From Candidatus Omnitrophota bacterium (GTDB lineage: Bacteria; Omnitrophota; Gorgyraeia; Zapsychrales; Fredricksoniimonadaceae): a stretch of DNA of 64,000 nucleotides. Positions 1 through 64,000 of the stretch are shown in pieces (the first letter of the stretch is position 1; every line of letters begins with the position of its first letter). The notes below the pieces were generated by a model. It ran no database searches and was not told where the DNA came from. It saw only the letters and a program-made list of their open reading frames with translations. The position numbers and the translations under genes are program-made. The DNA is taken from positions 1,192-65,191 of the forward strand of contig CAIOPG010000002.1 in NCBI GenBank assembly GCA_903860135.1, in the 5' to 3' direction.

Positions 1-542
1 ATGATGATGATCACCGGAATACACAAGGAAAAGAAGAAGGCCGCCTTCGCGTTAAGGCTGTACATGAAAACGAGGATCAGGACCAGCGCCAACGCCCCGC
101 GCAAGGTGCTCGATAAAAACTGAGTGAAAAAATTATTGAGCGCCTCGGTATCATTGACAATGTTGGTGATGATGCTTCCCGAGGAATGCTGGTCAAAATA
201 TTTCAATGACAGCCCCTGGATGTGCCGGAAAAGGTCCATCCGTATGGCCCGGACAACAGCCTGCCCGGTCTTCTGCAGGGCAATATCCTGATAGTAGGAA
301 AAGGCAAATGAAAGGATCACCAGCCCAAGATACCCCGCCGCCATCCAAATGACCGCCTGGATATTGGGATGCGCGACAACAATAAAACGGTCAATGGCTT
401 CCTTGATAAGGTAAGGCTGGGCCAGTTCAATGGTTACAACAATGATCACAAACAATAATGACACCGCCACGCGCCACCGGTAAAGCCGAAGGTACGGTAA
501 GAAAATATGGAGCGAACTCTTGTGCCGGGGTTGTTGCCGCAT
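1..542 (-). CDS. ABC transporter permease/ATP-binding protein (exporter type), N-terminal part; 3' end lies beyond the window start
   Basis: Hand translation of the minus strand from the ATG at 542: MRQQPRHKSSLHIFLPYLRLYRWRVAVSLLFVIIVVTIELAQPYLIKEAIDRF...HSSGSIITNIV... This is a typical ABC-exporter transmembrane-domain N-terminus. It lies 12 nt downstream of the MFS gene on the same strand. Confidence 0.6.
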   Translation of the reverse strand, partial: MRQQPRHKSSLHIFLPYLRLYRWRVAVSLLFVIIVVTIELAQPYLIKEAIDRFIVVAHPNIQAVIWMAAGYLGLVILSFAFSYYQDIALQKTGQAVVRAIRMDLFRHIQGLSLKYFDQHSSGSIITNIVNDTEALNNFFTQFLSSTLRGALALVLILVFMYSLNAKAAFFFSLCIPVIII

Positions 543-554
543 GCTGATACCTGA

Positions 555-1850
555 TCACTGCTCGACGGCAATGATCCCCTTCTCAATATAAATCGGCAGG
601 ACCTTGGCTCTCAGTCGCGCAAAACTCTGCCAGAAGATCAATGTTGTCACCAAAGCCAGGCTGCCGCCGATCAAAAACGTGAGTGGCAACCCCAGTGTGC
701 CCGAAGACGCCCCTGCGATCACGCTCCCGACGGGGCCCGCCCCGATCAAAACCGTGCCATACAGGCTCATGATCCTGCCCCTTTTATCTTCCTCAACGAT
801 CGCCTGAAGGATCGAATTCGTTGAAGCCACCTGCATCATGGTCACAAAGCCGACAAGGAAGGACACCCCGGCGGCCAGACGGACATCATGCACATAGCCA
901 AAAGCCATGATAAGAAACCCCAGCCCCGGCAGTGCCACCCCGATATGCCGCCAAAGCCCGCGGATACTCTGTCGCCCTGCCAGGTACAAAGCCGCGCCTA
1001 CAGCACCGATACCAGCGGCCCCAATGATAAGACCGAAAGCTTCCGGCCCGGTGTGGTATTGCTCTTTCACAAAGACCGGCATCAGCGTCTGAAACGCCCC
1101 CTGCAACAGGCTCATGATACCCAGCATCAACAGGAGCGCCCGGATCGGCGAAAACCTGGTGGCATAACGGAAGCCTTCCCCGAGTTCTCCAAGAAAACTG
1201 CCGTTCCCGCCGGGTTTGGCCTGCCCGCGAGGCAACTTGAGGGACAATAGGACCATAACGATCGGGATAAAACTGAAGGCATTCAAGGTAAAACACCAGC
1301 CTTCCCCCACGAGCGCGATCAGGATACCCGCCAGTGCCGGCCCCAATAGCTTTGAAATGTTCATCGCTGATGCATTGAGCGCAATGGCATTGCTCAGATC
1401 GTTCTTGTCATCGATCAATTCCTTGATGAACGCTTGACGGATCGGCAGTTCAAAGGCATTGACGATCCCCAGGAAGAGGCCGAGGCCCATCAGGGTCGCC
1501 GTGTTCACCTTTCCCGTCAGGACAACCGCCGCCAGAAGGCACGCCTGGATCATCAGGCATGCCTGCGCCCAGAAAAGCAACCAGCGCCGGTCATAACGAT
1601 CGGAAAGAACCCCGGCAAACGGCGACAGGACGATCGACGGAGCCTGCGAAGCAAAGGCCACGGCGCCCAGGAGCAATGGCGAATGGGTCAAACGATACAC
1701 CAGCCAACCCATGGCCACCGCCTGCATCCAGGTCCCGATCGACGAAAATCCCCAGGCAAAATAATACCGCCGGTAATTGACATTTTTGAGCGCCCGGAAC
1801 ATCAATTCACGATGCGCATTGGACTGGTTTAATATCTCGCGGATAGGCAT
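555..1850 (-). CDS. MFS transporter (EntS/YbdA-like MFS family)
   Basis: 431-aa ORF with about 12 predicted TM helices. N-terminal motif YRRYYFAWGFSSIGTWMQAVAMGWLVY and loop SDRYDRRWLL are typical of macrolide/enterobactin-exporter-type MFS proteins. Confidence 0.8.
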   Translation of the reverse strand: MPIREILNQSNAHRELMFRALKNVNYRRYYFAWGFSSIGTWMQAVAMGWLVYRLTHSPLLLGAVAFASQAPSIVLSPFAGVLSDRYDRRWLLFWAQACLMIQACLLAAVVLTGKVNTATLMGLGLFLGIVNAFELPIRQAFIKELIDDKNDLSNAIALNASAMNISKLLGPALAGILIALVGEGWCFTLNAFSFIPIVMVLLSLKLPRGQAKPGGNGSFLGELGEGFRYATRFSPIRALLLMLGIMSLLQGAFQTLMPVFVKEQYHTGPEAFGLIIGAAGIGAVGAALYLAGRQSIRGLWRHIGVALPGLGFLIMAFGYVHDVRLAAGVSFLVGFVTMMQVASTNSILQAIVEEDKRGRIMSLYGTVLIGAGPVGSVIAGASSGTLGLPLTFLIGGSLALVTTLIFWQSFARLRAKVLPIYIEKGIIAVEQ

Positions 1851-1853
1851 ACG

Positions 1854-3704
1854 CTATGGCTCTTCTTCCACGCCGGCTGACTGCGCGGCTTCAACTTCCT
1901 GCTCAACCATAAGAATATTCCCCTGCGTCCCGGTCATCGCCGAAGGCGACGGTGCTGGCACGGTGGTATCGCCGGATTGTTTCTGCCACAAACGGGCGTA
2001 AAGCCCCCGCGCCTCTACCAGCGCCTCATGTGTGCCGCGCTCCACAATACGCCCTTCTTCGAGCATCAGGATCTCATCCGCATGCCGGACAGCGCTTAAA
2101 CGATGCGCGATCACGATCGTTGTTTTGCGGTTGAGCCCTGTGGCCATGTCCTGCAAATTCTTCACAATGATGCGTTCGGTCTTTGTGTCCACCGCGCTCA
2201 AGCTGTCGTCGAGTATCTGCAACGGCGCATCCTTGTAGATCATCCGTGCGATGGCAACCCGCTGTTTCTGCCCGCCCGAAAGGCGCACCCCCTGTTCGCC
2301 GATCTCCGTACGGTAACCTTCAGGGAAATGCCGGATATTCTCATCCACGGATGCCACACGCGCCGCCAATTCTGCCCGACCAAGATCAGGCTGAACATCC
2401 GAAAAACCGATATTGTTCAAGACCGACGCTGAAAATAAGAAACCATCTTGCGGGACATAAGCGATCCCCTGACGCAGGCGCAATAAAGGATACCGCAGAA
2501 TATCCTCATCGTCGATAAACAGCATCCCCGGAGCTGGGTCATACAATCTCAGCAATAGATTAGCCAGCGTCGTCTTGCCACTGCCCATGGAGCCGATAAT
2601 GCCGAGCGTCCGGCCTTGCTGAAGATCAAACGAAATATCCGTCAGCACATCCCGATCAGTACCCGGATAACGGAACGTCAGGTTATCGGCCCTGATATGC
2701 CCCCGCACAGGACGATCGCATAAAACTCCCGCCCGGTCCTGTACCGCCGGAACGACGTTCAACAAGGCCGCAAGCCGGTCCAGTGATGCCGCGGCACGCT
2801 GGCCCATATTAAACACCTGCCCGAGATGTTCCAGGGGCATTTTCAACATCATCAGATACAACGTGAAGGCGATCAAATCGCCCAGTGAAATGGCCCCGGA
2901 GATCGTCAGTGATCCGCCATACCCCATGACAATAACAAACCCCAGCGATGCCATGAGCGGGATCAGGGCACTGAAAAGCGCTGACAAGCGCACAAACTTA
3001 ATCTTCTCGTCAACAATCACGTCGACTTTCCGTGCGAACTGATCCAGGGATACAGCTTCATTGCCAAAAGCCTTGACCGCCCGGATCCCGCCGATAACTT
3101 CCTCGACCGTCTGGGCCATCCGGCCAAGGGCCTCCTGGGAACGCGTCGACTGGTGCTTGATCCGGGGCCCCATGATACGGACGATCACCGGGATCATGAT
3201 CAGCGGGCCCAATCCGGCCACAGTCAGGCGCCAATCCATATGCACCGCCATCATGAAAGCTGCCGCCCCCAGCAGTGACACCCCCGCGATCGACACATTC
3301 AACCCCATGGTCATCAGTTCGCGGACCGCTTCGACGTCGCTCAAAGCATGCGACAGAAGATCGCCAATGCTGTGCCGGTGATAATAGCCGGGGGGCATTG
3401 CCTCCCATTTCACAAAAAGATCACGCCGGAGTTTATAAGCCAACAGGCGCCCATGAGAATGGATCAACGTGCGGCCCAGCCAGCCCGCCACCACACGGAT
3501 CAACCCGATCCCGATGATCCACCCCGCACCTACCGCCACATCCCCGGCACCGATAGCACCGCGCTGTAACCTATCGGTCATCAGCCCGATCAAACGGGGG
3601 ATCCACACATTCAGGAGGCTGGACCCGATCAAAAGCGCTGCCCCCATGCTGTAGATCACAGCATATCCTTTGACATGCGCCCCGATGATACGCCAACCCG
3701 ACAT
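1854..3704 (-). CDS. ABC transporter ATP-binding/permease protein (MsbA-like exporter)
   Basis: 616 aa with an N-terminal 6-TM domain. Walker A GSMGSGKTT, ABC signature LSGGQKQRVAIARM, Walker B LQILDDSLSAVD. Confidence 0.85.
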   Translation of the reverse strand: MSGWRIIGAHVKGYAVIYSMGAALLIGSSLLNVWIPRLIGLMTDRLQRGAIGAGDVAVGAGWIIGIGLIRVVAGWLGRTLIHSHGRLLAYKLRRDLFVKWEAMPPGYYHRHSIGDLLSHALSDVEAVRELMTMGLNVSIAGVSLLGAAAFMMAVHMDWRLTVAGLGPLIMIPVIVRIMGPRIKHQSTRSQEALGRMAQTVEEVIGGIRAVKAFGNEAVSLDQFARKVDVIVDEKIKFVRLSALFSALIPLMASLGFVIVMGYGGSLTISGAISLGDLIAFTLYLMMLKMPLEHLGQVFNMGQRAAASLDRLAALLNVVPAVQDRAGVLCDRPVRGHIRADNLTFRYPGTDRDVLTDISFDLQQGRTLGIIGSMGSGKTTLANLLLRLYDPAPGMLFIDDEDILRYPLLRLRQGIAYVPQDGFLFSASVLNNIGFSDVQPDLGRAELAARVASVDENIRHFPEGYRTEIGEQGVRLSGGQKQRVAIARMIYKDAPLQILDDSLSAVDTKTERIIVKNLQDMATGLNRKTTIVIAHRLSAVRHADEILMLEEGRIVERGTHEALVEARGLYARLWQKQSGDTTVPAPSPSAMTGTQGNILMVEQEVEAAQSAGVEEEP

Positions 3705-3748
3705 ACGCTCGACCTTTCGGGAGGGTCACAGCCCTCCCCTGCACACCA

Positions 3749-5029
3749 TTATACTTCCACCTCATGATTAAACAAACGCGCGAGATCTGTATCCGGATGA
3801 ATGCCGCAACGCTTGAAGTCATTGCAGTCAACCCCCAGGTGATACTGCCGGCGAATATCGTGCAACCCCTTTGTCAACCGGATAACATACTCCAGCGACG
3901 GGTGTTTCTGCTTCTGGGCATAGAACAATGATCCCTGCGCCAGGCGCAGGATGTTAGCCGACGTCGTCACGCCATGCCGGGCAAAGAATGCAGCACCTTC
4001 AAAGTTCGACCTCAACGCCGCTTCTTCATCTTTAAATCCGTGTGGCTGTGACAATTCCGCCCCGCACACAAACTGCGAACACACATTGCCTCGCCCGAAC
4101 ACCTCCACTCCCGCGATCGCATTGTTGACCCAATAATCCCAGCCAAAGAATTTCGCTTTCCCGGGGCAAATGATATTGAACAACTGCTTGTCCCAGACTT
4201 CCAGGTGCGGCTCTATGGCCGTCACCCCGGCGTCACGGTAACGCAGGAGCTGGTCTTGAGGCACCGCGCTTGAAATGAGGCGCAGCGGGAACGGACGCTT
4301 CCCGAATACCCGCTGGAGCGTCCGGGACACCTTGATGATCTCCTCGACCTCGCGATCATACGGGCGCTCACCCTGAGGATCCGAACCCACAATGAAGGCA
4401 AAGCTTGTCCAGCGGCCTTGTTCCTTGAGGGCCTCGTTCACCGTCTCATAAATATCCTGCAATGACGCTTCGGTATGCGTCTCGTTCTTGGTGGTGAAAT
4501 TCTGCACAGAGCCGCAATACTGGCAAGCCAGTTTGTGTTTCCAGAAATAGCAATAATTATACACGTTAATGCCTAAAACATTACTGCTCCCGCGCACCAC
4601 CTTGTTCATCGGAATGCCCCGGCTTGTTGTTTTGCCATAAAACTGCGGCACCGGCGTGAAAAAAACAGGTTCAACCTTCTTTTCACCATCCAAAAGCCAG
4701 GCTTTGCCGTCGACAATATCCAGGGTGTACGGATTACCGATGCGCTGAAGATGGTATTTCTTGACGGAGATAGAATCTTCCAGCCCGCGGACGATCGACC
4801 CGTCGCGAAACTGCGCCCCTCCAAAAACAAGCTCACCTTCACCTTTGTCATCTTCTTTTGCTTCCGGTGCCCTGAAAATAGCCCCGTCTTGCTCGGCCTG
4901 TGCCACCGCCGCCGCCGTAACCTGCACCCCGCGGTACGCCGTGTCGAGCTTGATGATCGTGATCCGGGGATAATCAGGATACTTTACTATAAGTTCCTTA
5001 ACACTCAAATCATTTCCTGCCTGACCCAT
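3749..5029 (-). CDS. Hypothetical two-domain protein, radical-SAM-like, with a non-canonical Cx8Cx2C cysteine cluster
   Basis: 426 aa. The central motif NYCYFWKHKLACQYCG spaces its cysteines as C-x8-C-x2-C rather than the CxxxCxxC of canonical radical SAM enzymes. It is followed by FAFIVGSDP (GGE-like) and a segment resembling an alpha/beta-barrel core. The N-terminal domain of about 130 aa is unassigned. The call is uncertain. Confidence 0.35.
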   Translation of the reverse strand: MGQAGNDLSVKELIVKYPDYPRITIIKLDTAYRGVQVTAAAVAQAEQDGAIFRAPEAKEDDKGEGELVFGGAQFRDGSIVRGLEDSISVKKYHLQRIGNPYTLDIVDGKAWLLDGEKKVEPVFFTPVPQFYGKTTSRGIPMNKVVRGSSNVLGINVYNYCYFWKHKLACQYCGSVQNFTTKNETHTEASLQDIYETVNEALKEQGRWTSFAFIVGSDPQGERPYDREVEEIIKVSRTLQRVFGKRPFPLRLISSAVPQDQLLRYRDAGVTAIEPHLEVWDKQLFNIICPGKAKFFGWDYWVNNAIAGVEVFGRGNVCSQFVCGAELSQPHGFKDEEAALRSNFEGAAFFARHGVTTSANILRLAQGSLFYAQKQKHPSLEYVIRLTKGLHDIRRQYHLGVDCNDFKRCGIHPDTDLARLFNHEVEV

Positions 5030-5059
5030 ATAACCTCCCTTTTTCTCAAGTAAAAACTA

Positions 5060-5533
5060 TTAAGCCGCAACCAGTTCTCTGTCCAGGTGACGGAAGAACG
5101 GATGCTTCGTATCTTCCTCAGCCCTTCGCACCGACGGAGTTTCATCCTTGACCGACTCCGGACGAATATACCACAGGCCCGAAAGCTCGGAATCAGGGCC
5201 TTTCCTGGCACGCAATTTCCGGTAATACTCCCGGAACAGATTGCTCACAAAGTCATACCGCTCCACCTTGCCCTTGATCTGATATGACGTGCCATCCCTA
5301 CCTTTAACAGTGATCGCCACATGCTTGTCAAACCACAGGGAATGGATCAGGTTTGAATTGGTGTGCGACGACTCAATGACCTCGGCGTAAACGATCGTGC
5401 CGTCATCGAGAAGATCGATCTTGTGGTTCTTGAACACCACATGCGGATGCCCCTTATCGTCGACCGTCGCCAACACCTTGAATACATCCGGATCTTTTAA
5501 CAATGCTTTTACCTCAGGTGATAAGACACTCAT
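5060..5533 (-). CDS. Pyridoxamine 5'-phosphate oxidase-like FMN-binding split-barrel protein
   Basis: 157 aa. LATVDDKGHPHVVFK...YAEV pattern is typical of PNPOx-like/general stress protein 26 fold proteins. Confidence 0.5.
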   Translation of the reverse strand: MSVLSPEVKALLKDPDVFKVLATVDDKGHPHVVFKNHKIDLLDDGTIVYAEVIESSHTNSNLIHSLWFDKHVAITVKGRDGTSYQIKGKVERYDFVSNLFREYYRKLRARKGPDSELSGLWYIRPESVKDETPSVRRAEEDTKHPFFRHLDRELVAA

Positions 5534-5557
5534 ACAACCTCTTTTCCTTTATTGCGT

Positions 5558-6634
5558 TCATTTAACATTAATATTCCCGTCAACATCATGCGGCGGCCAG
5601 AAGTCTTCAAGCCCCTGCGCCTTGAGCGCCGCGTTCAGGTAACTCCGGTCGACCCACTCATCCACGTCGAATTCCTTGCGGATAAACCCTCTTTCCTTGG
5701 CGAAGGCCACCGCATTTTTGTAGTGCTGGACCGCGAACGGATCCAGCAGAGGATCGATAATCTCCTTAACCTCACGGCCCTCAAGGTCTTCCTTGTAAAA
5801 TGCCAGCGGTGTGCCCGTCATGGCCATGAGCCTCAGCACCTCTTGTCGATTCTCAGGCAAAGATGCCCAGTACGCTGTCTGCACATACACATTCATGATC
5901 CGCTGAATGATCTCCGGGTGTTCTTTGGAAAAACGGTCCAGGACAACCACCTGGCCAAACGCCTTCCAATCGTCGGGCACGCCTTTATCACCGGTACTCC
6001 AGATGAGCCTCGCAAGCCCCTGATTGCGCAGCTTGAGCAAGTTGGTACTGCCGAATAAAGCATCGATCTCTCCTCCCGATAACGCATTATCACCGTCCTG
6101 GCCGGAAAGATTGATCAGCCTGAAATCTTTCTCCTGCAACCCCTGTGATTTGATCAGATTATTAAAAACAAGCTGTGAGGTTGTCCCTTTGGAAATCCCG
6201 ATCTTTTTCCCGCGAAGGTCGGCAATGCTTTTAGCATTCGAATCTTTGGGAACAGCAATATACGCCGACGTCCTTTTGTAACTTGTCGAGATCAAATGGT
6301 GCCGTACCCCGCCAGCCCGTGAAATGATCGCCGGAAAATCCCCATAAGCCCCTATATCCAGCAGGCCATTGGCAAAGGCCTCATTGATCGCCGGGCCAGC
6401 CCCCTTGAACACCGTCCAGTTGATCTTGATCCCGTCAGGCTCGAATTCCTTTTCCAAAGCCCCTTTGGCCAGAACAAGCCCGACCAGATAAATAGAGAAC
6501 GGCTTGCCGTAACCACCGCCCGAGCAACCGAAGCGGATCTCTTTAAGCTTCTGGGGTTCTGCCGATGCCGTTGTGGCCCCGACGGCACTCACAATAAATA
6601 CTCCTGCCAACACCATGCTCCATAACCTTTTCAT
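5558..6634 (-). CDS. ABC-type periplasmic substrate-binding protein, NMT1/SsuA (NitT/TauT) family
   Basis: Signal peptide MKRLWSMVLAGVFIVSAVGATTASA. Binding-protein fold motifs IRFGCSGGGYGKPF and KIGISKGTTSQ, as in aliphatic sulfonate/nitrate/thiamin-precursor binding proteins. Confidence 0.65.
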   Translation of the reverse strand: MKRLWSMVLAGVFIVSAVGATTASAEPQKLKEIRFGCSGGGYGKPFSIYLVGLVLAKGALEKEFEPDGIKINWTVFKGAGPAINEAFANGLLDIGAYGDFPAIISRAGGVRHHLISTSYKRTSAYIAVPKDSNAKSIADLRGKKIGISKGTTSQLVFNNLIKSQGLQEKDFRLINLSGQDGDNALSGGEIDALFGSTNLLKLRNQGLARLIWSTGDKGVPDDWKAFGQVVVLDRFSKEHPEIIQRIMNVYVQTAYWASLPENRQEVLRLMAMTGTPLAFYKEDLEGREVKEIIDPLLDPFAVQHYKNAVAFAKERGFIRKEFDVDEWVDRSYLNAALKAQGLEDFWPPHDVDGNINVK

Positions 6635-6659
6635 ATATACATCTCCTTGTTATTACTGA

Positions 6660-8066
6660 TTAAAAACCATACTGAAACTGCACTAAATATTCGTCATACG
6701 CCGCCCCTGCTACCACGCCCTTGTTCTGATTCGTCACATGATTCACATTCAGCTGAAGCTTGGTGGTTTCGGCGAAAAATATATTCAGCCCCAGCGTCCG
6801 GGTGCCGATCTGGTCATGGCTGACCGTTTTGTTCGGATCCCACTTCTCATAACGGATGAACGGCTGATAGGTCTTCGGATACCAGTCATCAAAGCGTTCC
6901 TGATCCTTGTTCTTCAGGAACTGCTGGCCGAAGTTATAATATCCCGTGAAAATATACCCGTCACTGCGCGTCTGGCGTTCCACGGCGTTGGCTGGCGTCG
7001 TCCCTGTCAAGGTGGGATCAATGCCCTGGGCATATTCAGCGGTAAGGCCGACGGGCATGCGGTTGTACGCCACATCATACCCCCACCTGTTCCTGTTCAA
7101 CCGGCGCGTAAGATTGGTGCTTGTCGATGATGTCACCGACTTCGGTCCGCTCCAACCGGAAACGCCTGCCGACAAACCTCTAAAAATGGAATTGTAATCC
7201 ACCGGCGCGTTCAACCCCACACGCCCGACAAGATCCTTGGACGCATTGTCATCCACCCCGTTACCGCTGGCCACACCCTTGCCGTTAACAACACCAAAAG
7301 CATATTCAACGAGTGGCGCGCGGTAATTGAACGCATAATCTGTCGTCGGCAAAAGATCACCGCGAAAAATGATACCGACGTCACGCGTCCCCAAAGCCAG
7401 GTTCGTATCCGTGAGGGCTGTGTTGATCGTTGGCTTGTATTCATCGCCCGTCTGCGGGTCACGCCCGAAAGGCTTTTTCTGCTGCCCCACCGCCACCGCT
7501 AATAATGGTGTCGATATATCCTTGGTCGCCAGAAAATTATACGTCAGGTAACCGTCGGTCAATAATGGCGCCGCACCATTGGCACTGCTCAACCCGAAAG
7601 CATAATCCAGGTTCTTGCCTTCCTGGTTATCTTTATACAGATTGCCTTTAAACGTCAACCCCACCGATGGCACGCTGAAGCCGTTGCTCGTCGTAGCCGT
7701 TGCGCTGCGCGATACAGTGGCGCGCGTTGTTACGGTGCCACCGAGCGTGAGCGAACGTTTGGTCTGGGCGGTCTTCTTGTCCAAGGTCCTCTGCCACTGA
7801 TCGCGCAGGGTGTCAAGGTCGTTCCTGACACCATCAAGGTCGTTCTGTGTGGCCACCTCCGCCGCAGGTTCCTGTGCCGTAACAGAAAATTTACCCTGCG
7901 CGGTCTTCACCGTCTTTAATTCATCCTTCAAGAACTTAACCTCATCGCGCAATGCCTGCAGTTCTCCTTTTAGATCTGCCAGGTCATCGGCAAATGCCGG
8001 ATCAAATGAATTGGCCAGAAAAATAACGGCCAATAATGCCACGGCGATACGTTTCAACTTCTTCAT
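6660..8066 (-). CDS. Outer-membrane porin (porin O/P-like beta-barrel) with N-terminal coiled-coil
   Basis: Signal peptide MKKLKRIAVALLAVIFLANSFDPAFA. Heptad-rich segment DLADLKGELQALRDEVKFLKDELK. Alternating amphipathic beta-strands, ending in ...QFQYGF (C-terminal Phe is an OMP signature). Confidence 0.55.
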   Translation of the reverse strand: MKKLKRIAVALLAVIFLANSFDPAFADDLADLKGELQALRDEVKFLKDELKTVKTAQGKFSVTAQEPAAEVATQNDLDGVRNDLDTLRDQWQRTLDKKTAQTKRSLTLGGTVTTRATVSRSATATTSNGFSVPSVGLTFKGNLYKDNQEGKNLDYAFGLSSANGAAPLLTDGYLTYNFLATKDISTPLLAVAVGQQKKPFGRDPQTGDEYKPTINTALTDTNLALGTRDVGIIFRGDLLPTTDYAFNYRAPLVEYAFGVVNGKGVASGNGVDDNASKDLVGRVGLNAPVDYNSIFRGLSAGVSGWSGPKSVTSSTSTNLTRRLNRNRWGYDVAYNRMPVGLTAEYAQGIDPTLTGTTPANAVERQTRSDGYIFTGYYNFGQQFLKNKDQERFDDWYPKTYQPFIRYEKWDPNKTVSHDQIGTRTLGLNIFFAETTKLQLNVNHVTNQNKGVVAGAAYDEYLVQFQYGF

Positions 8067-8195
8067 AAGAATCCCTCCCTTATCCTCTATTAATTTGCGT
8101 CTTCTCTATCTATGTCCTGAACTGTTCCCGCCCAACCTTCACGGCAGCGCTGCTTTGTGCTGTGACGCCCAGTTCTTAAAAAAAGAAAAAGGCTA

Positions 8196-8225
8196 AAAAA
8201 ACATCCGGGTCGTCCCGAATATATC
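8196..8225 (-). terminator. Putative rho-independent terminator downstream of the tautomerase gene
   Basis: Minus-strand read UCGGGACGACCCGA hairpin followed by UGUUUUUUUAGCC. Confidence 0.4.
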
Positions 8226-8274
8226 TTTAGCCTTCCAGTTGACTGGTAAAACTAACGCAACTATTTTTGCTACA

Positions 8275-8454
8275 TCATCCCAGGAGGTTGTCCCCCTTGG
8301 CCCAATTTTCCGCGCTATACTCCTCGATCACCAACTGCGTCTTATCCTTGGCCTTGCCCACCACCTTTAACAAGGTATCCGAGAATTCCCTGGCAATGAT
8401 TTGCTTCTGTTCGCGGGTCAATTTCCCAACAAGCTTCAAGTTAATGAACGGCAT
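8275..8454 (-). CDS. 4-oxalocrotonate tautomerase family protein (59 aa; below the ORF-track length cutoff)
   Basis: Hand translation: MPFINLKLVGKLTREQKQIIAREFSDTLLKVVGKAKDKTQLVIEEYSAENWAKGDNLLG. Met-Pro start (catalytic Pro1 after Met removal), about 60 aa, beta-alpha-beta tautomerase pattern. It overlaps the spurious plus-strand ORF 8267..8470. Confidence 0.7.
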   Translation of the reverse strand: MPFINLKLVGKLTREQKQIIAREFSDTLLKVVGKAKDKTQLVIEEYSAENWAKGDNLLG

Positions 8455-8818
8455 AGTTTTCCTTTCCTAAAATAAAAAACCCACTCTATCAGCTCAACCA
8501 GCGATAAGTAGTGGGTTGTCCCGTCTACGCATCAAATCCAATATCACGACCATCTCTACTGAGATGGTAGAAATATACCACACGCAACAAAGTTGTCAAG
8601 AATATTTTTTACACCCGACGACGCTGAAACTATTTATTAATGAAAACATCCTCTGCTCACCCTTTCACCGGAAAAATCTTCAGGTATTCTCCGGCAGGAG
8701 TAACGGATAATATACGCGGGGCTTTTCGACATGTTTAGCGCAAATACTGCGTTCCCTTGATCATTATTGCGGAAATTCCGAATTTATGATATTCTTCATG
8801 GAAGAAAAGGAGATCGTT

Positions 8819-9061
8819 ATGACGATTACATTGACAGGAAAAAATCAGATCACTATCCCTGGAAAATTTGTAAAACACCTCGGACTATCGAGAGGATCAC
8901 TGTTTGACATCCGGCTCAACGGCAACCGGCTGGAACTTGTCCCCATGGAAACCATCGAAAAGACATTCACCGATGAAGAATACCTGAAACTTGAAAACAT
9001 TTTTCAGAAAGAAAAAAATACCGCCAAAAAGATAACATGCGAAAATATCGAAAGGCTCTAA
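8819..9061 (+). CDS. Type II antitoxin, AbrB/MazE/SpoVT looped-hinge-helix family
   Basis: MTITLTGKNQITIPGKFVKHLGLSRGSLFDIRLNGNRLELVP is the SpoVT/AbrB-like swapped-hairpin pattern. RBS AAGGAG lies 8 nt upstream of this ATG. It is 3 nt upstream of the toxin gene. Confidence 0.6.
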   Translation: MTITLTGKNQITIPGKFVKHLGLSRGSLFDIRLNGNRLELVPMETIEKTFTDEEYLKLENIFQKEKNTAKKITCENIERL

Positions 9062-9064
9062 CCC

Positions 9065-9367
9065 ATGCCTTACGAACTTCTTTTGTTATCATCTTTCGAA
9101 CGTGCTATCAAACGGCTTGATCCTAATGAAAAAGCAACGATCAAATTGGCCTTACAAGCACTTTTGATCTATTTCTCGTCCAATAACAATCTTGAAGAAG
9201 CCCAAAGAATAGCACCCAGGTTTTTCTTTAAACAACTGCGCAAGCCATTCTATGAAACTGGTATCGAAGGCAGACTCCGCATTGTGCTCCGTAAAGACGA
9301 CCTGTCATTCTTTGCGATCCTCGCCGGCAATCACGATGATGTCCAACGACTCCTGATGCGAAGCTAA
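9065..9367 (+). CDS. Type II toxin, RelE/ParE superfamily (putative)
   Basis: 100 aa. FERAIKRLDPNEKATIKLAL...GRLRIVLRKDDLSFFAILAGNHDDV matches the RelE/ParE layout (xxKxL motif with C-terminal catalytic region). It follows the AbrB-type antitoxin. Confidence 0.5.
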   Translation: MPYELLLLSSFERAIKRLDPNEKATIKLALQALLIYFSSNNNLEEAQRIAPRFFFKQLRKPFYETGIEGRLRIVLRKDDLSFFAILAGNHDDVQRLLMRS

Positions 9368-9391
9368 AAACACCCTGTCAACAACGACCTT

Positions 9392-10222
9392 TCACAACCC
9401 CCGGCTCCGGCGCAGTTCGTCGTCGGGAACGATCAGGACATTGGGCTTGCCTGAAATAGGGTTTTTGTTCACCACCACGATCGTTTTATAAACTTCTTCG
9501 ATAACCTGGTAATTGATGACTTCTTCGGGGGTTCCCGCTGTAAAAATACGCCCGCTTGACATCAGCGCCATGCGGCTGCAATATTCACTGGCCAGATTAA
9601 GGTCGTGCAAGACCATGACCACCGTCAAATTCATTTCTCTGACAAGCTTCCTTAAAAGATCCATGATCACCACTTGGTGCGTGATATCGAGGTGCGCTGT
9701 TGGTTCATCGAGCAACAAGAGGCGCGGTTCCTGGGCGAGTGCGCGGGCGATCCCGGCCAGCTGACGTTCGCCGCCGCTCAGCTGATTCATCGGCTTGTCG
9801 CGCAAACGCAGTGAATCCGTCAACGCCATGCTCTTTAAGGCCACCGCGCTATCCTGCGCTGACTCCACAAACTGCATATCTTTAAAATACGGCAACCGGC
9901 CTAAAAGGACGAACTCCTCGACCGTCAGATCAACCACCGGAAGGACCTGTGCCACCACCGTGACCTGACGCGCCAGATCACGCCCGGGGATAGCCGCAAG
10001 CCTCTGCCCGTCAAGGATGATCTCCCCAGCCATAGGCCTGATCGCCCGTGACACGGCGCGCAGCAACGTGGTCTTGCCTGAACCATTAGGACCGATAAGC
10101 CCGAAGAATTCACCGCGCTGAACATCAAGATCAACGCCGGAAATAATGGTTTTCTTCCCATAACCACAGGCAAGCCCGGTGACCTTAAGCATGTTCAGCG
10201 CCTCCTTTTTTAGCAAGCGCAT
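9392..10222 (-). CDS. ABC transporter ATP-binding protein, FecE/FepC/BtuD-like (iron-siderophore/cobalamin importer ATPase)
   Basis: Walker A GPNGSGKTTLLRAVS, signature LSGGERQLAGIARAL, Walker B LLLLDEPTAHLD. The likely true start is the internal MLKVTGL. Confidence 0.85.
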   Translation of the reverse strand: MRLLKKEALNMLKVTGLACGYGKKTIISGVDLDVQRGEFFGLIGPNGSGKTTLLRAVSRAIRPMAGEIILDGQRLAAIPGRDLARQVTVVAQVLPVVDLTVEEFVLLGRLPYFKDMQFVESAQDSAVALKSMALTDSLRLRDKPMNQLSGGERQLAGIARALAQEPRLLLLDEPTAHLDITHQVVIMDLLRKLVREMNLTVVMVLHDLNLASEYCSRMALMSSGRIFTAGTPEEVINYQVIEEVYKTIVVVNKNPISGKPNVLIVPDDELRRSRGL

Positions 10223-11189
10223 AAATAAAAATACTCCCGCCCACGATCCCGGTGATCACACCGACAGGCAGTTCCAGCGGCGCGATGACGACGCGTGCCA
10301 GGGTATCGCTGGCAACCAGAAAGATCGCCCCTCCCAAGAAAGACGCCCCCAGCAATATCCGGTGATCCGTGCCGACGAGCCGCCGCATCACATGCGGCAC
10401 CACAAGTCCCACGAACCCGATCATCCCGGCCATGGACACGCAAATCCCGGTCAGGATAGCGCAAAATATAAAAAGGATCTTTTTCACCTGTTCAACAGGG
10501 ATCCCCAAATGGCGCGCCTCTTCTTCGCCGAGCGCGAGCGCATTCAGCGGCAGGCAGAACGCATAGCCCGTCGCCAATGCCGCAAAGGCAAGGCCAAGCA
10601 TGAAGTTAATAAATGAAATATCCGCCCCGCCCAATGACCCCATCATCCAGAACACAATGCCGTGCAGGCTTTCACTGCTGGCGATCGACATCAGCAGCAT
10701 GACCAAGGACGATGCGATAAAACTGATCATGACCCCATTCAACAAAAGCCCCTGCAGTTTGACAGGCCCGGTCCTAAGACTCGAGAAATAAAGGAACACG
10801 ATGACCGCCCCTGCGCCGAGCAACCCCGACACCGGCAAGGTATATGCCCCAACAGCGGAAATGCCCAGGGCAATATTGGCCGCCACCCCCAGCGCCGCCC
10901 CGCCGGAAATACCCAGCGTATATGGCTCAACCAGGGGATTACGGAAAAGTCCCTGCAGGATCACCCCTGCCAGGCTCAGACAACCGCCAATGGCAAGTCC
11001 CATCAGAATACGCGGCAGGCGGATATCACAAATGATGCTGTGCTCCACCGGGCTCCCACCCTGGAGCAGGATACCGATCACTTTCCCCGCCGGAATACCC
11101 GAAGCTCCAACGGACAATGACCACACGATCACCCCCGCCAAAAGCACGATCAAAAAGCCAAGCCAGGATGCCCAGTGTGTGTATTTCAT
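10185..11189 (-). CDS. FecCD-family ABC importer permease (BtuC-like)
   Basis: 334 aa, about 9-10 TM helices, typical FecCD/BtuC profile (LLLNGVMISFIASS..., GIVGGSIFIYAL). Confidence 0.85.
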   Translation of the reverse strand: MKYTHWASWLGFLIVLLAGVIVWSLSVGASGIPAGKVIGILLQGGSPVEHSIICDIRLPRILMGLAIGGCLSLAGVILQGLFRNPLVEPYTLGISGGAALGVAANIALGISAVGAYTLPVSGLLGAGAVIVFLYFSSLRTGPVKLQGLLLNGVMISFIASSLVMLLMSIASSESLHGIVFWMMGSLGGADISFINFMLGLAFAALATGYAFCLPLNALALGEEEARHLGIPVEQVKKILFIFCAILTGICVSMAGMIGFVGLVVPHVMRRLVGTDHRILLGASFLGGAIFLVASDTLARVVIAPLELPVGVITGIVGGSIFIYALAKKGGAEHA

Positions 11190-12022
11190 GATTTAATCTC
11201 CGGATGTACATACCCCATGATCACCTTGAGCGTCTCCACAAAACTTACCGGCGTGGGACTGCACAGCAAATACTCATCCAGGATATTGATCCTCTTTTCC
11301 GTCACGACCTTAAGCGAGCTGAACCGTTCCCAGTTCACCTTCTCGCGCGCCCCGTCAAAACCCATGCTCGAGATCAGGATCACATCCGGAGCTTGCTTAA
11401 GCACCATCTCACGGGAATACTGCACATAGCCCTCTTCCGTCACAATATTCGCCCCACCCGCCATCGTAATAAGGTCGTTCACAAAAGCCCCCTGGCCGAT
11501 CGTAACCAGCGGATTCACCCCCACCTGCACAAACACACTCACCTTCTTCACCGCCTTCAGGCTCGATGTTAAAGCAACAACCTTTTGCCGGGAAGCCGCG
11601 ATGATCGCTTCCGCCTCTTTGTCCCTGCCAAGGATCTGCGCCACCATTTTGAACACTTCACACACCCCGTTAAAATCCCGGGCATTGGGCACATCCACCA
11701 CCTTGATCCCAAGGCTCCGCAATTTCTCTTTAGCCCGGGGATCCGTCAACACCGTCGACAGGACAAGATCCGGCTTTAACGCCACGACCTTTTCAATATT
11801 GATATCCTGGATACTGCCAACGCGCTCTTTCAACTTCGCCGCTTCCGGCCGCGTGCAATACGTCGTCACCCCCACCAGCCGGTCTTCCCCGCCAAGCAGA
11901 TAAATTTCCTCCGTCAACACCGGCCCCAAAGAAATGATCCTCTCCGCCAATTTCTCCTGCGCCTGCGTAAGCGGGTAAAAGAATAATGAAAAAATTAAAA
12001 CCAACGTCCAATTAAGCTTCAT
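11186..12022 (-). CDS. Periplasmic binding protein of iron-siderophore/cobalamin ABC importer (BtuF/FecB-like)
   Basis: Signal peptide MKLNWTLVLIFSLFFYPLTQA. RIISLGPVLTEEIYLLGGEDRLVGVT motif, as in BtuF-type class III binding proteins. Confidence 0.75.
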   Translation of the reverse strand: MKLNWTLVLIFSLFFYPLTQAQEKLAERIISLGPVLTEEIYLLGGEDRLVGVTTYCTRPEAAKLKERVGSIQDINIEKVVALKPDLVLSTVLTDPRAKEKLRSLGIKVVDVPNARDFNGVCEVFKMVAQILGRDKEAEAIIAASRQKVVALTSSLKAVKKVSVFVQVGVNPLVTIGQGAFVNDLITMAGGANIVTEEGYVQYSREMVLKQAPDVILISSMGFDGAREKVNWERFSSLKVVTEKRINILDEYLLCSPTPVSFVETLKVIMGYVHPEIKS

Positions 12023-12135
12023 TGAAAATAATCGTTTCTACTTTTAAGGATTGATCTGAACTTTAGTACCAATTGGCAATATGCCGTACAATTCTTCTAC
12101 ATCCTGATTATCCAATGCCACGCATCCCCATGTCC

Positions 12136-12161
12136 AATCTTTGCGTGAATCTTTGCGTGAA
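12136..12161. repeat. Perfect 13-bp tandem direct repeat AATCTTTGCGTGA x2, about 115-140 bp upstream of the binding-protein gene start
   Basis: Read directly from sequence: aatctttgcgtga aatctttgcgtga. Confidence 0.6.
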
Positions 12162-12263
12162 CCTTTTCCATGAATTCATATCAAAATCCTTTTTTATGCA
12201 CATTCTTCATAAAACTTTTGACACTATCTTGCCAATCATGATTAGCCCTTTTTACCCAAAAGG

Positions 12264-13247
12264 CTAAACTTCACTGACAACATCAAATCCTTTGAAGCTT
12301 CCGGTAATCGCCAGGCCGATAAGCTCGCCGCGGCACAAGCCCTGAGTCTTGATCTTGCGGGCAGTTTCATTCAATGTTGACCCTGAACCGACAGCATCAT
12401 CGATCAAGAGGATGTTGTTATACACCTGCTTCTCGTTAACAATGATGGACGCTGCCGCATTCTCGATGCGATCATTCAGTTTATTCAATGTTTTCTGGGG
12501 AACAATAACCGGCGTCTTCACTTTCACAAATGAAATCTGTGGCTGACTGAGCCCCAGCCGGTGGTCGAGCTCCTTCATTAACTGCACTTCCCGCTTCACT
12601 GTCGGCGGAATAAAGCCAACAGCGTTGATATTGTACTCTTCGAGCAGGCGCTCTACCGAAGGCTTGATGGTATCTACCAGATCAAATATCTGGCGCCTGT
12701 CCTGCGACTGCTTGGCATAAAGGAGCCATTGGCCAAGCTTCGTCTTCCCGAACCGTTCAATCGCATAGAAATCCAGATAAAAAAGATGATCCAAATAAAC
12801 CTTGTTGAAGGTCGCCCTGAATTTTCGCATCCCGTCAATTAAACCGTCTTTCTTAAACGCCTCATATTTCTTGAGCGTAACGCTATACTCAGCCGCCGTC
12901 TTTAGCACATCCAGCGACTGCTTCTCACACCAATAACGAAACGCAGGAACCCCGCTCAAGGGATTCCCCGTCGGTGTAATAAGATAGAAATTATCCTCGA
13001 TCTTTTTCTGAATGGCAGAAGGAATTTCTACGCCCAAAGCCACGGCTTGCCTGTCGTCGATGGAATAAAACACCTTCGGCGGCTTTCCAATCTTCTTCAG
13101 TTTGTTTTGAAGGATGAGCCGAGCCAACTGTCGAAAGACAGCCTGCGGAGAAAGGCCAAGATAACCGCTCAACGCATGAGCCGTTACATTTCCTTTTTGC
13201 TGAACATACGCTACGATCTTATTAGCCGTATCTGTTTTCATCGTCAA
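12264..13247 (-). CDS. Putative regulator: N-terminal winged-HTH with C-terminal type I phosphoribosyltransferase-like domain (PurR/ComF-like architecture)
   Basis: N-terminus AHALSGYLGLSPQAVFRQLARL is HTH-like. The C-terminal PRPP-binding loop is ILLIDDAVGSGSTLNE. Confidence 0.45.
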   Translation of the reverse strand: MTMKTDTANKIVAYVQQKGNVTAHALSGYLGLSPQAVFRQLARLILQNKLKKIGKPPKVFYSIDDRQAVALGVEIPSAIQKKIEDNFYLITPTGNPLSGVPAFRYWCEKQSLDVLKTAAEYSVTLKKYEAFKKDGLIDGMRKFRATFNKVYLDHLFYLDFYAIERFGKTKLGQWLLYAKQSQDRRQIFDLVDTIKPSVERLLEEYNINAVGFIPPTVKREVQLMKELDHRLGLSQPQISFVKVKTPVIVPQKTLNKLNDRIENAAASIIVNEKQVYNNILLIDDAVGSGSTLNETARKIKTQGLCRGELIGLAITGSFKGFDVVSEV

Positions 13248-13273
13248 TAGTTTATAGTTTATACTAAACTATA
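13247..13273. promoter_or_regulatory. Candidate operator: tandem ATAGTTT heptads plus a perfect 9-bp inverted repeat TATAGTTTA-tac-TAAACTATA in the upstream region of the HTH-PRTase gene
   Basis: Seen in sequence. The 13-mer TATAGTTTATACT recurs at 19691..19703, directly upstream of giant gene 1. Confidence 0.35.
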
Positions 13274-13332
13274 CCTCATGTGTCATAAGTATATCCAAAG
13301 ATCAGCAATAAGTCAATGCGGACAACCCGGCA

Positions 13333-14547
13333 TCAAAACACCTGGGAACAAGAGTCGCAGGGGGTGGCCTCGATCTTGCGACGTCTCTTCATCGCCAATT
13401 CACGCAATTTTAACAGGCGTCGCCCGGCTTCGCGCAGGGTTGCTTCTTTTTTGGCAAAGTGGAACCGTATGAGATGCCGGACATCTTCCTTGAAAAAACT
13501 CGACCCCGGCACCGCGGCGACCCCCACTGACTGCGCCATCCATTCACAGAATTCAACGTCGCTCTCGGCCTTAAATTCAGAGATGTCAACCATCACATAA
13601 TACGCCCCCCGGGGGTTGGTATATTTAAGCCCGGCGGCATCAAGCAGCCCGAGAAAAAGATCTTTCTTCGCCTGATAATGCGCCTGAAGTTCTTCATAAT
13701 ACTCATCCGGGAAAAGCAAGGCCGTCACAGCGGCTTCTTGCAGGGGCGCGGCCGCTCCCACTGTCAGAAAATCATGGACCTTGCGTGCGGCCTCAATGGC
13801 CTTGGCCGGGGCAATGATATACCCCAGGCGCCAGCCCGTGATCGAATAGGTCTTCGACAGGGAACTGCACATGAGCGTCCGCTCAAACATCCCGGGCAGG
13901 GTCGAAAAATAAACATGCTTGAACGGCGGGTACACAATATGCTCGTAAACCTCGTCGGTAATAACCCAGGCATCAAACTCTTCGGCCAGCGCCGCGATCT
14001 CGATCAATTCTTCCCGGCTGAAAACTTTGCCCGTCGGATTGCCCGGATTACACAGGATAAGCGCCTTCGGATGCTGTTCAAACGCCGCCCGTAAGACCTT
14101 CCTGTCAAAATTAAACTCCGGCGGCACCAGCGGCACATAGATCGGAATAGCCCCTGTCAGGATAGTGTCCGCCCCGTAATTTTCATAGAACGGTGAAAAA
14201 ACGATCACCTTGTCGCCGGGATTAGTCACGGACATCAGCGCCGCCATCATGGCTTCGGTACTGCCGCAGGTCACCACGATATTTGCCTGCGGATCGATCG
14301 TCATGCCGGTGAAACGGTGGTGCTTCAGCGCCAGTGCCTCACGGAAATTCGCCGCCCCCCAGGTGACCGCATATTGATGCGGCCCCTTGATCCCCGTTGC
14401 GCTCAAGGCCTCCTGCAATGCCTGCGGCGGATCAAAATCAGGAAACCCCTGCGACAAATTAACCGCGTCGAACTGATTGGCCACACGCGTCATCCGGCGG
14501 ATCATGGATTCATTGAAAATTTTGGTACGTTCACTGATATCAGGCAT
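13333..14547 (-). CDS. PLP-dependent aminotransferase, class I/II (methionine/aspartate/kynurenine aminotransferase-like)
   Basis: 404 aa. MIRRMTRVANQFDAVNLSQGFPDFDPP N-terminal motif and SLSKTYSITGWRLGY PLP-lysine motif are typical of the YbdL/KAT subfamily. Confidence 0.85.
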   Translation of the reverse strand: MPDISERTKIFNESMIRRMTRVANQFDAVNLSQGFPDFDPPQALQEALSATGIKGPHQYAVTWGAANFREALALKHHRFTGMTIDPQANIVVTCGSTEAMMAALMSVTNPGDKVIVFSPFYENYGADTILTGAIPIYVPLVPPEFNFDRKVLRAAFEQHPKALILCNPGNPTGKVFSREELIEIAALAEEFDAWVITDEVYEHIVYPPFKHVYFSTLPGMFERTLMCSSLSKTYSITGWRLGYIIAPAKAIEAARKVHDFLTVGAAAPLQEAAVTALLFPDEYYEELQAHYQAKKDLFLGLLDAAGLKYTNPRGAYYVMVDISEFKAESDVEFCEWMAQSVGVAAVPGSSFFKEDVRHLIRFHFAKKEATLREAGRRLLKLRELAMKRRRKIEATPCDSCSQVF

Positions 14548-14604
14548 GACGTTGTCCTCTCATCGCTTATCCCTAACAGCACGGCGGATGTTCCCGATTA
14601 CTGA

Positions 14605-15603
14605 TCAAACCCTGTACCGCCCCAGTTCCTCTTCGCGCATCGGCGTGGCCTTCAGCGTTTCAACGACGCCCTCTTCGGGCAATGTGTGAAGGATGTCGGC
14701 GGCGGTGCGGCCGTTGAGGTCCGCGTAACGGCATAGGGCCCTGATGGACAGCGCGATCTGCTCCGGCGTGAATACGCCACGGCCCAGCGCCACAGGACCG
14801 GCAACGTCAATGGTCTTAAATAAATGATCCCCGGGCTTTGCCAGGCGCAGGAGCGTGTTGTTCTGTAATTCATCGCGCCCGATCACAAGTTTGGCCGAAG
14901 GAGCCAGACGGAAATGTCGCCCTGTTTTAAGGAGCTGCATGTTGGGCATATCCACAGGGCCATGCGCCAGCAAGTCTTTCACACGACGGGAAAAACCTTC
15001 ATCTGTCAGCAGGCACCCGCCAGCGGCACAAGGATAATCGTTCAGGCCAAGCTCTTTGGCAAGGGCGATCTGTGGTTTGCGCGAACGGCCTGAGATCGCC
15101 AGCATGTGATCGCGCTTGACCCAACCCTGCTCTTCGGGGATGCTCGGCGGCAACAGCTTCGCCGACAAAGGCCGAAGCACCAATCCTTCCAGCCCGGCCT
15201 CTTTTTCGATCAGGGCGATCTGGCGCTTCAACTGGCTCATCGGGCGCTGACCAACCACTTCGCCGGTAATGATGAACCCTGCCCCGATCTCGAGCATGAT
15301 CTCTTTGGCCTTCTTGAAAAACAGGATACGGCAATCCTGGCACGGGTTCATATGAGAACCATACCCATGCTTGGGCGCCTTGAGCATCGCCAGAAAATCA
15401 TCACCGGCATTGATGCTACGGCACGGCATCCCCAGCTTGGCCGCCACCGTCTGGGCCGTATGCGCGCACCCATTGATATGCTTGTCGCACTGGCAAAACG
15501 GCGTCTTGTAATTAACCGCCAGCACATCCAGCCCCTCTTTGACCATCAACTCAGCGACCAACGTGCTATCGAGCCCGCCGGAAAGTAACAATACTGCCTT
15601 CAT
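14605..15603 (-). CDS. PP-loop ATP pyrophosphatase, ThiI-like (tRNA sulfurtransferase family) without a THUMP domain, Cys-rich
   Basis: N-terminal PP-loop LLLSGGLDSTLVA. GEVVGQRPMSQ...LVLRPL resembles the ThiI GEALGQVSSQT...LRPL block. Extra Cys motifs CQCDKHINGC, CQDC and CAAGGC suggest Fe-S or persulfide chemistry. Confidence 0.5.
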   Translation of the reverse strand: MKAVLLLSGGLDSTLVAELMVKEGLDVLAVNYKTPFCQCDKHINGCAHTAQTVAAKLGMPCRSINAGDDFLAMLKAPKHGYGSHMNPCQDCRILFFKKAKEIMLEIGAGFIITGEVVGQRPMSQLKRQIALIEKEAGLEGLVLRPLSAKLLPPSIPEEQGWVKRDHMLAISGRSRKPQIALAKELGLNDYPCAAGGCLLTDEGFSRRVKDLLAHGPVDMPNMQLLKTGRHFRLAPSAKLVIGRDELQNNTLLRLAKPGDHLFKTIDVAGPVALGRGVFTPEQIALSIRALCRYADLNGRTAADILHTLPEEGVVETLKATPMREEELGRYRV

Positions 15604-15714
15604 AGCCTATTCCTTTTCATTATCGACGAGGTTATGCCTGAAACCTGCGCTTGATAATAGGCGAAATCCAGGAAACCCACAATAACTTTCTTTCTGATCC
15701 GCAAGCATAATAAT

Positions 15715-15757
15715 ATCAAAAAAGACGGCGTTGATCCGATTTCTGGACCAACGCCGC
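15715..15757 (-). terminator. Rho-independent terminator downstream of cysK
   Basis: Minus-strand 8-bp stem CGGCGTTG/CAACGCCG with a 15-nt loop, followed by UCUUUUUUGA. Confidence 0.5.
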
Positions 15758-15809
15758 ATTCAAACTAACACATTCAATCATGCCACGCAGGCATAGTCTT
15801 CAACACGCC

Positions 15810-16745
15810 TTACGCCTTGATCTCCTGGAAAAGCCAGGTTGACAGATAGCGCTCGCCGGTGTCCGGCAGGACCACAACGATCGTCTTCCCTTTGTTTTCA
15901 GGACGCTTAGCGACTTCGAGTGCGGCCCAGGCGGCAGCACCGCTGGAAATGCCGACGAGGATACCTTCCTGTACGGCAAGTTGGCGTGCGGTGGCACCGG
16001 CATCATCGGTCTTGACCTGGATGATCTCATCGACGATCCCGGCATTAAAGATCGCCGGCACAAAGCCCGCGCCAATGCCCTGGATCTTGTGGGGCCCTGG
16101 CTTCCCGCCGGACAACACCGGGGAATCAAGGGGCTCGACGGCAATGGCCTTGAAGCCAGGCTTGCGCTTCTTGAGGACCTCTGAAATACCCGTGATGGTG
16201 CCGCCGGTTCCAACACCCGCGACCAGAATATCCACCTTGCCGTCGGTATCATTCCAGATCTCTTCAGCCGTTGTCTCACGGTGGATCTGGGGATTAGCCG
16301 GATTGGCAAACTGCTGTAATAAAACCGCATTCGGCGTCGCTGCAGCCAATTCTTCAGCTCTGCGCACCGCCCCCTTCATGCCCTCAAGTCCGGGGGTCAA
16401 TACCAACTGCGCCCCGAAGATCCCCAACAGCTGACGACGCTCGATCGACATGGTCTCGGGCATGGTCAGGATCAGTTTATACCCCTTGGCCGCCGCCACG
16501 AACGCCAGCGCAATGCCCGTATTGCCACTCGTTGGCTCGACGATCACAGAATCCTTGTTCAAGACGCCGCGCTTCTCGGCATCCTCGATCATGGCCAACC
16601 CGATACGATCCTTGACGCTCGACAAAGGATTAAACGATTCTATCTTCGCCAAGACTTCAGCGCTCGCCCCTTCGGCAATGCGGTTCAGGCGGACCAGCGG
16701 TGTCCGGCCGATCGTTTTGGTAATATCACTAAAAATAGCACCCAT
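15810..16745 (-). CDS. cysK: Cysteine synthase A (O-acetylserine sulfhydrylase)
   Basis: 311 aa. [16 protein letters not shown] with PLP-Lys, [10 protein letters not shown] and GTGGTITG motifs. Confidence 0.9.
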
Positions 16746-16782
16746 GTTGTTCTCCTTCCGATGATGTTATTGAAAATACCTG

Positions 16783-18096
<1,314 letters not shown>

Positions 18097-18143
18097 TTAG
18101 CTTTTTAATCCTACCATTATCCCACTTGCCCATAAAACATTCC

Positions 18144-18347
18144 CTAGATCCCGCCACCATCCTGGACTATCCACACCTCGTCAAAACGGCTCTTCTTAGA
18201 AATTTCCATCTGCACGATCCTGGCATTATGCACCGTGATCGTTACCGTTCCATAATTAAGCCCGTGGATCGAATCACTGATATCTTTGATGATCGCGTCA
18301 TTAACAATACTTTTGTTCACCGGCTGAGTCGCCATTTTATTCTCCAT
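18144..18347 (-). CDS. YezD/DUF2292-family small protein (commonly linked to sulfur-assimilation genes)
   Basis: GTVTITVHNARIVQMEISKKSRF matches the YezD core. It sits immediately upstream of metY-cysK on the same strand. The true start may be the internal MATQ. Confidence 0.55.
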   Translation of the reverse strand: MENKMATQPVNKSIVNDAIIKDISDSIHGLNYGTVTITVHNARIVQMEISKKSRFDEVWIVQDGGGI

Positions 18348-18392
18348 TGCCGTGTCGCCATCTAATTCCCACTAACCCTATCGGGATTATGG

Positions 18393-18421
18393 AAATATAC
18401 CATGCCATACGCTTTTGTCAA
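18393..18421 (-). promoter_or_regulatory. Putative sigma70-type promoter for yezD-metY-cysK
   Basis: Minus-strand TTGACA-17 nt-TATATT about 45 nt upstream of the yezD start. No S-box or SAM riboswitch was recognisable. Confidence 0.3.
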
Positions 18422-18581
18422 GGAAATTCTTACGCACCGCCAGCATCCCCCTCCGTATCTTTCACCTTCCTGGTATTCACCCGCGCCGGGCGTGACTTGT
18501 CGTGCACCTTGGCTTTGGGGTTGATCAACCATACCTTGCGGCACTTGCGCATCACTTCGCGAGACCTGCTAGTAGATGGTT

Positions 18582-19628
18582 TCATAACGACCTCTGCGCC
18601 CAGCGCACGACCGCGCTCCTGGAACGCGGGTTATCGTGACGCTCCTGTGCCCCGGCCCGGATCGGTTCACGGCTGATGGCCGCATACACCCCTGACACAC
18701 ACCCGGCCTCCAACGCCTGCATCACGCGGTTATCTTCACCGGAATGAAATGTCAAAATAGCCGCCTTACCGCCGGGCTTAAGGCAGAACGGCAAATGCCT
18801 CAGGAATTGCTCGAGCACCTGAAATTCATCGTTAACAGCAATGCGCAGGGCCTGAAATGTCCTGCGGACCGAACGGGTATTTTCCTCTTCCGCAGCGTCA
18901 GTCGACGGCCGGGGCAATGCGCGCCGCACCGCCGCACACAGGGCTGTTGTGGTCAGGATCGGCTGGCGGCATTTAAACACCGCCTTGGCGATCCCCTTGG
19001 CCTGCGGCTCATCCGCATGGGCGATGAGGATTTGCTCGAAATCTTTTTCGGATAATGACTGAAGAAGGGCTGCTGCCGATTGCCCGCGCCCGGGATTCAG
19101 CCGCAGGTCCAGCGGGCCTTCATGCTTGAAAGTAAACCCGCGTGCCGGATCATCCAACTGCATCGACGACACCCCCAGGTCCGCGAGGATCAGGTCAAAC
19201 CCCTGCCCCGCCTCCGCCGCAAGCCTGGACACCCCGGCAAAATTCATGCACCGCGCCTTGAATACCTCTTCCCCATACCCCAGTGCCGTCAGGCGCGCCA
19301 CGGTACGTTTGATCTCGACAGGATCCGCATCGATCCCCCACAGGCAACCGCCGGGGATAATGCGTGCCAGGATCTCGCGGGCATGCCCGCCATAGCCCAG
19401 CGTCGCATCGAGCACCACCTGACCCGGCCGCGGATCAAGGATCGCCAGGATCTCCGCCACACACACCGAACGGTGCGTACCCGCCAGGGTTTTCCCGCCA
19501 AGGACGATCTTTGACGCCTCTTCCGCATAACGCGCCGCGTCATGCTCTTTGTATTTCTCGTCAAACCTGCGCGGATGCTTCCCCGCATACCGCGCCCGGC
19601 GCTGAGGCAAAAGAGGATCAACTGACAT
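18582..19628 (-). CDS. rsmH: 16S rRNA (cytosine1402-N4)-methyltransferase RsmH (MraW)
   Basis: VCVAEILAILDPRPGQVVLDATLGYGGHAREIL...GIDADPVEI matches the RsmH SAM-binding core. It has an N-terminal extension of about 40 aa and is not followed by ftsL/ftsI. Confidence 0.8.
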   Translation of the reverse strand: MSVDPLLPQRRARYAGKHPRRFDEKYKEHDAARYAEEASKIVLGGKTLAGTHRSVCVAEILAILDPRPGQVVLDATLGYGGHAREILARIIPGGCLWGIDADPVEIKRTVARLTALGYGEEVFKARCMNFAGVSRLAAEAGQGFDLILADLGVSSMQLDDPARGFTFKHEGPLDLRLNPGRGQSAAALLQSLSEKDFEQILIAHADEPQAKGIAKAVFKCRQPILTTTALCAAVRRALPRPSTDAAEEENTRSVRRTFQALRIAVNDEFQVLEQFLRHLPFCLKPGGKAAILTFHSGEDNRVMQALEAGCVSGVYAAISREPIRAGAQERHDNPRSRSAVVRWAQRSL

Positions 19629-19709
19629 TATTTCCTATCCCCCGCTGTTTCCAGATAAAATAATTTACTCTGATTAGCATACCACTAATATATAGTTTAT
19701 ACTTCGAGC

Positions 19710-22700
19710 ATGCATCGAAATTCTATTTTAACCCGCATCTATGCCATGATCACGGTATTTGCCTTTGGGGTGAATATGATCGGTCCCCTCTATGCGCAAT
19801 CCGGCCCATCATTCCTGCCGGACCCGGGGCATATGATCGCGTTAAGCCGCCCGTTTAATCCCTTGCTCCTCAAAGGGCTCAAGGTTTACCCGGACAATCC
19901 TTTCCGGTTTGAATTCATCCTCAATCCGGGCGATGCCAGCCTGGCAGGCCAGCCCCTGAAAGAAGCATCGGCACGCCTCATCAAATATTTCCTTGCCAGC
20001 CTCACGATCCCTGAAAAAGACCTTTGGGTTAACCTGTCTCCGTACGAAAAAAACCGCATCGTCCCCGAAACTTTCGGGCAAACCGAAATGGGGCGCGACT
20101 TGCTGGCGCAGGATTATCTCCTGAAACAGATAACCGCCTCGGCCATTTATCCGGAAAGCGACCTTGGCCAGCAATTCTGGCATAAAGTCTATGCCCAGGC
20201 ACAGCAAAAATACGGCACAACAGATATCCCGATCGACACCTTCAATAAAGTCTGGATCGTCCCCGCCAAAGCGGCCCTGTACGAAAATGCCGCCGCCGGC
20301 ACAGCCTACATAACGGGATCAAGTCTCAAGGTCATGCTGGAATCAGATTATAAGGCGATCACAGAGAATGAGTCATTCGCACGTAGGGGCGGGTCCGTGA
20401 CCCGCCCTCTTTTATCGGATACGCCAACACCTCAAGGCGTCGACCGCATGTCATCCGATATCGCCAAGAACGTCCTCCGCGAGTTCATCATCCCCGCGCT
20501 CGAGAAAGAAGTGAATACAGGAGAAAACTTTGCCCAACTGCGGCAGATCTATCAAGCCCTGATCCTGGCTACATGGTACAAACAAAAAGTAAAAAATTCT
20601 CTCCTGTCACGCGTTTATGTTGACCGGCATAAAATTACAGGCGTCCGTATCCCTGACCCCCGGGAATCCGAGAAAATCTGGAGCCGTTACGTCGAGGCAT
20701 TCCAACAGGGCGTGTTTAACTATATCCAGGAAACCCGGGATCCGGCAACAATGGAAACGATCCCCAGAAAATTCTTCGCCGGCGGGGTTGACGCGTCCGC
20801 CATCTCCACCATCATCGATGCCAGCGGATCGATCGCGCCTTCAGATGCCGCAGGGAACAACACCACGTTAAGCATTTTATTGGTTAAAACCAAGGATAAT
20901 GCCAGTCATGAACAGCAGGCACAATCTCTTTATGAAAGCATATGGCCGTCCCTCGTGCCCTGGGAAAAACTGCCGGCCATCAGCCAGAAAGTTTTTGAAT
21001 GGAGCCGGGGGAAGAACGATTGGGAACAATTATTAAAACTCCGATATTTCCATCCCAGATCATTTCTCCTGAGCCACCTCCCTGCTCTTGCAAGTTTTTT
21101 GGGATCACAACAGGATTGGATTAATCTCTATCCTTTTATAAAACACATTGCCTCTTTCGATGAACACAACCAGGATGTCTTATACAATAAAACACTGCCA
21201 GCCCTCTACGCTTGCTTCAAGGATCGCTTGCCGATCGAACAGATCCTTGTTATTGCCGGCTTATTAAAAAACGAAATCCCCTCTCAAGAGATTGAAGTAT
21301 TCATCAACACGTTCATGAAGCCTCATCTTGAAACAACACCCCTGAGCGTAGAAGATTTTATCGCTGAATCAAACCGACTTTTAGAATGGAACCAGTACCG
21401 GAGTATAAACAATTTTTATCCATTTATAGGAAGTGCCCTGTCCAAGGATGATATAACACCATTGCTGGCATCATCCCAAATATCAGAACCTGACAAATTC
21501 AAGCTGTTGACCGGTTTTTGCGTCACGCATCCTGAAGCGGCCGCCCAGGATATGTTGACATATTTCAATCAATTCAAGTCCGGGATCACTTTATCCCAGG
21601 CCTCCTGGCTTATACTTGCTTTCGGGAAAATAAAGACACCTGTCATATTGCCCTATATGATAAATCTCTGGAATAAATCCGATGACGACAATGACTATGA
21701 GAACGGCAAAATAATATTCTTATCAACCATAAAATATTGGCCCAGGAACCTTATTACTGCTCTCCTAAAGTCAGACGACATTCCGCCTTCCTTCGCTCTA
21801 GAGATGATGGCTACCGAGGCAGATAAACAATCTTTACAAGATGCCCCCAACGATCTTTGCCGCACCCTCTTTAAAATATCTTCTTATCAAGAGATCATCA
21901 AAAGCCTCAGAATACTTAATAGAATACCTGACGCCCTCATCTTAACCCCCTTGATAGATCGCCTTTTTCAATCGATGACCACGAGCATCCAGTTGTCTCT
22001 AGACCATGGCATCGGTGCAGAAGGATCAACAATTAACATTGCTAATTTGAAATCCATCGGCACTTTCCTGCACTTTTTCATCACCAACGCCCCTAACCTC
22101 GCCTATAATTGCAAATCATCCCTGACCCGCCTGATCCGCCGATTGCCTATAGGTAACCGGCAGATCAAGCGCGTGAAGGATATTGCTGACCAGCTGGTGG
22201 ACGCCGTCGGGGGCCGACGGCTTATCCTTGAGGGGGGGGCACATTTTATCGTAGACCTGCGCGACGAGATTCATAAGCACATCAACTTTCTGACCGTGTT
22301 CAAGGTCAAAGCCTACGCCCATTATCTATCGACAGGCGATCAAACCATGCTCCGAGCCATGGAAGTCACGATCGATGACGAAGCTCCATTCAGCAAGCTG
22401 TCCCTAATGCAAACTAATCGCATAACAAATGTAGAAACCATCCTCAACGAGCTTATAGAGAAAATGAATATCATTTTTAACGGCGGTGGGACAAATTCCA
22501 AAGAAGTAATCGTTAACTACAATCTTTCCATCCATCCCCTTAACATCGCATTACGGAACAGCTTTGATGCTGTATTGACCACATCCGAAACCCTCGACAC
22601 TCTTCTGTCCCAACCGTTAAACAACGACAGCCTTGTTGAAGGCTTGCGACTCATGACGCAACTGAAAGAATCCCTCGCCACCTTAAGAGCAGATGAACGC

Positions 22701-24845
22701 TACCGGGATGAACAACTGTTATTCCTCCTGCTCGACGTTGAACTCGAGACCTACCTTTATCGCCTGCTGGCCAAAATACCGCCGGAACAAGAGATGACGA
22801 TCCCCACCCTGCTGGCCATTCTTCATCCGGTCATCGGCCTGGCCCGGGAGAGTTTCAATATTCAAGCACAGGAAGAACTGGGCGTGATCAGCGATGAATT
22901 ACGGCAGATCATCGACGCTGAAAAAACCCCGGGGTCAACCGTCAACGGCTCTCCCCTGCGTGTATTTGCCATTGTCGAGCGCCTCCTGCGGCGGATCCGG
23001 CAGTTCAGCCAGGAAACCAGCGCGGTCTACCAGCCTATCGTCAACGACCAAACCCGAGGCCAAAATATCTTCGAAAAGGAAAAAATTGATGACGTTACGG
23101 CTGATCTTATCCGCGTGGAAAATCCTTATCAGCTTTCGCTGGTCGCGCAACAGCTCGAAGCTGTCCTTGCCCGGGAACTTCACCTGTCCTGGCTGGTGGC
23201 TCGTCCGGGAACAGGCCAGGGGCAGTTGATCCATGTGAAAGAATCTGACAATCTCCAGCAGGTGATCGACCAGTTGACCCAACCTGCCATCCTGATCGCG
23301 GAACGTATCCCGAATAATATCCTGCTAAACCCCTATGTCCGCGGCTATGTGACGCGCGAAGAACAGGGGGTCCTGTCGCATCCCGCCATACGTTCCGACA
23401 ACAATGCGCCGGTGGTCCTTGTCCAGGCGATCGGCAGTAAATACACGGAACTGATCGCCACAGCCGAGGCATCGCCGGATGCATTCTTCCAGATAACCGC
23501 CGCCGATAACGAGGTTGCTATCAACAAGATTGATACACTTGATCCAATGACGACCACCGCCCCCCAGGCCGCTATCCCCGTCGAGGCTGATCTCAGCATC
23601 AGGGGTCTGATCACTGATATTAATGCCTATACGCCGGAAACTGTCGGCAACAAAGGCTACAGCTTAAAACGCTTGCACGATGCCATCGAACGCCTGAAAG
23701 CCGCTGGTCTGATTCCCCAGAACTTCATTCTTTCGGTCCCCCAGAGCATTGCCTTGCCCTTTGGCTATTTTGAAGCGATCCTCGATGCCAATGGCGCCAT
23801 GGGCCAGCAGATCCGTACCTTACGGGAGCAGTTGAAGGCTCCCCCCGATGAGAATGACACCAAAGGCATCCTGATCCAGCTTGAACAACTGATCCTGCAA
23901 CTTGATATCGATCCCGAAATGATTGACACGATCGCTCACATCATCGGTGCTTCCATGGTGCGGTTGTGCCCCACGGTCGATGATCTTTCCAGGAATGCCG
24001 CCGCCGGTGTCTATGGCTCATTTGAACACGTGGCACGCGCTCAATTGGGCGACCATATCCGACGTGGCTACGCATCGTTATACACCCTCACGGCCTTCAT
24101 GGACAGGCGCCAGCATCAGATAGAGGAAGATAACGTTCACGCCGCGATGATTTTCCAGATCATGGCAACAGGCAATGCTTTTGTGGCTTTCAGCCAGGAC
24201 CCTACCCTTCAAAATGAAACGGATCGGCGGAACGCCATGCTGTTGGAAATGATCCCCGGGCTGGGCAAGACGCTCATGTCCGGCGAACCCGAATTCCAGG
24301 GATCCCCCCACCGCTTCAGATACTCCGTCAGCGCAGGCAATGCCCAGCGCCTGGCGTATGCCAACAAGAGCTACCGCCTTGTCGTCGACGCTGGGGTCTT
24401 GCAGGTGCGTTTGAATGATTACCGGCAGGATCCTTTAAGCCAGGAAGAAAATCCTTCATGGATCAAGGATCTGTTTGCGCTTCTTCGGGATATAACGGGC
24501 GATGCGACCATCGGCCGTGATATGGAAGGCTCCGTTGAGTTCAAAGACGGGATCTACTATGTGTTTCTACTGCAGGACCGTGACAATATAAAGTTCAATA
24601 CGACCAATACCGCCGGACAAACCGGAAAAGACGCCAAACGCTCCACCGCCAACCCGGAATATACAGGCGGTATTGACCTAAGGGCCCCGGCGTTAACACT
24701 CAACAAGAGCACCGTGCATTTTCAGTTTTCCCCCGATCAACTCGCCGCCTTCGAAAGCGCCCCCGGCCTGCGCCCCGTGATCCTCAAAGCCAGCCCGATC
24801 AAGGATCTGAAACTCTTCTTATCAACCCCCGCTGTTTCCAGATGA
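19710..24845 (+). CDS. Giant exported multidomain protein 1 (1711 aa): conserved N-terminal domain of unknown function, AT-rich variable core, PEP-utilizer phosphohistidine domain plus PPDK_N-type nucleotide-binding domain, conserved C-terminal tail
   Basis: Single uninterrupted ORF. Predicted signal peptide ...MIGPLYA|QS. The N-terminal ~330 aa are ~55-60% identical to the N-terminus of ORF 43155..47735. The C-terminal TGGIDL...APGLRPVI...DLKLFL tail is shared with that ORF. Confidence 0.8.
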   Translation: MHRNSILTRIYAMITVFAFGVNMIGPLYAQSGPSFLPDPGHMIALSRPFNPLLLKGLKVYPDNPFRFEFILNPGDASLAGQPLKEASARLIKYFLASLTIPEKDLWVNLSPYEKNRIVPETFGQTEMGRDLLAQDYLLKQITASAIYPESDLGQQFWHKVYAQAQQKYGTTDIPIDTFNKVWIVPAKAALYENAAAGTAYITGSSLKVMLESDYKAITENESFARRGGSVTRPLLSDTPTPQGVDRMSSDIAKNVLREFIIPALEKEVNTGENFAQLRQIYQALILATWYKQKVKNSLLSRVYVDRHKITGVRIPDPRESEKIWSRYVEAFQQGVFNYIQETRDPATMETIPRKFFAGGVDASAISTIIDASGSIAPSDAAGNNTTLSILLVKTKDNASHEQQAQSLYESIWPSLVPWEKLPAISQKVFEWSRGKNDWEQLLKLRYFHPRSFLLSHLPALASFLGSQQDWINLYPFIKHIASFDEHNQDVLYNKTLPALYACFKDRLPIEQILVIAGLLKNEIPSQEIEVFINTFMKPHLETTPLSVEDFIAESNRLLEWNQYRSINNFYPFIGSALSKDDITPLLASSQISEPDKFKLLTGFCVTHPEAAAQDMLTYFNQFKSGITLSQASWLILAFGKIKTPVILPYMINLWNKSDDDNDYENGKIIFLSTIKYWPRNLITALLKSDDIPPSFALEMMATEADKQSLQDAPNDLCRTLFKISSYQEIIKSLRILNRIPDALILTPLIDRLFQSMTTSIQLSLDHGIGAEGSTINIANLKSIGTFLHFFITNAPNLAYNCKSSLTRLIRRLPIGNRQIKRVKDIADQLVDAVGGRRLILEGGAHFIVDLRDEIHKHINFLTVFKVKAYAHYLSTGDQTMLRAMEVTIDDEAPFSKLSLMQTNRITNVETILNELIEKMNIIFNGGGTNSKEVIVNYNLSIHPLNIALRNSFDAVLTTSETLDTLLSQPLNNDSLVEGLRLMTQLKESLATLRADERYRDEQLLFLLLDVELETYLYRLLAKIPPEQEMTIPTLLAILHPVIGLARESFNIQAQEELGVISDELRQIIDAEKTPGSTVNGSPLRVFAIVERLLRRIRQFSQETSAVYQPIVNDQTRGQNIFEKEKIDDVTADLIRVENPYQLSLVAQQLEAVLARELHLSWLVARPGTGQGQLIHVKESDNLQQVIDQLTQPAILIAERIPNNILLNPYVRGYVTREEQGVLSHPAIRSDNNAPVVLVQAIGSKYTELIATAEASPDAFFQITAADNEVAINKIDTLDPMTTTAPQAAIPVEADLSIRGLITDINAYTPETVGNKGYSLKRLHDAIERLKAAGLIPQNFILSVPQSIALPFGYFEAILDANGAMGQQIRTLREQLKAPPDENDTKGILIQLEQLILQLDIDPEMIDTIAHIIGASMVRLCPTVDDLSRNAAAGVYGSFEHVARAQLGDHIRRGYASLYTLTAFMDRRQHQIEEDNVHAAMIFQIMATGNAFVAFSQDPTLQNETDRRNAMLLEMIPGLGKTLMSGEPEFQGSPHRFRYSVSAGNAQRLAYANKSYRLVVDAGVLQVRLNDYRQDPLSQEENPSWIKDLFALLRDITGDATIGRDMEGSVEFKDGIYYVFLLQDRDNIKFNTTNTAGQTGKDAKRSTANPEYTGGIDLRAPALTLNKSTVHFQFSPDQLAAFESAPGLRPVILKASPIKDLKLFLSTPAVSR
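23290..23520 (+). other. PEP-utilizing-enzyme mobile (phosphohistidine) domain within giant protein 1
   Basis: VARPGTGQGQLIHV...PAILIAERIPNNILLNPYVRGYVTREEQGVLSHPAIRSDNNAPVVLV aligns to the consensus G.VTe.GG.TSHAAI.ARE.GIPAVVG. The predicted catalytic His is in LSHPAI. Confidence 0.7.
23620..24580 (+). other. PPDK_N / PEP-synthase-type ATP(nucleotide)-binding domain within giant protein 1
   Basis: ETVGNKGYSLKRL (cf. LGGKNASLGEM), IPQNFILS (cf. VPNGFATT), VRLCPTVDDLSRNAAAGVYGSF (cf. VRSSATAEDMPDASFAGQQETF), AFVAFSQDP...LLEMIPGLGKTLMSGE (cf. GVMFSRDP...IEAAWGLGEAVVSG). Confidence 0.75.
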
Positions 24846-27800
24846 AATAGATCACCGGATACACCAATAATTCGAGAATGAAACTGCTGAAGATCCCGCC
24901 GATCATGGGGGCGGCGATGCGTTTCATGACATCGGCGCCGGCGCCTGTGGACCACATGATGGGGACAAGGCCCATGAACATGGCGGCAACCGTCATCAGT
25001 TTCGGGCGGACACGTTTGACCGCGCCATGGACAATGGCTTCCGTTAAGTCTTCCCGGGTTTTCATTTTCCCCTGACGCACGGCATCGTCATAGGCCATAT
25101 CGAGAAAAAGGAGCATGAAGACCCCTGTTTCAGCGTCAAGCCCCATCAGCGCGATCATGCCCACCCAGACGGCGATCGACATATTGTACCCCAGCAGCCA
25201 CAACAGCCAGACAGCCCCCACCAGAGAAAACGGCACGGCCAGCATGACGATGCCAGCCTTGACCGGTGAACGGGTGTTCATATACAAAAGGATGAAAATA
25301 AGAAAGATCGTCAGCGGCAATACCACACGCATCCGCTCGCGCACGCGCAGCATATTCTCAAACTGGCCGCTCCACTGCAGGGAATACCCCGTCGGCACCT
25401 TCAACTGCGCCTCAACGGCCTTCCTGGCTTCCGCGACAAAACTGCCCACATCACGTCCGGCAATGTCCACATAAACATACCCCGCCAGCATGCCGTTCTC
25501 ATCCCGGATCATGGCCGGCCCCGTGGTAAGGTTGATCGTCGCCAGCTGTTCAAGCGGCACATGGGCACCCGAAGGCGTCGGCACGAGGACGCGGCGCAGT
25601 TGGGGCAAATCGTCGCGGAAGTCGCGGGCATAACGGACATTCACCGTATAGCGTTCCCGGCCTTCAATCGTCGTGGTCACGGTTTCCCCGCCGATCGCCG
25701 ACACAATGACATCCTCAACATCCTTGACAGACAAACCATACGGCGCCAAGGCCAGACGCTTGATATCAAAATCAATGAAATACCCGCCGGTCACGCGCTC
25801 GGCGTAAACACTGCGCGCCCCCTTGATCCCCTTGACAATACCTTCAACTGCGATCCCGACCTTCTCGATCTGCGCCAGGTCCGCGCCATAGACCTTGATC
25901 CCGACCGGCGTCCTGATGCCCGTCGATAACATGTCGATCCTGGCTTTGATGGGCATGGTCCACGCATTGGACACCCCCGGGAACTGCATCTTTTTGTCGA
26001 GGTCGGCGATCACGTCTTCCCAGGAGATCCGGTCAGGCCAGATCGCACGGAAAGGCATCTGCAGAAAACCAGGCAACGCGGAATACCAGCGCGGTACATG
26101 CCGCCATTCACTTTCTGGCTTTAAAATGATCGTTGTTTCCATCATGGAAAACGGTGCCGGGTCCGTCGATGTTTCCGCCCGTCCGGCCTTGCCGAACACA
26201 CGCTCCACTTCAGGCACCGTTTTGATCACCTTGTCCATCTGCTGTAACAGCTCCCCCGCCCCGGTCACGGACAAACCCGGCAAGGTGGTCGGCATATAAA
26301 GGATAGCCCCTTCATTGAGCGGCGGCATGAACTCCGACCCCAGGCGCATGAAAACCGGGATCGTCGACAGCACTAGGATGCCCGCCGCGATCAAGGTCTG
26401 TTTCCGGTACTTCAGGACAAAACGGCATACCGGTTCATAATACTTGAAAAGCACCCGGCTGACAGGATGCTTTTCTTCCGCATAATATTTCCCGACAAAA
26501 AGGCTATTGAACGCCGCAGATATCCAGACAGGCTTAAAACAAATCGGATCAAGGCGCGTGAAAAACATCCGCATCGCCGGATTGAGCGTTACAGCGAGGA
26601 TCGCGGCTATGGCCATGGCAAAATTCTTGCTGAACGCCAGCGGCCTAAAAAGCCGCCCTTCCTGATCGAGCAAGGTGAACACAGGCAAAAACGCCACCGC
26701 GATCACCAGCAGTGAAAAAAATACCGACGGCCCAACCTCTTTCAGGGCCTTAAGGAGGACATCACGGTAATCCCCCTGACGCCCCCCCGCATCCCACAAT
26801 TGAAGTTTCTTGTACGCATTCTCGACTTCGATGATAGCGCCATCAACGAGCACCCCGATCGAGATCGCGATCCCGGCCAGCGACATGATATTGGATGTCA
26901 GTTTCATCATGAGCATCGGGATAAAACTGAGGAGCACCGCGATGGGGATCGTGATAATGGGAACACTGGCTGAAGGGAAATGCCACAGGAAGAAAATGAT
27001 GACCAGCGCCACAATGATCATTTCCTCGATCAACTGATGCTTGAGCGTATCAATGGCGCGATGGATCAGATCCGAACGGTCATACGTCGTCACCAGCTCA
27101 ACGCCCGGCGGCAGGGACGCCTTGACGTCCTTCAACTTTTCTTTAACCCGCTCAATGACATTCAGGGCATTTTCGCCTGAACGCATGAGCACAATGCCGC
27201 CCACGGTATCGCCTTCCCCATCCAGATCAGCGATCCCCCGCCGCATCTCCGGGCCGATCACCACCGACGCCACATTTTTAACAAGGATCGGCGTCCCCTG
27301 GGCATCATTGCCGATCACAATATCCTCAATATCCTTGACCGACTTGATATATCCCCGCCCGCGCACCATATACTCTGTGCCCGCCAGCTCAATGAGGCGC
27401 CCCCCCACATCGTTATTGCTGTTACGGACCGCATCAATGACACGCGTGAGCGGCATATTGTACGCCAAGAGCGCGTTAGGCTTCACGTTCACCTGATACT
27501 GCTTCTGAAACCCGCCCACCGACGCCACCTCGGCCACCCCCGGCACCGCCTGCAGCCAGTACCGCAGATACCAATCCTGGAACGAACGCAACTGCGCGAG
27601 GTCATTCTTCCCCGACTTATCGACGAGCGCATATTGATACACCCAGCCCACAGATGTCGCGTCAGGGCCGATCTCTGTCTTGACACCTTCGGGCAATCGC
27701 GGCAGTACCTTGTTCAGGTACTCGAGCGTCCGGCTGCGTGCCCAATAAATATCCGTGCCATCCTTGAAAATAATATAAACAAAAGAATAGCCGAAGTCCG

Positions 27801-28053
27801 AGAAGCCACGGATCGATTTCACATCCGGCGCCCCCAGGAGGGCCGTCACAACAGGATAGGTGACCTGATCCTCAATGATATCCGGCGAGCGATCCCAGCG
27901 GGAATAAACAATGACCTGCGTATCCGAAAGATCCGGGATAGCATCGAGCGGAATATTCCTGATACTGTACACAGCCCCCAATATAGCCGCCAGCGTCAGG
28001 ATCATGACGATATATTTATTTTTCGCCGAGAATTCTATGATTTTCTCGATCAT
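24799..28053 (-). CDS. cusA: Heavy-metal efflux RND pump, CusA/CzcA family
   Basis: 1084 aa, 12-TM RND. MIEKIIEFSAKNKYIVMILTLAAILG...IPLDAIPDLSDTQVIVYSRW... matches the CusA N-terminus. Its 3' end overlaps the 3' end of giant gene 1 (convergent). Confidence 0.9.
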   Translation of the reverse strand: MIEKIIEFSAKNKYIVMILTLAAILGAVYSIRNIPLDAIPDLSDTQVIVYSRWDRSPDIIEDQVTYPVVTALLGAPDVKSIRGFSDFGYSFVYIIFKDGTDIYWARSRTLEYLNKVLPRLPEGVKTEIGPDATSVGWVYQYALVDKSGKNDLAQLRSFQDWYLRYWLQAVPGVAEVASVGGFQKQYQVNVKPNALLAYNMPLTRVIDAVRNSNNDVGGRLIELAGTEYMVRGRGYIKSVKDIEDIVIGNDAQGTPILVKNVASVVIGPEMRRGIADLDGEGDTVGGIVLMRSGENALNVIERVKEKLKDVKASLPPGVELVTTYDRSDLIHRAIDTLKHQLIEEMIIVALVIIFFLWHFPSASVPIITIPIAVLLSFIPMLMMKLTSNIMSLAGIAISIGVLVDGAIIEVENAYKKLQLWDAGGRQGDYRDVLLKALKEVGPSVFFSLLVIAVAFLPVFTLLDQEGRLFRPLAFSKNFAMAIAAILAVTLNPAMRMFFTRLDPICFKPVWISAAFNSLFVGKYYAEEKHPVSRVLFKYYEPVCRFVLKYRKQTLIAAGILVLSTIPVFMRLGSEFMPPLNEGAILYMPTTLPGLSVTGAGELLQQMDKVIKTVPEVERVFGKAGRAETSTDPAPFSMMETTIILKPESEWRHVPRWYSALPGFLQMPFRAIWPDRISWEDVIADLDKKMQFPGVSNAWTMPIKARIDMLSTGIRTPVGIKVYGADLAQIEKVGIAVEGIVKGIKGARSVYAERVTGGYFIDFDIKRLALAPYGLSVKDVEDVIVSAIGGETVTTTIEGRERYTVNVRYARDFRDDLPQLRRVLVPTPSGAHVPLEQLATINLTTGPAMIRDENGMLAGYVYVDIAGRDVGSFVAEARKAVEAQLKVPTGYSLQWSGQFENMLRVRERMRVVLPLTIFLIFILLYMNTRSPVKAGIVMLAVPFSLVGAVWLLWLLGYNMSIAVWVGMIALMGLDAETGVFMLLFLDMAYDDAVRQGKMKTREDLTEAIVHGAVKRVRPKLMTVAAMFMGLVPIMWSTGAGADVMKRIAAPMIGGIFSSFILELLVYPVIYFIWKQRGLIRRVSDP

Positions 28054-28154
28054 AAAATATTACTCCAAAATATATTATCGATCCAAAAGAACATCCTACA
28101 CTTCACTCTTTATATACAAGTACGCATTAGAAGCTGTAAGCATGCCTCGGCTAA

Positions 28155-29024
28155 CTACATGGCATTCTTTAATTTACTCTCAGCATCGATCAGGAAATTG
28201 CCGCTTGTGGCAACTTCCTCGCCTTCTTCCAAGCCGGACACCACGGCATAAAATTCGCCGGCCCTGGGACCCAGGGTCACTGCCCGTGCCACAAAACGAT
28301 TGTCCTTCACAACATAAACGATCTTGCGCAGGCCCGAATCCATGACCGCCTCCGCCGGGACTGACAGTTTCTCACCGAGGTCGATCATGATCTTGGCGTT
28401 AACAAACATATCCGGCTTAAGCTTGCCCTTCTTGTCTTCCACATCCACCTTCACACGCATGGTGCGGCTTTGCGCATTGATGACAGGCCGTAAGGCGGCC
28501 ACCTTGCCCTTGAACACTTCTCCCGGATAAGCCACCGCATCAACCAGGACATCCTGCCCCTTGCGTACAAGCCCCAGCTCATATTCATACACCGCCATAT
28601 AGATCGACGTCCGACCGGCATTCCGCCACCGCGGCGAAGGCGTACCTATTTCCTTCAGATAATCAACCTGACCGGCAGCAAGATCCGGGTCATACGCCAC
28701 CTTGCCTGTCGTCACGATCTCCACCGCCAGCTTCTGGCGTGTTACCCGGCTCTTTTTTACCCCGATCAATTGCTGTCGGTCAGTATTGATCGCAACCCCA
28801 GCCGTCGGCTTATCGGAGGCATTAGGCTCCGCCTCTTTCTTCACCAGATCCATCCCGCAAATAGGGCATGACCCCTTGTGATCAGCGATGATCTGCGGAT
28901 GCATGGGGCACACATAAACCGCCTTCACCGCCTGCTGATCCGCCTTGTCCATGGCGAAGCCCTGCGACAGGGTCCCGCCACTGAACATTAAAACTAATAA
29001 CACATACAATAATCTTATATTCAT
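28155..29024 (-). CDS. cusB: RND efflux periplasmic adaptor (CusB-like) with N-terminal heavy-metal-binding domain
   Basis: Signal peptide. YVCPMHPQIIADHKGSCPICGMDLV is the HMBD/YHS-like motif of CusB-type adaptors. Membrane-fusion-protein beta-barrel and lipoyl-domain pattern. Confidence 0.8.
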   Translation of the reverse strand: MNIRLLYVLLVLMFSGGTLSQGFAMDKADQQAVKAVYVCPMHPQIIADHKGSCPICGMDLVKKEAEPNASDKPTAGVAINTDRQQLIGVKKSRVTRQKLAVEIVTTGKVAYDPDLAAGQVDYLKEIGTPSPRWRNAGRTSIYMAVYEYELGLVRKGQDVLVDAVAYPGEVFKGKVAALRPVINAQSRTMRVKVDVEDKKGKLKPDMFVNAKIMIDLGEKLSVPAEAVMDSGLRKIVYVVKDNRFVARAVTLGPRAGEFYAVVSGLEEGEEVATSGNFLIDAESKLKNAM

Positions 29025-29037
29025 AATCTCTCCTGGC

Positions 29038-29343
29038 TTAGCGCCCCATCGGCATATCTTTCATGGCCTTTTGGCTCGCTTCAACTTCCTGTGCCGCGAT
29101 CTTGCTGTACTTTTCGGGATCCGCCTTGAAACGCCCGATACACCCGCCGCAACAAAGGTTGTAACGTTTTCCTTTATACTCAAACGTCGCCGGCTCCATC
29201 CCTGAGGCCGGATTGATCTTCGCCCCGGATACAGGGCATACGGTATTCTCGACATTAACAACTTTTTCCGCCGCCCTCACGGACCCGCCTGCCAACAGCG
29301 CAACCCCTGCCAATATACCCAGCATAAGAATGATCGTTTTCAT
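29038..29343 (-). CDS. Secreted YHS-domain (copper-binding) protein
   Basis: Signal peptide. CPVSGAKI...FEYKGKRYNLCCGGCIGRFKADPEKY matches the YHS/TRASH pattern. Confidence 0.6.
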   Translation of the reverse strand: MKTIILMLGILAGVALLAGGSVRAAEKVVNVENTVCPVSGAKINPASGMEPATFEYKGKRYNLCCGGCIGRFKADPEKYSKIAAQEVEASQKAMKDMPMGR

Positions 29344-29458
29344 ACAGCCTCCATTTTCTCTATTTTTATGTCATCTGATTATCTCACAAAAAGACGCCCC
29401 GTCAGCATATCTTTCGCGAACAAAAGACAGCCCGGCAACACCGTGTATCAATGCAGGA

Positions 29459-29848
29459 TTATAAAAGGAGAGTGTGATACTGAAGATAAAACGGAAGAGC
29501 ATGCCTTGACCCTGGAGGCGCACCGCCATAAGCCGTGCTCAACCGGGCCACTTGAAACAACGGGTCAACACCAACAAGCACCGCATCCAAAGCCGAGCCA
29601 TGTGCCAAGAACACTACTGTTGCCGCACCAACCGCTTCGATCTCGGCAATACCGAATTTCTTGAACGAACACGTGCAGGGTTTGGCATCTTTTTCATCCG
29701 ATGCCTTGTCGCCATGACAGCACGATGCTGCGGCCGATCGCTTGACCGCGTGCGCCTGCGCCAGCTTTTCGATACAGCAACAAAACACCGCCGAAGCACC
29801 AACCGCGGCGATCAAGAAGACCACGATATAAGTTTTAAGGGATTTCAT
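29459..29848 (-). CDS. Small membrane-anchored Cys-rich protein (putative metal-binding), hypothetical
   Basis: N-terminal TM helix followed by CCC, CCH and CTC clusters. It lies inside the cus cluster. Coding status is uncertain. Confidence 0.3.
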   Translation of the reverse strand: MKSLKTYIVVFLIAAVGASAVFCCCIEKLAQAHAVKRSAAASCCHGDKASDEKDAKPCTCSFKKFGIAEIEAVGAATVVFLAHGSALDAVLVGVDPLFQVARLSTAYGGAPPGSRHALPFYLQYHTLLL

Positions 29849-29971
29849 CATACGCCACAACCTTGCCGAGGGTTCAATCGCTATCTCTTCATTAAGGTTA
29901 GCACACCCGCCTGCGGCACATCAAGAGAATTCCATATCCCCGCGCGACATAACATTTACAGAGAGTACCTA

Positions 29972-30493
29972 TCATTGGATCGCTTCACAATTGATATACT
30001 GCCCCTTCATGAGCTTCTGCACATCATACAAACGGTTGATCTTATCGATGATCGCATAAGCCTCACAGGTCGGGTGTTTCTTAAAGCTCACAGAGACGCC
30101 GTACTTTACAGGTGCTGCCCGGGAAGCCACTTCCTCTTGAGCCTGTTCAAGTGAACTACGCGTATCAACACGCAAAAGCTGTTTGAATTGCTCAAGCCGT
30201 GCCTTAATGCTTGCCGGAAAAACATCGGGAACCATCACCTCATCCTGCCTCGCCAGTGCCCAGGTGCACTGATTCACCGCATTAACAGGATCTTCGCGGC
30301 CCTTACCGTCAACGGTCGCGTTCCAACACACGCTATGCCCCTCACATTCAATTGCTTTCTCAAACATCAACAGGGCGTTGCGTTGTTCCTTAACAGATAC
30401 GCCGGCCTTCAGAATAGACTGCCGATCCCAGCCATCCACGCAAGCCCTCAAAAAGATCACGGCAACCAGCACCCCAACGATCATGATCCAGCG
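29972..30493 (-). CDS. Hypothetical membrane-anchored protein
   Basis: ORF with an N-terminal hydrophobic segment MRWIMIVGVLVAVIFL. No recognisable domain. Confidence 0.3.
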   Translation of the reverse strand, partial: RWIMIVGVLVAVIFLRACVDGWDRQSILKAGVSVKEQRNALLMFEKAIECEGHSVCWNATVDGKGREDPVNAVNQCTWALARQDEVMVPDVFPASIKARLEQFKQLLRVDTRSSLEQAQEEVASRAAPVKYGVSVSFKKHPTCEAYAIIDKINRLYDVQKLMKGQYINCEAIQ

Positions 30494-30865
30494 CATACAT
30501 ACCCTTTCAGTGGCACGGTGTCCAACGATGCCGTTACTCCCTAAGTTACTGCAGGCATGCCGGGTGAACACCTTCTTTCCCCATCAAAATATTTTCTGAT
30601 CCTGCTCTGCTTGAAACAGGCCTCTCTAGTCCATAAACTCAATATTCGCCGAAAGCTGAGCGTTTATCAACAATATTCTTTAGATGTTAAAGTATGTTGT
30701 TGGAAGTAGTCATTAAGGAATTTAGAAAAATTATTCAACTCAGTCAGCCCATCTATCTGAAACCCTCCACAGCCTAACGAGTAACATTGTTCAATGAGTC
30801 AATGGATATTTTATGGGAGGCCGGCGGGGAAGATAACGGCATATGCGGGTAAATCGTGTTCTTTG

Positions 30866-31261
30866 TTACACGCTCCAGTCTTGCCAATGAAGTCCCGGGA
30901 TACGGGAAAATTCTTTTATATTATGTGTAATCAGCGTGCCCCGGCGTGAAATCACGGTGGCGGCGATCATGAGGTCGTTGGAACCAATCGGCTTCCCTTT
31001 CTTTTCCAACGCCATGCGTAAATCACCGTAAATCTCCGCAGCTGGGGCATCAAAAGGAATCACCTCAAAGGGCAGCATAAAGAACGCCACCGCTTTATGG
31101 GCCGACACCGTTGCCGCCTTGCAGGCTCCAAAAGAAAGTTCAGCCAGGACCACTGCCGGGATCTTGATCAACCCGTGAGGTGTCTGTTTCATCTGTTCCA
31201 GCGCAGGCGCAGAAGACCCCCGCAAGATAAAAACACAGGTATCCGTATCCAGGAAGAACAT
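30866..31261 (-). CDS. vapC: Type II toxin VapC (PIN-domain ribonuclease)
   Basis: MFFLDTDTCVFIL... with conserved acidic residues (D6, E..., D near C-terminus SNDLMIAATVI). PIN fold. Overlaps the antitoxin stop. Confidence 0.8.
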   Translation of the reverse strand: MFFLDTDTCVFILRGSSAPALEQMKQTPHGLIKIPAVVLAELSFGACKAATVSAHKAVAFFMLPFEVIPFDAPAAEIYGDLRMALEKKGKPIGSNDLMIAATVISRRGTLITHNIKEFSRIPGLHWQDWSV

Positions 31262-31494
31262 TACAGCACGCTCCTTTTACAATCCAGCGAAGAGCTTAAA
31301 TCCGGGGGGATGTCGATCCCTTTACAGGGACTCTTTTGCAAAAATTCAAAATAACCCGGAGGCCATCCCTTTTCTTCCAAAGATGCGGTCAACCGCTGCT
31401 TGACCCAGCGTGAAATGGAAGCTTTTTCCTGACGCGCCGAACGCTCGATCCGCAACAATGTCGCATCATCAATATAAATAGTTAGTTGTGCCAT
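31261..31494 (-). CDS. VapB-type antitoxin (ribbon-helix-helix-like)
   Basis: MAQLTIYIDDATLLRIERSARQEKASISRWVKQRL... is about 77 aa with its stop overlapping the vapC ATG. The ORF-track start at 31593 is probably too far upstream. Confidence 0.5.
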   Translation of the reverse strand: MAQLTIYIDDATLLRIERSARQEKASISRWVKQRLTASLEEKGWPPGYFEFLQKSPCKGIDIPPDLSSSLDCKRSVL

Positions 31495-31571
31495 AAGCAC
31501 CTCTCTTTCAGAATGAGCATAGCAGAAATATGCTCGGCTTTCAAATATATGTGGACATATATGTGTCAGCG

Positions 31572-32468
31572 CTACGGATGGTGTCGCAAGCATTGCGCTA
31601 TGGCACGCTTGGCGGTGCGGGAAAGGTTGAAGGCTGTCAGGACCGCGTCGATCTTTCCTGGCGGGAGGCCGTGCACCAGCGCGGCCAGGCGTTCTTCGCG
31701 GGCAGCGCCGCAGCGGACAAGGAGCGCCCGGTCTTCAGCTTCATAAGAAATATACCGCACCGCGCCCCACAAAGATAAAAGATCGAGTGCAGGAGCCGGG
31801 TCTTTCTCATCGAGGATACGCCCCAGCTCCAGGAAATAACGGACCGGCGTGATGGTGGTCATGGCCCCCGCGCCCACAGCCGCCTCGAGCGCTTCCTGGG
31901 TCAGGGCATCCAGCTGAAATCCGAAACGGGCGGCATACCGAGCGGCACGCAGGATACGGGTCGGGTCATCGCGAAAACTTTCCGGATAAGTCGTACGGAT
32001 CAGGCGGGCCTCAAGATCCGTAAGGCCCTCAAGGTCATCACGGACAACTCCCCGGTTATCCGCATTGAGCCCGCAGGCCAAAGCATTGACCGTAAAATCC
32101 CGCCGAAAAAGATCATCGTCCATGGTCCCAGGGACAATATCAGGCAGAGCGCCGGGCCGCGCATAAGACTCACGGCGCGCGGTCACAAGGTCGAGCGACA
32201 ATCCATCCTTAAATGTCAATACCGCTGTCCTGAACGGGGTATGCACCCTGACAGCCGCCGACAGCTGTCCCGCCAGGCGGCGGGCAAACGCAGGGGCATC
32301 CCCTTCAAGGACAATATCAATGTCCGACACCGGCACCCCCAGCAGGAGGTCGCGAACAACCCCGCCGACGATAAAAATACGCACACCCGCCTTATCGGCC
32401 TCAGCACCGATATGCTGTAAAAGCTCCCGGACATGGGGCGCAAGCGGCGCAAGGTCAAGGCGTTGCAT
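31572..32468 (-). CDS. tRNA nucleotidyltransferase/poly(A) polymerase family protein (short, 298 aa)
   Basis: IFIVGGVVRDLLLGVPVSDIDIVLEGD is the pol-beta nucleotidyltransferase head, followed by RRDFTVNAL. It is shorter than typical CCA-adding enzymes, so possibly a CC- or A-adding half-enzyme. Confidence 0.6.
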   Translation of the reverse strand: MQRLDLAPLAPHVRELLQHIGAEADKAGVRIFIVGGVVRDLLLGVPVSDIDIVLEGDAPAFARRLAGQLSAAVRVHTPFRTAVLTFKDGLSLDLVTARRESYARPGALPDIVPGTMDDDLFRRDFTVNALACGLNADNRGVVRDDLEGLTDLEARLIRTTYPESFRDDPTRILRAARYAARFGFQLDALTQEALEAAVGAGAMTTITPVRYFLELGRILDEKDPAPALDLLSLWGAVRYISYEAEDRALLVRCGAAREERLAALVHGLPPGKIDAVLTAFNLSRTAKRAIAQCLRHHP

Positions 32469-32474
32469 AATAAA

Positions 32475-33365
32475 CTACCCTCTGGGATGACATTGTTGAT
32501 GCACCGCGCGCAAGCGCTCCCGGTCCACATGCGTGTAGATCTGCGTGGTGGCAATATCCGTATGCCCGAGCATTTCCTGAACACTCCTTAAGTCCGCGCC
32601 GTGCTCCAGCAGATGGGTCGCGAACGTATGACGCAACGTGTGCGGCTTGATGTTCTTTTTGATACCGGCCCGGCTGGCGCAGTCCTTGATGATCTTCCAC
32701 GCGCTCTGCCGCGACATCGACTGGCCCAACCGGCTAAGAAAAAGCGCATCTCCCGGGCGGCCCCGCTGCAGCTTCGGGCGTGCCTTGTCAAAATATTTGG
32801 CAAGAGCCTCGAGCGCCTTGCCGCCGACGGGAATTAACCGCTCCTTGCTCCCCTTGCCGATACAACGCACCAGCCCCGACTCCAGGTTCAGGTCCTCCAT
32901 GCGCAGCGCCACCAGTTCCGACACCCGCAAGCCCGACGCATAGAACAGTTCGAGCATCGCCCGGTCACGCAGTCCCTGCGTATCACGCCCTGAAGCAGCA
33001 CCGAGCATGGCCGCAACCTCGGCGTGGGTCAAGACATTCGGGATGCGCTTCCACTGGCGCGGCGTGTCCACAAGCCCCGTCGGATCTTCTTGAGCCAGAT
33101 CTTCGCGCACCAGGAAACGATGGAACATGCGGATAGCGGCAAGGCTCCGGCAAATGGAGTTCACTTCCATCTTCTTCTTTTTCTGCACCATCATGTAACG
33201 GGAAATGTGCTGATGCTTTAACGCCTCGGGAGAAGTAACCCCTTCGGTCTCCTGAAGATACGCGCAATAAGCCGTAAGGTCACGCCGGTAAGCCATCAAG
33301 GTATTTTTCGCGAGACCGCGCTCGACAGAAATATAATTGATGAATTCCGGGATCAATGCGGTCAT
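32475..33365 (-). CDS. xerD: Site-specific tyrosine recombinase XerD
   Basis: 296 aa. Catalytic R...K...HxxR...Y pattern: ASGLRVSEL, HTLRHTFATHLLEHGADLRSVQEMLGH, IYTHV. Confidence 0.85.
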   Translation of the reverse strand: MTALIPEFINYISVERGLAKNTLMAYRRDLTAYCAYLQETEGVTSPEALKHQHISRYMMVQKKKKMEVNSICRSLAAIRMFHRFLVREDLAQEDPTGLVDTPRQWKRIPNVLTHAEVAAMLGAASGRDTQGLRDRAMLELFYASGLRVSELVALRMEDLNLESGLVRCIGKGSKERLIPVGGKALEALAKYFDKARPKLQRGRPGDALFLSRLGQSMSRQSAWKIIKDCASRAGIKKNIKPHTLRHTFATHLLEHGADLRSVQEMLGHTDIATTQIYTHVDRERLRAVHQQCHPRG

Positions 33366-33874
33366 CGCAGCACAACAGCCTCCGGCTTGAAATTCCTGAA
33401 AAGATCCCGCTCGATGTTGTGCATCTCCCGCGTCAGAAGATCATACCGGCGCAGGCCGGCAGGCTTATCGTAGATCTGAAGGGCTGCCACAAGGCGGGCG
33501 CGCAACGCCAACGCCTTGTCACGGGCAGGACCTGTCAACAAGGCTATCATGCCGTCAAAATGCGCCAGGATCTGGTTGATCATGTATTGCTCGCGCTTGG
33601 CACTGCCATCCCGACGCCCAAGAATATCCCCGAGGTCCTTGAAATAAACCTTCTCCATCGCGTAATGATCACGGTAAACCTGCGCTGAAGACTCCACCAC
33701 CTTTGCATACACCTCCGGCTGAAGGACCGGAACAAAATCCTCGGCCTTGGCAGGGCCTTTCTTCACGCGGGTAAACTTTTTCCGCAAAGAAACGCACCCC
33801 GTCAATGTGGTCATCCCCAAGATCAGCGCCAGCACGGCCGCTACGATCCTTTTTCTATCATCGGGTCTTGTCAT
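33362..33874 (-). CDS. Hypothetical lipoprotein
   Basis: Signal peptide with lipobox LTGC. No recognisable domain. Confidence 0.4.
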   Translation of the reverse strand: MTRPDDRKRIVAAVLALILGMTTLTGCVSLRKKFTRVKKGPAKAEDFVPVLQPEVYAKVVESSAQVYRDHYAMEKVYFKDLGDILGRRDGSAKREQYMINQILAHFDGMIALLTGPARDKALALRARLVAALQIYDKPAGLRRYDLLTREMHNIERDLFRNFKPEAVVLR

Positions 33875-35904
33875 GCGGTCAACTCCTCAAATGCCTGTTC
33901 ATTGATGATCCTGATCCCCATGCGCCGGGCCTTTTCAAGTTTTGATCCGGCACCTTCACCGGCCACCACACACGCTGTCGTTTTGGTTACAGCCGCCCCC
34001 ACGTCACCGCCGAGAGCTATAACTTTCAGCCCGGCCGCGTGCCGGGTATGGCGCAAAAGCTCGCCGGTAAAAACAAAGGTCATCCCGGACAATTTACCGG
34101 TGCCGGTTGCCCGCGGCTCGATCATGTTCACGCCGGCGGCTTTCAGCGCAGACACCTGGTGCCGGACCGCTTCCCTGGAAAAATACTCGACCACCGCCGA
34201 AGCACTGATCTCTCCCAGGTCCGCCACAGCACAAATATCTGCCTCACTGGCGGCCGAGAGGGCCTCCATACTGCCAAAATGACGAGCCAGTGCCTGCGAA
34301 GCTTTGACACCGATATTGGCAATGCCCAGCGCAAAGATCAACCGGGACAAGGGCCGCTCACAACTTTGCTTCACCGCCGCCAGTAACTGCGCCGCCTTTT
34401 TGGCACCAAAAAGATCGAGCTTGAGCAACGCGTCTGTGTCCAAAGTATAAATATCCGCCACCGTGCGCACAAGCCCTTTTTCAAGCAATTGCCGGACTGC
34501 CGCCTCACCCATGCCATCAATATCCATCGCGTCGCGCGCAGCAAAATGAACCAGCCTTCGCTCCAACTGCCTGGGGCACTCGGGATTAATGCACCGGTGC
34601 AGGACACCGTCAAACTCCTGCCCCGCCAGGGCCGTCACCACAAATTCCTCCCGGCACAGCGGGCAGTCCGTCGGCAGTTTCCGTACTGCCTTACGCTCCG
34701 GCGCCCGTTCCAGGACCTTCACGATCTTGGGGATGACGTCTCCGGCGCGCTCGATGAGAACCCGGTCGCCGGCGGCAACCCCCAGCCGCTCGATCTCGTC
34801 AAAATTATGCAACGTCGCACGCGCAATGGTAACCCCGCCGCAAAAGACAGGATCGAATTCCGCCACAGGGGTGAGCACCCCTGTGCGCCCGACCTGAACA
34901 ACGATATCACGGATCGTCGTCGTCGCCTGATACGCCGCGAATTTAAAAGCCACCGCCCAGCGGGGGCTTTTCATGGTTTCACCCAGGGCACGCTGGTCGT
35001 CGAACCGGTCAACCTTGATGACCGCCCCGTCCACATCATAGGGCAGGTCCGCGCGCATCGCCTCCAACGCCGTGCAGGCAACGAGGATCGCGTCAATCCC
35101 GCGGCAAAGACGGGTATGGGTATTAACCGGAAACCCCCAGGCACGGGCCTGTTCCAGAAAAGCGGAATGGCTCGCCATAGCCGCAGCGCCATTGACACGC
35201 GCAAAGGAATGAAGGAAAAACCGTAAATGCCGGCCGGCGGCCTCGACGGGATCCATCAACTTCAACGCCCCGGCAGCCGCATTGCGGGGGTTGACAAAAG
35301 GCTCTTCGCCCGCACGGGCACGGGCCGCATTAAGTTTCTCAAAATCCGCCTTGTCCATATAAACTTCGCCGCGCACATCCACATAGTCCGGCGCGCCCGG
35401 GCGCAGTCTGAGCGGCACCGACCGCATGGTACGGATATTGTGCGTAACATCCTCGCCTGTCTCCCCGTCGCCGCGCGTGGCACCTCTGACCAGGAGGCCC
35501 TGCTCATAGGTGATCGCCGCACTCACCCCGTCGATCTTGAGTTCCACGACAAAATCGACATCGTCGCGCCCGAGCCCCTTGTAAACACGGCCCAGCCAGG
35601 CGCGCAGGTCTTCAGCGGCATATGTATTGTCGAGCGAAAGCAGTCTGACATCGTGCCGGAGGGTGCGTGTGCCCGAAGGCATCTTCGCCCCCACGCGCTG
35701 TGTCGGCGAATCGGCCGTAACAAGCTCGGGATATTGTGCTTCGAGCGCGGCCAGGCGCTTCATCAGGGCATCATATTCCTGATCCGCAACAACGGGCGCT
35801 GCCAGGACATAATACTGATGGTCATGCCGCGCAAGAGCCTCGCGCAAGCTGAAGATTTCTTCTGATGGATGACAGGGAATAAGCCGCGATGCACGATCGG
35901 ACAT
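33871..35904 (-). CDS. ligA: NAD-dependent DNA ligase
   Basis: 677 aa. Adenylation motif KIDG (VELKIDGVSAAITY), OB fold, Zn finger C...C..C...C, HhH and C-terminal BRCT (FVFTGEL). Confidence 0.95.
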   Translation of the reverse strand: MSDRASRLIPCHPSEEIFSLREALARHDHQYYVLAAPVVADQEYDALMKRLAALEAQYPELVTADSPTQRVGAKMPSGTRTLRHDVRLLSLDNTYAAEDLRAWLGRVYKGLGRDDVDFVVELKIDGVSAAITYEQGLLVRGATRGDGETGEDVTHNIRTMRSVPLRLRPGAPDYVDVRGEVYMDKADFEKLNAARARAGEEPFVNPRNAAAGALKLMDPVEAAGRHLRFFLHSFARVNGAAAMASHSAFLEQARAWGFPVNTHTRLCRGIDAILVACTALEAMRADLPYDVDGAVIKVDRFDDQRALGETMKSPRWAVAFKFAAYQATTTIRDIVVQVGRTGVLTPVAEFDPVFCGGVTIARATLHNFDEIERLGVAAGDRVLIERAGDVIPKIVKVLERAPERKAVRKLPTDCPLCREEFVVTALAGQEFDGVLHRCINPECPRQLERRLVHFAARDAMDIDGMGEAAVRQLLEKGLVRTVADIYTLDTDALLKLDLFGAKKAAQLLAAVKQSCERPLSRLIFALGIANIGVKASQALARHFGSMEALSAASEADICAVADLGEISASAVVEYFSREAVRHQVSALKAAGVNMIEPRATGTGKLSGMTFVFTGELLRHTRHAAGLKVIALGGDVGAAVTKTTACVVAGEGAGSKLEKARRMGIRIINEQAFEELTA

Positions 35905-35973
35905 AGAACCTCATGAAGGCAGGCGTGAATAATCCCGGATGCAATTCCCGGAACAAAACAGACAAACAAAAAT

Positions 35974-36050
35974 TGGTCGGGAGAGGGGGGTTTGAACCCC
36001 CGACCTCAACGTCCCGAACGTTGCGCGCTAGCCAGCTGCGCTATCTCCCG
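35974..36050 (-). tRNA. tRNA-Pro (anticodon CGG), 3' CCA encoded
   Basis: Reverse complement: CGGGAGATAGCGCAGCTGGCTAGCGCGCAACGTTCGGGACGTTGAGGTCGGGGGTTCAAACCCCCTCTCCCGACCA. Cloverleaf with anticodon loop UUCGGGA. Confidence 0.85.
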
Positions 36051-36141
36051 ATATGTCGACCAAAGAAGGCGTAATTCTAACATCGCACCAAGACTTCGTC
36101 AATTACATCTTTTGGCATCTTTTCCCGTCAACAACAAACGC

Positions 36142-36576
36142 TCACACTTCCTTGATCCCGAAACCGATCTCGGCTTCGACCGCGATGGCATCGCCCACAA
36201 AACATTTGCATTCCAGGAACCCCGCCTTGGCCAGCAGTTTCATGGTCTTGACCTCGATACGGAGCTGATCGCCTGGCACCACCACCCGGTGGAACTTGGC
36301 GGTTGTCTTGGCAAGGTAATAGATGAGGTTTTTGCCCTGCATATTCTTGGAATAATAAAAATAAATACATCCCGCCTGGGCCATGGCTTCGACCATGAGC
36401 ACCCCCGGCATCACCTTCTCGGCCGGAAAATGCCCCTGAAAATGCGCCTCATTCACCGACACATTCTTGATCGCCACAAGCTTTTCATTAGGGATAAGCT
36501 CGATGACCCGGTCGATCATCAGAAACGGAAAACGATGCGGAATGACTTTCTGAATTTCCTGGATATCCAATTGCAT
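36142..36576 (-). CDS. fabZ: 3-hydroxyacyl-ACP dehydratase FabZ
   Basis: 144 aa hot-dog fold. PHRFPFLMIDRV...EAHFQGHFP...PGVLMVEAMAQ. Confidence 0.9.
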   Translation of the reverse strand: MQLDIQEIQKVIPHRFPFLMIDRVIELIPNEKLVAIKNVSVNEAHFQGHFPAEKVMPGVLMVEAMAQAGCIYFYYSKNMQGKNLIYYLAKTTAKFHRVVVPGDQLRIEVKTMKLLAKAGFLECKCFVGDAIAVEAEIGFGIKEV

Positions 36577-36577
36577 T

Positions 36578-37177
36578 TTACCCCCTCGTTGGTTTAAAAA
36601 CTGCCGATTTCAATATGTATTTCGCCAACAGATCCGTTTCGATATTCACCTCAGCCCCGGTTTTTTTGGCACCGATAGATGTCACCTTGAGCGTATGCGG
36701 AATGAAATATACGGCGAACCAGTCCTTGCGCACGGCGCCGACGGTCAGGCTGATACCATCCAGGGCCACCGAACCCTTGGGAACAATATAACGCATCAGG
36801 TCACGTGCCGCGCTGATACGGTATTCCACATAATTCGGCAGGGTCAGAATATCCCGGATACGGCCAACACCATCCACATGCCCGGTCACAAAATGCCCGC
36901 CCAGCCGTGCGTCTGCCTTCATGGCGCGTTCAAGGTTAAGGACCGTCCCGGGAACAACATGCTTCAGGGTGGTTGCCTCAAGGGTTTCTTTCATCAGGTC
37001 AAAATAATAACAGCCGCCCTTGATCGCGATGACGGTTAAACAGACCCCGTCATTGGCAATGCTGTCGCCAACCTTAATATCATCAAAATTCCCGGGGCAT
37101 TTAACTGCCAGTGTGATCAAATTCTCGGTCTTTTCCAGGGCCTTAACAACCCCCTGCGCCTCAATGATGCCTGTGAA
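36578..37177 (-). CDS. ribE: Riboflavin synthase (alpha subunit)
   Basis: MFTGIIEAQGVV...SIANDGVCLTV, with the two lumazine-binding repeats. The start is taken at the internal MFTGII. Confidence 0.85.
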   Translation of the reverse strand, partial: FTGIIEAQGVVKALEKTENLITLAVKCPGNFDDIKVGDSIANDGVCLTVIAIKGGCYYFDLMKETLEATTLKHVVPGTVLNLERAMKADARLGGHFVTGHVDGVGRIRDILTLPNYVEYRISAARDLMRYIVPKGSVALDGISLTVGAVRKDWFAVYFIPHTLKVTSIGAKKTGAEVNIETDLLAKYILKSAVFKPTRG

Positions 37178-38252
37178 CATGGTCTGCCTCAATAAAAATA
37201 TCCGGACCGATACGCTCGACGGATCTTATCTCAAATCCGCCCCCGTTGAATACCCCTGCCAGGTCAACCCCGTCAATCGCGTCGGCATGCGCTTTGCCCA
37301 TGATCTGCGGAGCGATATACGCATGCACACAGTCTGCCAATCCCGCCGCCAGGACAGCCTTGACCAGCGTCGGCCCGCCCTCTATTAAGATACGGACAAG
37401 CCCGATTTTTGCAAGCGCTTTAAAGAGAGCTTTCAGATCAACCCGGCCATCCTTGGCCGGGCAAACGATGATACCCATGCCGCGCTTTAAGAAAGCCTGC
37501 CGCTGGGCCAGCGCTGCCCGCCGGGTCACCGCCACGATCACCTGCCCCGGCCGCACGCCGTTGAACAACTTCGCCTCAACGGGCATCCTGAGCGTGGAAT
37601 CAACAACGACTTTCACGAGTGCCCTGCCCGGCGCATCGAGCTGCGGGTCATCGGCGATAACCGTATCCACCCCGACGACAATGGCATCGAAATCATTCCT
37701 GCGTTCCTTGGCCTTGAGCCGTGTGTCCGGGGAGGTGATCCATTTTACCTGGCCTGAACGCGTCCCTGCCTTGCCGTCGATGGTCTGGGCGGTCTTGACC
37801 GTGACATGCGGCATCGCTGCCGTGATATATTTGATAAACGCCACATTCAGCTGACGGGCTTCATTTTCACAAACGCCTGTCAGGACCGTAACCCCGCTGG
37901 CGCGCAATTTTTCAACAGACTTGCCATTGGTCCTTGGATTAGGGTCGAGCATGGCCACCACCACGCGCGCGATCCCTGCCGCCAACAGCGCCTCTACACA
38001 CGGCGGTGTCCGGCCCTGGTGCGCGCAAGGCTCCAGGGTCACATACGCCGTTGCCCCGCAAGCCTTGCCCCCCGCTTTCTTCAGGGCATCAACCTCGGCA
38101 TGATCACCGCCGCAACACTGATGCCAGCCCTCGGCGATCACGCGGCCAGCCTTGACAAGCAGGCACCCGACCATGGGATTGGGTGCGGTACGCCCCGCCC
38201 CGCGAAGGGCCAGGGCTAAGGCCCGGTGCATATAGCGTTCATCGCGGGTCAT
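37161..38252 (-). CDS. ribD: Bifunctional diaminohydroxyphosphoribosylaminopyrimidine deaminase / 5-amino-6-(5-phosphoribosylamino)uracil reductase
   Basis: CMP/dCMP-deaminase Zn motif HAEVDAL...LEPCAH...PPC, followed by the RibD C-terminal reductase domain. Confidence 0.85.
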   Translation of the reverse strand: MTRDERYMHRALALALRGAGRTAPNPMVGCLLVKAGRVIAEGWHQCCGGDHAEVDALKKAGGKACGATAYVTLEPCAHQGRTPPCVEALLAAGIARVVVAMLDPNPRTNGKSVEKLRASGVTVLTGVCENEARQLNVAFIKYITAAMPHVTVKTAQTIDGKAGTRSGQVKWITSPDTRLKAKERRNDFDAIVVGVDTVIADDPQLDAPGRALVKVVVDSTLRMPVEAKLFNGVRPGQVIVAVTRRAALAQRQAFLKRGMGIIVCPAKDGRVDLKALFKALAKIGLVRILIEGGPTLVKAVLAAGLADCVHAYIAPQIMGKAHADAIDGVDLAGVFNGGGFEIRSVERIGPDIFIEADHVHRHH

Positions 38253-39082
38253 ACCGGCCTCCGGGTGCGCTCCTTCAACTTTTCTACCCAATGATATGGC
38301 ACCCGCGACTTGCCAATATACGTGTTTGTTTTTGAAGCACCATGGGCATCGGAACCGCCCGTCACCACAAGGTCATACTTTTTGGCCAAAGCCAGATAAC
38401 GATTGACCGTATCCATAAAACAATTGGGATAATACGCCTCGAGCCCACCTAAGCCAGCCTTAACTAACTCCGGGATAAGCTCATCCCGCTGGGTCAGGAC
38501 AGGATGCGCCATGACCGCCACCCCGCCCGAAGCGCGGATAAGCCGTATGGCCTCTGCCGGCGTCTGTTTGAATTTCGGGAAATAGGCACTGGCCCCCTCG
38601 GAAAGGTATTGCCTGAAGGCCTGGTCGAGCGACCGCACATGCCCGCGCTCAAGCAGGAGTTTGGCCAGATGCAGGCGCCCGAGCGAATCCGAATGGGTCA
38701 TGCCGGCAACATCCTCTAGGCGCATATCCTTCATCCCGAGTTCGTCAAGACGGGCGAGCATTTGCTGCATCCGTGCCACCCGCGCGGCCTGCATTTCTTT
38801 GAGGCGAAGCACCAGCGGACCATCCAAACAGTCAAAGCCATAACCCAGGATATGGATATCCTTGCCCTTATAGTCCGACGACAATTCCACCGCGCTGATC
38901 ACTTCCAGTCCATGCGGCGCAGCCGCAGCCAGCGTATCGGCAATGCCATCGAGCGTATCATGGTCAGCGACCGCGATACAGGCTAAGTCCGCGCGCACAG
39001 CCTCGTCGACCACTTCCGCCGGTGAAGCCGTGCTGTCAGAGAAAAAAGTATGAATATGCAGGTCGGCAAAACGATCCGTCAT
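38249..39082 (-). CDS. PHP-domain metal-dependent phosphoesterase (TrpH/YciV-like)
   Basis: [15 protein letters not shown]...AVADHDTL is the PHP motif. 277 aa. Confidence 0.7.
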
Positions 39083-39510
39083 GAGGCAGGGCCGGCAGGC
39101 ACGATCTCTTTCTTGTGAACCTTGTCGAGGATGCCGTTGACAAACTTCCCGGAATCGTGGTCGCCGTATTTCTTGGCAAGATCAACCGCTTCATTGATCG
39201 CAACTTTGGGGGGGATCCCTACCGTGAATTTCAATTCATAAAGCCCGATGCGCAAGACATTGCGGTCAATGACCGCCATGCGGTTCAACTGCCAGTTGGT
39301 GGCGTATTCGCCAAGCTTCTCATCGATCTCCTGAAGGTGCGCATGAATACCGTCGACCAGCTTGACGGCAAAATCACGGACATCTTCCGGATGCTCGCTT
39401 TCCTGCAACCAGAAATATCCGGCCGCATTATCAGGCAAACGGCCTGTCATTTCCATCTGATAAAGTATCTTGAGGGCGCATTCCCTGGCTACACTACGTT
39501 TACGCATCAC
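39079..39510 (-). CDS. nusB: Transcription antitermination factor NusB
   Basis: 143 aa. [13 protein letters not shown]...all-helical NusB pattern, [12 protein letters not shown]. Confidence 0.85.
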
Positions 39511-39517
39511 AGCCCTC

Positions 39518-39985
39518 TCACATTGTCTTCAGGACCTGGGTCATCGATAAGGCGGCACGCGCGGCGGCAGCCCCCTTGTTATCGGTGTCGCCTTCCAAGG
39601 CGCGGTCCTGGCATAGCTTGATCGTATCCGCCGCCAGCACTTCAAAAATAACCGGCTTACCTATGGCCAGCATCACATCCATAAGGCCACGGGCGCACGC
39701 CTCGGCCACCAGCTCATAATGCAACGTTTCACCACGGATCACAGCCCCTAAGCAGATCACCGCAAGGATATTCTTCCGCTGACCCATTTTAAGGGCCGTC
39801 AGCGGCAGTTCAAAAGCACCGGGGACGCGCACGATCTCTATTTCACATTCACACACACCATGCCGCGAAAACTCGTCCAGGCAGGCCTTCAGGAGGCTTT
39901 CGGTGATGGTAGAATGGAACTCGGCGACCGCCACAGCAAAGCGCGGTTTTCCGGCACACGAGGGCTGCGTCACTTTCTTTACCAT
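39518..39985 (-). CDS. ribH: 6,7-dimethyl-8-ribityllumazine synthase
   Basis: [32 protein letters not shown]...[10 protein letters not shown] matches RibH. The start is taken at the internal MVKK; the ORF-track start overlaps ribBA. Confidence 0.85.
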
Positions 39986-39986
39986 T

Positions 39987-41186
39987 TTACAGCCAATGCC
40001 CCATCTTCTGCTTTTTGGCTTCCAGGTATTTTTTGTTCTTTTCATTATGGGCGATCTGCAAGGGGACACGCTCAACCACGCTGAGCCCGTAGCCTTCAAG
40101 GCCGACGATCTTGCAAGGATTGTTGGTCAGAAGCCTGATCTGCTTCAGCCCGATATCCACCATGATCTGGGCACCGATCCCGTAATCGCGCAAGTCCGCC
40201 GCAAAACCCAGCGCTTCATTGGCCTCGACCGTATCCATACCCTTGTCCTGAAGCGTATAAGCTTTCACCTTGTTGACAAGCCCGATGCCACGGCCTTCCT
40301 GGCGCATATAAAGCAGGACACCGGCACCTTCCTTGGCCAAACGCTTCATCGATTCCTGCAGCTGCCCGTTGCAATCACAGCGCAAGGACCCGAACACATC
40401 GCCGGTCAGGCATTCCGACTGCACACGCACCAAAACTGGCGTCGTATCATCGACCTTGCCGAGCACCAGCGCCACATGCTGATAATTATCGATCGTTGAT
40501 GAATAAACGATCATCCTGAAATCGCCATTGGCCGTCGGCAGGACCCCCTCAACTTCACGGGTAATAAACTTCTCGTTCTTGCGGCGGTATTCGATCAGGC
40601 TGTCGATCGTGCAGATCTTCAGTTTATGTTTCTTGGAAAATTCAACAAGGTCATTCGTGCGCGCCATGGTGCCATCGTCATTCATGATCTCGCAAATAAC
40701 ACCCGCCGGATAAAGGCCGGCCATGCTGGTAAGGTCAACCGAAGCTTCCGTATGCCCGGCACGGACAAGGACGCCGCCTTTCTTGGCGCGCAACGGGAAC
40801 AGATGCCCCGGGGTGATCAGGTCTTTGGGGGTGGATTTCGGATCAATGAGAAGCTTGACCGTATAGGCCCGATCAGCCGTCGAGATCCCGGTCGTGGCAC
40901 CATGCGCCGCATCAACCGTGATCGCCCAGCCGGTATTGCATGGCTGATGCAGGTCGCTCGTCGCATCCTTCATGGGGTAAAGCCCCAGCGCATCCAGGCG
41001 TTCAGGGAGCATGGGCACACAAATAAGCCCGCGCGCATGCCTCGCCATAAAATTGATGACTTCCGGCGTTACAAATTCGGCCGCCACCAGCACATCGCCT
41101 TCATTTTCCCGCCCTTCATCGTCCATGACGATGACCATGCGGCCCTGACGGAGTTCTTCAAGAATTTCGGGGATAGGATGGAACAT
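39987..41186 (-). CDS. ribBA: Bifunctional 3,4-dihydroxy-2-butanone-4-phosphate synthase / GTP cyclohydrolase II
   Basis: 399 aa. DHBP synthase motif ([15 protein letters not shown]) and GTP cyclohydrolase II Zn motif [14 protein letters not shown]. Confidence 0.9.
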
Positions 41187-41206
41187 AGAGAATTCTTTCC
41201 TTTGTC

Positions 41207-41237
41207 AAATGACCAAAAAAACCGCCTTCCCGGCGGT
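41207..41237 (-). terminator. Hairpin plus U-run in the ribBA leader (putative attenuator/terminator)
   Basis: Minus-strand ACCGCCGGGAAGGCGGUUUUUUUGG lies between a TTGACA-17 nt-TATTAT promoter-like element (about 41262..41290) and the ribBA start. The leader is too short for an FMN riboswitch. Confidence 0.3.
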
Positions 41238-41302
41238 AATAGTTTTTCATAATATTCTAATTATAAAAGCTTGTCAAGCCGTTTATCCCCCCTTCAGACG
41301 TC

Positions 41303-42532
41303 CTATATTGATGCGAAATAAGTTTCGATGGGCGTTGAAAGAAATTCTTCCAGTTTGATCCCTTCAGGACCAACAAGAATGACGCGCGCCTGGGGAAACT
41401 TTTTTAAAAACAACTGAAATTGCTCTGCGTGTCTTTCATAATTTGTTTTGACTTCAATGGCTATCAGCTTTGAGCCTTTGCGCAGGACAAAATCAATTTC
41501 ATTTTTATCGTCACGCCAGTAATACACCTCATAATTATGCATTTTCCCCTGATTGATCAAATAAGCGCCAACCGACGCCTCCACGAGGCGCCCCCAATAC
41601 ACAGGATCTTTTACGGCTTCCACCCTCGGGAAATTCTTGACAGCGGAAATTAACCCGGAATTTAAAGGAACCCACTTGGGAGAAGAATTTCTCCGAAGAA
41701 GATCTTTACCTGACCATTTTTGTAAACCCAAAAGAAGATAGGTTTGTTCGAGCATTCGCTGATAGCCGGAAATTGTCAGCACACTCTTGACATCTTTAAA
41801 ATGCCCCTGGATCTTCCGATAAGCCAATTCTTGCCCTGCATAATGGCACGCCAAAAAAAACAGGTTGCGCAAAAGTGCCGGATTGCGCACTTCGGTCAAT
41901 AGCGGAATGTCCCGCGATAGAACAGGCTCAATGACGGCATCCATAATATAATGCCGCCAGCGCTCTTCATCATGCCTGAAAGTGGCTCCCCCCGGATACC
42001 CGCCAAAATACAAATAATCTTCTAAAGAAAAATCAAAGGCTTCCTTACATTCAAGATACGACCAATGCATGAACCATATGATCTCAAAGCGCCCCATTAA
42101 ACTTTCCGACAACCCTTTCTGCATCATCAACGCCGATGACCCCAATAAAACGACACAGACATTCCTTTTTTCAAACGAATCCTCATCCCACAACCTTTTG
42201 ATCTCAGTTGACCATGCCCTGATCTTTTGAATCTCGTCAAAAACAAGAATAACTTTATTCCCGCCTTTTTCCTTATCCCTGGCTTGATGCCAATACGACG
42301 TAATCCACTCAACACCCGGGGTCGGCGAAACAAAGTCAGCAATAGCATAAACATACGGATCGGAGAGTTCTCTTATAACACCATTGACCGCCCACGACTT
42401 GCCCACCTGACGCGGGCCAAGCACAATCTGAATCGTACGACGCGGCTCCGCCAGCCTGCTTTTTAGGATACCTGCCACCGGATGCACGTAATCTTTATTA
42501 TTCATAACACCTTTGGTAATCAGATGATACAA
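41303..42532 (-). CDS. AAA+ ATPase, AAA_14/DUF4143 family
   Basis: Walker A GPRQVGKSW, Walker B VILVFDEIQ. The C-terminal DUF4143-like region is typical of COG1373 predicted ATPases. Confidence 0.75.
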   Translation of the reverse strand: MYHLITKGVMNNKDYVHPVAGILKSRLAEPRRTIQIVLGPRQVGKSWAVNGVIRELSDPYVYAIADFVSPTPGVEWITSYWHQARDKEKGGNKVILVFDEIQKIRAWSTEIKRLWDEDSFEKRNVCVVLLGSSALMMQKGLSESLMGRFEIIWFMHWSYLECKEAFDFSLEDYLYFGGYPGGATFRHDEERWRHYIMDAVIEPVLSRDIPLLTEVRNPALLRNLFFLACHYAGQELAYRKIQGHFKDVKSVLTISGYQRMLEQTYLLLGLQKWSGKDLLRRNSSPKWVPLNSGLISAVKNFPRVEAVKDPVYWGRLVEASVGAYLINQGKMHNYEVYYWRDDKNEIDFVLRKGSKLIAIEVKTNYERHAEQFQLFLKKFPQARVILVGPEGIKLEEFLSTPIETYFASI

Positions 42533-42686
42533 ATTTGGTAATCATGATTTTCAATTATAATAATGATATTTAATTTGTCAACAAAAAGTCGGAACCTATC
42601 CAAATTTTGAACATATTTAGCGCGATAGTATACAGGCATTCTAAATGCTCTTGTAATTATAATTCATAACCCTTAAGATAGTTCCC

Positions 42687-43166
42687 ATGACACAGCTCCA
42701 ACACCTCGCGCAACACTTGACCGCCAGCCGCCAAACTTTAGCCACCGCCGAATCCTGCACCGGCGGGCTGATCGCCCATACCCTGACCAATATCCCCGGC
42801 GCTTCGGCCTGGTTTAAAGGCGGGGTCGTGGCTTATGCCAATACGGCCAAATCTGATATGCTGGGAGTCGCTCCTGAGCTGATCCTGCAACACGGCGCGG
42901 TCAGTGCCCCAGTGGCAGAAGCCATGGCTCAGGGTGCACGCCTGCGCTTTGATACCACTTTCGCCATCGCCACAACCGGCATCGCCGGTCCATCGGGCGG
43001 CACACCCGCCAAGCCCGTGGGCCTTGTCTTCATCGCCGTTGCCTCGGCCAAAACAACAACCGCCTCAAAATTTCTTTTTACCGGAACCCGCGCCCGGATC
43101 AAACGCCAAACCCTGGCCACAGCCATCAAACTGCTCAACGCACGACTGTCACTTTCAATGCTGTGA
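42687..43166 (+). CDS. CinA C-terminal domain protein (nicotinamide-nucleotide amidohydrolase PncC-like)
   Basis: 159 aa. LATAESCTGGLIAHTLTNIPGASAWFKGGVVAYAN matches CinA_C. Confidence 0.8.
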   Translation: MTQLQHLAQHLTASRQTLATAESCTGGLIAHTLTNIPGASAWFKGGVVAYANTAKSDMLGVAPELILQHGAVSAPVAEAMAQGARLRFDTTFAIATTGIAGPSGGTPAKPVGLVFIAVASAKTTTASKFLFTGTRARIKRQTLATAIKLLNARLSLSML

Positions 43167-46100
43167 AGACGGCATTCCCAGAAACGCCGGCAGATCCACC
43201 GCATCCTCCACGCCAATAATCACCGGCACAAATCCCGGCGCCGCCGCCAACCGCGCCACCTCAGCCGGGTCAACATCAAAAACATCCCCCATCGCACCCG
43301 CTGTCGAGATCCGCATCCGGTCAGCCGTCAGATCAATACCACCGGTGCCATTCGCCCTGTCAATCACTGGACTCTTCAACAATTCACTTTGATTAACTAT
43401 CCTCTTTAAGATACTATCCGCTGTTAAATTACCCTCTTGACTCGCCTTTTCCAAAGCACGAATAATACCTAAACTATTTTCAACCAGAAACTTATTCATT
43501 TCCTCAACGTTATTTATCCCGCTCGGGAGAATTTTACGGATACGCGCACTATATCTAACCCCTGAAGAATTTACCTTGTTTTTCCCTTGCAACAATAAAT
43601 CATGAATTGCAAAAGCGAAGATCTGATGCGCAAGGAATCGACTGTTCGGATCCAGGGATATCCATAAAAACAAAGAAGGCTGTTTATCTTTGTAATTTTC
43701 AACAACCTGAATTGCAAGAATATCTGAACTTTTCATGGAAACAGCTACATAAATATCCGTTCCCGTCTTCGTATTAGATAATTCATCAACCAAAACCAAC
43801 AATCCCAATATTTTGCCAGTCATAGCGAATTGAGGATTAATTGTAATGACCTTTTTTAATTTTTCCAGAAAAAGGGTTCTCTTGTTTCCTTTTAAATCAC
43901 TGAATCTAACAACATCAGCCAATAAATATTGCCCATCACGTTCAAAAACAACCTTATTCACTAATTCACCAGTAAACAAATTAAACGCACCCTCATCTTT
44001 CAACTCATTATTTGAAGCAAAGTCAGCGACTGTATTGCGTTTTACTACATCATTTTGACCCTGAGTTGTCGTTGCGATCTCGCGCAAATAGGCTGTTTCC
44101 CGCGTATGCCGGGCCATAAGGTCATCGCCTGATGCTACGGTGATGTAGGGATTTTGTTGCTGGATCAAGCCCAGCATCGCCGTAGCAGATGCCTGTTCTT
44201 TTTGGGAGACTTCTTTTGTTTCAGCCATGCGCCATCCCAATATCGCTTTAGAATAAATCGTCCGTAACAACACGCTGTTCAAGCGCGCAACTTCCTGATC
44301 ATTCAAAGAATTTTCATCCTTGACAGCCTTTTGCAACAAAACTTTAGCATCCTCGTCCAGCCAGCGCTTGTCAGCATCTTCGACATAACGATAAAAATCC
44401 CGCCGTTGCACGATGGCATTAATCAAATTCTTCGGCGTGCTCCGTGGATAAAGGGTCTTTAATAAAAATCTTTTGAATCGTTTCCCATCCGAAGTATTAT
44501 TCAGTTTGATCCATTCTTGTGCATCAATAAGGTCCCTTGATTGAACGCTAAGAGTCTTAATAATGGTATTAATTGCGTGCAAGTGGTCATCACTTAATGC
44601 ATGGGCCTGCTTTAACTTAACAAAAGCAATAAATGATGCTTCGCTTTTATTCAAAGCGTCAATGAGCTCTTCCATAGAAGTCCCTGACGAAATGGACATC
44701 TTCGTATCAGATTCAATTAAACGAGTCAATGCCTGTAGTTGATCAAAATCTTCAAATTCAGCCACTTTCAAATCCAGAAAGCCATTAATCACTTGCATAA
44801 AATCACTCTTTAAAACATCCTTCAACGAAGCATTTGTAAGCTTCGCTAATTCTTGAAGCATTAACTGATTAGTCTTCTGGTGCTTATCGTCCCCGATGGC
44901 CTCACGCAATAATTCAACATCAAGGTCGCCCGGCGTGACCACAAAAGAATTCTTCATAAAATTATGCCTTATAAGGGCGCGCACCTGACTCCGGTTCAAC
45001 GGTTCATTTATCTTGCGAGGCTTTTTGTTCTGAATATCCATCAACCAACTAACACGCTGGCCGGTCTTCGTTTCCCCTTTCACTAGAGCAGCGTTCAATT
45101 CCTGAAGAAAACTTTCAGATCCCAGCAATGCATTAACCCTGTCAATGTCTGTATCTGCCGACGGGACATTAAATCCGGCACGCTCAATCGCCGCAATAAC
45201 CTCTACCACCCTGGCATTGCTGAATTTATCGCCGCGCCTTTGAAACTCTGGCTTTAAAAAAAACGAAAGGCTTTGCAATAATCCATGGATCACACGATGC
45301 GCATTATGCCATAAAAATACAAACCCTTCTTTTTCGATCTGTTCCTGGTCATGCCAGGCAAACGCAGTGACCTGATCGACCGCCGAAAAACTACCTTGCC
45401 GGTAGAAATTTATCCGCGATCCCATCACGAGATGACCTGTTTTCTTTTCAACAACCTGAACAGCCATAATCTCCAACTGCCCCTTCTTGTTTCTTTCTAC
45501 AGCCGCATAAACCTCGCGTTGGCCCAACAACCCCTTGGCAATGGTTTTAGCCAATGAAAGCGTCGAAAAAACATCCCCGGCATTGATGGCCCCCATACTC
45601 CGGCTCTGCCTCACCAAGGCCTTGACAAATGCTTGCCGCAATAGCTTCGCCTCCTCACTTTTCGTCGCGCTCACCTTGACCACATCCACAGCCCGGTACT
45701 CGCCCCCGGGGCTTTGCATGATCACTTTCTTTTCCAAAGCGCCATTGAACAGACGAACATCCTCGGTTGAATTCTCCTTTAAACTTGCCTGTCCATCCGA
45801 TCCTTGTTGTTCGGACAAGCTGTGTCCCAAGTTTTTATTGATTCTATTATTCAAATCAGGGGCATTCTGACCGGGGATCAACAAATTCTCATTGTCTCTC
45901 AATTGCTCCAACATCTTGTTTGCTGACACATTCCCCGCAAGCGCATCCGCGTTCAGTTCCACAATAATGTTATCCTGCACATACTTCAGCATACCCGGGA
46001 GATTGCTACGCATCGACGCCCTCTTCACCTCTCTAGATGACGCTCCAGGGGGCACATTGCTGAACCCAAAAGCCCCTCCCGCATCCATCATATCCAAAGA

Positions 46101-47735
46101 CACACCAGCGGCATTGAGCTCATTGATAACCAAAAATAATAACCGTTGCGCCACGGCCATCTGCCCTTCCTCGGCTACCCAGGGCATAATGGATATAGGC
46201 AACTTATTAGTATTTTTCCAAGTCATTTTCCTGGGCCTGCGCACCGGCTGAACCGCCAGTATCCGCCCATCAGGCATAACCGCCGCATATAAATCAATTT
46301 CCTGCGCTATGGCGTATTTCTCCCTGGTCAATGCATCCAGCAAATGCGCAAGAGTTATGAACGATGTTGCTATACTTTGCTTATGGAGCCACTGCTTTTT
46401 CAGAGACTCGATCAATTTTTCCCCTGCGGGTGTCGCCACATTTCTGATCCTGACGACCTTAACAAATTGATAAACACCCTCGACCTTGGCTACGACGGGT
46501 TTCGTCAGTACTTCTCCCCCCCGGGCAGTAAAAATAGCTGCCTGCTCAGCGCTTATCTGCACGTTGACCTGCCTCGATTGAACAGGAAGCTCGGCAGGGT
46601 CAACTGTACTGACCATGGTCATAGCCGTGATCTTGGCCAAAACCCCGCCCGCGAAATATTTACGCGGGATCGTCTCGCGTGTCAGGGGGTCATACTCTTC
46701 GCGGATATAATTATAAACACCTTTTTTGAAAGCCTCCACATAACGGCCCCAGATTTTGACCGCTTCTTGCGGATCGTTGATATTCACGCCCGCAACCTTC
46801 CGGCGGTCGACATACACCCGTGACAACAGGCTGTCCTTGACTTTCTTCTTGTACCAGGTAGCCAGGATCAGCGAGTGGTAAACCTGACGTAATTGAGTAA
46901 AATTCCGGCCTTCGTTCACCTCTTTTTCAAGGACAGGAATAATGACTTGCCGGAGAATCTCCTTGACATCATCCGAGGCAGACGCCGTCGGTGCAACATA
47001 CCCCGCCTGTTGACGTGCCGCCAGATAATCCGAATCCAGCATGACCTTCAGGCGCGATTTGACCACATAAGCCGTATGGGTTGGCGCATTCTCGTAAACA
47101 ACCACTTCGGCAGGGACGATCCATACCTTGTTAAACGTATCGACCGGAATATTGGCACTGCCGAACTTCTGCGCCGCCAGGGCATAGATCTTCTGCCAGA
47201 ACAGCTTGCCGGTGTCCCCTTCAGGATAGATCAGGCTTGAGGTGATCTGCTTCAGGAAATAATCCTGCGCCAGGAGGTCGCGGCCCATCTCGGTCTGGCC
47301 AAAGGCTTCCGGGACAATGCGGTCTTTCTCATAAGGGCTGAGATTGACCCACAGATCATCTTCCGGTATGGTCAAGGCGGCCAGAAAATACCGGATCAAC
47401 CGGCTGGCCGTCGCACGTTCAGAGGCCTCGGGAACAGCCCCGGCAGCCTCACCGGGATCGAGGATAAAATCGAAGCGGAACGGTTCCTTAACATAAAGCT
47501 TAACCCCATTCAGCACCGCAGGATGACACGCGTTGCTTAAGCCCACCAGTCTTCCGGGCAACGGCATCACAACCTCGGCATACGCCAGCGGAAAAAAAGA
47601 TTCCGTTAAAAATACCACACAAATGAACAAAGCCACAATCCGCCGCATGCCTACTCCCTTTTGCCAATAATGCCTATTTTTATTGAAATGACCACCGATG
47701 AATAAAAATATAACATATAGAATCATGGTTAACAA
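43155..47735 (-). CDS. Giant exported multidomain protein 2 (~1500 aa), a paralogue of giant protein 1: conserved N-terminal domain, three internal repeats, AT-rich variable core, conserved C-terminal tail
   Basis: Uninterrupted ORF. The likely start is MRRIVALFICVV... (about 47651) with signal peptide ...PLAYA|EV. The N-terminus is homologous to ORF 19710..24845. The C-terminal TGGIDL...APGFVPVI...DLPAFL tail is shared. Confidence 0.8.
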   Translation of the reverse strand: MLTMILYVIFLFIGGHFNKNRHYWQKGVGMRRIVALFICVVFLTESFFPLAYAEVVMPLPGRLVGLSNACHPAVLNGVKLYVKEPFRFDFILDPGEAAGAVPEASERATASRLIRYFLAALTIPEDDLWVNLSPYEKDRIVPEAFGQTEMGRDLLAQDYFLKQITSSLIYPEGDTGKLFWQKIYALAAQKFGSANIPVDTFNKVWIVPAEVVVYENAPTHTAYVVKSRLKVMLDSDYLAARQQAGYVAPTASASDDVKEILRQVIIPVLEKEVNEGRNFTQLRQVYHSLILATWYKKKVKDSLLSRVYVDRRKVAGVNINDPQEAVKIWGRYVEAFKKGVYNYIREEYDPLTRETIPRKYFAGGVLAKITAMTMVSTVDPAELPVQSRQVNVQISAEQAAIFTARGGEVLTKPVVAKVEGVYQFVKVVRIRNVATPAGEKLIESLKKQWLHKQSIATSFITLAHLLDALTREKYAIAQEIDLYAAVMPDGRILAVQPVRRPRKMTWKNTNKLPISIMPWVAEEGQMAVAQRLLFLVINELNAAGVSLDMMDAGGAFGFSNVPPGASSREVKRASMRSNLPGMLKYVQDNIIVELNADALAGNVSANKMLEQLRDNENLLIPGQNAPDLNNRINKNLGHSLSEQQGSDGQASLKENSTEDVRLFNGALEKKVIMQSPGGEYRAVDVVKVSATKSEEAKLLRQAFVKALVRQSRSMGAINAGDVFSTLSLAKTIAKGLLGQREVYAAVERNKKGQLEIMAVQVVEKKTGHLVMGSRINFYRQGSFSAVDQVTAFAWHDQEQIEKEGFVFLWHNAHRVIHGLLQSLSFFLKPEFQRRGDKFSNARVVEVIAAIERAGFNVPSADTDIDRVNALLGSESFLQELNAALVKGETKTGQRVSWLMDIQNKKPRKINEPLNRSQVRALIRHNFMKNSFVVTPGDLDVELLREAIGDDKHQKTNQLMLQELAKLTNASLKDVLKSDFMQVINGFLDLKVAEFEDFDQLQALTRLIESDTKMSISSGTSMEELIDALNKSEASFIAFVKLKQAHALSDDHLHAINTIIKTLSVQSRDLIDAQEWIKLNNTSDGKRFKRFLLKTLYPRSTPKNLINAIVQRRDFYRYVEDADKRWLDEDAKVLLQKAVKDENSLNDQEVARLNSVLLRTIYSKAILGWRMAETKEVSQKEQASATAMLGLIQQQNPYITVASGDDLMARHTRETAYLREIATTTQGQNDVVKRNTVADFASNNELKDEGAFNLFTGELVNKVVFERDGQYLLADVVRFSDLKGNKRTLFLEKLKKVITINPQFAMTGKILGLLVLVDELSNTKTGTDIYVAVSMKSSDILAIQVVENYKDKQPSLFLWISLDPNSRFLAHQIFAFAIHDLLLQGKNKVNSSGVRYSARIRKILPSGINNVEEMNKFLVENSLGIIRALEKASQEGNLTADSILKRIVNQSELLKSPVIDRANGTGGIDLTADRMRISTAGAMGDVFDVDPAEVARLAAAPGFVPVIIGVEDAVDLPAFLGMPSSQH

Positions 47736-47800
47736 AGAAAACCGCCTTTTCCTTTTCAGAAAAAGACGGTTTAAAAAACAGCGCGTACTATTGGGTTATA

Positions 47801-48538
47801 TCAGTCTCTGCCGCGCAATTTCGCCAACAGCTGCAAGATCTCCATATAAAGCCAAATGAGCGTTACCATGAGGCCGAAAGCACCGACCCATTCCATGTAT
47901 TTCGGAGCTCCGGCTTGCGCGCCCTGTTCGATAAAATCAAAGTCGAGCACCAGATTCAGCGCCGCGATACCGACCACAAACAGGCTAAAACCAATGCTCA
48001 TCAGGCTCGAACCAACCATGAACGGAACAGCAACATGAAAAAATCCCAGCACAAAGGATACCAGATACACCAGCCCGATGGCCATCGTGGCCACCATAAC
48101 ACCCGTACGGAATTTCTCGGTCACACGGATCAGACCGGTCTTGTACGCCATGAGCAGGCAGAACAGCGTCCCGAACGTAAGCGCCACCGCCTGCATCACA
48201 ATGCCGGGAAAGCGCAGCTCAAAGAGCGCCGAGATCCCTCCGAGCACAAGGCCTTCACACAGGGCATAGCCCGGCGTCGTGAACCCGGCCCACTCTTTCT
48301 TGAACATCGTCACCAACGCAAGGATCAACCCGACAATGCCGCCGCCCACAATAAAAGGCAGGGCTTTGGAGATCGGGGCACTCCAGACCCACATGGCCGA
48401 AGCCATCAAAAGGATCAGCAGGATCAGGGACTTGTTGACCACCCCCTGGACGGTCATGACCTGCCCCGGGGCGAAACTTTCCGCTGCGGCAAATACATCA
48501 TCTTTTAAAATTGGATTGGATGTTCTCATCGGTACCAC
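47801..48538 (-). CDS. Bax inhibitor-1/YccA (TMBIM) family membrane protein
   Basis: 245 aa, 7 TM helices. Profile typical of BI-1/YccA modulators of FtsH. Confidence 0.7.
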   Translation of the reverse strand: MVPMRTSNPILKDDVFAAAESFAPGQVMTVQGVVNKSLILLILLMASAMWVWSAPISKALPFIVGGGIVGLILALVTMFKKEWAGFTTPGYALCEGLVLGGISALFELRFPGIVMQAVALTFGTLFCLLMAYKTGLIRVTEKFRTGVMVATMAIGLVYLVSFVLGFFHVAVPFMVGSSLMSIGFSLFVVGIAALNLVLDFDFIEQGAQAGAPKYMEWVGAFGLMVTLIWLYMEILQLLAKLRGRD

Positions 48539-48547
48539 CTCCTGTAA

Positions 48548-49003
48548 TTAAGCGATTCCAATAATACGAACTGCCACCTGCAGTACGATATTCGTATAAA
48601 TGCCGGCCATGATATCATCGAGCATGATCCCCCTGGCCCCGCCCATATCCTCCAGTTTATTCGCGGGAAAAGTCTTGAACATGTCAAACGCACGGAACAG
48701 GAAGAACCCTGTCGCCATGACAGGCCATGTCATGGGCAAGAAAAGAAAAGATACCATAATACCCGCCGCTTCGTCAATAACAATGCAACCGGGATCTTTC
48801 TTGCCCGAAAGTTCTTCGGCCCGCCCGGCTGTCAGAAAGCCGACAACGGTAATGAACACGCCGACCGCGATGTACAACGGCCAGGAATGATGCACAAGGA
48901 AAGCCACCCCCAGCGCCGCGGCACTGGCCAGCGTCCCCGGCGCGAGCGGCAAATCACCGATATGAAAAAATGTCGCGCAGAAACGCGCCACACGGTCATT
49001 CAT
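48548..49003 (-). CDS. pgpA: Phosphatidylglycerophosphatase A
   Basis: FHIGDLPLAPGTLASAAAL...IVIDEAAGIMVSF...DMFKTFPANKLEDMGGARGIMLDDIMAGIY is the PgpA pattern. The start is taken at the internal MNDRV. Confidence 0.75.
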   Translation of the reverse strand: MNDRVARFCATFFHIGDLPLAPGTLASAAALGVAFLVHHSWPLYIAVGVFITVVGFLTAGRAEELSGKKDPGCIVIDEAAGIMVSFLFLPMTWPVMATGFFLFRAFDMFKTFPANKLEDMGGARGIMLDDIMAGIYTNIVLQVAVRIIGIA

Positions 49004-49571
49004 GCGTGGCCTTCTCTTTCGGAATGGCCCGAAAATATTCAACCCCGGACCAGACGCTGAGCACCAGCGCAAAAATAATGAACGCGACGATGAGCCCGCG
49101 CCACTGGAATTCCATCAGGTTCGCCCCTGTCGACGTGGCAGGGTACGACCACAACACCCGGTAAACCAGCGCCACAAGGATGGCCGCTATCTGCACAATG
49201 GTCTTGATCTTGCCCGTCTGTTCAGCGGGGATCACCTGGCCTTTGGTCATGGCGTGCAAGCGCGAAGCCGTCACCACGATCTCGCGGAAGGCAATAACAA
49301 GGATCATCCACAATGGCGCAAGCCCCTCAAAAGCCAGGATAAAGAAAGCAGAAAGTGTCAGGAATTTGTCGGCCACCGGATCCATAAGCTTCCCGAACGT
49401 CGTGATCAAGTTATGCTTGCGGGCAATGTGTCCGTCGAGCATATCGGTCAGCGCCGCGATGATAAAAAATATCAACGCCAGCACCGCCCCTGGCGCCCCC
49501 TGTTGCATAAAAATGATAAACACGCATGTCAGCACCAAACGGGACATGGTCAGCATATTCGGCAGGTTCAT
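48996..49571 (-). CDS. pgsA: CDP-diacylglycerol--glycerol-3-phosphate 3-phosphatidyltransferase
   Basis: CDP-alcohol phosphatidyltransferase motif DMLDGHIARKHNLITTFGKLMDPVADK. Confidence 0.85.
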   Translation of the reverse strand: MNLPNMLTMSRLVLTCVFIIFMQQGAPGAVLALIFFIIAALTDMLDGHIARKHNLITTFGKLMDPVADKFLTLSAFFILAFEGLAPLWMILVIAFREIVVTASRLHAMTKGQVIPAEQTGKIKTIVQIAAILVALVYRVLWSYPATSTGANLMEFQWRGLIVAFIIFALVLSVWSGVEYFRAIPKEKATHE

Positions 49572-50884
49572 ACAGCGTCTCCTTCCAGATCATAATCCAT
49601 GGCACCGGTTACCCGGACCATGGTAAATTCACCGATACGCAAAGGCTTGCGTGTGCGCACATACACAACACCATCGACTTCAGGCGCATCAAAAGCACTA
49701 CGCCCGATATAACCACCATCGGGGCCTTCGGCCCCTTCTTCTATCAGCACCTTTAAAGTCTGCCCGACAAGCCGCGCATTCAGGCGTGCCGCCACCCCTT
49801 GCTGGGCCTGCATGAGCACCTCATACCTCCGGCGGGCCGTCGCGGCTGGCACCTTGCCAGGCAGATCATACGCCGCCGTCCCTTCCTCGCGGGAATACGT
49901 AAAAACACCCACGCGTTCAAAGGGTTGTTCCTCAAGGAACGCTAAAAGTGCGCGAAAATCTTTTTCAGTCTCCCCCGGGAAACCGGCAATGAACGTTGTC
50001 CGCAGGGAAATCCCGGGGACAACCCGGCGGATCTTCGTGACCAGCGCCACTATGTCCGCGCGCGTCATCGGACGATTCATCCGCCGTAGGACACTTTCGC
50101 TGACATGCTGCAGGGGTATATCCAGATACCGGCAGATCCCCGGATGCGCCGCCATCACGGCCAGGAGTTCATCCGTAATGTGTGCCGGATGCGCGTACAA
50201 AAGCCTTATCCAGCCGTCAAATACCTGCGCGGCTTTCCCGAGCAATTCTGCCAATGCCCGGCGCTGATAAAGATCCAGGCCATACGCTGTCACATCCTGC
50301 CCGATAAGATTGATCTCGCGCACCCCACGGTCATTCAGTCGTCGGATATCCTCGATCACCGCCTCCATCGGGCGCGAAACAAATTTTCCCTTGATCCGGG
50401 GAATAATGCAAAAACTGCAGGTATTATAACAGCTTTCACATATCTTGACATAAGCATAATGGGCCGGCGTCAGCGAAGCCGATAAGGCTGGCGCAGAAGA
50501 GGCCAACGCCTGAACACCGGTAAACGCATCGACGCCTTTCAACTCTGCCGCCAGTTCCTTGCCGTAACGCTGCGACAGGCATCCGGCGACGACGATCTTT
50601 TTGATCTGCCCTTTTTCCTTCAGCGCCACCAGTTCAAGGATCGCGTCGATGGATTCTTTCCTGGCAGATTCAATGAAGGCGCACGTATTGATAACAACAG
50701 TATCCGCTTTTTCCAACGGAGCCAGGACGCCGCCCTTGCTTTCAAGCCCGGCAATGATATTCTGGGAATCGACGGTATTGCGCGCGCACCCCAAGCTGAT
50801 CACCGCAAAAGATGCCCCCCGGGACAGCACGCCACCTTCTTCAAGCCGCCCCAGATGAAACAGATCAAGACCGGGAGCAGGCAT
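49568..50884 (-). CDS. rimO: Ribosomal protein S12 methylthiotransferase RimO (MiaB-family radical SAM MTTase)
   Basis: N-terminal MTTase domain, radical SAM CxxxCxxC (CYNTCSFC) and C-terminal TRAM. Length and spacing fit RimO better than MiaB. Confidence 0.7.
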   Translation of the reverse strand: MPAPGLDLFHLGRLEEGGVLSRGASFAVISLGCARNTVDSQNIIAGLESKGGVLAPLEKADTVVINTCAFIESARKESIDAILELVALKEKGQIKKIVVAGCLSQRYGKELAAELKGVDAFTGVQALASSAPALSASLTPAHYAYVKICESCYNTCSFCIIPRIKGKFVSRPMEAVIEDIRRLNDRGVREINLIGQDVTAYGLDLYQRRALAELLGKAAQVFDGWIRLLYAHPAHITDELLAVMAAHPGICRYLDIPLQHVSESVLRRMNRPMTRADIVALVTKIRRVVPGISLRTTFIAGFPGETEKDFRALLAFLEEQPFERVGVFTYSREEGTAAYDLPGKVPAATARRRYEVLMQAQQGVAARLNARLVGQTLKVLIEEGAEGPDGGYIGRSAFDAPEVDGVVYVRTRKPLRIGEFTMVRVTGAMDYDLEGDAV

Positions 50885-50888
50885 GCCG

Positions 50889-51761
50889 TTATTTCTCGAC
50901 CGTAAGGCCTTCAGGCGTCACGATGACCTTCCTGGCCTTCATGTCGCGGCGCGCGATCTTGCCGATATTCTTACCATTCACCTCGAATTCAAGGGCTCCC
51001 AGATCCTGGACGGAAATCTCGATCTTCTTCGCCGAAGACCAGCTCTCGGCAGTCCCTTTCTTGAGGCGATCCTGAAAAACAGTGGCACCATCACACCTGA
51101 CTGTTATCCATGTGGTTGTCTGGGCACGGACCGTTACAGCCACTCGCCCCGTCGAACGGGCCGGTCTGGTCTGCGCCTTGTCTGCTGGCGAAGCTGCCGC
51201 GGCCAACGGCTTGCCCGACATATTGGCCGGACGTGCATTTATTTTAGTTTTCCTCGACTGACCATTGGAATTCGACGCCGCATCGAGCGCACGACTTACC
51301 GCTATCGCATTGACAACCTTACGGATCAAAACCCCTGCGGCAAAAAGTCCCGCCAGGATACATACACCAGCCAATACAACCACTATAACCTTTTTCTTCT
51401 TCCTCAAAATATCAGGGGAACGCAAGACAGCCATCCGCTCGCGCACGCCTTCAACGCGGTGGGCGCCGACAGCCAGCCCCTTGACCGGCTTGGGAAGCTT
51501 TAACACCGCCGGCGACTGCGGATGATGGACCGGCACCAGCGCCAACACAACACCCGCGTCAAGCCCCAAATACTGGGCATATATTTTGACAAAACTTTTG
51601 TAGTAAAACCCGGTCAAGGAACGCGCTTTATAGCCTTCCTCGATGGCTTTAAGTGCATCAAGCGGGATCTTGGTTGCCTCATGGACCACATCGAGCGCAA
51701 TACCTTTGGACGTCCGTTCGTGTTTTAAAAGCGCGCCGACATCACGGGGAATTTCGTTCAT
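50889..51761 (-). CDS. rodZ: Cytoskeleton protein RodZ (HTH-XRE domain, TM segment, C-terminal DUF4115)
   Basis: LLKHERTSKGIALDVVHEATKIPLDALKAIEEG is the HTH. A Lys-rich juxtamembrane segment precedes the TM VIVVVLAGVCILAGLFAAGV. C-terminal WITVRCDGATVFQDRL...LEFEVNG beta-domain. Confidence 0.6.
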   Translation of the reverse strand: MNEIPRDVGALLKHERTSKGIALDVVHEATKIPLDALKAIEEGYKARSLTGFYYKSFVKIYAQYLGLDAGVVLALVPVHHPQSPAVLKLPKPVKGLAVGAHRVEGVRERMAVLRSPDILRKKKKVIVVVLAGVCILAGLFAAGVLIRKVVNAIAVSRALDAASNSNGQSRKTKINARPANMSGKPLAAAASPADKAQTRPARSTGRVAVTVRAQTTTWITVRCDGATVFQDRLKKGTAESWSSAKKIEISVQDLGALEFEVNGKNIGKIARRDMKARKVIVTPEGLTVEK

Positions 51762-53986
51762 GCTGCTCCTTCCTGCGGTGTCGCAGCACCGCCCGTTGCC
51801 TTCCGGTGATCCTCCAGCCACTGCTCTCGGTCAACCAGAATATCTCTGGGCTTACTGCCGGCATTAGGTCCCACGATCCCCGCGCGCTCCATCTGGTCAA
51901 TGATACGTCCCGCACGCGAAAACCCAAGGCTCAACCGCCGCTGAAGCAACGACGCCGACGCCTGACCTGTTTCCATCACGACGCGCAGGGCTTCATCAAA
52001 AATATCATCTTTCTCCTCGGAGCCACCTGCGGCAACCGCAGGTCGTGCCGTGACCGCCTCATCATATTTAGGTTTTTCCTGACGGCGGATAAAATCCATG
52101 ACCTTATGGATCTCTTCGTCAGAAATATAACTGCATTGCCCCCGCAGCGGTTTGGGGTCTCCCGGCCGTATAAAAAGCATATCGCCCTTGCCGAGCAGAT
52201 CCTCCGCACCTTTTTCGTCGAGGATCGTGCGTGAATCGATCTGCGACGCAACCTTGAAAGCGATCCGTGCCGGCAAATTCGCCTTGATCGTCCCGGTGAT
52301 CACATTGACCGAGGGGCGTTGGGTGGCAAGGATCAAATGGATGCCTACCGCGCGCGCCAGCTGGGCCAGCCGCGTGATCGCGCCTTCAATGACCTTGCCG
52401 GAGGTCTGCATGAGATCCGCGAACTCATCGACAACAACGACGATATACGGCATCTCAAACCCCTTGGCATGATACGCCTTGATATTTCTCACCTGGTGCT
52501 TCTGCAGGGTCTTGTAACGTGATTCCATTTCCGCGATGACCCAACCCAGCGCGGCCGCCACCTTCTTGTGGTCCGTGATCGCCGGGCAAAGCATATGCGG
52601 TATGTCATTATACTGGTTCAACTCCACCATCTTGGGATCGATCATGATGAACTTCACCTCATGCGGTGAAGCGTTATAAACAATGGACATGATGATAACA
52701 TTCAGGCACACCGACTTACCCGCGCCTGTGGCACCGGCCACCAGCAGATGCGGCATTTCCGCCAGGTCGGCGATGATCGGCTTGCCGGCGGTATCTTTAC
52801 CCAGCGCCAGCGTGATCTTTGACTTAGCCTTGCGGATATCTCCCTGGATAAGCACATCTTTAAGGACAACCGCCGCAGACGCCCCGTTAGGAACCTCGAT
52901 CCCCACACGGTTCTTCCCGGGAATAGGCGCCTGGATACGCACCGATGAAGCCTGCATCGCCAGCGCAATATCATCTGCCAAAGAATTGATACTCTGCACC
53001 CGCACACCCGGCGCAGGCTCAAGCTCATAGCGCGTGATAACAGGCCCGCGCTCAATATCAGCCACGCGCGCCAGCACACCAAAACTCGCCAACGCCTGTT
53101 CAAGGGTTTTGGCGCCATTCACCAACGTCTGCTGGACATTGGATTCGGACACTTTGGGAGGATCATTCAGCAAATCAAACGGTGGAAGCTGATAATTACC
53201 GATCACCAGCGGCTTATCTTCTCTTTCCGGGGCAGGTTGTTCTATCTTGTCCTGAACAATGCGGATATTCGGTGCCTGCCTGGGAACGGCCTCGGCCTTT
53301 CCTTTTTTGACTTTAACGGCCGCCTTCTCGGGCGAAGCCATTTTATCGCTGGACAGCATCTCACCGGGATCCATTGCTTTTGGATCTTCAACGCGATCCC
53401 TGGAATGGACCAGCGCCCAGGGCCACAACGACTTTCCCTGACGTAAATTTTCCATACCATCGATCATGGCGCGTGTGAGCCGTACAATGAGCGGTGACAC
53501 AAGAAAATCCGCTGTAATAACCAGGCACAGGCATGCCGTAGCGATAAGGACTACATAGGCACCGATAACCCCCAGATTCCCTGCCAAAAAGTCAGCGAAC
53601 AAAACGCCGATCAATCCGCCGCGATGAAACTTCAACGCTGTGATGGATGATCCCATCAAACTAAAGAAACCGCTCATGACCGCCACCAGGATCGTCAAAC
53701 TCACCGCGCGCGCCGCTGAAATATGCGTCTGACGTGATGTAAAGATATTCCAACTCCAGAAAAAAAGGAAAAGGACTAAGAAGTAAGCACTGTACCCGGT
53801 CAGAAAAAAAGAAATCCCGGCAACATAAGCACCGGTAAGACGGATCAGATTATGGGCGGGAACATTGGGATGTGCTGTGAACCAGGACAGATCATCAGGA
53901 ACATACGAAGCCAAGCTGGCCAGAAGGATAACCGCCAGCGCAAGGATGATAATGCCCTTGATCTCGTTAAGGTGTTCCGTTCGCAT
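51758..53986 (-). CDS. ftsK: DNA translocase FtsK
   Basis: N-terminal 4-5 TM helices, Pro/Ala-rich linker, motor domain with Walker A GATGAGKSV and Walker B, C-terminal gamma winged-helix. The start is taken at the internal MRTEHL to avoid overlapping pnp. Confidence 0.9.
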   Translation of the reverse strand: MRTEHLNEIKGIIILALAVILLASLASYVPDDLSWFTAHPNVPAHNLIRLTGAYVAGISFFLTGYSAYFLVLFLFFWSWNIFTSRQTHISAARAVSLTILVAVMSGFFSLMGSSITALKFHRGGLIGVLFADFLAGNLGVIGAYVVLIATACLCLVITADFLVSPLIVRLTRAMIDGMENLRQGKSLWPWALVHSRDRVEDPKAMDPGEMLSSDKMASPEKAAVKVKKGKAEAVPRQAPNIRIVQDKIEQPAPEREDKPLVIGNYQLPPFDLLNDPPKVSESNVQQTLVNGAKTLEQALASFGVLARVADIERGPVITRYELEPAPGVRVQSINSLADDIALAMQASSVRIQAPIPGKNRVGIEVPNGASAAVVLKDVLIQGDIRKAKSKITLALGKDTAGKPIIADLAEMPHLLVAGATGAGKSVCLNVIIMSIVYNASPHEVKFIMIDPKMVELNQYNDIPHMLCPAITDHKKVAAALGWVIAEMESRYKTLQKHQVRNIKAYHAKGFEMPYIVVVVDEFADLMQTSGKVIEGAITRLAQLARAVGIHLILATQRPSVNVITGTIKANLPARIAFKVASQIDSRTILDEKGAEDLLGKGDMLFIRPGDPKPLRGQCSYISDEEIHKVMDFIRRQEKPKYDEAVTARPAVAAGGSEEKDDIFDEALRVVMETGQASASLLQRRLSLGFSRAGRIIDQMERAGIVGPNAGSKPRDILVDREQWLEDHRKATGGAATPQEGAA

Positions 53987-54071
53987 GGCTATTGTTATGA
54001 GATTTTCAAACTCCACCAGGTGGAGAGAAAGTACCCTCTTCCGGCACAGGCCGGAAGAGGGATACCGGATT

Positions 54072-56180
54072 TTATTTCTTTTCAGCCTTCTTACGGCTAA
54101 GGTTATAACGCCCCATCTTGTCGATCTCGACAAGCAAGACAGGGAACGTATCACCCATTTTTACAAGTTCATTAGGATCTTTGACGAACTTGTCAGAAAG
54201 TTCAGAAACATGCACCAACCCGTCACGACCGGGCATAAACTCACAAAAAGCGCCAAAGTTCATGATCTTGACAACCGTCGCCTCATAGATCTTGCCGACC
54301 TCGGGCATCTCAAGCATGGAGCTGAGATAATTCATGACACAATCAAGCGCCGCCTGATTGGGCGCCGAAATGAACGCCTTGCCTTCGTCGTCAATATCGA
54401 TCGACGTAGCCCCGGTGCTCTCGATGATCTTGCGGATCGTTTTACCGCCAGGACCGATAACCTCGCCGATCTTGTCCTGCGGGATCTGCAGGATCGAAAT
54501 GCGCGGCGCATAGGCGGAAAGCGTCGTCCGCGGCGCAGGCAAGGCTGCGGTCATGGTGTCAAGTATCTTCATGCGTGCTTCACGCGCCTGATCTATCGCC
54601 TGACCGAGCAACTCCACAGAAATATGACGTATCTTCAGGTCCAGCTGAACACCCGTAATACCTTCGCGTGTGCCCGAAACCTTGAAATCCATATCACCGA
54701 AATGATCTTCCATCCCCTGGATATCCGTAATAAGAACAGATCTCTGGGCATCGGAAATAAGACCAACAGAAATACCAGCCACCGGTGCCTTGATCGGAAC
54801 GCCCGCATCCATCAGCGCCAGCGTGCTTGCGCAAACCGTCGCCATGCTCGAAGACCCGTTTGATTCGAGGATCTCGGAAACAACGCGAATGGTATAAGGA
54901 AAATCTTCGGGCGACGGGATAACCGCTTCAAGGGAACGATGCGCCAACGCCCCATGACCGATCTCACGACGACCAGGACCACGCACAGGTTTTGTTTCGC
55001 CAACACTGAAAGGCGGAAAATTATAATGAAGCATGAAACGGCGGTACGTCACGCCATCGAGCGCTTCCATCAACTGCTCATCAATTTTGGTACCGAGCGT
55101 TACCGTTGCCAAACTCTGCGTCTGCCCGCGGGTGAAAAGCCCCGTGCCATGCGTGCGCTCAAAAATACCCGTCTCCGCCGACAAGGCACGGATCTCGTTA
55201 AGGCCACGGCCATCAGCGCGCAACTGACGCTCGAAAACATTCTTGCGCATCACGTCATACTGCATGATCTCAAAAACAGCCTTGACATCATTTTCAGAAA
55301 TATCCGCCTTGCCCTTCTTGAAACCGGCATAGATGGTCATGTCCGCAACCAGCGACGCAAAAAGCTCGTTGAGCGCCTTCTCACGGGTCTTCTTATCAAC
55401 CGTACCGCCAAGGATCTCGGAAAGGCGCGCCATGCCCAACCCTCTGACCTTCTCAACAAAAGCCGGTGGAACAACCTTGGTCTCAACCTGGGTCTTGGCC
55501 TTACCAGCCTCTTTTTGAAGCTGAACTTGAATAGCCCGTACCGGCTGAAGCGCTTTATGGGCAAATGCCAGCATTTCCTTGATCTTGGCCTCGGGAATTT
55601 CTTTGCCATCACCCTCGATCATAACCAAGCCTTCGGCATCACCAGCGACCACGAAATCCAGCTTGCTCTGCGCGCGCTGTTCATACGTCGGGTTAACAAT
55701 AAACTGATCATCAACAAGACCAATGCGCACCGCACTGATAGGTCCATCGAAAGGGATATCGGAAAGCATCAAGGCCGCCGAAGCGCCATTGATGGCCAGC
55801 ACATCCGGATCATTTTCCGGATCAGCACTCAGGACAGTCGCAATGACCTGAACCTCATTAAAAAGCCCCTCGGGGAAAAGCGGACGAATAGGCCGGTCGA
55901 TAAGGCGCGACGTTAAAATCTCTTTTTCAGACTGCCGCCCCTCACGTTTGAAAAAACCACCGGGTATTTTACCTGCGGCGTATGTCTTCTCTTGGTATTC
56001 TACAGTCAAAGGGAAAAAATCAATGCCTTCGCGTGCCTTGCCTGCGATACATACGGTCACCAGAACCGCGGTCCCGCCACAACGTACAAGGACGGCGCCA
56101 GAAGCTTGTTTCGCCAGTTTTCCCGTTTCCATAACCAAACGATTCGTACCGTATTCGACTTCCACACGGGGATAATTCAT
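54072..56180 (-). CDS. pnp: Polynucleotide phosphorylase
   Basis: 702 aa. Two RNase PH domains, KH (GPGGKTIRKI) and S1 domains. Confidence 0.95.
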   Translation of the reverse strand: MNYPRVEVEYGTNRLVMETGKLAKQASGAVLVRCGGTAVLVTVCIAGKAREGIDFFPLTVEYQEKTYAAGKIPGGFFKREGRQSEKEILTSRLIDRPIRPLFPEGLFNEVQVIATVLSADPENDPDVLAINGASAALMLSDIPFDGPISAVRIGLVDDQFIVNPTYEQRAQSKLDFVVAGDAEGLVMIEGDGKEIPEAKIKEMLAFAHKALQPVRAIQVQLQKEAGKAKTQVETKVVPPAFVEKVRGLGMARLSEILGGTVDKKTREKALNELFASLVADMTIYAGFKKGKADISENDVKAVFEIMQYDVMRKNVFERQLRADGRGLNEIRALSAETGIFERTHGTGLFTRGQTQSLATVTLGTKIDEQLMEALDGVTYRRFMLHYNFPPFSVGETKPVRGPGRREIGHGALAHRSLEAVIPSPEDFPYTIRVVSEILESNGSSSMATVCASTLALMDAGVPIKAPVAGISVGLISDAQRSVLITDIQGMEDHFGDMDFKVSGTREGITGVQLDLKIRHISVELLGQAIDQAREARMKILDTMTAALPAPRTTLSAYAPRISILQIPQDKIGEVIGPGGKTIRKIIESTGATSIDIDDEGKAFISAPNQAALDCVMNYLSSMLEMPEVGKIYEATVVKIMNFGAFCEFMPGRDGLVHVSELSDKFVKDPNELVKMGDTFPVLLVEIDKMGRYNLSRKKAEKK

Positions 56181-56203
56181 TTATATTTTTCCCTTACTGT
56201 TAT

Positions 56204-56228
56204 CCCGCCTTCAGATAGCTGAGGCGGG
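56204..56228 (-). promoter_or_regulatory. Stem-loop in the rpsO-pnp intergenic leader (candidate processing/autoregulatory hairpin)
   Basis: Minus-strand CCCGCCU-(11 nt)-AGGCGGG, with no U-run after it. Confidence 0.3.
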
Positions 56229-56291
56229 GATTGAAGCGCATGAACAACCGATAGAACGGCGCGAACCACCAGCCGCACCTGTTACCACCGA

Positions 56292-56561
56292 CTATTTGCG
56301 CAAGCCTAATTTGGTAATGGTATCTTCATACCTGGCCTGATCCGTCTTCTTGAGATAGCTCAAGAGACGGCGACGCTTGCCGATCATGAGCAAAAGACCA
56401 CGACGGGAATGATGATCCCTCTTGTTGGTCTTGAAATGTTCATTGAGGTGATTGATCCGCTCCGTCAAAAGAGCCACCTGCACCGCCGAAGAACCTGTGT
56501 CCTTCGCATGAACCTTGAACGCGCGCGCAACTTCTGTTTTCTTATCTATCACTGATTCCAA
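56292..56561 (-). CDS. rpsO: 30S ribosomal protein S15
   Basis: 89 aa. [50 protein letters not shown]. Confidence 0.9.
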
Positions 56562-56703
56562 CGAACCGCCTCCTGTAAAGAATTAATCTCAACGTCCCGC
56601 TCCTGGGACTCAATATTTTGTGCATTATACTATCGGGTCATATTGAAGTCAAGGCTTTGTTCCGTTCCCTTGTTCTGCTCCATGACCAAGGCAGACATTG
56701 GGT

Positions 56704-57054
56704 TCACTTCTTTTTGAGCTCCATAACCCGGATCTTGTTGCCATCGACCACAACGAGGATCGGGCCATTTTTACCGCTGACAGCTTGTTCCAAAGCAGCC
56801 GACAACGCCGCCGGCGAAGAAAGCAAAACCCGGCTGGCAGGCTGTGATCGCCGCACATCCGCCACGACCTCGGCGATCGACGGGCTTACCCCTGCCACAC
56901 GCCCCGTGCGTGATCCGGCTTCCAGGACGTGAATTTCTGCCTTGGCAGGCGAAGCCGCCCCACCCTCAGCCCCGCACGTCATCACGCCAATAACCGCCAG
57001 GACACATGATATCTTCTTTCTTGAAACAGGGGTTGTCATTTGTTCAATCTTCAA
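56704..57054 (-). CDS. Hypothetical secreted protein
   Basis: ORF with a signal-peptide-like N-terminus. No recognisable domain. Confidence 0.3.
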   Translation of the reverse strand: MKIEQMTTPVSRKKISCVLAVIGVMTCGAEGGAASPAKAEIHVLEAGSRTGRVAGVSPSIAEVVADVRRSQPASRVLLSSPAALSAALEQAVSGKNGPILVVVDGNKIRVMELKKK

Positions 57055-57064
57055 TTATAATTCT

Positions 57065-57340
57065 ACTATGTTTGAAAAAGTTGCCTTCGTCTCCATTCTT
57101 TGCATCCTCTGCGCCGTCGCTATTTTTACTGGCGTTAAGAAAACCATACAAAAAAGCTTCAATGAAGATCCTGCCATGGATAGTTACCATAGTGAAACAA
57201 CCCATGAACGCCAAATTGATAAAACCCTTGATATTAAGGAAGAAAATGAACGTTTGATGGATAAAGTCCGATCACAAAGAGAAAAGAACGAAGCCTCGAT
57301 GGATCGTGTCAGGGCTATGATGGAACGAAACAAACGTTAA
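57065..57340 (+). CDS. Hypothetical small membrane-anchored coiled-coil protein
   Basis: MFEKVAFVSILCILCAVAIFTGV TM segment followed by a charged helical tail. One of the few plus-strand ORFs. Coding status is uncertain. Confidence 0.3.
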   Translation, partial: TMFEKVAFVSILCILCAVAIFTGVKKTIQKSFNEDPAMDSYHSETTHERQIDKTLDIKEENERLMDKVRSQREKNEASMDRVRAMMERNKR

Positions 57341-57353
57341 TACCCCTTACCAC

Positions 57354-57596
57354 CTAATCCGCATGATTTGCAATCATCCCGGTGACAGCTGATCCATACC
57401 CATCAACAAAGGACATGGAATTTTTTAATTGGATCAATTCACCAGCTGGCAAATTCAATACCTTGCCTGTGCCTTCAACAAAAACACCGTGCTTAAGCAA
57501 AACACCACCAATCAGCACAACAATCACGGTGCTGGTAAGCAGAAGATATTCGATAACGTTTTGACCGCGGCTTGAGAATTTTTTTAGCATACGCAC
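57354..57596 (-). CDS. Flp/Fap-family (type IVb, Tad) pilin-like protein, orphan
   Basis: RGQNVIEYLLLTSTVIVVLIGGVL resembles the Flp motif G-x4-EY plus a hydrophobic helix. No tad/cpa genes are nearby. Confidence 0.4.
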   Translation of the reverse strand: MRMLKKFSSRGQNVIEYLLLTSTVIVVLIGGVLLKHGVFVEGTGKVLNLPAGELIQLKNSMSFVDGYGSAVTGMIANHAD

Positions 57597-57680
57597 TCCT
57601 CCTAGAATTTAATTATACCACATACACATCATCCAGGAGCAGCTAAACGAATGCCACGAAAACCATGTGGCTTAAAACCT

Positions 57681-58028
57681 TCAAACATCCAGTCGCAGGG
57701 AAAGGTTATAAATAAAAGGCAGGCGAAAGATCTTGCCACGCAAAGCTTGGATTATGCCCCAAAAAGACACCACCCCAAAAAAGAATAAGGCCGGCTTCAT
57801 CAGAAACGGCAACACAATGCTCACAATAAAGACCGCCATCTCGCACAAGAAGATCGCCAACCCCTGCCGCCCATGAAATCGTACAAAAACATCATCTTTC
57901 TTGCGTACAAGCGGAACAATGCAAAGGATGAAACAATACGCCAGTAGCGCGTAAAGACGGCTCTCATCGAGAGGCGGCGGGGTTTCCGAAAGCCCGTCAC
58001 GGTTACCGCAAGGAACTGGATTAACCAT
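57681..58028 (-). CDS. DUF4870-family small membrane protein
   Basis: YALLAYCFILCIVPL...FVRFHGRQGLAIFL matches the conserved DUF4870 pattern. Confidence 0.5.
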   Translation of the reverse strand: MVNPVPCGNRDGLSETPPPLDESRLYALLAYCFILCIVPLVRKKDDVFVRFHGRQGLAIFLCEMAVFIVSIVLPFLMKPALFFFGVVSFWGIIQALRGKIFRLPFIYNLSLRLDV

Positions 58029-59148
58029 GCGCCTCGACCTCAAGGATGGAATTCATATCCCCAAAACCGTTGGACTCACGGCGTTCATGCGCAGGATCAG
58101 CCTGCCAGCGGCCATCCACAATGAACTGATAGCGGTACAAACCCGCAGGCAGTGCCATCCGCGCAGTCCAGACATCCCCTTCGCGCGTCAAACGGCAAGC
58201 CTCATCGATCGCCCAGGCATTGAAACTTCCGGAAACATATACCGAATGAGCCTCTGGCGCATTAATGCTGAACGTCGTCACCATGGCTTCCATTTCACGT
58301 GTCACAATATCCGTCATCCGCGCTGAGAACTCAACTGTTTCAACAGGCGCGACCACAACAGCCTCAACCGCCTGCTTGGGAGCGAACGCCCCGCCCTCGA
58401 ACGCGATCAGCTCCTTGGCTAACGTGTAATAATCCTTGGCGCCACGGCAATATTTATCGTAAGCCATAACAGGTTTTCCCTCGACGACCGACTCCTTCAG
58501 CTTGACATTGGTGTGCACGATCGTTGTCAACAGCATATCCCCGAACTGACGCTTGATCTTGTCGAGCATCGCAAAGGAGTGCCTCAGGCGCGAATCAAAC
58601 ATGGTGATGAGTACGCGCGGTGTCACCGGATGATTCAGGCGGTCGCGGATCAGGGAGATAATATCCATCAGGTGCTCAACACCCTGCACAGAGAAACGGC
58701 TCATCTCGACGGGGATCATGATCTCGTGGCTGGCGCGCAGCGCGTTGACGGTCAGGAACCCGAGGCTCGGCGGACAATCGATGATAATATAATCATAGGT
58801 ATCCTTGAGCGTCGCGATGCTTTCGACAAGCTTCATCTCACGGCCGATCTCGTCGGCAAGTTCCTGTTCAAGGGTCCCCACCAGCACATTCGAAGGGATG
58901 ATGTCAAAGTTCGTGTCGACGCGCTGAATGATATCCCGCAGAGCAAGCCGGCGCGGCGCTATCTTGGAAATAACATTATAAATGCTGTTCTTATCATCGC
59001 GGTTGAGGCCGAGGGTCGCGTGCGCCTGGGGATCAATATCTATGAGAAGTGTTTTTTTGCCGTTGGCAGCCAGTGCCGACACCAGGTTAATGGCCGTCGT
59101 TGTCTTGCCACAGCCACCCTTTTGATTCGCAACCGATATGATCTTCAT
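58021..59148 (-). CDS. ParA/Soj-family ATPase fused to a C-terminal CBM48 (AMPK-beta/glycogen-binding) domain
   Basis: Deviant Walker A KGGCGKTTTAINL at the N-terminus. The C-terminal ~90 aa, FSINAPEAHSVYVSGSFNAWA...YRYQFIVDGRWQADPAHE, match the AMPK1_CBM/CBM48 glycogen-binding fold. Confidence 0.7.
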   Translation of the reverse strand: MKIISVANQKGGCGKTTTAINLVSALAANGKKTLLIDIDPQAHATLGLNRDDKNSIYNVISKIAPRRLALRDIIQRVDTNFDIIPSNVLVGTLEQELADEIGREMKLVESIATLKDTYDYIIIDCPPSLGFLTVNALRASHEIMIPVEMSRFSVQGVEHLMDIISLIRDRLNHPVTPRVLITMFDSRLRHSFAMLDKIKRQFGDMLLTTIVHTNVKLKESVVEGKPVMAYDKYCRGAKDYYTLAKELIAFEGGAFAPKQAVEAVVVAPVETVEFSARMTDIVTREMEAMVTTFSINAPEAHSVYVSGSFNAWAIDEACRLTREGDVWTARMALPAGLYRYQFIVDGRWQADPAHERRESNGFGDMNSILEVEAHG

Positions 59149-59167
59149 GTTTCCCCCTCCGCTTGTG

Positions 59168-59740
59168 CTAGTTGGAAAAACTGATGTTATCGACAAGAAC
59201 CGTCCCCGCCGGATCTTTCGTATTCCACGCCTCGACCACGAACGCGATGTCCTTAATGAACTTCCAGTCCGTCAGGTTCATCTGCGCGAAAGAGATCGAA
59301 TAATCCTGCCAGTTGTTGCCGATGCCCTCGAGATAATACGCCGCCTGTTCTGCCCTGGCATTGCTGACAACCACTTTCAATATGCCGGGATTCCCGTTCA
59401 TGCTGCGCAAGGATAAATTCAAATGACTGTATTTGGTAACATCCATCGCCGGCACCGCGATCGTCAGATTCTGGATCTGCGGATACTTCCCACCGACGGA
59501 GTAACTCAAGCGTATCGGCGAATTGTTCAGCGCGTAAATAACGCGGCTTTTAAATATATCCCGTCGCTGGGTCAAGAATGCTGTCAAGCCATAAACAACA
59601 CTGACCAGAATGAACGCCGTGATCAACAAATTAATAAGGCGCCAGGCATTGGGGCGGGGCTCGGGTTTTTTCTCTTCAACGACTTCCCGTTTACTCAGAT
59701 AAACCTTGGCCAAATGGTCGTAGATCTCGTCACGATTCAT
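59168..59740 (-). CDS. Hypothetical membrane-anchored protein with C-terminal beta-sandwich-like domain
   Basis: N-terminal TM LINLLITAFILVSVVYGL. Its 3' end overlaps the ParA-CBM48 ORF start. Confidence 0.35.
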   Translation of the reverse strand: MNRDEIYDHLAKVYLSKREVVEEKKPEPRPNAWRLINLLITAFILVSVVYGLTAFLTQRRDIFKSRVIYALNNSPIRLSYSVGGKYPQIQNLTIAVPAMDVTKYSHLNLSLRSMNGNPGILKVVVSNARAEQAAYYLEGIGNNWQDYSISFAQMNLTDWKFIKDIAFVVEAWNTKDPAGTVLVDNISFSN

Positions 59741-59858
59741 ACAACTGTCAACTTCCGACGGAAGATAGGATTTTTGATTAGGATCAAAATTACTTTTTTA
59801 TAATAACAAATAAAGAAATGAATTTAAAATAATATCTGGTATTTTTTATCGCGCGCAA

Positions 59859-59894
59859 TAAAAAAGCCCCGGTATCGCTACCGGGGCTTTTGTG
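59859..59894 (-). terminator. Rho-independent terminator after the OMP gene (bidirectional-looking)
   Basis: GCCCCGGTA-tcgc-TACCGGGGC with U-runs on both strands. Minus strand reads ...GCCCCGGUAGCGAUACCGGGGCUUUUUUAUUG. Confidence 0.5.
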
Positions 59895-59913
59895 ATCATA
59901 CAACGTTGTTCGC

Positions 59914-61233
59914 TTAGAACGCGACGCTGACGCTCGAGAGGAGCTGAGTCGCCGAATCCTTGTTCACTGCCGCGAAGGCATTGCCCGGAGCAAAGTAACC
60001 CGCGCTCACGCCGAACTTCACATCCTCGGTATACGCATACGTCAGGTCGAGGTCAACTTCGTTGCCAAGGCCCTTTTCACCATTAGCAGCAACAGCCTGT
60101 GTGCCACCTGTCGGCTGATTGATCGATGTGACCGCTGCCTTCTGCGCCTTGTTCACATTGTACCAGGTCAACTTCGTGGTCAGATCCTGAACCGGTGTGA
60201 CTTCAAACGCGGCTTCGGCAACGCTGAGGTTGCTGGAACCGAACAGGCTGTCATAGATACGACCAACATTCTGATTCTCATACACAGAATCAAAAGACCT
60301 GGTGTTGCTGTCCGTAAGATCCTTGTCGCCCGAAAGATACGTATAACCGGCAGAAAGAACCGGCTTCACATCCTTAAGGACAGGCAGTGCATAGTTTACC
60401 TTACCCTGAGCACCAAACGCCTTGATCTTGTTCGTCAAAGAGCCCGTGATACCAGCAGTACCCGTTTCATAAGCGCCTTCCAACTGCACATTCAAACCCT
60501 CGATCGGATTCGTACTGACGCGCAAACCAGGAACGTAAAGGTTCGAGGTCTTTGTGTCAGGATACGTGATCGCACTCTTGTCATGCTTGACGAACGTATA
60601 GGCCTCAACAACCGTGCTGAACTTGTCGAGCTTATAGTTCAGGTTGATACCATAAAGATCGGTATCATTGTTATCGTTGGTACCAAGCGTGCTGTTCTCG
60701 TTGATCTTGGAAGCAAACAAATCAACCGTGAGCGGATCATAGCTCAACACAGCCTTGACCGCGTCAAAATTACCATTGCCGGCGAGATCTGTCGCAACAC
60801 CGGTATAGTAATTCTTGTTAGCGGCATTATAGCCAACCAAAAACTGGTTGCCGTAGGCAAGTGTCTGACGACCGATCGTTACCGTAAGAGGAGAATAGAG
60901 CAACTCCTTCATGGTCACGTAGGCAGCATCAAGATAAAATGAATTGTTATCTGAATTGCCGGCAACATTCTGTAAACCCCATGCACCTTCATTGGTGAGC
61001 TTGATCGTGGTGGACACATTGTCCGTCAGATCAGCCGCAACGCCAACGCTGGTGGTTGTGGCAACGAGATTCTGCGCTGTCTCAGCACCAGCACCGGCGC
61101 CAAGGTCAAAACTCTTACGAATAACAGACGTGGTGGACAACGCGCCGCTGACCTTCACGTTCTGCACGGATGCGAACGCAGGTGCCGCCATCAGGGCGAC
61201 GAGCGCGAGCATCATGGTGATTTTCTTAATCAT
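59914..61233 (-). CDS. Outer-membrane beta-barrel protein (putative porin)
   Basis: Signal peptide MIKKITMMLALVALMAAPAFA. Alternating beta-strands rich in aromatic girdle residues. C-terminus ...SSVSVAF. Confidence 0.5.
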   Translation of the reverse strand: MIKKITMMLALVALMAAPAFASVQNVKVSGALSTTSVIRKSFDLGAGAGAETAQNLVATTTSVGVAADLTDNVSTTIKLTNEGAWGLQNVAGNSDNNSFYLDAAYVTMKELLYSPLTVTIGRQTLAYGNQFLVGYNAANKNYYTGVATDLAGNGNFDAVKAVLSYDPLTVDLFASKINENSTLGTNDNNDTDLYGINLNYKLDKFSTVVEAYTFVKHDKSAITYPDTKTSNLYVPGLRVSTNPIEGLNVQLEGAYETGTAGITGSLTNKIKAFGAQGKVNYALPVLKDVKPVLSAGYTYLSGDKDLTDSNTRSFDSVYENQNVGRIYDSLFGSSNLSVAEAAFEVTPVQDLTTKLTWYNVNKAQKAAVTSINQPTGGTQAVAANGEKGLGNEVDLDLTYAYTEDVKFGVSAGYFAPGNAFAAVNKDSATQLLSSVSVAF

Positions 61234-61457
61234 GTGATTCTCCTTAAGATTAGTATAAAAAAGCAACTAGTTATATGTTTACTAGATTATGTACTATTGA
61301 TCCCTATAAACGATGCCCCCTGACCCAGATCCTTTAAAAAACCTTAACACCTCCACCTCCTTTCATGGTCGGACTAGGAACATCTTAGGGTTTAAGATAG
61401 CGTTATCTTCCCACAGCTAACTGGTGGTGTCAATGAAATTCAGGAAATTTTAATGGG

Positions 61458-61491
61458 TTAAAAGACAAAGGGCGGACACAATATCCGCCCC
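61458..61491 (-). terminator. Rho-independent terminator downstream of tRNA-Arg
   Basis: Minus-strand GGGCGGA-uauugug-UCCGCCC followed by UUUGUCUUUU. Confidence 0.5.
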
Positions 61492-61517
61492 GAACATCCG
61501 TCTTTTACTTCTATAAA

Positions 61518-61593
61518 TGGTGCCCCTGGGCCGACTCGAACGGCCGCCACAGCCTTAGGAGAGCCGTGCTCTATCCATTTGAGCTACAGGGGC
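61518..61593 (-). tRNA. tRNA-Arg (anticodon CCU), 3' CCA encoded
   Basis: Reverse complement: GCCCCTGTAGCTCAAATGGATAGAGCACGGCTCTCCTAAGGCTGTGGCGGCCGTTCGAGTCGGCCCAGGGGCACCA. Anticodon loop CUCCUAA. Confidence 0.85.
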
Positions 61594-61671
61594 AAGATAC
61601 ATCAATACCTTTTTTGAACATTTTTGCCCCAGTGATTAAGACCCTAGCGGTCGAAGCCAAGGGAAAAATGA

Positions 61672-62376
61672 TCATTTACTGCCAGTCACCCGGATGGCAA
61701 GGCCTTGCTTAAATTCAGCGGGGGCATCATAACCAAGCTTCTCGGCTTTTTCAAGATAATATTGCGCATCCTGGTATTCATCCATACCAGCCAGGATGAT
61801 CGCCAGATTCGCCAAAGCGTCCATATAGGCCGGATCTAACGCCACCGCGCGCTTAAAAGCAGCCACCGCCTTATCCTGGTGCCCCAGCCGTGACTGCACA
61901 TTGCCCATATTAAAATACAAGACAGGATTCTTTGACGCCGCCAATTCACCTTTGGTATAATATTCCAGCGCCTGAGCCAGGCTCCCGTCAACTTCTTTAA
62001 TATAACCCAGATGCAGGTAAACATCCGGATTATTCAGGCCTTTATCGATGGCGTTCAGATAAAGGTCTTCGGCCTTCGAAGGCATCCCCAAATGAAAATA
62101 GATCGCCCCCAACCTGAAATAAGCAGGCGCAAAACCCTGGGTGCGGGCAAGGACGTCCTCATAAGCACTGATGGCTTCCGGCAAATGCCCCTTCTGCTCC
62201 GCATCAAGGGCCGCGGCCATTAAGCGTTGAACATCAGCCGTTTGCGGTTGAACCGAAGGCATCGCCGAAGAAAAATCAGGCCTGAAAAGGACCGCTGTCA
62301 AAACAGTCAAAGAAAAAACAAGGGTACCAACCAGGAAAAAATTAGAAAACTGGTTATTGTTCCGTACTGGCTTCAT
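61672..62376 (-). CDS. Tetratricopeptide-repeat protein with N-terminal TM anchor
   Basis: TM FFLVGTLVFSLTVLTAVLF followed by several TPR-like 34-aa units (AYFRLGAIYFHLG..., LHLGYIKEVDG..., YFNMGNVQSRLG...). Confidence 0.7.
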   Translation of the reverse strand: MKPVRNNNQFSNFFLVGTLVFSLTVLTAVLFRPDFSSAMPSVQPQTADVQRLMAAALDAEQKGHLPEAISAYEDVLARTQGFAPAYFRLGAIYFHLGMPSKAEDLYLNAIDKGLNNPDVYLHLGYIKEVDGSLAQALEYYTKGELAASKNPVLYFNMGNVQSRLGHQDKAVAAFKRAVALDPAYMDALANLAIILAGMDEYQDAQYYLEKAEKLGYDAPAEFKQGLAIRVTGSK

Positions 62377-62388
62377 GTAGCCTCTTGA

Positions 62389-62910
62389 TCAATACTGGAT
62401 AGCAGAAAAGACCGGAAGGTTTCCAAGCTTGGTGCGCCCATTCAAAAAAGAAAGTTCGATGATGAACCCGACACCCTCGATCCGCGCTCCGGCATCCGCC
62501 ACAAGCTTGACCGCCGCGGCAACGGTACCACCGGTAGCCAAAAGGTCGTCAATGATGACAACCTTATCCCCTTCCTTAAGGGCATCGGCATGGATCTCAA
62601 GGGTGTCTGTGCCATATTCCAGATCGTATGTAACCGTGCGCGTCCTGGCGGGAAGTTTCCCTTTTTTACGCACAGGAATAAAGCCAACCCCAAGCGTGTA
62701 CGCCAGCGCCGTTCCAAAAATAAAACCACGCGATTCAATGCCAACCACATAAGCAATATCTTTGCCGGCAAACGCATGCGCCAGGCTGTCAACCGCCGCC
62801 TTAAGGGCATCTTTGTCCTTGAGCAGAGTCGTAACATCCTTGAACACAATACCTTTTTTCGGAAAATCAGGAATATCGCGGATAAATTTTTTAAGGTCTA
62901 TTTTTGTCAT
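62389..62910 (-). CDS. apt: Adenine phosphoribosyltransferase
   Basis: 173 aa. FPKKGIVFKDVTTLL and PRPP loop VVIIDDLLATGGT. Confidence 0.9.
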   Translation of the reverse strand: MTKIDLKKFIRDIPDFPKKGIVFKDVTTLLKDKDALKAAVDSLAHAFAGKDIAYVVGIESRGFIFGTALAYTLGVGFIPVRKKGKLPARTRTVTYDLEYGTDTLEIHADALKEGDKVVIIDDLLATGGTVAAAVKLVADAGARIEGVGFIIELSFLNGRTKLGNLPVFSAIQY

Positions 62911-62930
62911 ATGTCAACCAAAGCAAAATA

Positions 62931-63773
62931 TTAGAGCGCTTGTTTGTCGGGTTTACCGGAAGATTTAATATGCTCCTGCTTGTCTGCGATCTGCCGCAAG
63001 CGCTTGATGATGGTGACTTCAAGCTGACGGACACGTTCGCGTGAAACCCCCATCACATCCGCGATCTCCGCCAGCGTCCGGCAATCCCCGTTATCGAGTC
63101 CAAACCGCATGGTGATGATCTGGCGTTCCCGTTCGGGCAGTTCCTTGACGATCTCACGCGCCCGTTCCTTGTTCAGGAATTCTTCCAGCTGTTCGTCAGG
63201 CGCGATAAGGGTTTCATCTTCGATCATGTCCTTGACCTGACCATCGCCATCTTCGCCGATAGGCGCGTCGAGGCTGGACATCTTGGAAATGGCCATCTCC
63301 AATTCTTTGATCTTGTCGACCGGCAACTGCATGCGCTTGGCAATTTCACCCACTTGAGGCTTACGGCCAAGTTTATGGGTAAGAACCTCCACGGCCCGGC
63401 GGTACTTGACAAGCTCTTCATTCATATAGACCGGCACACGGATCATCTTGCCCTGATCAATGATCGAACGGGATATCCCCTGCTTGATCCACCAGGCCGC
63501 ATACGTTGAAAAACGATAACCTTTGTCTGGATCGAACTTCTCAACAGACCGCATGAGCCCGATATTGCCTTCTTCGATGAGATCACTTAGAGGGATGCCG
63601 AGATTGATATAACGCTTGGCGATGCTTATGACCAGCCGGAGATTAGAACAGATCATCTTGTCGCGGGCATCCTTGTCGCCGGCCTGAATGGCACGGGCAA
63701 GACCTACCTCATCCTCGGCCGAGAGGAGCGCAATGGGACGAACATCTTTTAAATAAGCGCGAATTGAATCCAT
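62931..63773 (-). CDS. RNA polymerase sigma factor, sigma-70 family (RpoD/RpoS-like, no region 1.1)
   Basis: 280 aa. Region 2: LVISIAKRY...DLIEEGNIGLMRSVEKFDPDKGYRFSTYAAWWIKQ. Region 3. Region 4: RERQIITMRFGL...TLAEIADVMGVSRERVRQLE. Confidence 0.85.
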   Translation of the reverse strand: MDSIRAYLKDVRPIALLSAEDEVGLARAIQAGDKDARDKMICSNLRLVISIAKRYINLGIPLSDLIEEGNIGLMRSVEKFDPDKGYRFSTYAAWWIKQGISRSIIDQGKMIRVPVYMNEELVKYRRAVEVLTHKLGRKPQVGEIAKRMQLPVDKIKELEMAISKMSSLDAPIGEDGDGQVKDMIEDETLIAPDEQLEEFLNKERAREIVKELPERERQIITMRFGLDNGDCRTLAEIADVMGVSRERVRQLEVTIIKRLRQIADKQEHIKSSGKPDKQAL

Positions 63774-63856
63774 ATCTTTTAGTATGCCCTATAACACATG
63801 GATACCGGGAGCTCCAGCCACCAAACCGAAGCTCCCGGTATATTACACCATTTTTA

Positions 63857-64000
63857 TTACTTTTTTACTTTTTTTATTACTTTCTTTGTTGCACTTCCGG
63901 AAGTCTTACCTTCCATCGCCGCCTGCGCCGCCGCTAAACGCGCGATCGGCACGCGGTACGGCGAGCAGGAAACATAATTCATGCCGGCACGCACGCAGAA
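63857..64000 (-). CDS. ppdK: Pyruvate, phosphate dikinase, C-terminal end (partial; 5' portion beyond window)
   Basis: Hand translation of the minus strand: ...[56 protein letters not shown](F/Y)[13 protein letters not shown] is the PPDK C-terminal signature. Confidence 0.7.

Follow-up and report, generated by a model that had tools for sequence, protein, structure and literature searches.

Seven genes lie one behind another on the minus strand at the start of the window, the 64,000-nucleotide stretch of Omnitrophota DNA analysed here. They encode, in order, a porin (6660..8066, 468 aa), an SsuA-family binding protein (SBP; 5558..6634, 358 aa), a PNPOx-like split-barrel protein (5060..5533, 157 aa), a variant radical-SAM protein (3749..5029, 426 aa), an ABC exporter half-transporter (ABC1; 1854..3704, 616 aa), an MFS_3 protein (555..1850, 431 aa) and the N-terminal 180 codons of a second half-transporter (ABC2; 1..542), which is 589 aa long when complete on the source contig. 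The intergenic gaps computed from the ORF coordinates are 25, 24, 30, 44, 3 and 12 nt, in agreement with the original prediction of seven minus-strand genes spaced 3-44 nt apart. The operon-like packing that it proposed also appears sound at the level of sequence. No convincing terminator lies between genes inside the run, and the terminator placed upstream of the cluster, after a tautomerase gene, corresponds to a terminator-like hairpin with seven T residues at 8222..8201 (-).

This hairpin is part of a non-coding element (8190..8245, -) between the small tautomerase-family ORF and the porin gene, in which a small hairpin precedes the terminator-like hairpin and its T-run. The element has no match in Rfam; it is conserved with positions 7133-7200 of a second Omnitrophota locus, L004, with one compensatory change in a stem. 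The ORF itself (8275..8454, -) encodes a 59-aa protein of the 4-oxalocrotonate-tautomerase family (PF01361 at 1.3e-10) that lacks Met and Cys beyond the initiator, and stands where L004 has an OscA-like gene. Further upstream, a second element (8470..8527, -), made up of a conserved leader hairpin and terminator (GTAGACGGGACAACCCACTAC...AGTGGGTTTTTT), lies downstream of a strong predicted sigma-70-like promoter (8599..8572). Its 12-mer ACGGGACAACCC recurs, among 108 loci, in L004 and L015 only.

The porin itself has no direct Pfam match; it is 57% identical to the L004 porin, which matches PF07396, and 61% identical to that of locus L003, which matches Porin_O_P at E 8.8e-12. With its signal peptide, N-terminal coiled coil and C-terminal ...QYGF, it is probably an outer-membrane porin of the OprO/OprP (Porin_O_P) type. 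The SBP carries a signal peptide and is predicted to be periplasmic. It matches Pfam NMT1 (3.8e-18), and its best match in the PDB is SsuA (3uif, E 4.8e-59; E. coli SsuA, 2x26, at 1.4e-14). Against TIGR01728 (SsuA_fam) it scores 140.8 bits (4.9e-41), below the curated cutoff of 163.5, so that an aliphatic sulfonate need not be its ligand, which counts against the reading favoured below. An importer is encoded on the same contig, 2.5 kb past the window start, in the order SBP2-MFS_1-SsuC-SsuC-SsuB; that its genes are not contiguous with the SBP gene in the source genome counts against that reading too.

The families originally assigned to the seven products hold, with the qualification that "FMN-binding", applied to the split-barrel protein, stands as a fold class only. 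This protein scores 32.8 bits against PNPOx_N (PF01243; cutoff 28.1), which 32 of 50 members of its family match, and its PDB matches, to HupZ and COG3576, are weak. The radical-SAM protein is, as predicted, unusual. It reaches 176.6 bits against NCBIfam NF045502 'variant_rSAM' (cutoff 125) and falls below the cutoff of Pfam PF04055, and throughout its family an invariant C-x8-C-x2-C (C160-x8-C169-x2-C172) replaces C-x3-C-x2-C, with a further conserved cysteine, C288, in 'CPGK'. TIGR04043 (MSMEG_0568 family radical SAM) is a distant relative (E 2.4e-15, 56 bits against a cutoff of 304); this model and NF045502 are named 'radical SAM protein' only, with no function attached, and the profile search matched no curated family of known function. 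The literature searched yielded no characterised homologue and no paper on the family, and the structure search no close solved relative. An AF2 model (pLDDT 88.5) was matched by Foldseek to PylB, ThiH, HydE, HydG, BioB and NosL, small-molecule enzymes with a full or three-quarter TIM-barrel, several of which have C-C or C-S lyase chemistry. The resemblance is limited to 10-18% identity and a query TM-score of ~0.4, and the cluster protein differs in its C-x8-C-x2-C motif and in an extra N-terminal domain of ~130 aa. Going by the model, its fold neighbours ThiH, HydG, NosL, HydE and BioB would place it near small-molecule lyases and enzymes of C-S chemistry.

Gene neighbourhoods were compared in 64 non-redundant loci from 234 GTDB species matches, an operon-like run being defined as genes on the same strand with gaps under 200 nt. 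The run containing the radical-SAM gene includes a PNPOx gene in 43 of the 64 loci (adjacent in 41), an SBP in 30, an ATPase in 28, a permease in 26 and MetK in 18, the importer components being of SsuABC type. On this evidence the split-barrel protein appears to be a near-obligatory partner of the radical-SAM enzyme, and porin, SBP, split-barrel and radical-SAM genes seem to form a module recurring across many anaerobic phyla. Neighbourhood conservation, named as a check in the original prediction, is strongly positive for these four genes and for the ABC pair. Among the neighbours are genes for CymR-like regulators and OscA-like proteins, for sulfite reductase, CysK/MetY and SsuD, and nitrogenase-like genes of the Isr/Mar type. 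Genes for O-acetylhomoserine sulfhydrylase (MetY-like), for rhodanese-like, ThDP-enzyme and NifH-like proteins also recur near the radical-SAM/split-barrel pair. The close homologues in L003 and L004 lie in porin-SBP-rSAM-PNPOx-MFS-SsuC-SsuC-SsuB loci, that of L004 flanked by genes for sulfite reductase, siroheme synthesis, a CymR-like Rrf2 regulator, an OscA-like protein, a PALP enzyme and MetK. In Rhodocyclaceae SsuD (582 bits on TIGR03565, whose cutoff is 518) is encoded beside the pair, and in Clostridium luticellarii SAM riboswitches flank it.

In Nitrospirota and Elusimicrobia, the nearest homologues (44-49% identity) have ResB/CcsA-like neighbours instead of SsuABC, which again counts against the favoured reading, and their radical-SAM proteins are not Met-depleted; the radical-SAM family is therefore not functionally uniform. 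The heme-handling character of these flanking genes in Nitrospirota would suit an anaerobic system for uptake and degradation of heme or other tetrapyrroles for iron, like ChuW/HutW with the split-barrel HutZ/HupZ. The heme-binding HupZ is the best solved match of the split-barrel family (E 3.5e-4), and a BtuF/IsdE-like FecCD-type importer is encoded just upstream of the cluster in the window. However, the match to HupZ extends over only ~50 residues and is marginal, the cognate SBP resembles SsuA and not a heme-binding protein, and the radical-SAM enzyme is not HemN/ChuW-like. Most loci, moreover, lie in a sulfur rather than an iron context, and the amino acid composition described next matches sulfur starvation, not iron starvation. 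A role in heme degradation is thus extremely improbable.

Met and Cys after the initiator make up 0.0% of the PNPOx-like protein, which has neither residue, 0.21% of the porin (1 Met, 0 Cys) and 1.4% of the SBP, against a window median of 3.5%; the radical-SAM protein has 1 Met after its initiator. Family-wide, the Met medians are 0.0 for PNPOx, 0.83 for the SBP, 1.0 for the radical-SAM protein and 0.25 for operon-encoded MetK; other ORFs have a median of 1.63. In Mann-Whitney tests the p values are 2e-21 (PNPOx), 2e-11 (SBP) and 1e-11 (radical SAM). This strong Met/Cys depletion of the three families reads as a signature of sulfur starvation. Unrelated proteins of the window are also low in sulfur, for example the PRTase at 62389..62910, which counts against the favoured reading and makes the signature meaningful at the family level only. 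A wider sulfur island extends beyond the coordinates of the seven genes: 8-10 kb upstream lie genes for the cysteine synthase CysK (15810..16745, -; TIGR01139, 475.9 bits against a cutoff of 351; 4 Met, 0 Cys) and for a MetY-like O-acetylhomoserine/O-acetylserine sulfhydrylase (16783..18081, -; TIGR01326, 670.5 bits against 495), the latter a sulfur-poor protein of 432 aa with 2 Met and 0 Cys.

ABC1 and ABC2 each combine ABC_membrane and ABC_tran domains and, as foreseen, look heterodimeric, the Walker B motif being degenerate in ABC1 (LQILDD, without the catalytic Glu) and canonical in ABC2 (ILILDE). Heterodimeric exporters such as YheI/YheH, CydDC and TM287/288 likewise consist of two TMD-NBD half-transporters with one degenerate ATP site, and one orthologue of the pair carries the source name 'YheH'. 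Unlike these, the orthogroup of the cluster lies recurrently within sulfur-scavenging islands, and an MFS_3 gene splits the pair in the window. ABC1 orthologues (59-64% identity) adjoin ABC2 orthologues in the sulfur islands L100, L102 and L104, and those of ABC2 (60-76% identity) fall into more than 120 clusters. Orthologues of the pair (59-69% identity) were found inside comparable islands in each of the five neighbourhoods sampled and also in L063, surrounded by genes for NMT1 SBPs, PNPOx-like and cysteine synthase-like proteins, Rrf2 and OscA-like proteins and Cx8Cx2C radical-SAM enzymes, further paralogues of which are present. With all six loci examined in agreement, the association recurs across Chlorobiaceae, Geobacteraceae and others, and the ABC pair is a recurrent accessory of such islands.

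The MFS_3 protein (EntS-like; PF05977 at 198 bits) has a 69%-identical counterpart in a close relative (L089), encoded directly behind a FecCD-type importer, and five other loci have their two ABC genes side by side, without an intervening MFS gene. The seven genes are therefore more than one evolutionary unit. The MFS_3 gene is an intrusion specific to this lineage, probably acquired from the FecCD-type operon next to it. A more radical view is that the cluster is a chance mosaic, in which the uptake and enzyme genes have no functional link to the three genes of exporter type (these serving, for example, drug or metallophore efflux), and all became adjacent and co-transcribed by accident. The L089 gene, which sits in a Peripla_BP_2/FecCD/ABC_tran operon, speaks for this, as do the sulfur content of the exporter genes, which are not depleted (~4% Met+Cys), and the GC content (56-59% over 500-4500 against 50-52% over 4500-7000). 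Exporter genes are, furthermore, rare within +/-6 genes of 66 anchor loci (79 neighbourhoods fetched, from the best 80 of 234 genome matches). Set against the presence of the ABC pair in all six sulfur islands examined, accidental assembly is unlikely.

The original prediction suggested that the cluster may make or export a small molecule, or export a modified metabolite; the radical-SAM protein would then be the tailoring enzyme, and the ABC and MFS proteins would export the product. That a radical-SAM gene is tightly packed on one strand with three genes for exporter-type transporters invites this view, which is nonetheless unsupported and very improbable. Gaps of 3-44 nt leave no room for a precursor-peptide ORF, scaffold-forming biosynthetic genes are absent, and the fold neighbours of the radical-SAM protein are small-molecule lyases rather than SPASM/RRE-domain RiPP maturases. 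Porin and periplasmic SBP indicate uptake, the conserved partners are SsuABC-type importer components and sulfur-assimilation genes, and the cluster proteins have a sulfur-starvation composition.

Instead, the cluster can be read, with about an even chance of being correct, as the core of a locus by which an uncultured diderm anaerobe acquires organosulfur compounds under sulfur starvation, employing O2-independent C-S cleavage, probably of a sulfonate. The observations behind this are the gene identities and spacing, the conservation of the module beside SsuABC-type importers and sulfur-assimilation genes, the Met/Cys depletion and the recurrence of the ABC pair; counting against it, no sulfur-responsive regulator and no known riboswitch was found in the window. 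For the radical-SAM/split-barrel pair we infer the chemistry, substrate, products and partner cofactor as follows. The compound, most likely an alkane- or other sulfonate, would be admitted to the periplasm by the anion-type porin, bound by the SsuA-like protein and imported through the SsuC x2/SsuB system with its second SBP and MFS_1. In the cytoplasm the radical-SAM protein, as the proposed C-S cleaving enzyme, would generate a 5'-deoxyadenosyl radical that abstracts a hydrogen next to the sulfonate group, whilst the split-barrel partner would handle the electron, either accepting it from the substrate radical or, as a reductant free of sulfur, supplying it to the [4Fe-4S] cluster. The resulting 1-hydroxysulfonate would collapse to aldehyde and sulfite, the products of SsuD and TauD, albeit without O2. 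SAM would be used stoichiometrically and regenerated by MetK, a sulfur-poor version of which is encoded in the same operon in many other genomes. Sulfite would be reduced and its sulfur then fixed by CysK and MetY, both of them sulfur-poor. The heterodimeric ABC pair probably exports sulfite or the carbon skeleton left after desulfonation, although it may instead be an importer with an exporter fold.

Sulfur context and depletion leave the chemistry unspecified, and it is possible, if rather doubtful, that the locus serves sulfur starvation while the radical-SAM/split-barrel pair is not a desulfonation system. The pair could act on another organosulfur class (thioethers, sulfones/sulfoxides, sulfate esters or S-alkyl-cysteines), salvage sulfur from SAM by-products, or be a sulfur-sparing stand-in for a sulfur-rich enzyme. 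Islands with several paralogous radical-SAM enzymes and SBPs suggest many substrates, the co-occurring Mar/Isr-type nitrogenase-like genes act on thioethers or isethionate (PMC13474568), the structural neighbour HydE attacks thioether sulfur, and the MetK linkage could mirror SAM or methionine metabolism itself. In favour of sulfonates, on the other hand, the best solved relatives of the SBP are SsuA proteins and the importer is SsuC/SsuB-like, an anion-selective OprO/P-type porin suits anionic sulfonates, and facultative Rhodocyclaceae encode SsuD next to the pair, the arrangement to be expected of isofunctional aerobic and anaerobic systems.

If desulfonation is correct, an uncharacterised radical-SAM enzyme frees sulfur in place of the usual oxygen-dependent enzymes; the only O2-independent desulfonating enzymes listed in PMC11423573 are Xsc, IslAB and IsrBHDK. 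A number of parallels can be drawn with known systems. The SsuEADCB and TauABCD systems of E. coli and Pseudomonas share the SsuA-family SBP with an SsuC/SsuB-type importer, the sulfur-starvation context with Met/Cys-poor proteins and the proposed products, and SsuD and the pair are neighbours in some facultative bacteria. By contrast, the present locus lacks an SsuD/TauD oxygenase and an SsuE reductase, having the Cx8Cx2C radical-SAM and split-barrel proteins instead, occurs mainly in anaerobes, and has a dedicated OprO/P-type porin and ABC exporter pair. The isethionate reductase IsrBHDK and methylthio-alkane reductase MarBHDK also acquire sulfur anaerobically from organosulfur compounds and need SsuABC-type uptake, and they share islands with Cx8Cx2C radical-SAM/PNPOx genes in Chlorobiaceae, Geobacter and Clostridium tyrobutyricum. 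However, most loci have the pair without any nitrogenase-like genes, no NifHDK-like gene was found within ~10 kb of the cluster on the contig (Pfam, L001/L087) or among the scanned window ORFs, and IsrB, BciD-like according to the paper on it, is not a member of the cluster enzyme's family. Finally, the glycyl-radical sulfonate lyases, among them the isethionate sulfite-lyase system IslA/IslB, likewise combine O2-independent radical C-S cleavage and sulfite release with a radical-SAM protein (PMC6453916; PMC11423573). The present locus has no glycyl-radical enzyme; its radical-SAM protein would be the catalyst and not an activase, and the role of the cluster is likely assimilatory rather than respiratory.

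Seven open reading frames lie head to tail on the minus strand. They were called as a porin-like protein (6660..8066), an SsuA-like binding protein (5558..6634), a PNPOx-like split-barrel protein (5060..5533), a radical-SAM-like protein (3749..5029), the ABC exporter ABC1 (1854..3704), an MFS transporter (555..1850) and another ABC exporter, ABC2, represented by its initial 180 codons (1..542). The last of these is complete, at 589 aa, on the 399-kb metagenome scaffold to which the window belongs (ENA ERZ18667937, BUCK21-1 scaffold_1). The original prediction of a tightly packed, same-strand run is borne out, the gaps being 25, 24, 30, 44, 3 and 12 nt, and so is the terminator placed upstream of it, seen as a hairpin followed by T7 at 8222..8201 between the tautomerase and porin genes. 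No credible terminator was found between the seven genes themselves. The family names given to the genes are backed by Pfam and NCBIfam. Small precursor-peptide genes, which it had been proposed to seek in the intergenic gaps, can be dismissed, since spaces of 3-44 nt are too short for any. A RiPP or other radical-SAM biosynthetic cluster was thus rejected: there is no room for a precursor, there are no scaffold enzymes, and Pfam and NCBIfam revealed no SPASM or RRE domains. The suggested check of neighbourhood conservation had a positive outcome, the partners of the radical-SAM gene recurring across 64 non-redundant loci and the ABC pair recurring in sampled neighbourhoods.

The radical-SAM protein (426 aa) is a member of the curated family NF045502 (variant_rSAM; 176.6 bits, cutoff 125) and scores 25.0 bits against Pfam PF04055 (Radical_SAM), below the cutoff of 29.5. 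Its cysteines C160, C169 and C172 form a C-x8-C-x2-C motif which is invariant in alignments of 23 and 60 homologues and is also kept in distant paralogues; in the canonical superfamily motif, the ligand of the [4Fe-4S] cluster, the spacing is C-x3-C-x2-C. C288, within a 'CPGK' motif, is invariant among the 23 aligned homologues and present in at least 90% of the 60. Comparison of an AlphaFold (AF2) model (pLDDT 88.5) with the PDB using Foldseek (E<=1e-3) returned radical-SAM enzymes for all of the best 50 of 66 matches, as expected of a partial or full TIM barrel. The top matches (10-18% identity, TM-score ~0.4) were PylB, ThiH, HydE, HydG, BioB and NosL, and LipA also appears among the best 50 of 66. 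A profile search of PDB sequences gave biotin synthase alone, and weakly. Because of these structural and profile matches the modelled protein is placed among radical-SAM enzymes of the small-molecule, BioB/ThiH-like structural class, without a characterised close relative. It is by no means rare: an HMMER scan of 1.84 billion representatives identified 2,046 clusters (at 50% identity) at E<=1e-3, and 366 at E<=1e-30.

When relatives were sought in one genome per GTDB species, 234 were found, and the carriers are overwhelmingly anaerobes or facultative. They include Geobacter, Chlorobium, Accumulibacter, Magnetospirillum, Azospirillum, Telmatospirillum, Treponema primitia, Desulfitobacterium, Clostridium tyrobutyricum, C. 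luticellarii, Lachnospiraceae and Nitrospirota, among others. The nearest homologues are 76%, 61% and 53% identical to the window protein, and the closest loci share the gene order porin, NMT1-type binding protein, radical SAM, PNPOx, (second radical SAM), MFS_1, SsuC, SsuC, SsuB. The flanking genes in an Omnitrophota MAG code for sulfite reductase, siroheme synthesis, a CymR-like Rrf2 regulator, a PALP enzyme, MetK and an OscA-like protein of the 'sulfur starvation response'.

In the fetched loci, open reading frames were called crudely and then clustered, a run being defined by a common strand and gaps of <200 nt. Across 64 non-redundant loci the radical-SAM gene shares its run with a PNPOx-like gene in 43 (its immediate neighbour in 41), with an NMT1 binding protein in 30, an ABC ATPase in 28, an SsuC-type permease in 26 and MetK in 18. 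The presence of MetK in 18 of these 64 operon-like runs lends indirect support to the predicted reductive cleavage of SAM to 5'-deoxyadenosine by the enzyme. The runs contain 141 other genes, among which MetK leads all Pfam families by a wide margin (19), ahead of MFS_1, GNAT, B12-radical-SAM, ResB, HGD-D/BcrAD, Cys_Met_Meta_PP, ThDP enzymes, ThiF and PALP. In two Rhodocyclaceae a genuine SsuD (TIGR03565, 582 bits, cutoff 518) adjoins the radical-SAM/split-barrel pair, the pattern expected of aerobic and anaerobic isofunctional enzymes. Rfam analysis of seven Firmicutes and Spirochaete loci located SAM riboswitches which flank the pair and do not directly lead it; in C. luticellarii they flank it, and in C. 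tyrobutyricum they are in its vicinity. In the window, Rfam gave no riboswitch and no other RNA family over positions 1-20000 at E<=0.1.

A different setting is seen in Nitrospirota, Elusimicrobia and a Proteobacteria MAG (L009-L011, L013, L016), where the closest homologues of the pair are accompanied by ResB-like, CcsA-like (heme-handling) and B12-radical-SAM genes and not by SsuABC. The radical-SAM proteins of the Nitrospirota and Elusimicrobia ResB/CcsA contexts carry 3-11 Met each, as opposed to 1-4 in loci with SsuABC. Since their context differs and they are not depleted in Met, these homologues may have a different function, and the family is probably not uniform in this respect.

The split-barrel protein matches PF01243 at 32.8 bits (gathering cutoff 28.1), as do 32 of 50 members of its family at E<=0.01. 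Among solved structures it comes closest, though marginally in each case, to the heme-binding HupZ and to a COG3576 flavoprotein. The former raises the question of heme degradation by analogy with ChuW/HutZ, which was rejected for the window as the HupZ match is marginal, the binding protein is SsuA-like and sulfur genes form the context in most loci.

The binding protein carries an N-terminal signal peptide and resembles SsuA over its full length. Its closest solved relative is an SsuA (PDB 3uif; E 4.8e-59, residues 53-349), followed by those of E. coli and Xanthomonas (2x26, 3e4r) at ~1e-14. Against TIGR01728, the SsuA family, it scores 140.8 bits, under the curated cutoff of 163.5, making it a homologue and not a certified sulfonate binder. 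The alternative implied by the family name NMT1/THI5, salvage of thiamine or HMP, was set aside, there being no TPP riboswitch, the neighbours being sulfur genes and the top matches being SsuA. The porin carries a signal peptide and ends in an aromatic residue; it has no direct Pfam match at E<=0.01 and is 57-61% identical to proteins which match Porin_O_P (PF07396), the family of the anion-selective OprO and OprP. An SsuC/SsuB-type importer is absent from the window and is found on the same contig 2.5 kb past the window start, downstream of ABC2, in the order second NMT1 binding protein, MFS_1, two BPD_transp_1 permeases and ABC ATPase.

A low content of sulfur amino acids is an established hallmark of proteins synthesised under sulfur starvation. 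Met and Cys were counted after the initiator. The window median for Met plus Cys is 3.5%. The PNPOx-like protein of the window has neither residue and the porin has 1 Met and no Cys in 467 residues; the binding protein has 4 Met, one of them within the signal peptide, and 1 Cys, and the radical-SAM protein has 1 Met and 8 Cys, four of which are conserved. An unrelated PRTase in the window is also without Met and Cys. The sulfur content of single proteins is thus noisy, and for this reason the family statistic alone was used as evidence. Median Met and Cys contents are 0.0% and 0.0% for the PNPOx-like family, 0.83% and 0.29% for the binding proteins, 1.0% and 1.56% for the radical-SAM family and 0.25% and 0.25% for operon-linked MetK, with 1.63% and 1.14% for other open reading frames of the same loci. 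The lower Met content is significant for the PNPOx-like (Mann-Whitney p = 2e-21), binding-protein (2e-11) and radical-SAM (1e-11) families. MetK copies extremely poor in Met and Cys lie immediately upstream of the radical-SAM gene in L014, L020, L024, L050, L056, L060, L065, L074, L076, L078, L080, L081 and other loci, and their composition suggests a dedicated SAM synthetase isozyme for sulfur starvation.

In the window itself, two further enzymes look like sulfur-starvation isozymes by composition: CysK at 15810-16745(-) (TIGR01139, 475.9 bits, cutoff 351; 4 Met, 0 Cys) and an O-acetylhomoserine/serine sulfhydrylase at 16783-18081(-) (TIGR01326, 670.5 bits, cutoff 495; 432 aa, 2 Met, 0 Cys). 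Both sulfur-poor enzymes are encoded upstream of the seven-gene run and on its strand, so that the initial 18 kb of the window can be regarded as a sulfur-assimilation island.

Sulfonates are a major environmental sulfur pool, and the assimilation of their sulfur without O2 by anaerobes such as Clostridium was shown in the 1990s. The known general desulfonating enzymes, SsuD, TauD and MsuD, all require O2. The substrates of Xsc, IslAB and Isr are restricted to C2/C3 hydroxy- or oxo-sulfonates. The most fitting description of the locus is a variant sulfonate-sulfur utilisation system with an uncharacterised radical-SAM enzyme in place of the oxygenase. Ssu and Tau operons pair an SsuD/TauD oxygenase with the reductase SsuE, families matched by none of the seven genes. 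They also encode SsuC/SsuB with the binding protein; in the present genome the importer genes are not adjacent to it and lie on the same contig, 2.5 kb past ABC2. The locus differs too from the IslAB-type sulfonate lyases, which consist of a glycyl-radical enzyme and its activase; no glycyl-radical enzyme domain was detected among the seven genes or the scanned flanking open reading frames. The 2024 description of IsrBHDK gives Xsc, glycyl-radical IslAB and nitrogenase-like Isr as the known O2-independent desulfonating enzymes, and reports that Isr requires SsuABC (PMC11423573). The radical-SAM/split-barrel pair is not mentioned in a 2026 review of nitrogenase-like systems (PMC13474568), and full-text searches of the literature found no study of this family or of a radical-SAM desulfonase.

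By analogy with the products of SsuD and TauD and with radical-SAM dehydrogenase and lyase chemistry, the enzyme would take a hydrogen from the sulfonate-bearing carbon. The split-barrel partner would accept or give back an electron, or would be a sulfur-free reductant of the cluster, and the resulting 1-hydroxysulfonate would break down to aldehyde and sulfite. SAM would be used stoichiometrically, with the released methionine re-adenosylated by MetK, and such consumption would account for the frequent presence of a sulfur-poor MetK gene in the operon. The ABC pair may export the carbon skeleton or sulfite. Since the radical-SAM/split-barrel pair is widespread, tied to SsuABC-type importers and sulfur-poor, it is a concrete candidate, open to direct test, for the anaerobic route that is missing. 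Such a role would bear on anoxic sulfur cycling, gut sulfite and H2S production and the anaerobic fate of sulfonated xenobiotics, and would give the NF045502 'variant radical SAM' family a function. It is conceivable, if on balance doubtful, that the radical-SAM enzyme and its partner constitute a fourth, unrecognised O2-independent desulfonation system: a stand-alone radical-SAM 'sulfonate lyase', the anaerobic counterpart in many phyla of SsuD/TauD in general alkanesulfonate-sulfur assimilation, with sulfur-poor MetK recycling SAM, a conserved ABC exporter removing the by-product and two leader elements acting as a new sulfur-responsive RNA attenuator.

ABC1 and ABC2 both contain ABC_membrane and ABC_tran domains. 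The proposal that they form a heterodimer agrees with their Walker B motifs, degenerate in ABC1 (LQILDD) and canonical in ABC2 (ILILDE), and with the adjacency of orthologous pairs elsewhere. A first census, anchored on the radical-SAM gene (+/-6 genes), had hinted that the exporters are not conserved partners. When sampling was anchored on ABC2 instead, that view no longer stood for the ABC pair; the MFS_3 gene is still not a conserved partner. ABC2 orthologues fall into >120 clusters at 60-76% identity, and adjacent ABC1'/ABC2' pairs (59-64% and 61-69% identity) occur within sulfur islands in 5/5 sampled neighbourhoods, namely a Geobacteraceae contig, a groundwater contig, Chlorobiaceae, Geobacter sp. 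GCA_000813145.1 and one further metagenome contig. Pooled, these islands contain NMT1 binding proteins, SsuC/SsuB, PNPOx-like genes, C-x8-C-x2-C radical-SAM genes whose products are 25-30% identical to that of the window, NifHDK-like genes, CysA/CysW, cysteine-synthase-like PALP enzymes, Rrf2 regulators and OscA-like DUF2292 proteins, no one island being complete. A Chlorobiaceae locus of the first scan has the same ABC-pair arrangement.

Large islands in Chlorobiaceae, Geobacter and other metagenome contigs (L104-L108, L063, L100) hold up to three tandem Cx8Cx2C radical-SAM paralogues with PNPOx-like genes, several NMT1 importers, NifHDK-like (Isr/Mar-type) genes and ABC1'/ABC2', some also with BcrAD/HGD-D (2-hydroxyacyl-CoA-dehydratase-like) genes. 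In L107, a stand-alone protein of 148 aa encoded beside the ABC pair (5642-6088) shares 30% identity across 115 residues with part of the window radical-SAM protein, and may be a split-off domain.

The MFS_3 gene matches PF05977 at 198 bits and the EntS equivalog NF007792 at 119 bits (cutoff 324), so that it is assigned at family level only. In a close relative (L089, 815-4727, against window 555-12022) it lies 20 nt behind the ATPase of a Peripla_BP_2/FecCD/ABC_tran importer, the counterpart of the importer upstream in the window, with identities of 84% for the binding protein BP2, 88% for FecCD, 79% for the ATPase and 69% for MFS_3. In the window genome the sulfur module and ABC1 stand between that importer and MFS_3, and none of the other loci examined has an MFS gene between ABC1' and ABC2'. 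On this evidence the seven-gene run is an evolutionary mosaic, made up of a sulfur module and an accessory ABC pair, both conserved, and an MFS gene that has intruded. A MazE-like antitoxin gene (91 aa) and a 100-aa partner, at 8786-9367(+), separate the FecCD-type importer from the tautomerase gene; they are situated at one edge of the ~7.5 kb which is absent from the importer-MFS_3 interval of L089, and this site may be the boundary of an insertion.

In both the window and the Omnitrophota locus L004, a small open reading frame upstream of the porin is bracketed by two conserved non-coding elements, the frames themselves being unrelated (tautomerase versus OscA-like). Element 1 (window 8470-8527(-); L004 6843-6895) follows a strong promoter and consists of a leader hairpin with a terminator; the 5' arm of this leader terminator could pair upstream instead. 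Element 2 (window 8190-8245(-); L004 7133-7200) is a hairpin plus terminator, with a compensatory change from CGGG/CCCG to CUGG/CAGG in its stem across two independent sequences. Neither element has a match in Rfam, and the leader motif (GACGGGACAACCC...AGTGGGTTTT) occurs among all fetched loci in the window contig and the Omnitrophota locus only. Judged from sequence, the two elements may form a sulfur-responsive attenuator.

Elsewhere in the window, a 327-aa open reading frame with a low sulfur content of 1.5% lies at 12264-13247(-) between the FecCD-type importer and an aminotransferase gene; it has no match in Pfam or NCBIfam. A 1711-aa protein is encoded at 19710-24845(+), its only Pfam match being a C-terminal PPDK_N domain. 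This gene is convergent with, and overlaps by 47 nt, that of an AcrB-family RND pump at 24799-28053(-), behind which lies a CusB-like membrane-fusion gene with a heavy-metal-binding domain (28155-29024(-)).

Follow-up and report, generated by a model that had tools for sequence, protein, structure and literature searches.

In Bacteroidota, cargo proteins of the type IX secretion system (T9SS) carry a Sec signal peptide and a short conserved domain at their extreme C-terminus, which is found on many proteins of one phylum that are unrelated in other respects, and the machinery is encoded apart from its cargo. In the two-partner secretion proteins TpsA and CdiA, a Sec signal is followed by a conserved N-terminal domain of ~250-330 aa, the TPS domain, which addresses the long and variable protein to its transporter. 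In the Omnitrophota, giant proteins (Archaeovorin or dockerin-type) have been published (West-Roberts 2023, bioRxiv 10.1101/2023.11.21.568195; 2026 preprint, 10.64898/2026.06.07.730766). They measure 10-147 kaa, mostly contain numerous transmembrane helices and have T2SS/Tad-like loci on their flanks (10.1101/2023.11.21.568195; 10.64898/2026.06.07.730766). Traits of all three recur in a protein family with two members, ProtA and ProtB, in the 64 kb stretch of Omnitrophota DNA analysed here (the window). We consider it about evenly balanced whether these are Sec-exported modular proteins with conserved "bookends" recognised by a common partner and a core of interchangeable cargo.

It had originally been predicted that the two proteins are colinear over their first ~330 residues at 55-60% identity, that their C-terminal tails are related, and that their cores are not. 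BLASTP bears this out: over the N-terminal ~360 residues, which comprise signal peptide and N-domain, 207 of 357 positions are identical (58%, E=8e-125), a further match, also colinear, takes in the last 60 residues (35% identity, E=7e-6), and nothing significant lies between the two. The similarity blocks quoted at the time (DLWVNLSPYEK, FGQTEMGRDLLAQDY, TFNKVWIVPA, LILATWYK, IPRK-FAGG and TGGIDL...APG..PVI...FL) are present, none of them in low-complexity sequence. A third copy was not found by tblastn of the window. The suspicion of an assembly chimera can be dismissed for both genes, because the exact product of ProtA is called on six contigs and that of ProtB on five (NCBI, ENA and Logan assemblies; scaffolds of up to 426 kb), and because P0270, a full-length ProtA ortholog of 61% identity, has the same architecture. 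Rather than a local pair, the two proteins are ancient paralogs within one family. Despite their 55-60% protein identity, the N-domains have no long DNA words in common, which argues for constraint imposed by a common partner and not for gene conversion.

ProtA (19710..24845, plus strand, 1711 aa, from the ORF list and its translation) opens with a predicted Sec-type signal peptide read from the sequence (aa 1-29, ...GPLYA↓QS; 19710..19796). The conserved N-domain (aa 30-359, ending ...PRKFFAGG; 19797..20786), delimited by BLASTP against ProtB and the family profile, is followed by a variable core without similarity to that of ProtB (aa 360-1644; 20787..24641) and by the C-terminal tail (aa 1645-1711, TGGIDL...APGLRPVIL...LKLFLS; 24642..24842), delimited by BLASTP and the tail profile. 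The core has a GC content of 0.469 versus 0.525 in the N-domain; its AT-richer part, aa 360-1150, is without annotation. Further along lies an ATP-grasp nucleotide-binding domain, PPDK_N (Pfam PF01326, 61.9 bits, E=8.5e-17; aa 1310-1627; 23637..24590), which also matches PDB entries 5hv6/5fbs (E=8e-6); partial NCBIfam matches of the dikinase part are to PEP synthase and rifamycin phosphotransferase. Upstream of it, a phosphohistidine-domain-like segment with GVLSH(1224)PAIRS (aa 1160-1247; 23187..23450) scores 18.9 bits with Pfam GWD1_pHisD, under the 27-bit cut-off, and its SH.AIR motif is kept in P0270, the sole homolog of the core among 5.8e9 proteins. ProtA thus carries a dikinase-like module that is ATP-dependent and includes a phospho-histidine motif. 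Like the PEP-utilising dikinases (PEP synthase, rifampin phosphotransferase, alpha-glucan water dikinase), it has a PPDK_N domain above the Pfam cut-off, and its order, the phospho-histidine-like motif first and ATP-grasp after, is that of GWD. Unlike them, it matches no PEP-utilizers swivel-domain or TIM-barrel model, is preceded by ~800 unannotated residues and sits inside a bookend protein predicted to be exported.

ProtB (43155..47648, minus strand, 1497 aa) had been read from a TTG at 47735, the end of the listed ORF, but most likely starts at the ATG at 47648 (MRRIVALF...), because GGGAG lies 8 nt upstream and a public gene call, P0268, is exactly the resulting product. It comprises a predicted Sec-type signal peptide, again read from the sequence (aa 1-24, ...FPLAYA↓EV; 47577..47648), the conserved N-domain (aa 25-335, ending ...PRKYFAGG; 46644..47576; BLASTP and database matches), a variable core (aa 336-1427; 43368..46643) and the tail (aa 1428-1497, IDRANGTGGIDL...DPAEVARL..APGFVPVIIGV...LPAFLG; 43158..43367; BLASTP and tail profile). 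The core is an orphan, without a match in Pfam, NCBIfam, PADLOC, PHROG or a PDB sequence search, and among 5.8e9 proteins it finds only itself. Its GC content is 0.444 and its GC3 0.477, and GC3 of the N-domain is 0.625. Near-orphan cores that are AT-richer than their bookends, as in both proteins, would fit cassette-like cargo.

About 18 kb (24845 to 43155) separates the two genes, which are encoded on opposite strands. The stretch between them is housekeeping, with an RND metal-efflux pump, a toxin-antitoxin pair, a CCA/polyA polymerase, XerC/D and LigA, as well as a riboflavin operon, an AAA ATPase and CinA. Across the whole 64 kb there is no secretion apparatus, and 79 related loci show neither a conserved neighbour nor linked machinery for secretion or sorting; the suggestion that this locus itself encodes a secretion or effector system is thus not supported. 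Both genes end against convergent genes, ProtA overlapping an acrB-like gene (24799-28053) by 47 bp and ProtB overlapping cinA (42687-43166) by 12 bp, and hence there is no downstream immunity gene. This bears on the reading of the family as classical polymorphic toxins with immunity, or as T1SS substrates of the MARTX or LapA-like kind, which we regard as highly improbable and already largely refuted. MARTX toxins and LapA-like adhesins do have conserved N- and C-terminal regions around swappable modules, and their short cleavage motifs (the LapG TAAG and CPD sites) parallel the D-x-A-M motif described below. Moreover, the ~60-aa tail, C-terminal and predicted to be unstructured, resembles a T1SS signal, and there is a very weak match to NCBIfam MARTX_Nterm (E=0.15, 9 bits). 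However, those proteins are without Sec signal peptides, contain RTX repeats and lie beside T1SS genes, whereas the family has predicted Sec signal peptides, neither RTX repeats nor toxin domains, and no conserved ABC/MFP/TolC neighbour in the 79 loci, and its C-terminus is the conserved part rather than the variable one. The likeness to polymorphic effectors initially noted therefore stands for the fixed ends, variable core and predicted export signal, but not for the conserved C-terminus, the missing immunity gene and cargo that is not toxin-like.

Fixed termini, a swappable core and a predicted export signal turn out to be the rule for thousands of proteins beyond these two. Species-representative genomes contain at least 589 confirmed N-domain loci, and a database search with the ProtB N-domain gave 1,267 matches (best 61% identity), most of them without a name and the source-named ones nearly all "hypothetical proteins" of Omnitrophota/Omnitrophica MAGs, many per MAG. 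The best 80 of the at least 589 loci, up to seven of which come from one MAG, are labelled as Omnitrophota/Omnitrophica MAGs except for two "Ca. Elulimicrobium" records and ~20 TPA records under the generic label "uncultured Planctomycetales". Among 2.9 M viral contigs only five matches to the N-domain family were found. Matches to the N-domain family profile reach E-values of 1e-140 to 1e-186. The tail profile retrieves 5,810 cluster representatives (clustered at 50% identity), 2,510 of them at E<=1e-10, and its matches always stop no more than a few residues short of the C-terminus; signal peptide and N-domain stand at the start of those proteins of >=700 aa that bear the tail. In the 79 fetched loci, 60 ORFs have both N-domain and tail, nearly every complete N-domain gene ends in the tail, and wherever an ORF has the tail alone, it is a piece of a family gene cut by a contig edge or a frameshift. 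The architecture is thus a signal peptide, an N-domain of ~330 aa, a core of 0 to >3,300 aa and a C-terminal tail of ~60 aa, with a total length of 0.4 to >3.7 kaa; tandem arrays are common and copy number per genome is high. To judge from these searches, the family is very large and apparently restricted to Omnitrophota. We found no published description of it.

The terminal modules fall outside all named families, as first suspected, and outside all named folds; the N-domain has no Pfam or NCBIfam match. Its AF2 model, mixed alpha/beta with long helices, suggests a new fold. Family alignments show 44 invariant N-domain columns, 16 of them polar or charged, including Ser105 but no His or Cys; these 16 residues would also suit an enzyme active site, which speaks against pure delivery. 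The ProtB tail alone is modelled mostly as coil with one helix (pLDDT 64, pTM 0.33); by the models the tail is intrinsically unfolded rather than an autonomous fold, as expected of a recognition signal. AF2 modelling yielded no sign of a binding partner for the tail, which counts against the delivery reading. The predicted signal peptides, MRRIVALFICVVFLTESFFPLAYA↓EV in ProtB and MHRNSILTRIYAMITVFAFGVNMIGPLYA↓QS in ProtA, show the n/h/c-region layout, and the A at -1 is >=90% conserved across the family, in line with the Sec-type signals originally proposed. Could the hydrophobic segment instead be an uncleaved anchor, with the whole protein and its enzymes inside the producer? The core domains are those expected of intracellular signalling and metabolic proteins, and Omnitrophota giants with similar domains have been argued to be largely anchored in the inner membrane with their bulk in the cytoplasm (bioRxiv 10.64898/2026.06.07.730766). 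However, a Lys/Arg-rich n-region, an h-region of 10-15 residues and a conserved A-x-A↓Q/E site predict N-in/C-out topology with cleavage, and family members have no other transmembrane segment to bring the chain back to the cytoplasm, such that we hold this to be improbable.

The hypervariable cores contain mostly cytoplasm-type domains. A census lists methyltransferases, Radical_SAM, HATPase_c, Glu/Ala dehydrogenases, PPDK_N, PP2C, Pkinase, GNAT and GDSL lipase, together with the repeat scaffolds HEAT, TPR, ankyrin and WD40. Domains that are cofactor-dependent, cytoplasm-type and eukaryote-like predominate in the cargo. For proteins predicted to be exported by Sec, a cargo of radical-SAM enzymes and NAD(P)-dependent dehydrogenases is unusual, which tells against delivery. 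In the delivery model, the signal peptide would carry the chain through the inner membrane, N-domain and tail would be recognised by a phylum-wide partner encoded elsewhere in the genome, perhaps a sorting, secretion or attachment machinery, and the core would be exchangeable cargo. The partner is hypothetical, since no such machinery accompanies the genes, either in the window or in the 79 loci. The conserved ends would then be sorting or delivery modules that set the destination of the cargo, and the cores would be delivered effector cargo. Given cofactor-dependent, cytoplasm-type cargo, dikinase-like in ProtA, it would most plausibly act, in the end, inside another cell, whether host or prey, or in a vesicle rather than in the periplasm.

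A natural member without cargo, P0024 (438 aa), suggests that N-domain and tail may have a function of their own and are not pure address labels, contrary to the delivery model. It also fits an unlikely alternative, in which the N-domain, perhaps clasped by the tail, self-assembles as an envelope or surface subunit, paralogs co-assemble and the cores are displayed decorations. Extreme N-domain conservation among otherwise unrelated paralogs would be expected of copies sharing one lattice, and the many copies per genome, the common tandem arrays and the soluble, predicted exported nature of all members agree with this. However, the enzymes displayed would require ATP, NAD(P), SAM or Fe-S clusters, typical surface domains (Ig-like, FN3, CBM, glycosidases or peptidases) do not figure among the 25 most frequent cargo families, and there is no structural likeness to S-layer, pilin or coat proteins.

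D-x-A-M tetrapeptides are enriched 11-fold (104 observed, 9.6 expected) near both core borders, 0-60 aa past the N-domain and 0-25 aa ahead of the tail. Flanking residues are not conserved, like in a protease site, and with the many invariant polar or charged N-domain residues this would suit self-processing pro-proteins, the N-domain being a novel hydrolase or maturase and the motifs being the cleavage sites at which the cargo is freed. We consider this decidedly unlikely, since the N-domain shows no invariant residues of the kind that proteases typically have (His, Cys or a Ser-His pair) and matches no hydrolase fold, and since the motif follows the N-domain in only about half of the complete members, precedes the tail in about a quarter and is merely degenerate in ProtA and ProtB. 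Self-processing is compatible with the delivery model.

How does the family, read as delivered cargo between bookends, compare with known systems? By their descriptions, Omnitrophota giants share with it the phylum, signal peptides in combination with cytoplasm-type domains (methyltransferase, HATPase, GNAT, HAD, radical SAM and HEAT/TPR), and N-terminal regions in which no domain can be identified; some members of the family are longer than 3,700 aa. Descriptions also set the two apart, since the family spans 0.4 to >3.7 kaa and has neither transmembrane helices nor a conserved flank. At 1.5-1.7 kaa, ProtA and ProtB, once termed giant, are large, yet not giant by Omnitrophota standards. Mycobacterial PE/PPE, T6SS MIX/FIX/RIX and T7SS LXG proteins are likewise phylum- or genus-restricted and multiplied, with an N-terminal domain that marks substrates while the rest varies, but they are Sec-independent, with far smaller, helical N-domains and no conserved C-terminal tail. 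With TpsA/CdiA the parallel lies in the N-domain as address; however, the family has no TPS (Haemagg_act) match and no Omp85 (TpsB) neighbour, the TPS domain is a beta-helix rather than a mixed alpha/beta fold with long helices, and the C-terminus, polymorphic in TpsA/CdiA, is conserved in the family. T9SS cargo is alike in its tail and its separately encoded machinery, as proposed here, but the family tail matches no CTD model and has no predicted beta-sandwich, and T9SS cargo is without a common N-domain. Omnitrophota are not known to have a T9SS. Finally, T9SS carries extracellular enzymes and adhesins, whereas the cargo of the family consists of cytoplasm-type enzymes, and fixed ends around such enzymes suggest an undescribed route of protein sorting or delivery.

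The two large genes for which related ends around unlike centres had originally been predicted are both borne out by comparison of their products. ProtA, encoded on the forward strand at 19710-24845 (1711 aa), and ProtB, encoded on the reverse strand at 43155-47648 (1497 aa), share 58% identity over 357 residues at their N-termini (BLASTP, E=8e-125), and a second colinear match covers their last 60 residues (35% identity, E=7e-6). Between these end matches BLASTP found no significant similarity, such that the cores of the two window proteins are indeed unrelated. A third copy of the conserved head (hereafter N-domain) or of the conserved tail was not found by tblastn within the 64-kb window. 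The minus-strand ORF had been listed as 43155-47735, and the true start of ProtB is most likely the ATG at 47648 (MRRIVALF..., 1497 aa), because a GGGAG lies 8 nt upstream of it and because the public gene call P0268 has the identical product. Both proteins begin with a predicted signal peptide, in which a Lys/Arg n-region leads into a hydrophobic core and then into an A-x-A site; the putative cleavage lies between PLAYA and EV in ProtB and between PLYA and QS in ProtA.

The exact ProtA product has been called on 6 contigs and the exact ProtB product on 5, in several assemblies (NCBI, ENA, Logan) and on scaffolds of 400-426 kb. Furthermore, ProtA has an ortholog, P0270, which is 1695 aa long, 61% identical and of the same layout (69% identity in the N-domain, 60-65% in the cores and 48% in the tail). 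Both genes are therefore real, and an assembly chimera can be ruled out. Gene conversion of the N-domain can be ruled out as well, because its DNA is 68-71% identical between the two genes and all shared words are shorter than 17 nt. The identity of the ProtB N-domain to copies from other genomes (61%) is no lower than that to ProtA (58%). Judged from sequence, ProtA and ProtB are ancient paralogs, which, together with the DNA identity and the equal closeness of the copies elsewhere, argues that selection rather than gene conversion holds the N-domain at 55-60%.

ProtA and ProtB both belong to what we call the bookend family, which we defined by a signal peptide, an N-terminal N-domain (WVNLSPYE...TFNKVWIxP...PRKYFSGG) and a tail at the extreme C-terminus (GGIDL...PVII...FLG). 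A search with the ProtB N-domain returned 1,267 clusters at 90% identity, most of them unnamed; where a source was named, it was nearly always a [quoted passage not shown], and the same MAGs recur under several locus tags. Pattern scanning, with each GTDB species represented by one genome, confirmed at least 589 N-domain loci. The best 80 of these are labelled as Omnitrophota/Omnitrophica MAGs; the exceptions among them are about 20 TPA records under the generic name "uncultured Planctomycetales" and two "Ca. Elulimicrobium" records. One MAG alone accounts for 7 of these best 80 loci and has at least about 9 genes, including tandem copies. Same-strand tandem arrays are common, and one locus (L024) contains five family genes. 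A viral origin of the family can be ruled out, since among 2.9 million viral contigs only 5 gave an N-domain relative, all of them weak matches. Two loci on IMG/VR contigs classed as viral, L084 and L085, carry divergent N-domain relatives (34-36% identity), which may belong to a subfamily further removed or may be host DNA that was mis-binned.

The tail was searched as a profile of 71 positions against 1.84 billion cluster representatives, which yielded 5,810 proteins with E<=1e-3, of which 2,510 have E<=1e-10. In 150 of the 150 matches listed, the match ends a few residues from the C-terminus of the protein. The listed matches are up to 2,646 aa long; most of those of at least about 700 aa start with a signal peptide and N-domain (HMM E 1e-160 to 1e-186), and the remaining long ones resemble gene fragments. 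In the 79 family loci that we fetched, the N-domain is present in 95 ORFs, the tail in 73 and both in 60, of which 59 are complete at both ends. All tail-only ORFs in these loci are contig-edge fragments or the 3' halves of frameshift-split family genes, and about five complete N-domain ORFs have no tail. Across the family the bookend architecture proves obligatory and phylum-restricted, with the end modules bracketing unrestricted cargo behind a signal peptide, and the fixed ends, swappable core and export signal proposed from the two window genes are strongly supported by the tail profile and the 79 loci. In five loci (L004, L028, L042, L047, L080) a frameshift or stop splits the family gene into an N-domain ORF and a tail ORF; such splits may reflect pseudogenes, errors in sequencing or programmed events.

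Complete members in the 79 loci range from 781 to 2,591 aa, and six open-ended ORFs (L040, L058, L065, L068, L070, L077) run off their loci at >3,200-3,700 aa. One of the oversized members contains multiple WD40 propellers, and a second combines a protein kinase with a methyltransferase. The domain repertoire reported for Omnitrophota giant proteins parallels that of the bookend family, and a link between the oversized members and the published giant genes of the phylum is possible. At the other extreme, the minimal natural member, P0024, on a 44-kb contig, consists in its 438 aa of a signal peptide, the N-domain, 30 residues and the tail, and its end modules may form a functional unit by themselves. 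Such a cargo-less protein would suit a self-assembling envelope scaffold on which the cores are displayed; the types of cargo carried by the other members argue against this explanation, which we consider not very likely.

The original prediction could assign neither end module to a named family. With both proteins searched, the N-domain, the tail and the ProtB core found no match in Pfam, NCBIfam, PADLOC or PHROGs, and the N-domain profile and the ProtB core found none among PDB sequences. At the sequence level, both end modules are protein families without annotation that are missing from Pfam and NCBIfam. In an AlphaFold2 model of P0024 (123-sequence alignment, overall pTM 0.75), the N-domain is predicted with pLDDT mostly >90 as an assembly of six helices, among them a long helical hairpin, with two beta-hairpin sheets. 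This model had no fold match in the PDB, and the N-domain apparently adopts a new fold, or one without a solved relative. In an alignment of 62 sequences, 44 of about 340 columns are invariant, and 16 of these are polar or charged (N,S,E,T,D,D,Y,K,N,K,D,R,E,N,R,Q), among them N103, S105, E108, D125, D130, K134, N174, K175, R234, E244, N246, R255 and Q256 in ProtB numbering. Conservation of this kind goes beyond the needs of a stable core and argues for an active site, a ligand or a particular partner. The tail, with the consensus GGIDLTPANMNLQTQN.GGEIKFHLDPAMLQQLQNAPGFVPVIINIQP...L..FLG, reaches pLDDT values of only 37-56 within the full-length P0024 model, and when modelled alone (44 sequences) it gives a coil and one helix at pLDDT 64 and pTM 0.33. 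Since confidence is low both in context and in isolation, the tail, as modelled, behaves like a linear recognition element rather than an autonomous domain.

What lies between the bookends is highly diverse. The C-terminal part of the ProtA core (aa 1310-1627) matches the ATP-grasp nucleotide-binding domain PPDK_N (PF01326) with 61.9 bits against a cut-off of 27, and this region also matches rifampin-phosphotransferase-type "PEP synthase" structures in the PDB (E=8e-6). Upstream of it, GWD1_pHisD scores 18.9 bits, below its 27-bit cut-off; this GWD-type segment harbors the sequence GVLSH(1224)PAIRS, which is kept in the ortholog and which we take to resemble the GWD/PEPS His motif. The order of a pHis-like domain followed by ATP-grasp is that of glucan-water dikinases and not that of PEP synthase. 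The NCBIfam PEP-synthase matches to ProtA are all partial and far under cut-off, and Pfam found no PEP-utilizers_C/PEP-pyruvate TIM barrel. The first ~800 residues of the ProtA core are without annotation, and a homolog search with the core had one match, the ortholog. A search of 5.8 billion proteins with the ProtB core, word-indexed and thereby limited in sensitivity, returned nothing but ProtB itself. Three stretches of ProtB (aa ~375-520, ~640-800 and ~1215-1360, about 43570-46525) look alike by eye (V..V....G.Y..VDVV+...;.IYAAV....ILAVQVVE), which suggests a ~150-aa domain repeated thrice; a BLAST self-comparison found nothing significant for this repeat.

In base composition, the two genes are mosaics, in that their orphan stretches are AT-richer than the ends. 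The ProtB core (43368-46643) has a GC content of 0.444 and a GC3 of 0.477, and aa 360-1150 of ProtA (20787-23159) have values of 0.469 and 0.544, as compared to a GC3 of 0.61-0.68 in the N-domains and tails of the same genes and of 0.57-0.70 in neighbouring housekeeping genes. This fits cargo that is cassette-like, fast-evolving or foreign. A Pfam census of 55 family cores matched 66 distinct families, the commonest being SAM methyltransferases, Radical_SAM, HATPase_c and the Glu/Leu/Phe/Val and Ala dehydrogenases, along with PPDK_N, HEAT, TPR, GDSL lipase, histidine phosphatase, GNAT and PP2C; HAD, protein-kinase and ankyrin domains and long WD40 arrays occur elsewhere in the family. Typical extracellular modules are absent from the top of this list.

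The presence of a Sec signal on proteins with radical-SAM, dehydrogenase or kinase cargo is a mismatch that needs explaining, and it bears on the puzzle of giant proteins in this phylum. Enzymes that depend on ATP, NAD(P), SAM or Fe-S clusters cannot work in the periplasm or the medium. The likely destination of such cargo is therefore the cytoplasm of another cell, or a vesicle. In our best model, to which we would give an even chance, the proteins would first be exported by Sec, after which a system common to all members and encoded elsewhere, for sorting, secretion or attachment, would recognize the bookends and handle the variable cargo. We infer both the function of the bookends and this pathway, in which every copy presumably must fit one common partner. 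A destination in other cells would agree with the host-dependent or predatory lifestyle that has been proposed for Omnitrophota (PMC10066038; bioRxiv 10.1101/2023.11.21.568195). Alternatively, the signal peptides could be uncleaved anchors and the cargo could stay intracellular. This is contradicted by the A-x-A site, by the distribution of charges and by the fact that members have essentially no transmembrane-quality hydrophobic segment beyond the signal peptide, and we regard it as unlikely.

A short linear motif also recurs in the family. In the 59 complete members, D-x-A-M was observed 104 times where 9.6 are expected from composition, an 11-fold enrichment. It lies 0-60 residues past the N-domain in 31 of the 59, often twice, and 0-25 residues ahead of the tail in about 15 of them, and it also occurs at a fixed position within the tail (FHLDPAML). 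The flanks of the 373 distinct occurrences outside the tail are not conserved, which is the picture expected of a site for processing or docking. ProtA and ProtB themselves have only degenerate versions of the motif: in ProtB, IDRAN five residues before GGIDL (aa 1428-1432, ~43353-43367) and ITAMT after the N-domain (aa ~341-345), and in ProtA, VDASAI (aa ~360-366). Members could be self-processing pro-proteins whose N-domain is catalytic and cuts at D-x-A-M, an explanation that we regard as unlikely and that is compatible with Sec export and a common bookend-recognizing partner. The searchable Omnitrophota papers contain no description of the bookend modules or of the motif, which does not prove that none has been published.

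Machinery that could act as the common partner is not linked to the two genes, and the proposal that this locus encodes a system is not supported: ProtA and ProtB are two scattered genes, no secretion apparatus is present in the 64-kb window, and across the 79 loci no conserved neighbour (machinery, immunity gene or chaperone) is linked to the family, the largest neighbour cluster being a generic response regulator in 8 of them. MraW and AcrB adjoin ProtA, and CinA and BaxI adjoin ProtB. Both genes run at their 3' ends into convergent genes, ProtA into the acrB-like gene with an overlap of 47 bp (24799-24845) and ProtB into cinA with one of 12 bp (43155-43166), so that neither gene has a co-directional downstream partner. 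These overlaps also leave no space for intergenic terminators.

Of the other genes of the window, nearly all lie on the minus strand and are housekeeping genes. Adjoining ProtA is a Cus-like heavy-metal RND efflux set (24799-29350, minus strand) of an AcrB-family pump, an HlyD-type membrane-fusion protein with HMBD and a small YHS protein, and past it lies a toxin-antitoxin pair of a PIN toxin and a small partner ORF (~30866-31494). A riboflavin cluster (ribD, ribE, a PHP-domain gene, ribH and ribBA) occupies 36578-41186 on the minus strand, and at the Rfam gathering threshold no FMN riboswitch was found anywhere in the window. The gene at 58021-59196 (minus strand) joins a ParA/MinD-type ATPase (AAA_31/CbiA) to AMPK1_CBM/CBM48, a glycogen-binding module at the C-terminus, and this combination is unusual. 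The window also encodes MFS and ABC transporters, including a B12/iron-type ABC importer, Cys/Met PLP enzymes, a CCA/polyA polymerase, a XerC/D-type recombinase, an NAD-dependent ligase, tRNA-Pro, tRNA-Arg, an AAA_14/DUF4143 ATPase, PgpA, PgsA, a RimO-like enzyme, RodZ, FtsK, PNPase, an alginate-export-type porin, a TPR protein and a sigma-70 factor.

The uncultured Omnitrophota are ultra-small bacteria of wide distribution that are suspected to be parasites or predators. Members of the bookend family number in the thousands, with many in a single genome, and by its size the family could be a major trait of the phylum. This size, the N-domain without a known fold, the signal-like tail and a cargo that makes biochemical sense only inside cells make the family a searchable handle on how these bacteria act upon other cells. 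With profiles of the N-domain and of the tail, candidate exported proteins can be listed for any Omnitrophota genome; the same profiles can be used for phylogenetic profiling towards the partner machinery and define constructs for localisation. It is possible, and we propose this tentatively, that the two modules are the substrate signals of an unrecognised, Omnitrophota-wide sorting or delivery pathway. If so, this pathway would carry a large, fast-evolving repertoire of cofactor-dependent and eukaryote-like enzymes from ultra-small cells into host or prey; the family would be the main effector arsenal of the phylum, with D-x-A-M as its processing site, and the pathway would be a new class of secretion system with a targeting domain of new fold. 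Even if the delivery reading is wrong, there remain two large protein domains that are absent from Pfam and NCBIfam.

In its logic, the family resembles several known systems. T9SS cargo likewise combines a Sec signal with a conserved C-terminal module, in that case a sorting domain. However, the T9SS CTD is an Ig-like beta-sandwich of ~80-100 aa, whereas the bookend tail is modelled as a coil and one helix; neither tail matched the CTD models (Por_Secre_tail, TIGR04183; Pfam/NCBIfam, E<=0.1 or E<=1), and PorK/L/M/N, SprA and PorU/V are not encoded within the 64-kb window. TpsA/CdiA likewise have a Sec signal and a conserved N-terminal domain, which in them serves targeting. The TPS domain Haemagg_act had no Pfam match, the AlphaFold2 model of six long helices and two beta-hairpin sheets contains no beta-helix, and an Omp85-family TpsB adjoins neither ProtA nor ProtB and is not a conserved neighbour in the 79 loci. 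That the members are classical polymorphic toxins or T1SS substrates is most improbable, because the defining features of both are absent from ProtA, ProtB and the family. CdiA, Rhs and LXG toxins end in a variable toxin, whereas here the C-terminus is the conserved tail (60 ORFs, 150 matches listed); immediately downstream, where an immunity gene on the same strand would be expected, lie the convergent acrB-like gene and the convergent cinA, and no toxin family is among the 25 most frequent of the 66 matched in the 55 cores. MARTX and LapA-like substrates come close in having conserved ends, a swappable middle and a short cleavage motif, but RTX, MARTX and LapA-like T1SS substrates lack the classical Sec signal peptide that ProtA and ProtB possess; ProtA and ProtB have no HemolysinCabind match (Pfam), and the 9 bits reached by MARTX_Nterm fall far short of its cut-off of 700 (NCBIfam). 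The likeness to PE/PPE lies in the expanded substrate family. Because of the missing CTD, TPS and RTX matches, the different predicted folds, the lack of an adjacent partner gene and the conserved C-terminus, the bookend family belongs to none of T9SS cargo, TpsA/CdiA, MARTX/LapA-like proteins and PE/PPE, and it extends the theme of conserved trafficking modules combined with variable cargo.

Follow-up and report, generated by a model that had tools for sequence, protein, structure and literature searches.

AT-rich payloads between host-like termini in two members of a multicopy Omnitrophota protein family

Two long genes with common termini and unrelated middles

The window analyzed here is a 64,000-nt stretch of the genome of a Candidatus Omnitrophota bacterium (GCA_903860135.1, contig CAIOPG010000002.1, positions 1,192 to 65,191, forward strand), with a mean GC of 0.527 to 0.533 by sliding-window GC and a GC of 0.417 in its ORF-free DNA. 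It contains two long genes, giant 1 (19710..24845, + strand, 5.1 kb) and giant 2 (43155..47735, - strand, 4.6 kb). The exact 1711-aa protein of giant 1 has been recorded repeatedly, on several contigs and in several samples, among them a 399-kb ENA scaffold and a 16-kb contig of a different assembly. Giant 2 is listed as an ORF of 1526 aa; its true start is likely the ATG at 47648 (aa 30, MRRIVALF...), because homology to giant 1 and the rest of the family begins there, which would give a protein of ~1497 aa. The initial annotation spoke of giant genes, a description that does not apply in the Omnitrophota sense of ORFs of >20 kb (PMC10066038), and both lengths are typical for the protein family to which the genes belong. 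Giant 1 lies between rsmH and cusA and giant 2 between cinA and a BI-1 gene. No secretion genes adjoin either gene in the window, and the only tRNAs in the window lie at 35974 and 61518.

Both proteins begin with an N-domain, at aa 1-360 in giant 1 (19710..20789, + strand) and aa 30-365 in giant 2 (46641..47648, - strand), and the two copies are 58% identical over ~357 aa. The first ~31 residues of giant 1, ending in ...PLYAQS, likely form a Sec signal peptide, as predicted from the sequence, and the AF2 model of the N-domain (pLDDT 82) has an N-terminal helix at aa 3-29. Both proteins end in a tail of ~60 aa with the pattern GGIDL ... F..DP ... G..PVI ... L..FLG. It spans aa 1652-1708 in giant 1 (24663..24833, + strand; TGGIDL...APGLRPVIL...LKLFL), where it aligns with the tails of other family members, and aa 1464-1523 in giant 2 (43167..43346, - strand; TGGIDL...APGFVPVII...LPAFLG), and the two tails share 35% identity. 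Only the N-domain and the tail are common to the two genes, and the payloads between them are unrelated.

The payload of giant 1 consists of an orphan spacer and a dikinase-like module. The spacer (aa ~422-724) has no detectable homologue among the matches listed in protein searches, in viral scans, or among the sampled family members. The dikinase-like module (aa 725-1627; 21882..24590, + strand) comprises a helical region, a candidate phosphohistidine-like domain (aa 1160-1247) with the motif VLSHPAIRS, and a PPDK_N ATP-grasp domain (PF01326; aa 1310-1627; 61.9 bits with the cut-off at 27; E 8.5e-17). The phosphohistidine domain model GWD1_pHisD matches giant 1 below its cut-off (E 0.0011, 18.9 bits against 27); two other members carry it in their payloads at E 2.8e-11, with PPDK_N there as well. 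A local tblastn search against 80 loci found two homologues of the module, the L030 and L007 proteins, to which it shows 24% collinear identity, and the VLSHPAIRS motif is conserved with L030. Protein searches with aa 361-1010 and aa 764-1651 found none among the matches listed; they count as weak evidence, since the window's own proteins were missed too, even though that of giant 1 is in the records. A metagenome scan for close relatives of the module gave 174 pattern matches, 0 of which were confirmed. The 3' half of giant 1 (22724..24660), a dikinase-like payload specific to that gene, is absent from giant 2.

The payload of giant 2 is built from three paralogous modules, m1, m2, and m3, and a helical module. 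The proximal payload (aa ~366-745; 45500..46640, - strand) holds m1 (aa 400-600) and the beginning of m2; the remainder of m2, the helical module (aa ~930-1111), and m3 (aa 1240-1462) follow. The helical module is common to other members, m3 has a GC-rich counterpart in the member P0122, and sub-modules of the payload reappear elsewhere in the family in different contexts. One member, P0121, is a collinear homologue of giant 2; its identity to giant 2 is 61% for the N-domain, 40% for m1, and 26% for aa 734-1104. Pfam searches of the giant 2 modules and the giant 1 orphan segment at E <= 5 returned only noise. Since the middles are unrelated and sub-modules of giant 2 are reused elsewhere, giant 1 and giant 2 do not owe their middles to in-place divergence from a single ancestral core, and the distribution of modules indicates that module shuffling has happened in the payloads of this family. 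The proposal of the initial annotation that the cores had not diverged in place therefore holds for the two middles as wholes. It fails for aa 851-1000 of giant 1, which align collinearly with the L030 protein, so that this part did diverge in place.

Base composition along the two genes

Segments of roughly 40 to 45% GC had been noted by eye in both genes, and the measured values agree: GC is 0.440 at 20900..22200 in giant 1 (locally 0.43 to 0.44) and 0.410 at 43450..45250 in giant 2, and the sliding-window profile is not flat. A GC of <=0.440 occurs in only 1.6% of same-size windows outside both genes, the comparably low ones being other AT-rich accessory blocks, and the giant 2 value is below all other same-size windows. 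Likelihood segmentation on all positions resolves a single AT-rich block in giant 2 (aa ~746-1453; 43375..45499, - strand; GC 0.410, GC3 0.41), and in giant 1 it places only one boundary above threshold, at 22724. Change-point segmentation on GC3 only is too weak to separate the internal structure of giant 1. By composition, that gene has an AT-rich segment 1 (aa ~400-800; 20900..22100, + strand; GC 0.43), a GC-normal island by sliding-window GC (~22110..22260), and a weaker AT-rich patch 2 (aa 851-1000; 22260..22709, with its edge at ~22710; GC 0.44 to 0.46, GC3 0.55, z -1.8) that sits within the conserved dikinase-like module. From 22724 on, GC in this module is normal (0.55). The AT shift ignores module boundaries: patch 2 lies inside an aligned module, and the fall in GC on the 5' side of the giant 2 block (aa ~700-950) is gradual and begins inside m2.

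The conserved termini have ordinary host composition. The N-domain of giant 1 has a GC of 0.523 and a GC3 of 0.61 (z -1.1), that of giant 2 a GC of 0.533 and a GC3 of 0.625 (z -0.2), and the tails have GC values of 0.57 and 0.61, respectively. The 55 to 60% GC ascribed to the termini by the initial annotation thus fits the tails (0.57 to 0.61) and is too high for the N-domains (0.52 to 0.53). The GC-normal 3' half of giant 1 is specific to that gene, and the conserved C-terminal module is only ~60 aa long. As this GC-normal half varies between the genes, "variable" is not the same as "AT-rich."

Third-position GC falls to 0.48 in giant 1 and to 0.41 in giant 2, against ~0.64. GC3 was compared with the value expected from each segment's amino acids under host codon usage. 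Over aa 400-800 of giant 1, the observed GC3 is 0.484 against an expected 0.629 (z -6.4), and over aa 881-1462 of giant 2 it is 0.411 against 0.632 (z -11.8), with a minimum of 0.27. The same z score in 40 host genes has an SD of 1.76 and a range of -4.8 to +3.4, and the codon usage of the segments is thus unlike that of the host. The proximal payload of giant 2 (GC 0.506) has a slight GC3 deficit, with a z of -5.1 over aa 366-880. In the two segments with the strongest shift, about half of the drop in GC comes from amino acid composition and about half from synonymous sites; amino acid composition as the sole cause was rejected because GC3 lies far under the amino acid-based expectation.

GC1 and GC2 also fall in the AT-rich segments, where amino acid composition is strongly shifted. 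N, L, and S are raised in both genes and I and F in giant 1; G and A are lowered in both; R is also lowered over aa 400-800 of giant 1, and P over aa 851-1000 of giant 1 and in giant 2. The cores had been described as rich in K, N, I, and L, which is right for N and L and, in giant 1, for I; K is not raised in the AT-rich segments of giant 1. The dinucleotide signature of the giant 1 segment lies at the 99th percentile of the null (atypical) and that of the giant 2 block at the 74th percentile (host-like), both being short segments. Third-position GC skew in + strand coordinates is -0.27 to -0.40 in the AT-rich segments of both genes against -0.17 in the host, that is, of the host's sign and stronger, though the two genes lie on opposite strands.

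Other genes in the window also vary in composition. A DUF4143 ATPase is AT shifted (z -6.8), as is a MazE-like block at 7915..9687, and giant 2 lies ~0.6 kb from another AT-rich accessory gene. Variation extends to housekeeping genes such as that for PNPase (z -4.8).

A large protein family and its family-wide AT shift

Giant 1 and giant 2 are members of a large, undescribed, multicopy Omnitrophota protein family. A database search with the N-domain gave 1338 protein matches at no fewer than 588 genomic loci, and the window genes are ~46 to 60% identical to hundreds of these matches, the best found being ~60%. The family N-domain is ~330 to 360 aa long, contains the motifs WVNLSPYE, TFNKVWIVP, and PRKYFSGG, and is preceded by a hydrophobic N-terminal helix, which by its sequence is likely a Sec-type signal peptide. 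The order N-domain, variable middle, and tail is found in 55 of 63 3'-complete members from other genomes (652 to 3071 aa). Payload length ranges from 0 to ~2700 aa, and the minimal member, P0017 (438 aa), has no cargo. No Pfam or NCBIfam model matched the N-domain or the tail (E <= 0.1), and comparison of the N-domain with PDB folds gave no match. A model of P0017 was uninformative on docking of the tail to the N-domain (tail pLDDT ~40 to 60). The Omnitrophota literature searched contains no description of the N-domain family or of the N-domain/tail scaffold. In IMG/VR, the N-domain profile found only 3 loci, so there is no phage link, and a viral scan with both AT-rich segments gave no match.

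The payloads contain 65 different Pfam families among 55 members, and homologues in another sampled member exist for only 40% of core residues. Normally cytoplasmic enzymes occur among them, including dikinases, protein kinases, an SNF2-type helicase, GGDEF domains, methyltransferases, and HAD/HD hydrolases.

The AT shift recurs throughout the family. Core GC3 is lower than N-domain GC3 at 51 of 55 loci (mean difference, -0.094) and in 32 of 33 genomes, and lower than the GC3 of flanking genes at 48 of 52 loci (mean, -0.107) and in 30 of 33 genomes; the GC3 of the N-domain and of the tail cannot be told apart from that of the flanks. Core GC3 also tracks the host: its correlation is r = 0.59 with the GC3 of the flanks and r = 0.70 (slope, 0.83) with that of the N-domain. 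Unrelated payloads of one genome converge: the SD of core GC3 is 0.037 within genomes against 0.088 overall (ANOVA, p 2e-5), and five members of one MAG, for example, have core GC3 values of 0.26 to 0.36. The mean core GC3 (0.411) is close to the GC of ORF-free DNA at the same loci (0.401), with a weak correlation across loci (r = 0.31; 30 loci with short noncoding samples). The idea that orphan segments are AT-richer than shared modules found no support, the GC3 deficits of -0.093 (orphan) and -0.080 (shared) not being significantly different. The collinear homologue P0121 (host GC3, 0.72 to 0.81) has the same mosaic as giant 2, with a GC3 of 0.74 to 0.79 in its N-domain and 0.29 to 0.54 in its core, and P0122 (host GC3, ~0.84) shows no dip. 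The GC-normal dikinase payload of giant 1 and the lack of a dip in P0122 show that payload status alone does not force AT-richness.

Origin of the shift and comparison with known systems

Horizontal acquisition cannot be called from an intragenic step in GC or GC3 alone. The step described here is present in 32 of 33 genomes and follows host composition from one genome to the next, and it therefore looks like a maintained, host-determined state; its spread across a large family makes it poor evidence for one recent gene transfer. We give a probability of about 0.5 to the reading that fast-evolving payloads are held near an AT-biased mutational equilibrium set by the host. The terminal modules would be under strong constraint and keep ordinary host composition. 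The payloads would evolve fast, their synonymous sites lying near the AT-biased equilibrium of the host genome, at roughly the composition of noncoding DNA, and their amino acid content approaching it to a smaller degree. The cause that we infer is that, with mutation biased toward AT, the synonymous sites of the payloads experience weaker selection or less biased gene conversion. The mosaic would then reflect different evolutionary regimes inside one gene and not the fading footprint of a recent foreign cassette.

The initial annotation had read the AT-rich cores as cassettes acquired on a conserved scaffold by recombination or horizontal transfer. Its architectural part stands, in that the middles are unrelated and sub-modules are reused. 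Its use of AT-richness as a mark of horizontal acquisition found no support, the shift being family-wide, host tracking, genome specific, about as large in shared modules as in orphan segments, and present in the deep homologue P0121. Import of the segments from AT-richer donors, such as other Omnitrophota or mobile elements, with amelioration still incomplete, keeps perhaps one chance in four, above all for the orphan segment of giant 1. The dinucleotide signature of that segment is atypical, and homology ceases to be detectable close to its limits (aa ~422 and ~725-800), as would be expected of an inserted cassette. In addition, the codon usage clearly differs from that of the host, the two genes have unrelated payloads, sub-modules reappear in other members in other contexts, m3 differs greatly in composition between giant 2 and its GC-rich counterpart in P0122, and a further AT-rich accessory gene lies close to giant 2. 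GC1 and GC2 are shifted more than GC3, a pattern that can also come from a segment ameliorating upward from an AT-rich donor; by the Lawrence-Ochman amelioration regressions, as these are reported to run, the first and second positions would imply a background even AT-richer than the third positions do. However, with the shift in 32 of 33 genomes, tracking host GC3, and with unrelated payloads converging within genomes, import would need donors whose GC3 is systematically ~0.1 lower than that of each host. The collinear homologue of giant 2 displays the same mosaic at only 26 to 61% identity, a divergence so deep that the relic of one old transfer should have ameliorated. One AT-rich patch lies inside a collinearly aligned module, the giant 2 boundary is gradual and within a domain, and the replication skew in the segments has the host's sign. 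No donor or close relative was found among the matches listed in protein, metagenome, and viral searches, and no tRNA or integrase was found at the junctions. The longest exact word common to the N-domain coding regions of giant 1 and giant 2 is 15 nt, which leaves no substrate for homologous exchange between them.

A second alternative, that AT-rich, nonoptimal codons are selected in the payloads for slower translation that aids cargo folding or export, for low expression, or for less mRNA structure, is improbable. The shift is systematic, payload specific, genome specific, and kept in deep homologues, which fits a selected and a neutral trait equally, and long ORFs remain intact in DNA with a GC of 0.40, which means that purifying selection for translation acts on the segments. 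Against codon-level selection, amino acid composition changes too, the composition equals that of ORF-free DNA, replication-strand skew is stronger alongside the shift, and other accessory genes of the window share it, which together suggest mutation pressure instead; moreover, the dikinase payload of giant 1 and P0122 are without the shift.

A metagenome-assembly chimera, in which the conserved N-domain joined a host contig to the payload of a lower-GC organism, might be suspected of a scaffold from a metagenome that carries a multicopy family found in co-occurring Omnitrophota, and it was rejected as extremely improbable: the identical 1711-aa protein is recorded on several contigs and in several samples, including both the 399-kb scaffold and the 16-kb contig, the pattern is repeated in 33 independent genomes, the two family copies of the window are 67% identical in DNA with no common word above 15 nt, and both ends of each gene regain host composition and housekeeping neighbors, so that two crossovers would be needed, one of them inside a tail of ~180 nt.

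The finding exposes a very large, multicopy, uncharacterized Omnitrophota family that combines an N-domain with a predicted signal and a conserved tail. From the domain annotations, its payload repertoire looks extraordinarily diverse and resembles an effector set. Predatory or parasitic lifestyles are suspected in Omnitrophota (PMC10066038). Tentatively, and with odds clearly below even, the scaffold of N-domain and tail may serve throughout the phylum to export or deliver a fast-changing enzyme arsenal, plausibly into or onto host or prey cells, and the AT shift may be a trace of arms-race payload turnover. Should the scaffold act in delivery or display, it would give a handle on how uncultured Omnitrophota nanobacteria interact with other cells, and it would provide a natural system for the effects of constraint on base composition inside single genes.

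Several known systems share parts of this organization. Rhs elements of Escherichia coli (YD-repeat polymorphic toxins) are likewise multicopy in a genome and combine, in one long ORF, a conserved and a variable part of clearly different base composition, the variable parts being thought to be exchanged by recombination. The Rhs type is marked by RHS/YD repeats and by a conserved core that ends in the motif PxxxxDPxGL. However, RHS/YD repeats were not detected in giant 1 and giant 2 (Pfam/NCBIfam, E <= 0.1), both termini are conserved here and the variable part is internal, and the payloads consist of enzyme-like or repeat domains instead of short toxin tips. In addition, it is the Rhs core that is compositionally odd for its host, whereas in the present family the conserved parts resemble the host and it is the payload that is shifted. 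MARTX toxins have conserved N- and C-terminal repeat regions around a variable effector-domain array, and in both systems conserved termini bracket effector or enzyme domains that are unrelated and, through domain shuffling, vary from one homologue to the next; the present family lacks RTX repeats, a cysteine protease domain, and any Pfam match in its conserved parts, and its proteins are much smaller and have a predicted Sec signal peptide instead of a type I secretion signal. Cargo proteins of type IX secretion (CTD) and those with PEP-CTERM/LPXTG-type tags combine an N-terminal signal peptide with a conserved C-terminal sorting domain. The family is similar in that an export signal and a short C-terminal element bracket very diverse cargo, and the cargo-free P0017 exists, but its tails match no Pfam/NCBIfam sorting-domain model, including the Por_Secre_tail type (E <= 0.1), and it has an extra conserved N-domain (~330 aa) without a PDB fold match.

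Within the same phylum, the giant proteins called "Archaeovorins" are encoded by ORFs of >20 kb with many transmembrane helices (10.1101/2023.11.21.568195; PMC10066038). Their sequences are also mostly poorly conserved, and their domain content overlaps with that of the family in HEAT, PPDK_N, HAD, HATPase_c, GGDEF, TPR, and methyltransferase-type domains; the family proteins differ in their size of 0.65 to 3 k aa (the window ORFs being 5.1 and 4.6 kb) and in having one N-terminal hydrophobic helix. The giant 1 payload resembles PEP-utilizing and glucan-water-dikinase-type dikinases in the order of a candidate phosphohistidine-like domain with its conserved His motif and a PPDK_N ATP-grasp domain. 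It differs from them in its best NCBIfam score for PEP synthase/rifampicin phosphotransferase (44 bits against a cut-off of 883), in that a PEP/pyruvate-binding TIM-barrel domain was not detected, and in its fusion behind a predicted signal peptide and the family N-domain.

Accessory and ORFan genes are reportedly AT-richer than core genes in bacterial genomes, as work by Daubin and Ochman, Hershberg and Petrov, Hildebrand et al., and Bohlin et al. is said to have established, and the standard explanations are an origin from mobile elements or relaxed selection under AT-biased mutation. The payloads described here conform to this tendency, in that the less conserved sequence is AT-richer within the same genome, synonymous sites included. 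The difference is that the present contrast lies inside a gene, among the modules of a single ORF, and recurs in dozens of paralogues and 33 genomes.

Conserved termini and variable payloads

The two giant genes, giant 1 (19710..24845, plus strand; 1711 aa) and giant 2 (43155..47735, minus strand; 1526 aa as listed), have in common only the N-terminal ~357 aa, which are 58% identical, and a ~60-aa C-terminal tail (35%) with the pattern TGGIDL...APG..PVI...L..FL. The N-domains common to both genes are encoded at 19710-20789 and 46641-47648, and giant 2 likely starts in fact at the ATG at 47648, the point from which it is homologous to giant 1. Plus-strand GC skew is negative in every 1-kb window of the whole window, and the minus strand carries almost all of the genes, so that giant 1, as one of the few genes on the plus strand, probably belongs to the lagging strand. 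Both genes have a convergent 3' overlap with a neighboring gene, giant 1 with a CusA/ACR_tran-type gene (24799-28053, minus strand) by 47 nt (24799-24845) and giant 2 with a CinA-domain gene by 12 nt (43155-43166).

A search with the N-domain retrieved 1338 proteins, and all source-named matches but one, from Auribacterota, are labelled Omnitrophota or Omnitrophica. The domain is present at a minimum of 588 loci in species-representative genomes, with several copies per genome; three family members (L084-L086, from IMG/VR) are on contigs classified as viral, versus hundreds on bacterial genomes. Neither Pfam nor NCBIfam has a model of the N-domain, and its AlphaFold model, of good quality (pLDDT 82), has no fold match in the PDB. 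Its start, a positively charged hydrophobic helix with A-x-A-like sites (YAQ|S and AYA|E), is a putative Sec signal peptide. The tail ends 55 of the 63 3'-complete family ORFs from 80 fetched loci, which range in length from 652 to 3071 aa. In a minimal member, P0017 (438 aa), a ~15-aa linker joins the N-domain to the tail and there is no payload; the scaffold therefore exists by itself. Across 55 members, the payloads contain 65 distinct Pfam families, among them methyltransferases, PPDK_N, protein kinases, HATPase_c, SNF2 helicase, GGDEF, HEAT/TPR, GDSL lipase, HAD, and GNAT. The conserved scaffold with a variable core described in the initial annotation is thus correct and general.

Payload modules and their recurrence

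The C-terminal half of giant 1 matches PPDK_N (E value of 8.5e-17) and has a weak phosphohistidine-like domain with the motif VLSHPAIRS, and it is predicted to be a dikinase-like module. Amino acids 725 to 1697 are collinear with the members at loci L030 and L007 (24% identity), so that the AT-rich patch at aa 851-1000 falls within a module whose sequences diverged in place; for this patch, the earlier view that the AT-rich cores did not diverge in place fails. For the first AT-rich segment (aa ~422-724), no relative is detectable among the matches listed in the homology searches. Its counterparts by position are equally unalignable spacers of ~450 aa (L007) and ~700 aa (L030), the latter likewise AT-shifted.

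The giant 2 protein has no match in Pfam or NCBIfam, and its isolated modules have none in Pfam. Its payload contains three paralogous modules of ~200 aa each, m1 (45936-46538), m2 (45126-45818), and m3 (43350-44018), all on the minus strand (28% identity; E values of 3e-6 and 5e-7), with the common motif ..Y(A/V)AV....(I/L)(L/M)A(V/I)Q.V and very unequal GC3 within one gene (about 0.56, 0.58, and 0.32, respectively). Of 1.84 billion representative proteins, an exhaustive HMMER search with the payload matched only 18. Five of the six sequences inspected are family members, four with the N-domain and tail and one cut at both ends, and the sixth, a membrane protein, lacks the N-domain. The inspected matches have a single sub-module in common with giant 2, and the rest of the payload is different. 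Module m3 also occurs in P0122, and the helical module (giant 2 aa ~930-1111) occurs in P0126, P0127, and P0131, with a further match in P0130 (5338 aa), outside the six inspected. This recurrence, at 32-49% identity, points to long-term shuffling of modules. The database protein P0121 (L082, GCA_013335325.1) is collinear with giant 2 in the N-domain (61%), m1 (40%), aa 734-1104 (26%), and further pieces. Between its N-domain and m1 it has an extra ~300 aa, absent from giant 2 and methyltransferase-like by eye, and this would illustrate how a module is gained or lost in an otherwise conserved payload order.

Composition of the payloads and its origin

The two AT-rich dips noticed by eye were borne out by fine GC profiles. 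The window has a GC of 0.527, and the GC is 0.440 at 20900..22200 in giant 1, as low a value being found in only 1.6% of same-size windows elsewhere, and 0.410 at 43450..45250 in giant 2, below every other same-size window. Likelihood segmentation delimited a clean block in giant 2 (43375..45499; GC of 0.410) and only a coarse split in giant 1, 19609..22723 (0.474) versus 22724 onward (0.553); a 100-codon profile places the giant 1 patches at aa ~400-800 and 851-1000, on either side of a GC-normal island. The GC profile is thus not flat, and synonymous usage in these segments departs from that of the host; the observation withstands the refuting conditions named in the initial annotation. Relative to the GC3 that each segment's amino acids would give with codon usage taken from 40 host genes, the observed GC3 is low in giant 1 aa 400-800 (0.484 versus 0.629; z of -6.4), giant 2 aa 881-1462 (0.411 versus 0.632; z of -11.8), and giant 2 aa 366-880 (0.551 versus 0.652; z of -5.1), and it is host-like in the N-domains, the tails, and the 3' half of giant 1 (absolute z of at most 1.1). 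Host genes have a z SD of 1.76 and a range of -4.8 to +3.4. The lowest GC3 of the ordinary genes is that of the core housekeeping gene for PNPase (54072-56180; 0.566, z of -4.8), and synonymous composition is therefore heterogeneous even across the conserved genes of this genome. In the two segments with strong AT richness, amino acid composition accounts for roughly half of the fall in GC, with N, L, and S raised and G and A lowered; of the proposed K/N/I/L richness, the N and L enrichment stands and that in K does not hold for giant 1.

Other accessory genes of the window are also AT-shifted, namely, a DUF4143 AAA ATPase gene and a MazE-like block. The former (DUF4143/AAA_14; 41303-42532; GC3 of 0.48, z of -6.8) lies in an AT-rich block adjoining giant 2 (41152-42683) and is followed by a 195-nt spacer with a GC of 0.26 (42489-42683), directly upstream of the GC-rich CinA-domain gene (42687-43166). 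The latter (7915-9687; GC of 0.44) is without long ORFs and holds small accessory-type genes. A MazE/AbrB-like antitoxin gene (8786-9061) and the following 100-aa ORF (9065-9367) could be a toxin-antitoxin pair, and a 59-aa ORF (8275-8454, minus strand) is tautomerase-like by eye.

The shift extends across the family. Across 33 genomes with flanking-gene GC3 values of 0.33 to 0.73, which supplied 55 complete members, payload GC3 is below that of the N-domain in 51 of 55 members (mean of -0.094; 32 of 33 genomes) and below that of the flanking genes in 48 of 52 (mean of -0.107; 30 of 33 genomes), with no significant difference between the flanks and either the N-domain or the tail. Payload GC3 follows that of the flanks (r of 0.59) and the N-domain (r of 0.70, slope of 0.83), and unrelated payloads in one genome have a genome-specific GC3 (within-genome SD of 0.037 versus 0.088 overall). 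The deficit is alike whether a payload window has a counterpart in another member (-0.080) or is an orphan (-0.093). Mean payload GC3 (0.411) equals the GC of ORF-free DNA at the same locus (0.401, from short noncoding samples per locus); ORF-free GC in the window is 0.417. In both giants, despite opposite transcription directions, third-position GC skew in the AT-rich segments, in plus-strand terms, has the host sign and is stronger than in the host.

These results fit a maintained, host-determined payload composition better than the fading signal of recent import. The simplest mechanism would be AT-biased mutation acting on payload sequences whose synonymous sites and many amino acid sites may be weakly constrained or rarely corrected by recombination. 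Import of AT-rich payloads from elsewhere is less likely. It draws most on the orphan segment of giant 1, which has limits matching homology boundaries and an atypical dinucleotide signature (99th percentile; the giant 2 block is host-like at the 74th, in a test that is noisy for 1- to 2-kb segments), and on the larger shift in GC1 and GC2 than in GC3. However, the deficit recurs in 32 of 33 genomes, tracks the host, and converges among unrelated payloads of one genome, and the same mosaic is found in P0121, a deep collinear homolog from a much GC-richer genome (GC3 of 0.72-0.81 in the flanks, 0.74-0.79 in the N-domain, and 0.29-0.54 in the payload); P0122, with a host GC3 of about 0.84, has no compositional mosaic. 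A single old transfer is disfavored because amelioration is expected in lineages as divergent as those of giant 2 and P0121, and repeated recent transfers are disfavored because they require donors systematically ~0.1 GC3 units below each recipient and similar GC3 for unrelated payloads within each genome. The suggestion that the cores are exchanged cassettes is partly supported, by the recurrence of m3 and the helical module in different payloads, and AT richness, family-wide and host-tracking, is poor evidence of their import. Selection for slow codons in payloads is improbable, and an assembly chimera is very unlikely.

Comparison with known systems

The two genes belong to a modular, polymorphic protein family whose variable parts are distinct in composition, and no description of the N-domain and tail family was found in the literature searched on Omnitrophota. 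The N-domain and tail may be a scaffold that delivers, throughout the phylum, an effector-like arsenal with fast turnover, as suggested by the combination of a putative signal peptide with payloads needing cytoplasmic substrates. MARTX toxins and signal-peptide/C-terminal-sorting-domain cargo have a similar architecture, but their defining domains were not detected in the family genes of the window. The giant Omnitrophota "Archaeovorins" have the phylum and domain repertoire in common with the family but differ in size class and topology. Rhs elements, the classic case of a compositional mosaic inside one gene, join a GC-rich core to a variable extension that is AT-rich (PMC7259588), and the likeness is in this mosaic; the YD repeats that define Rhs elements are absent from the window's family genes, which, in contrast, carry the variable part internally and have host-like conserved parts.
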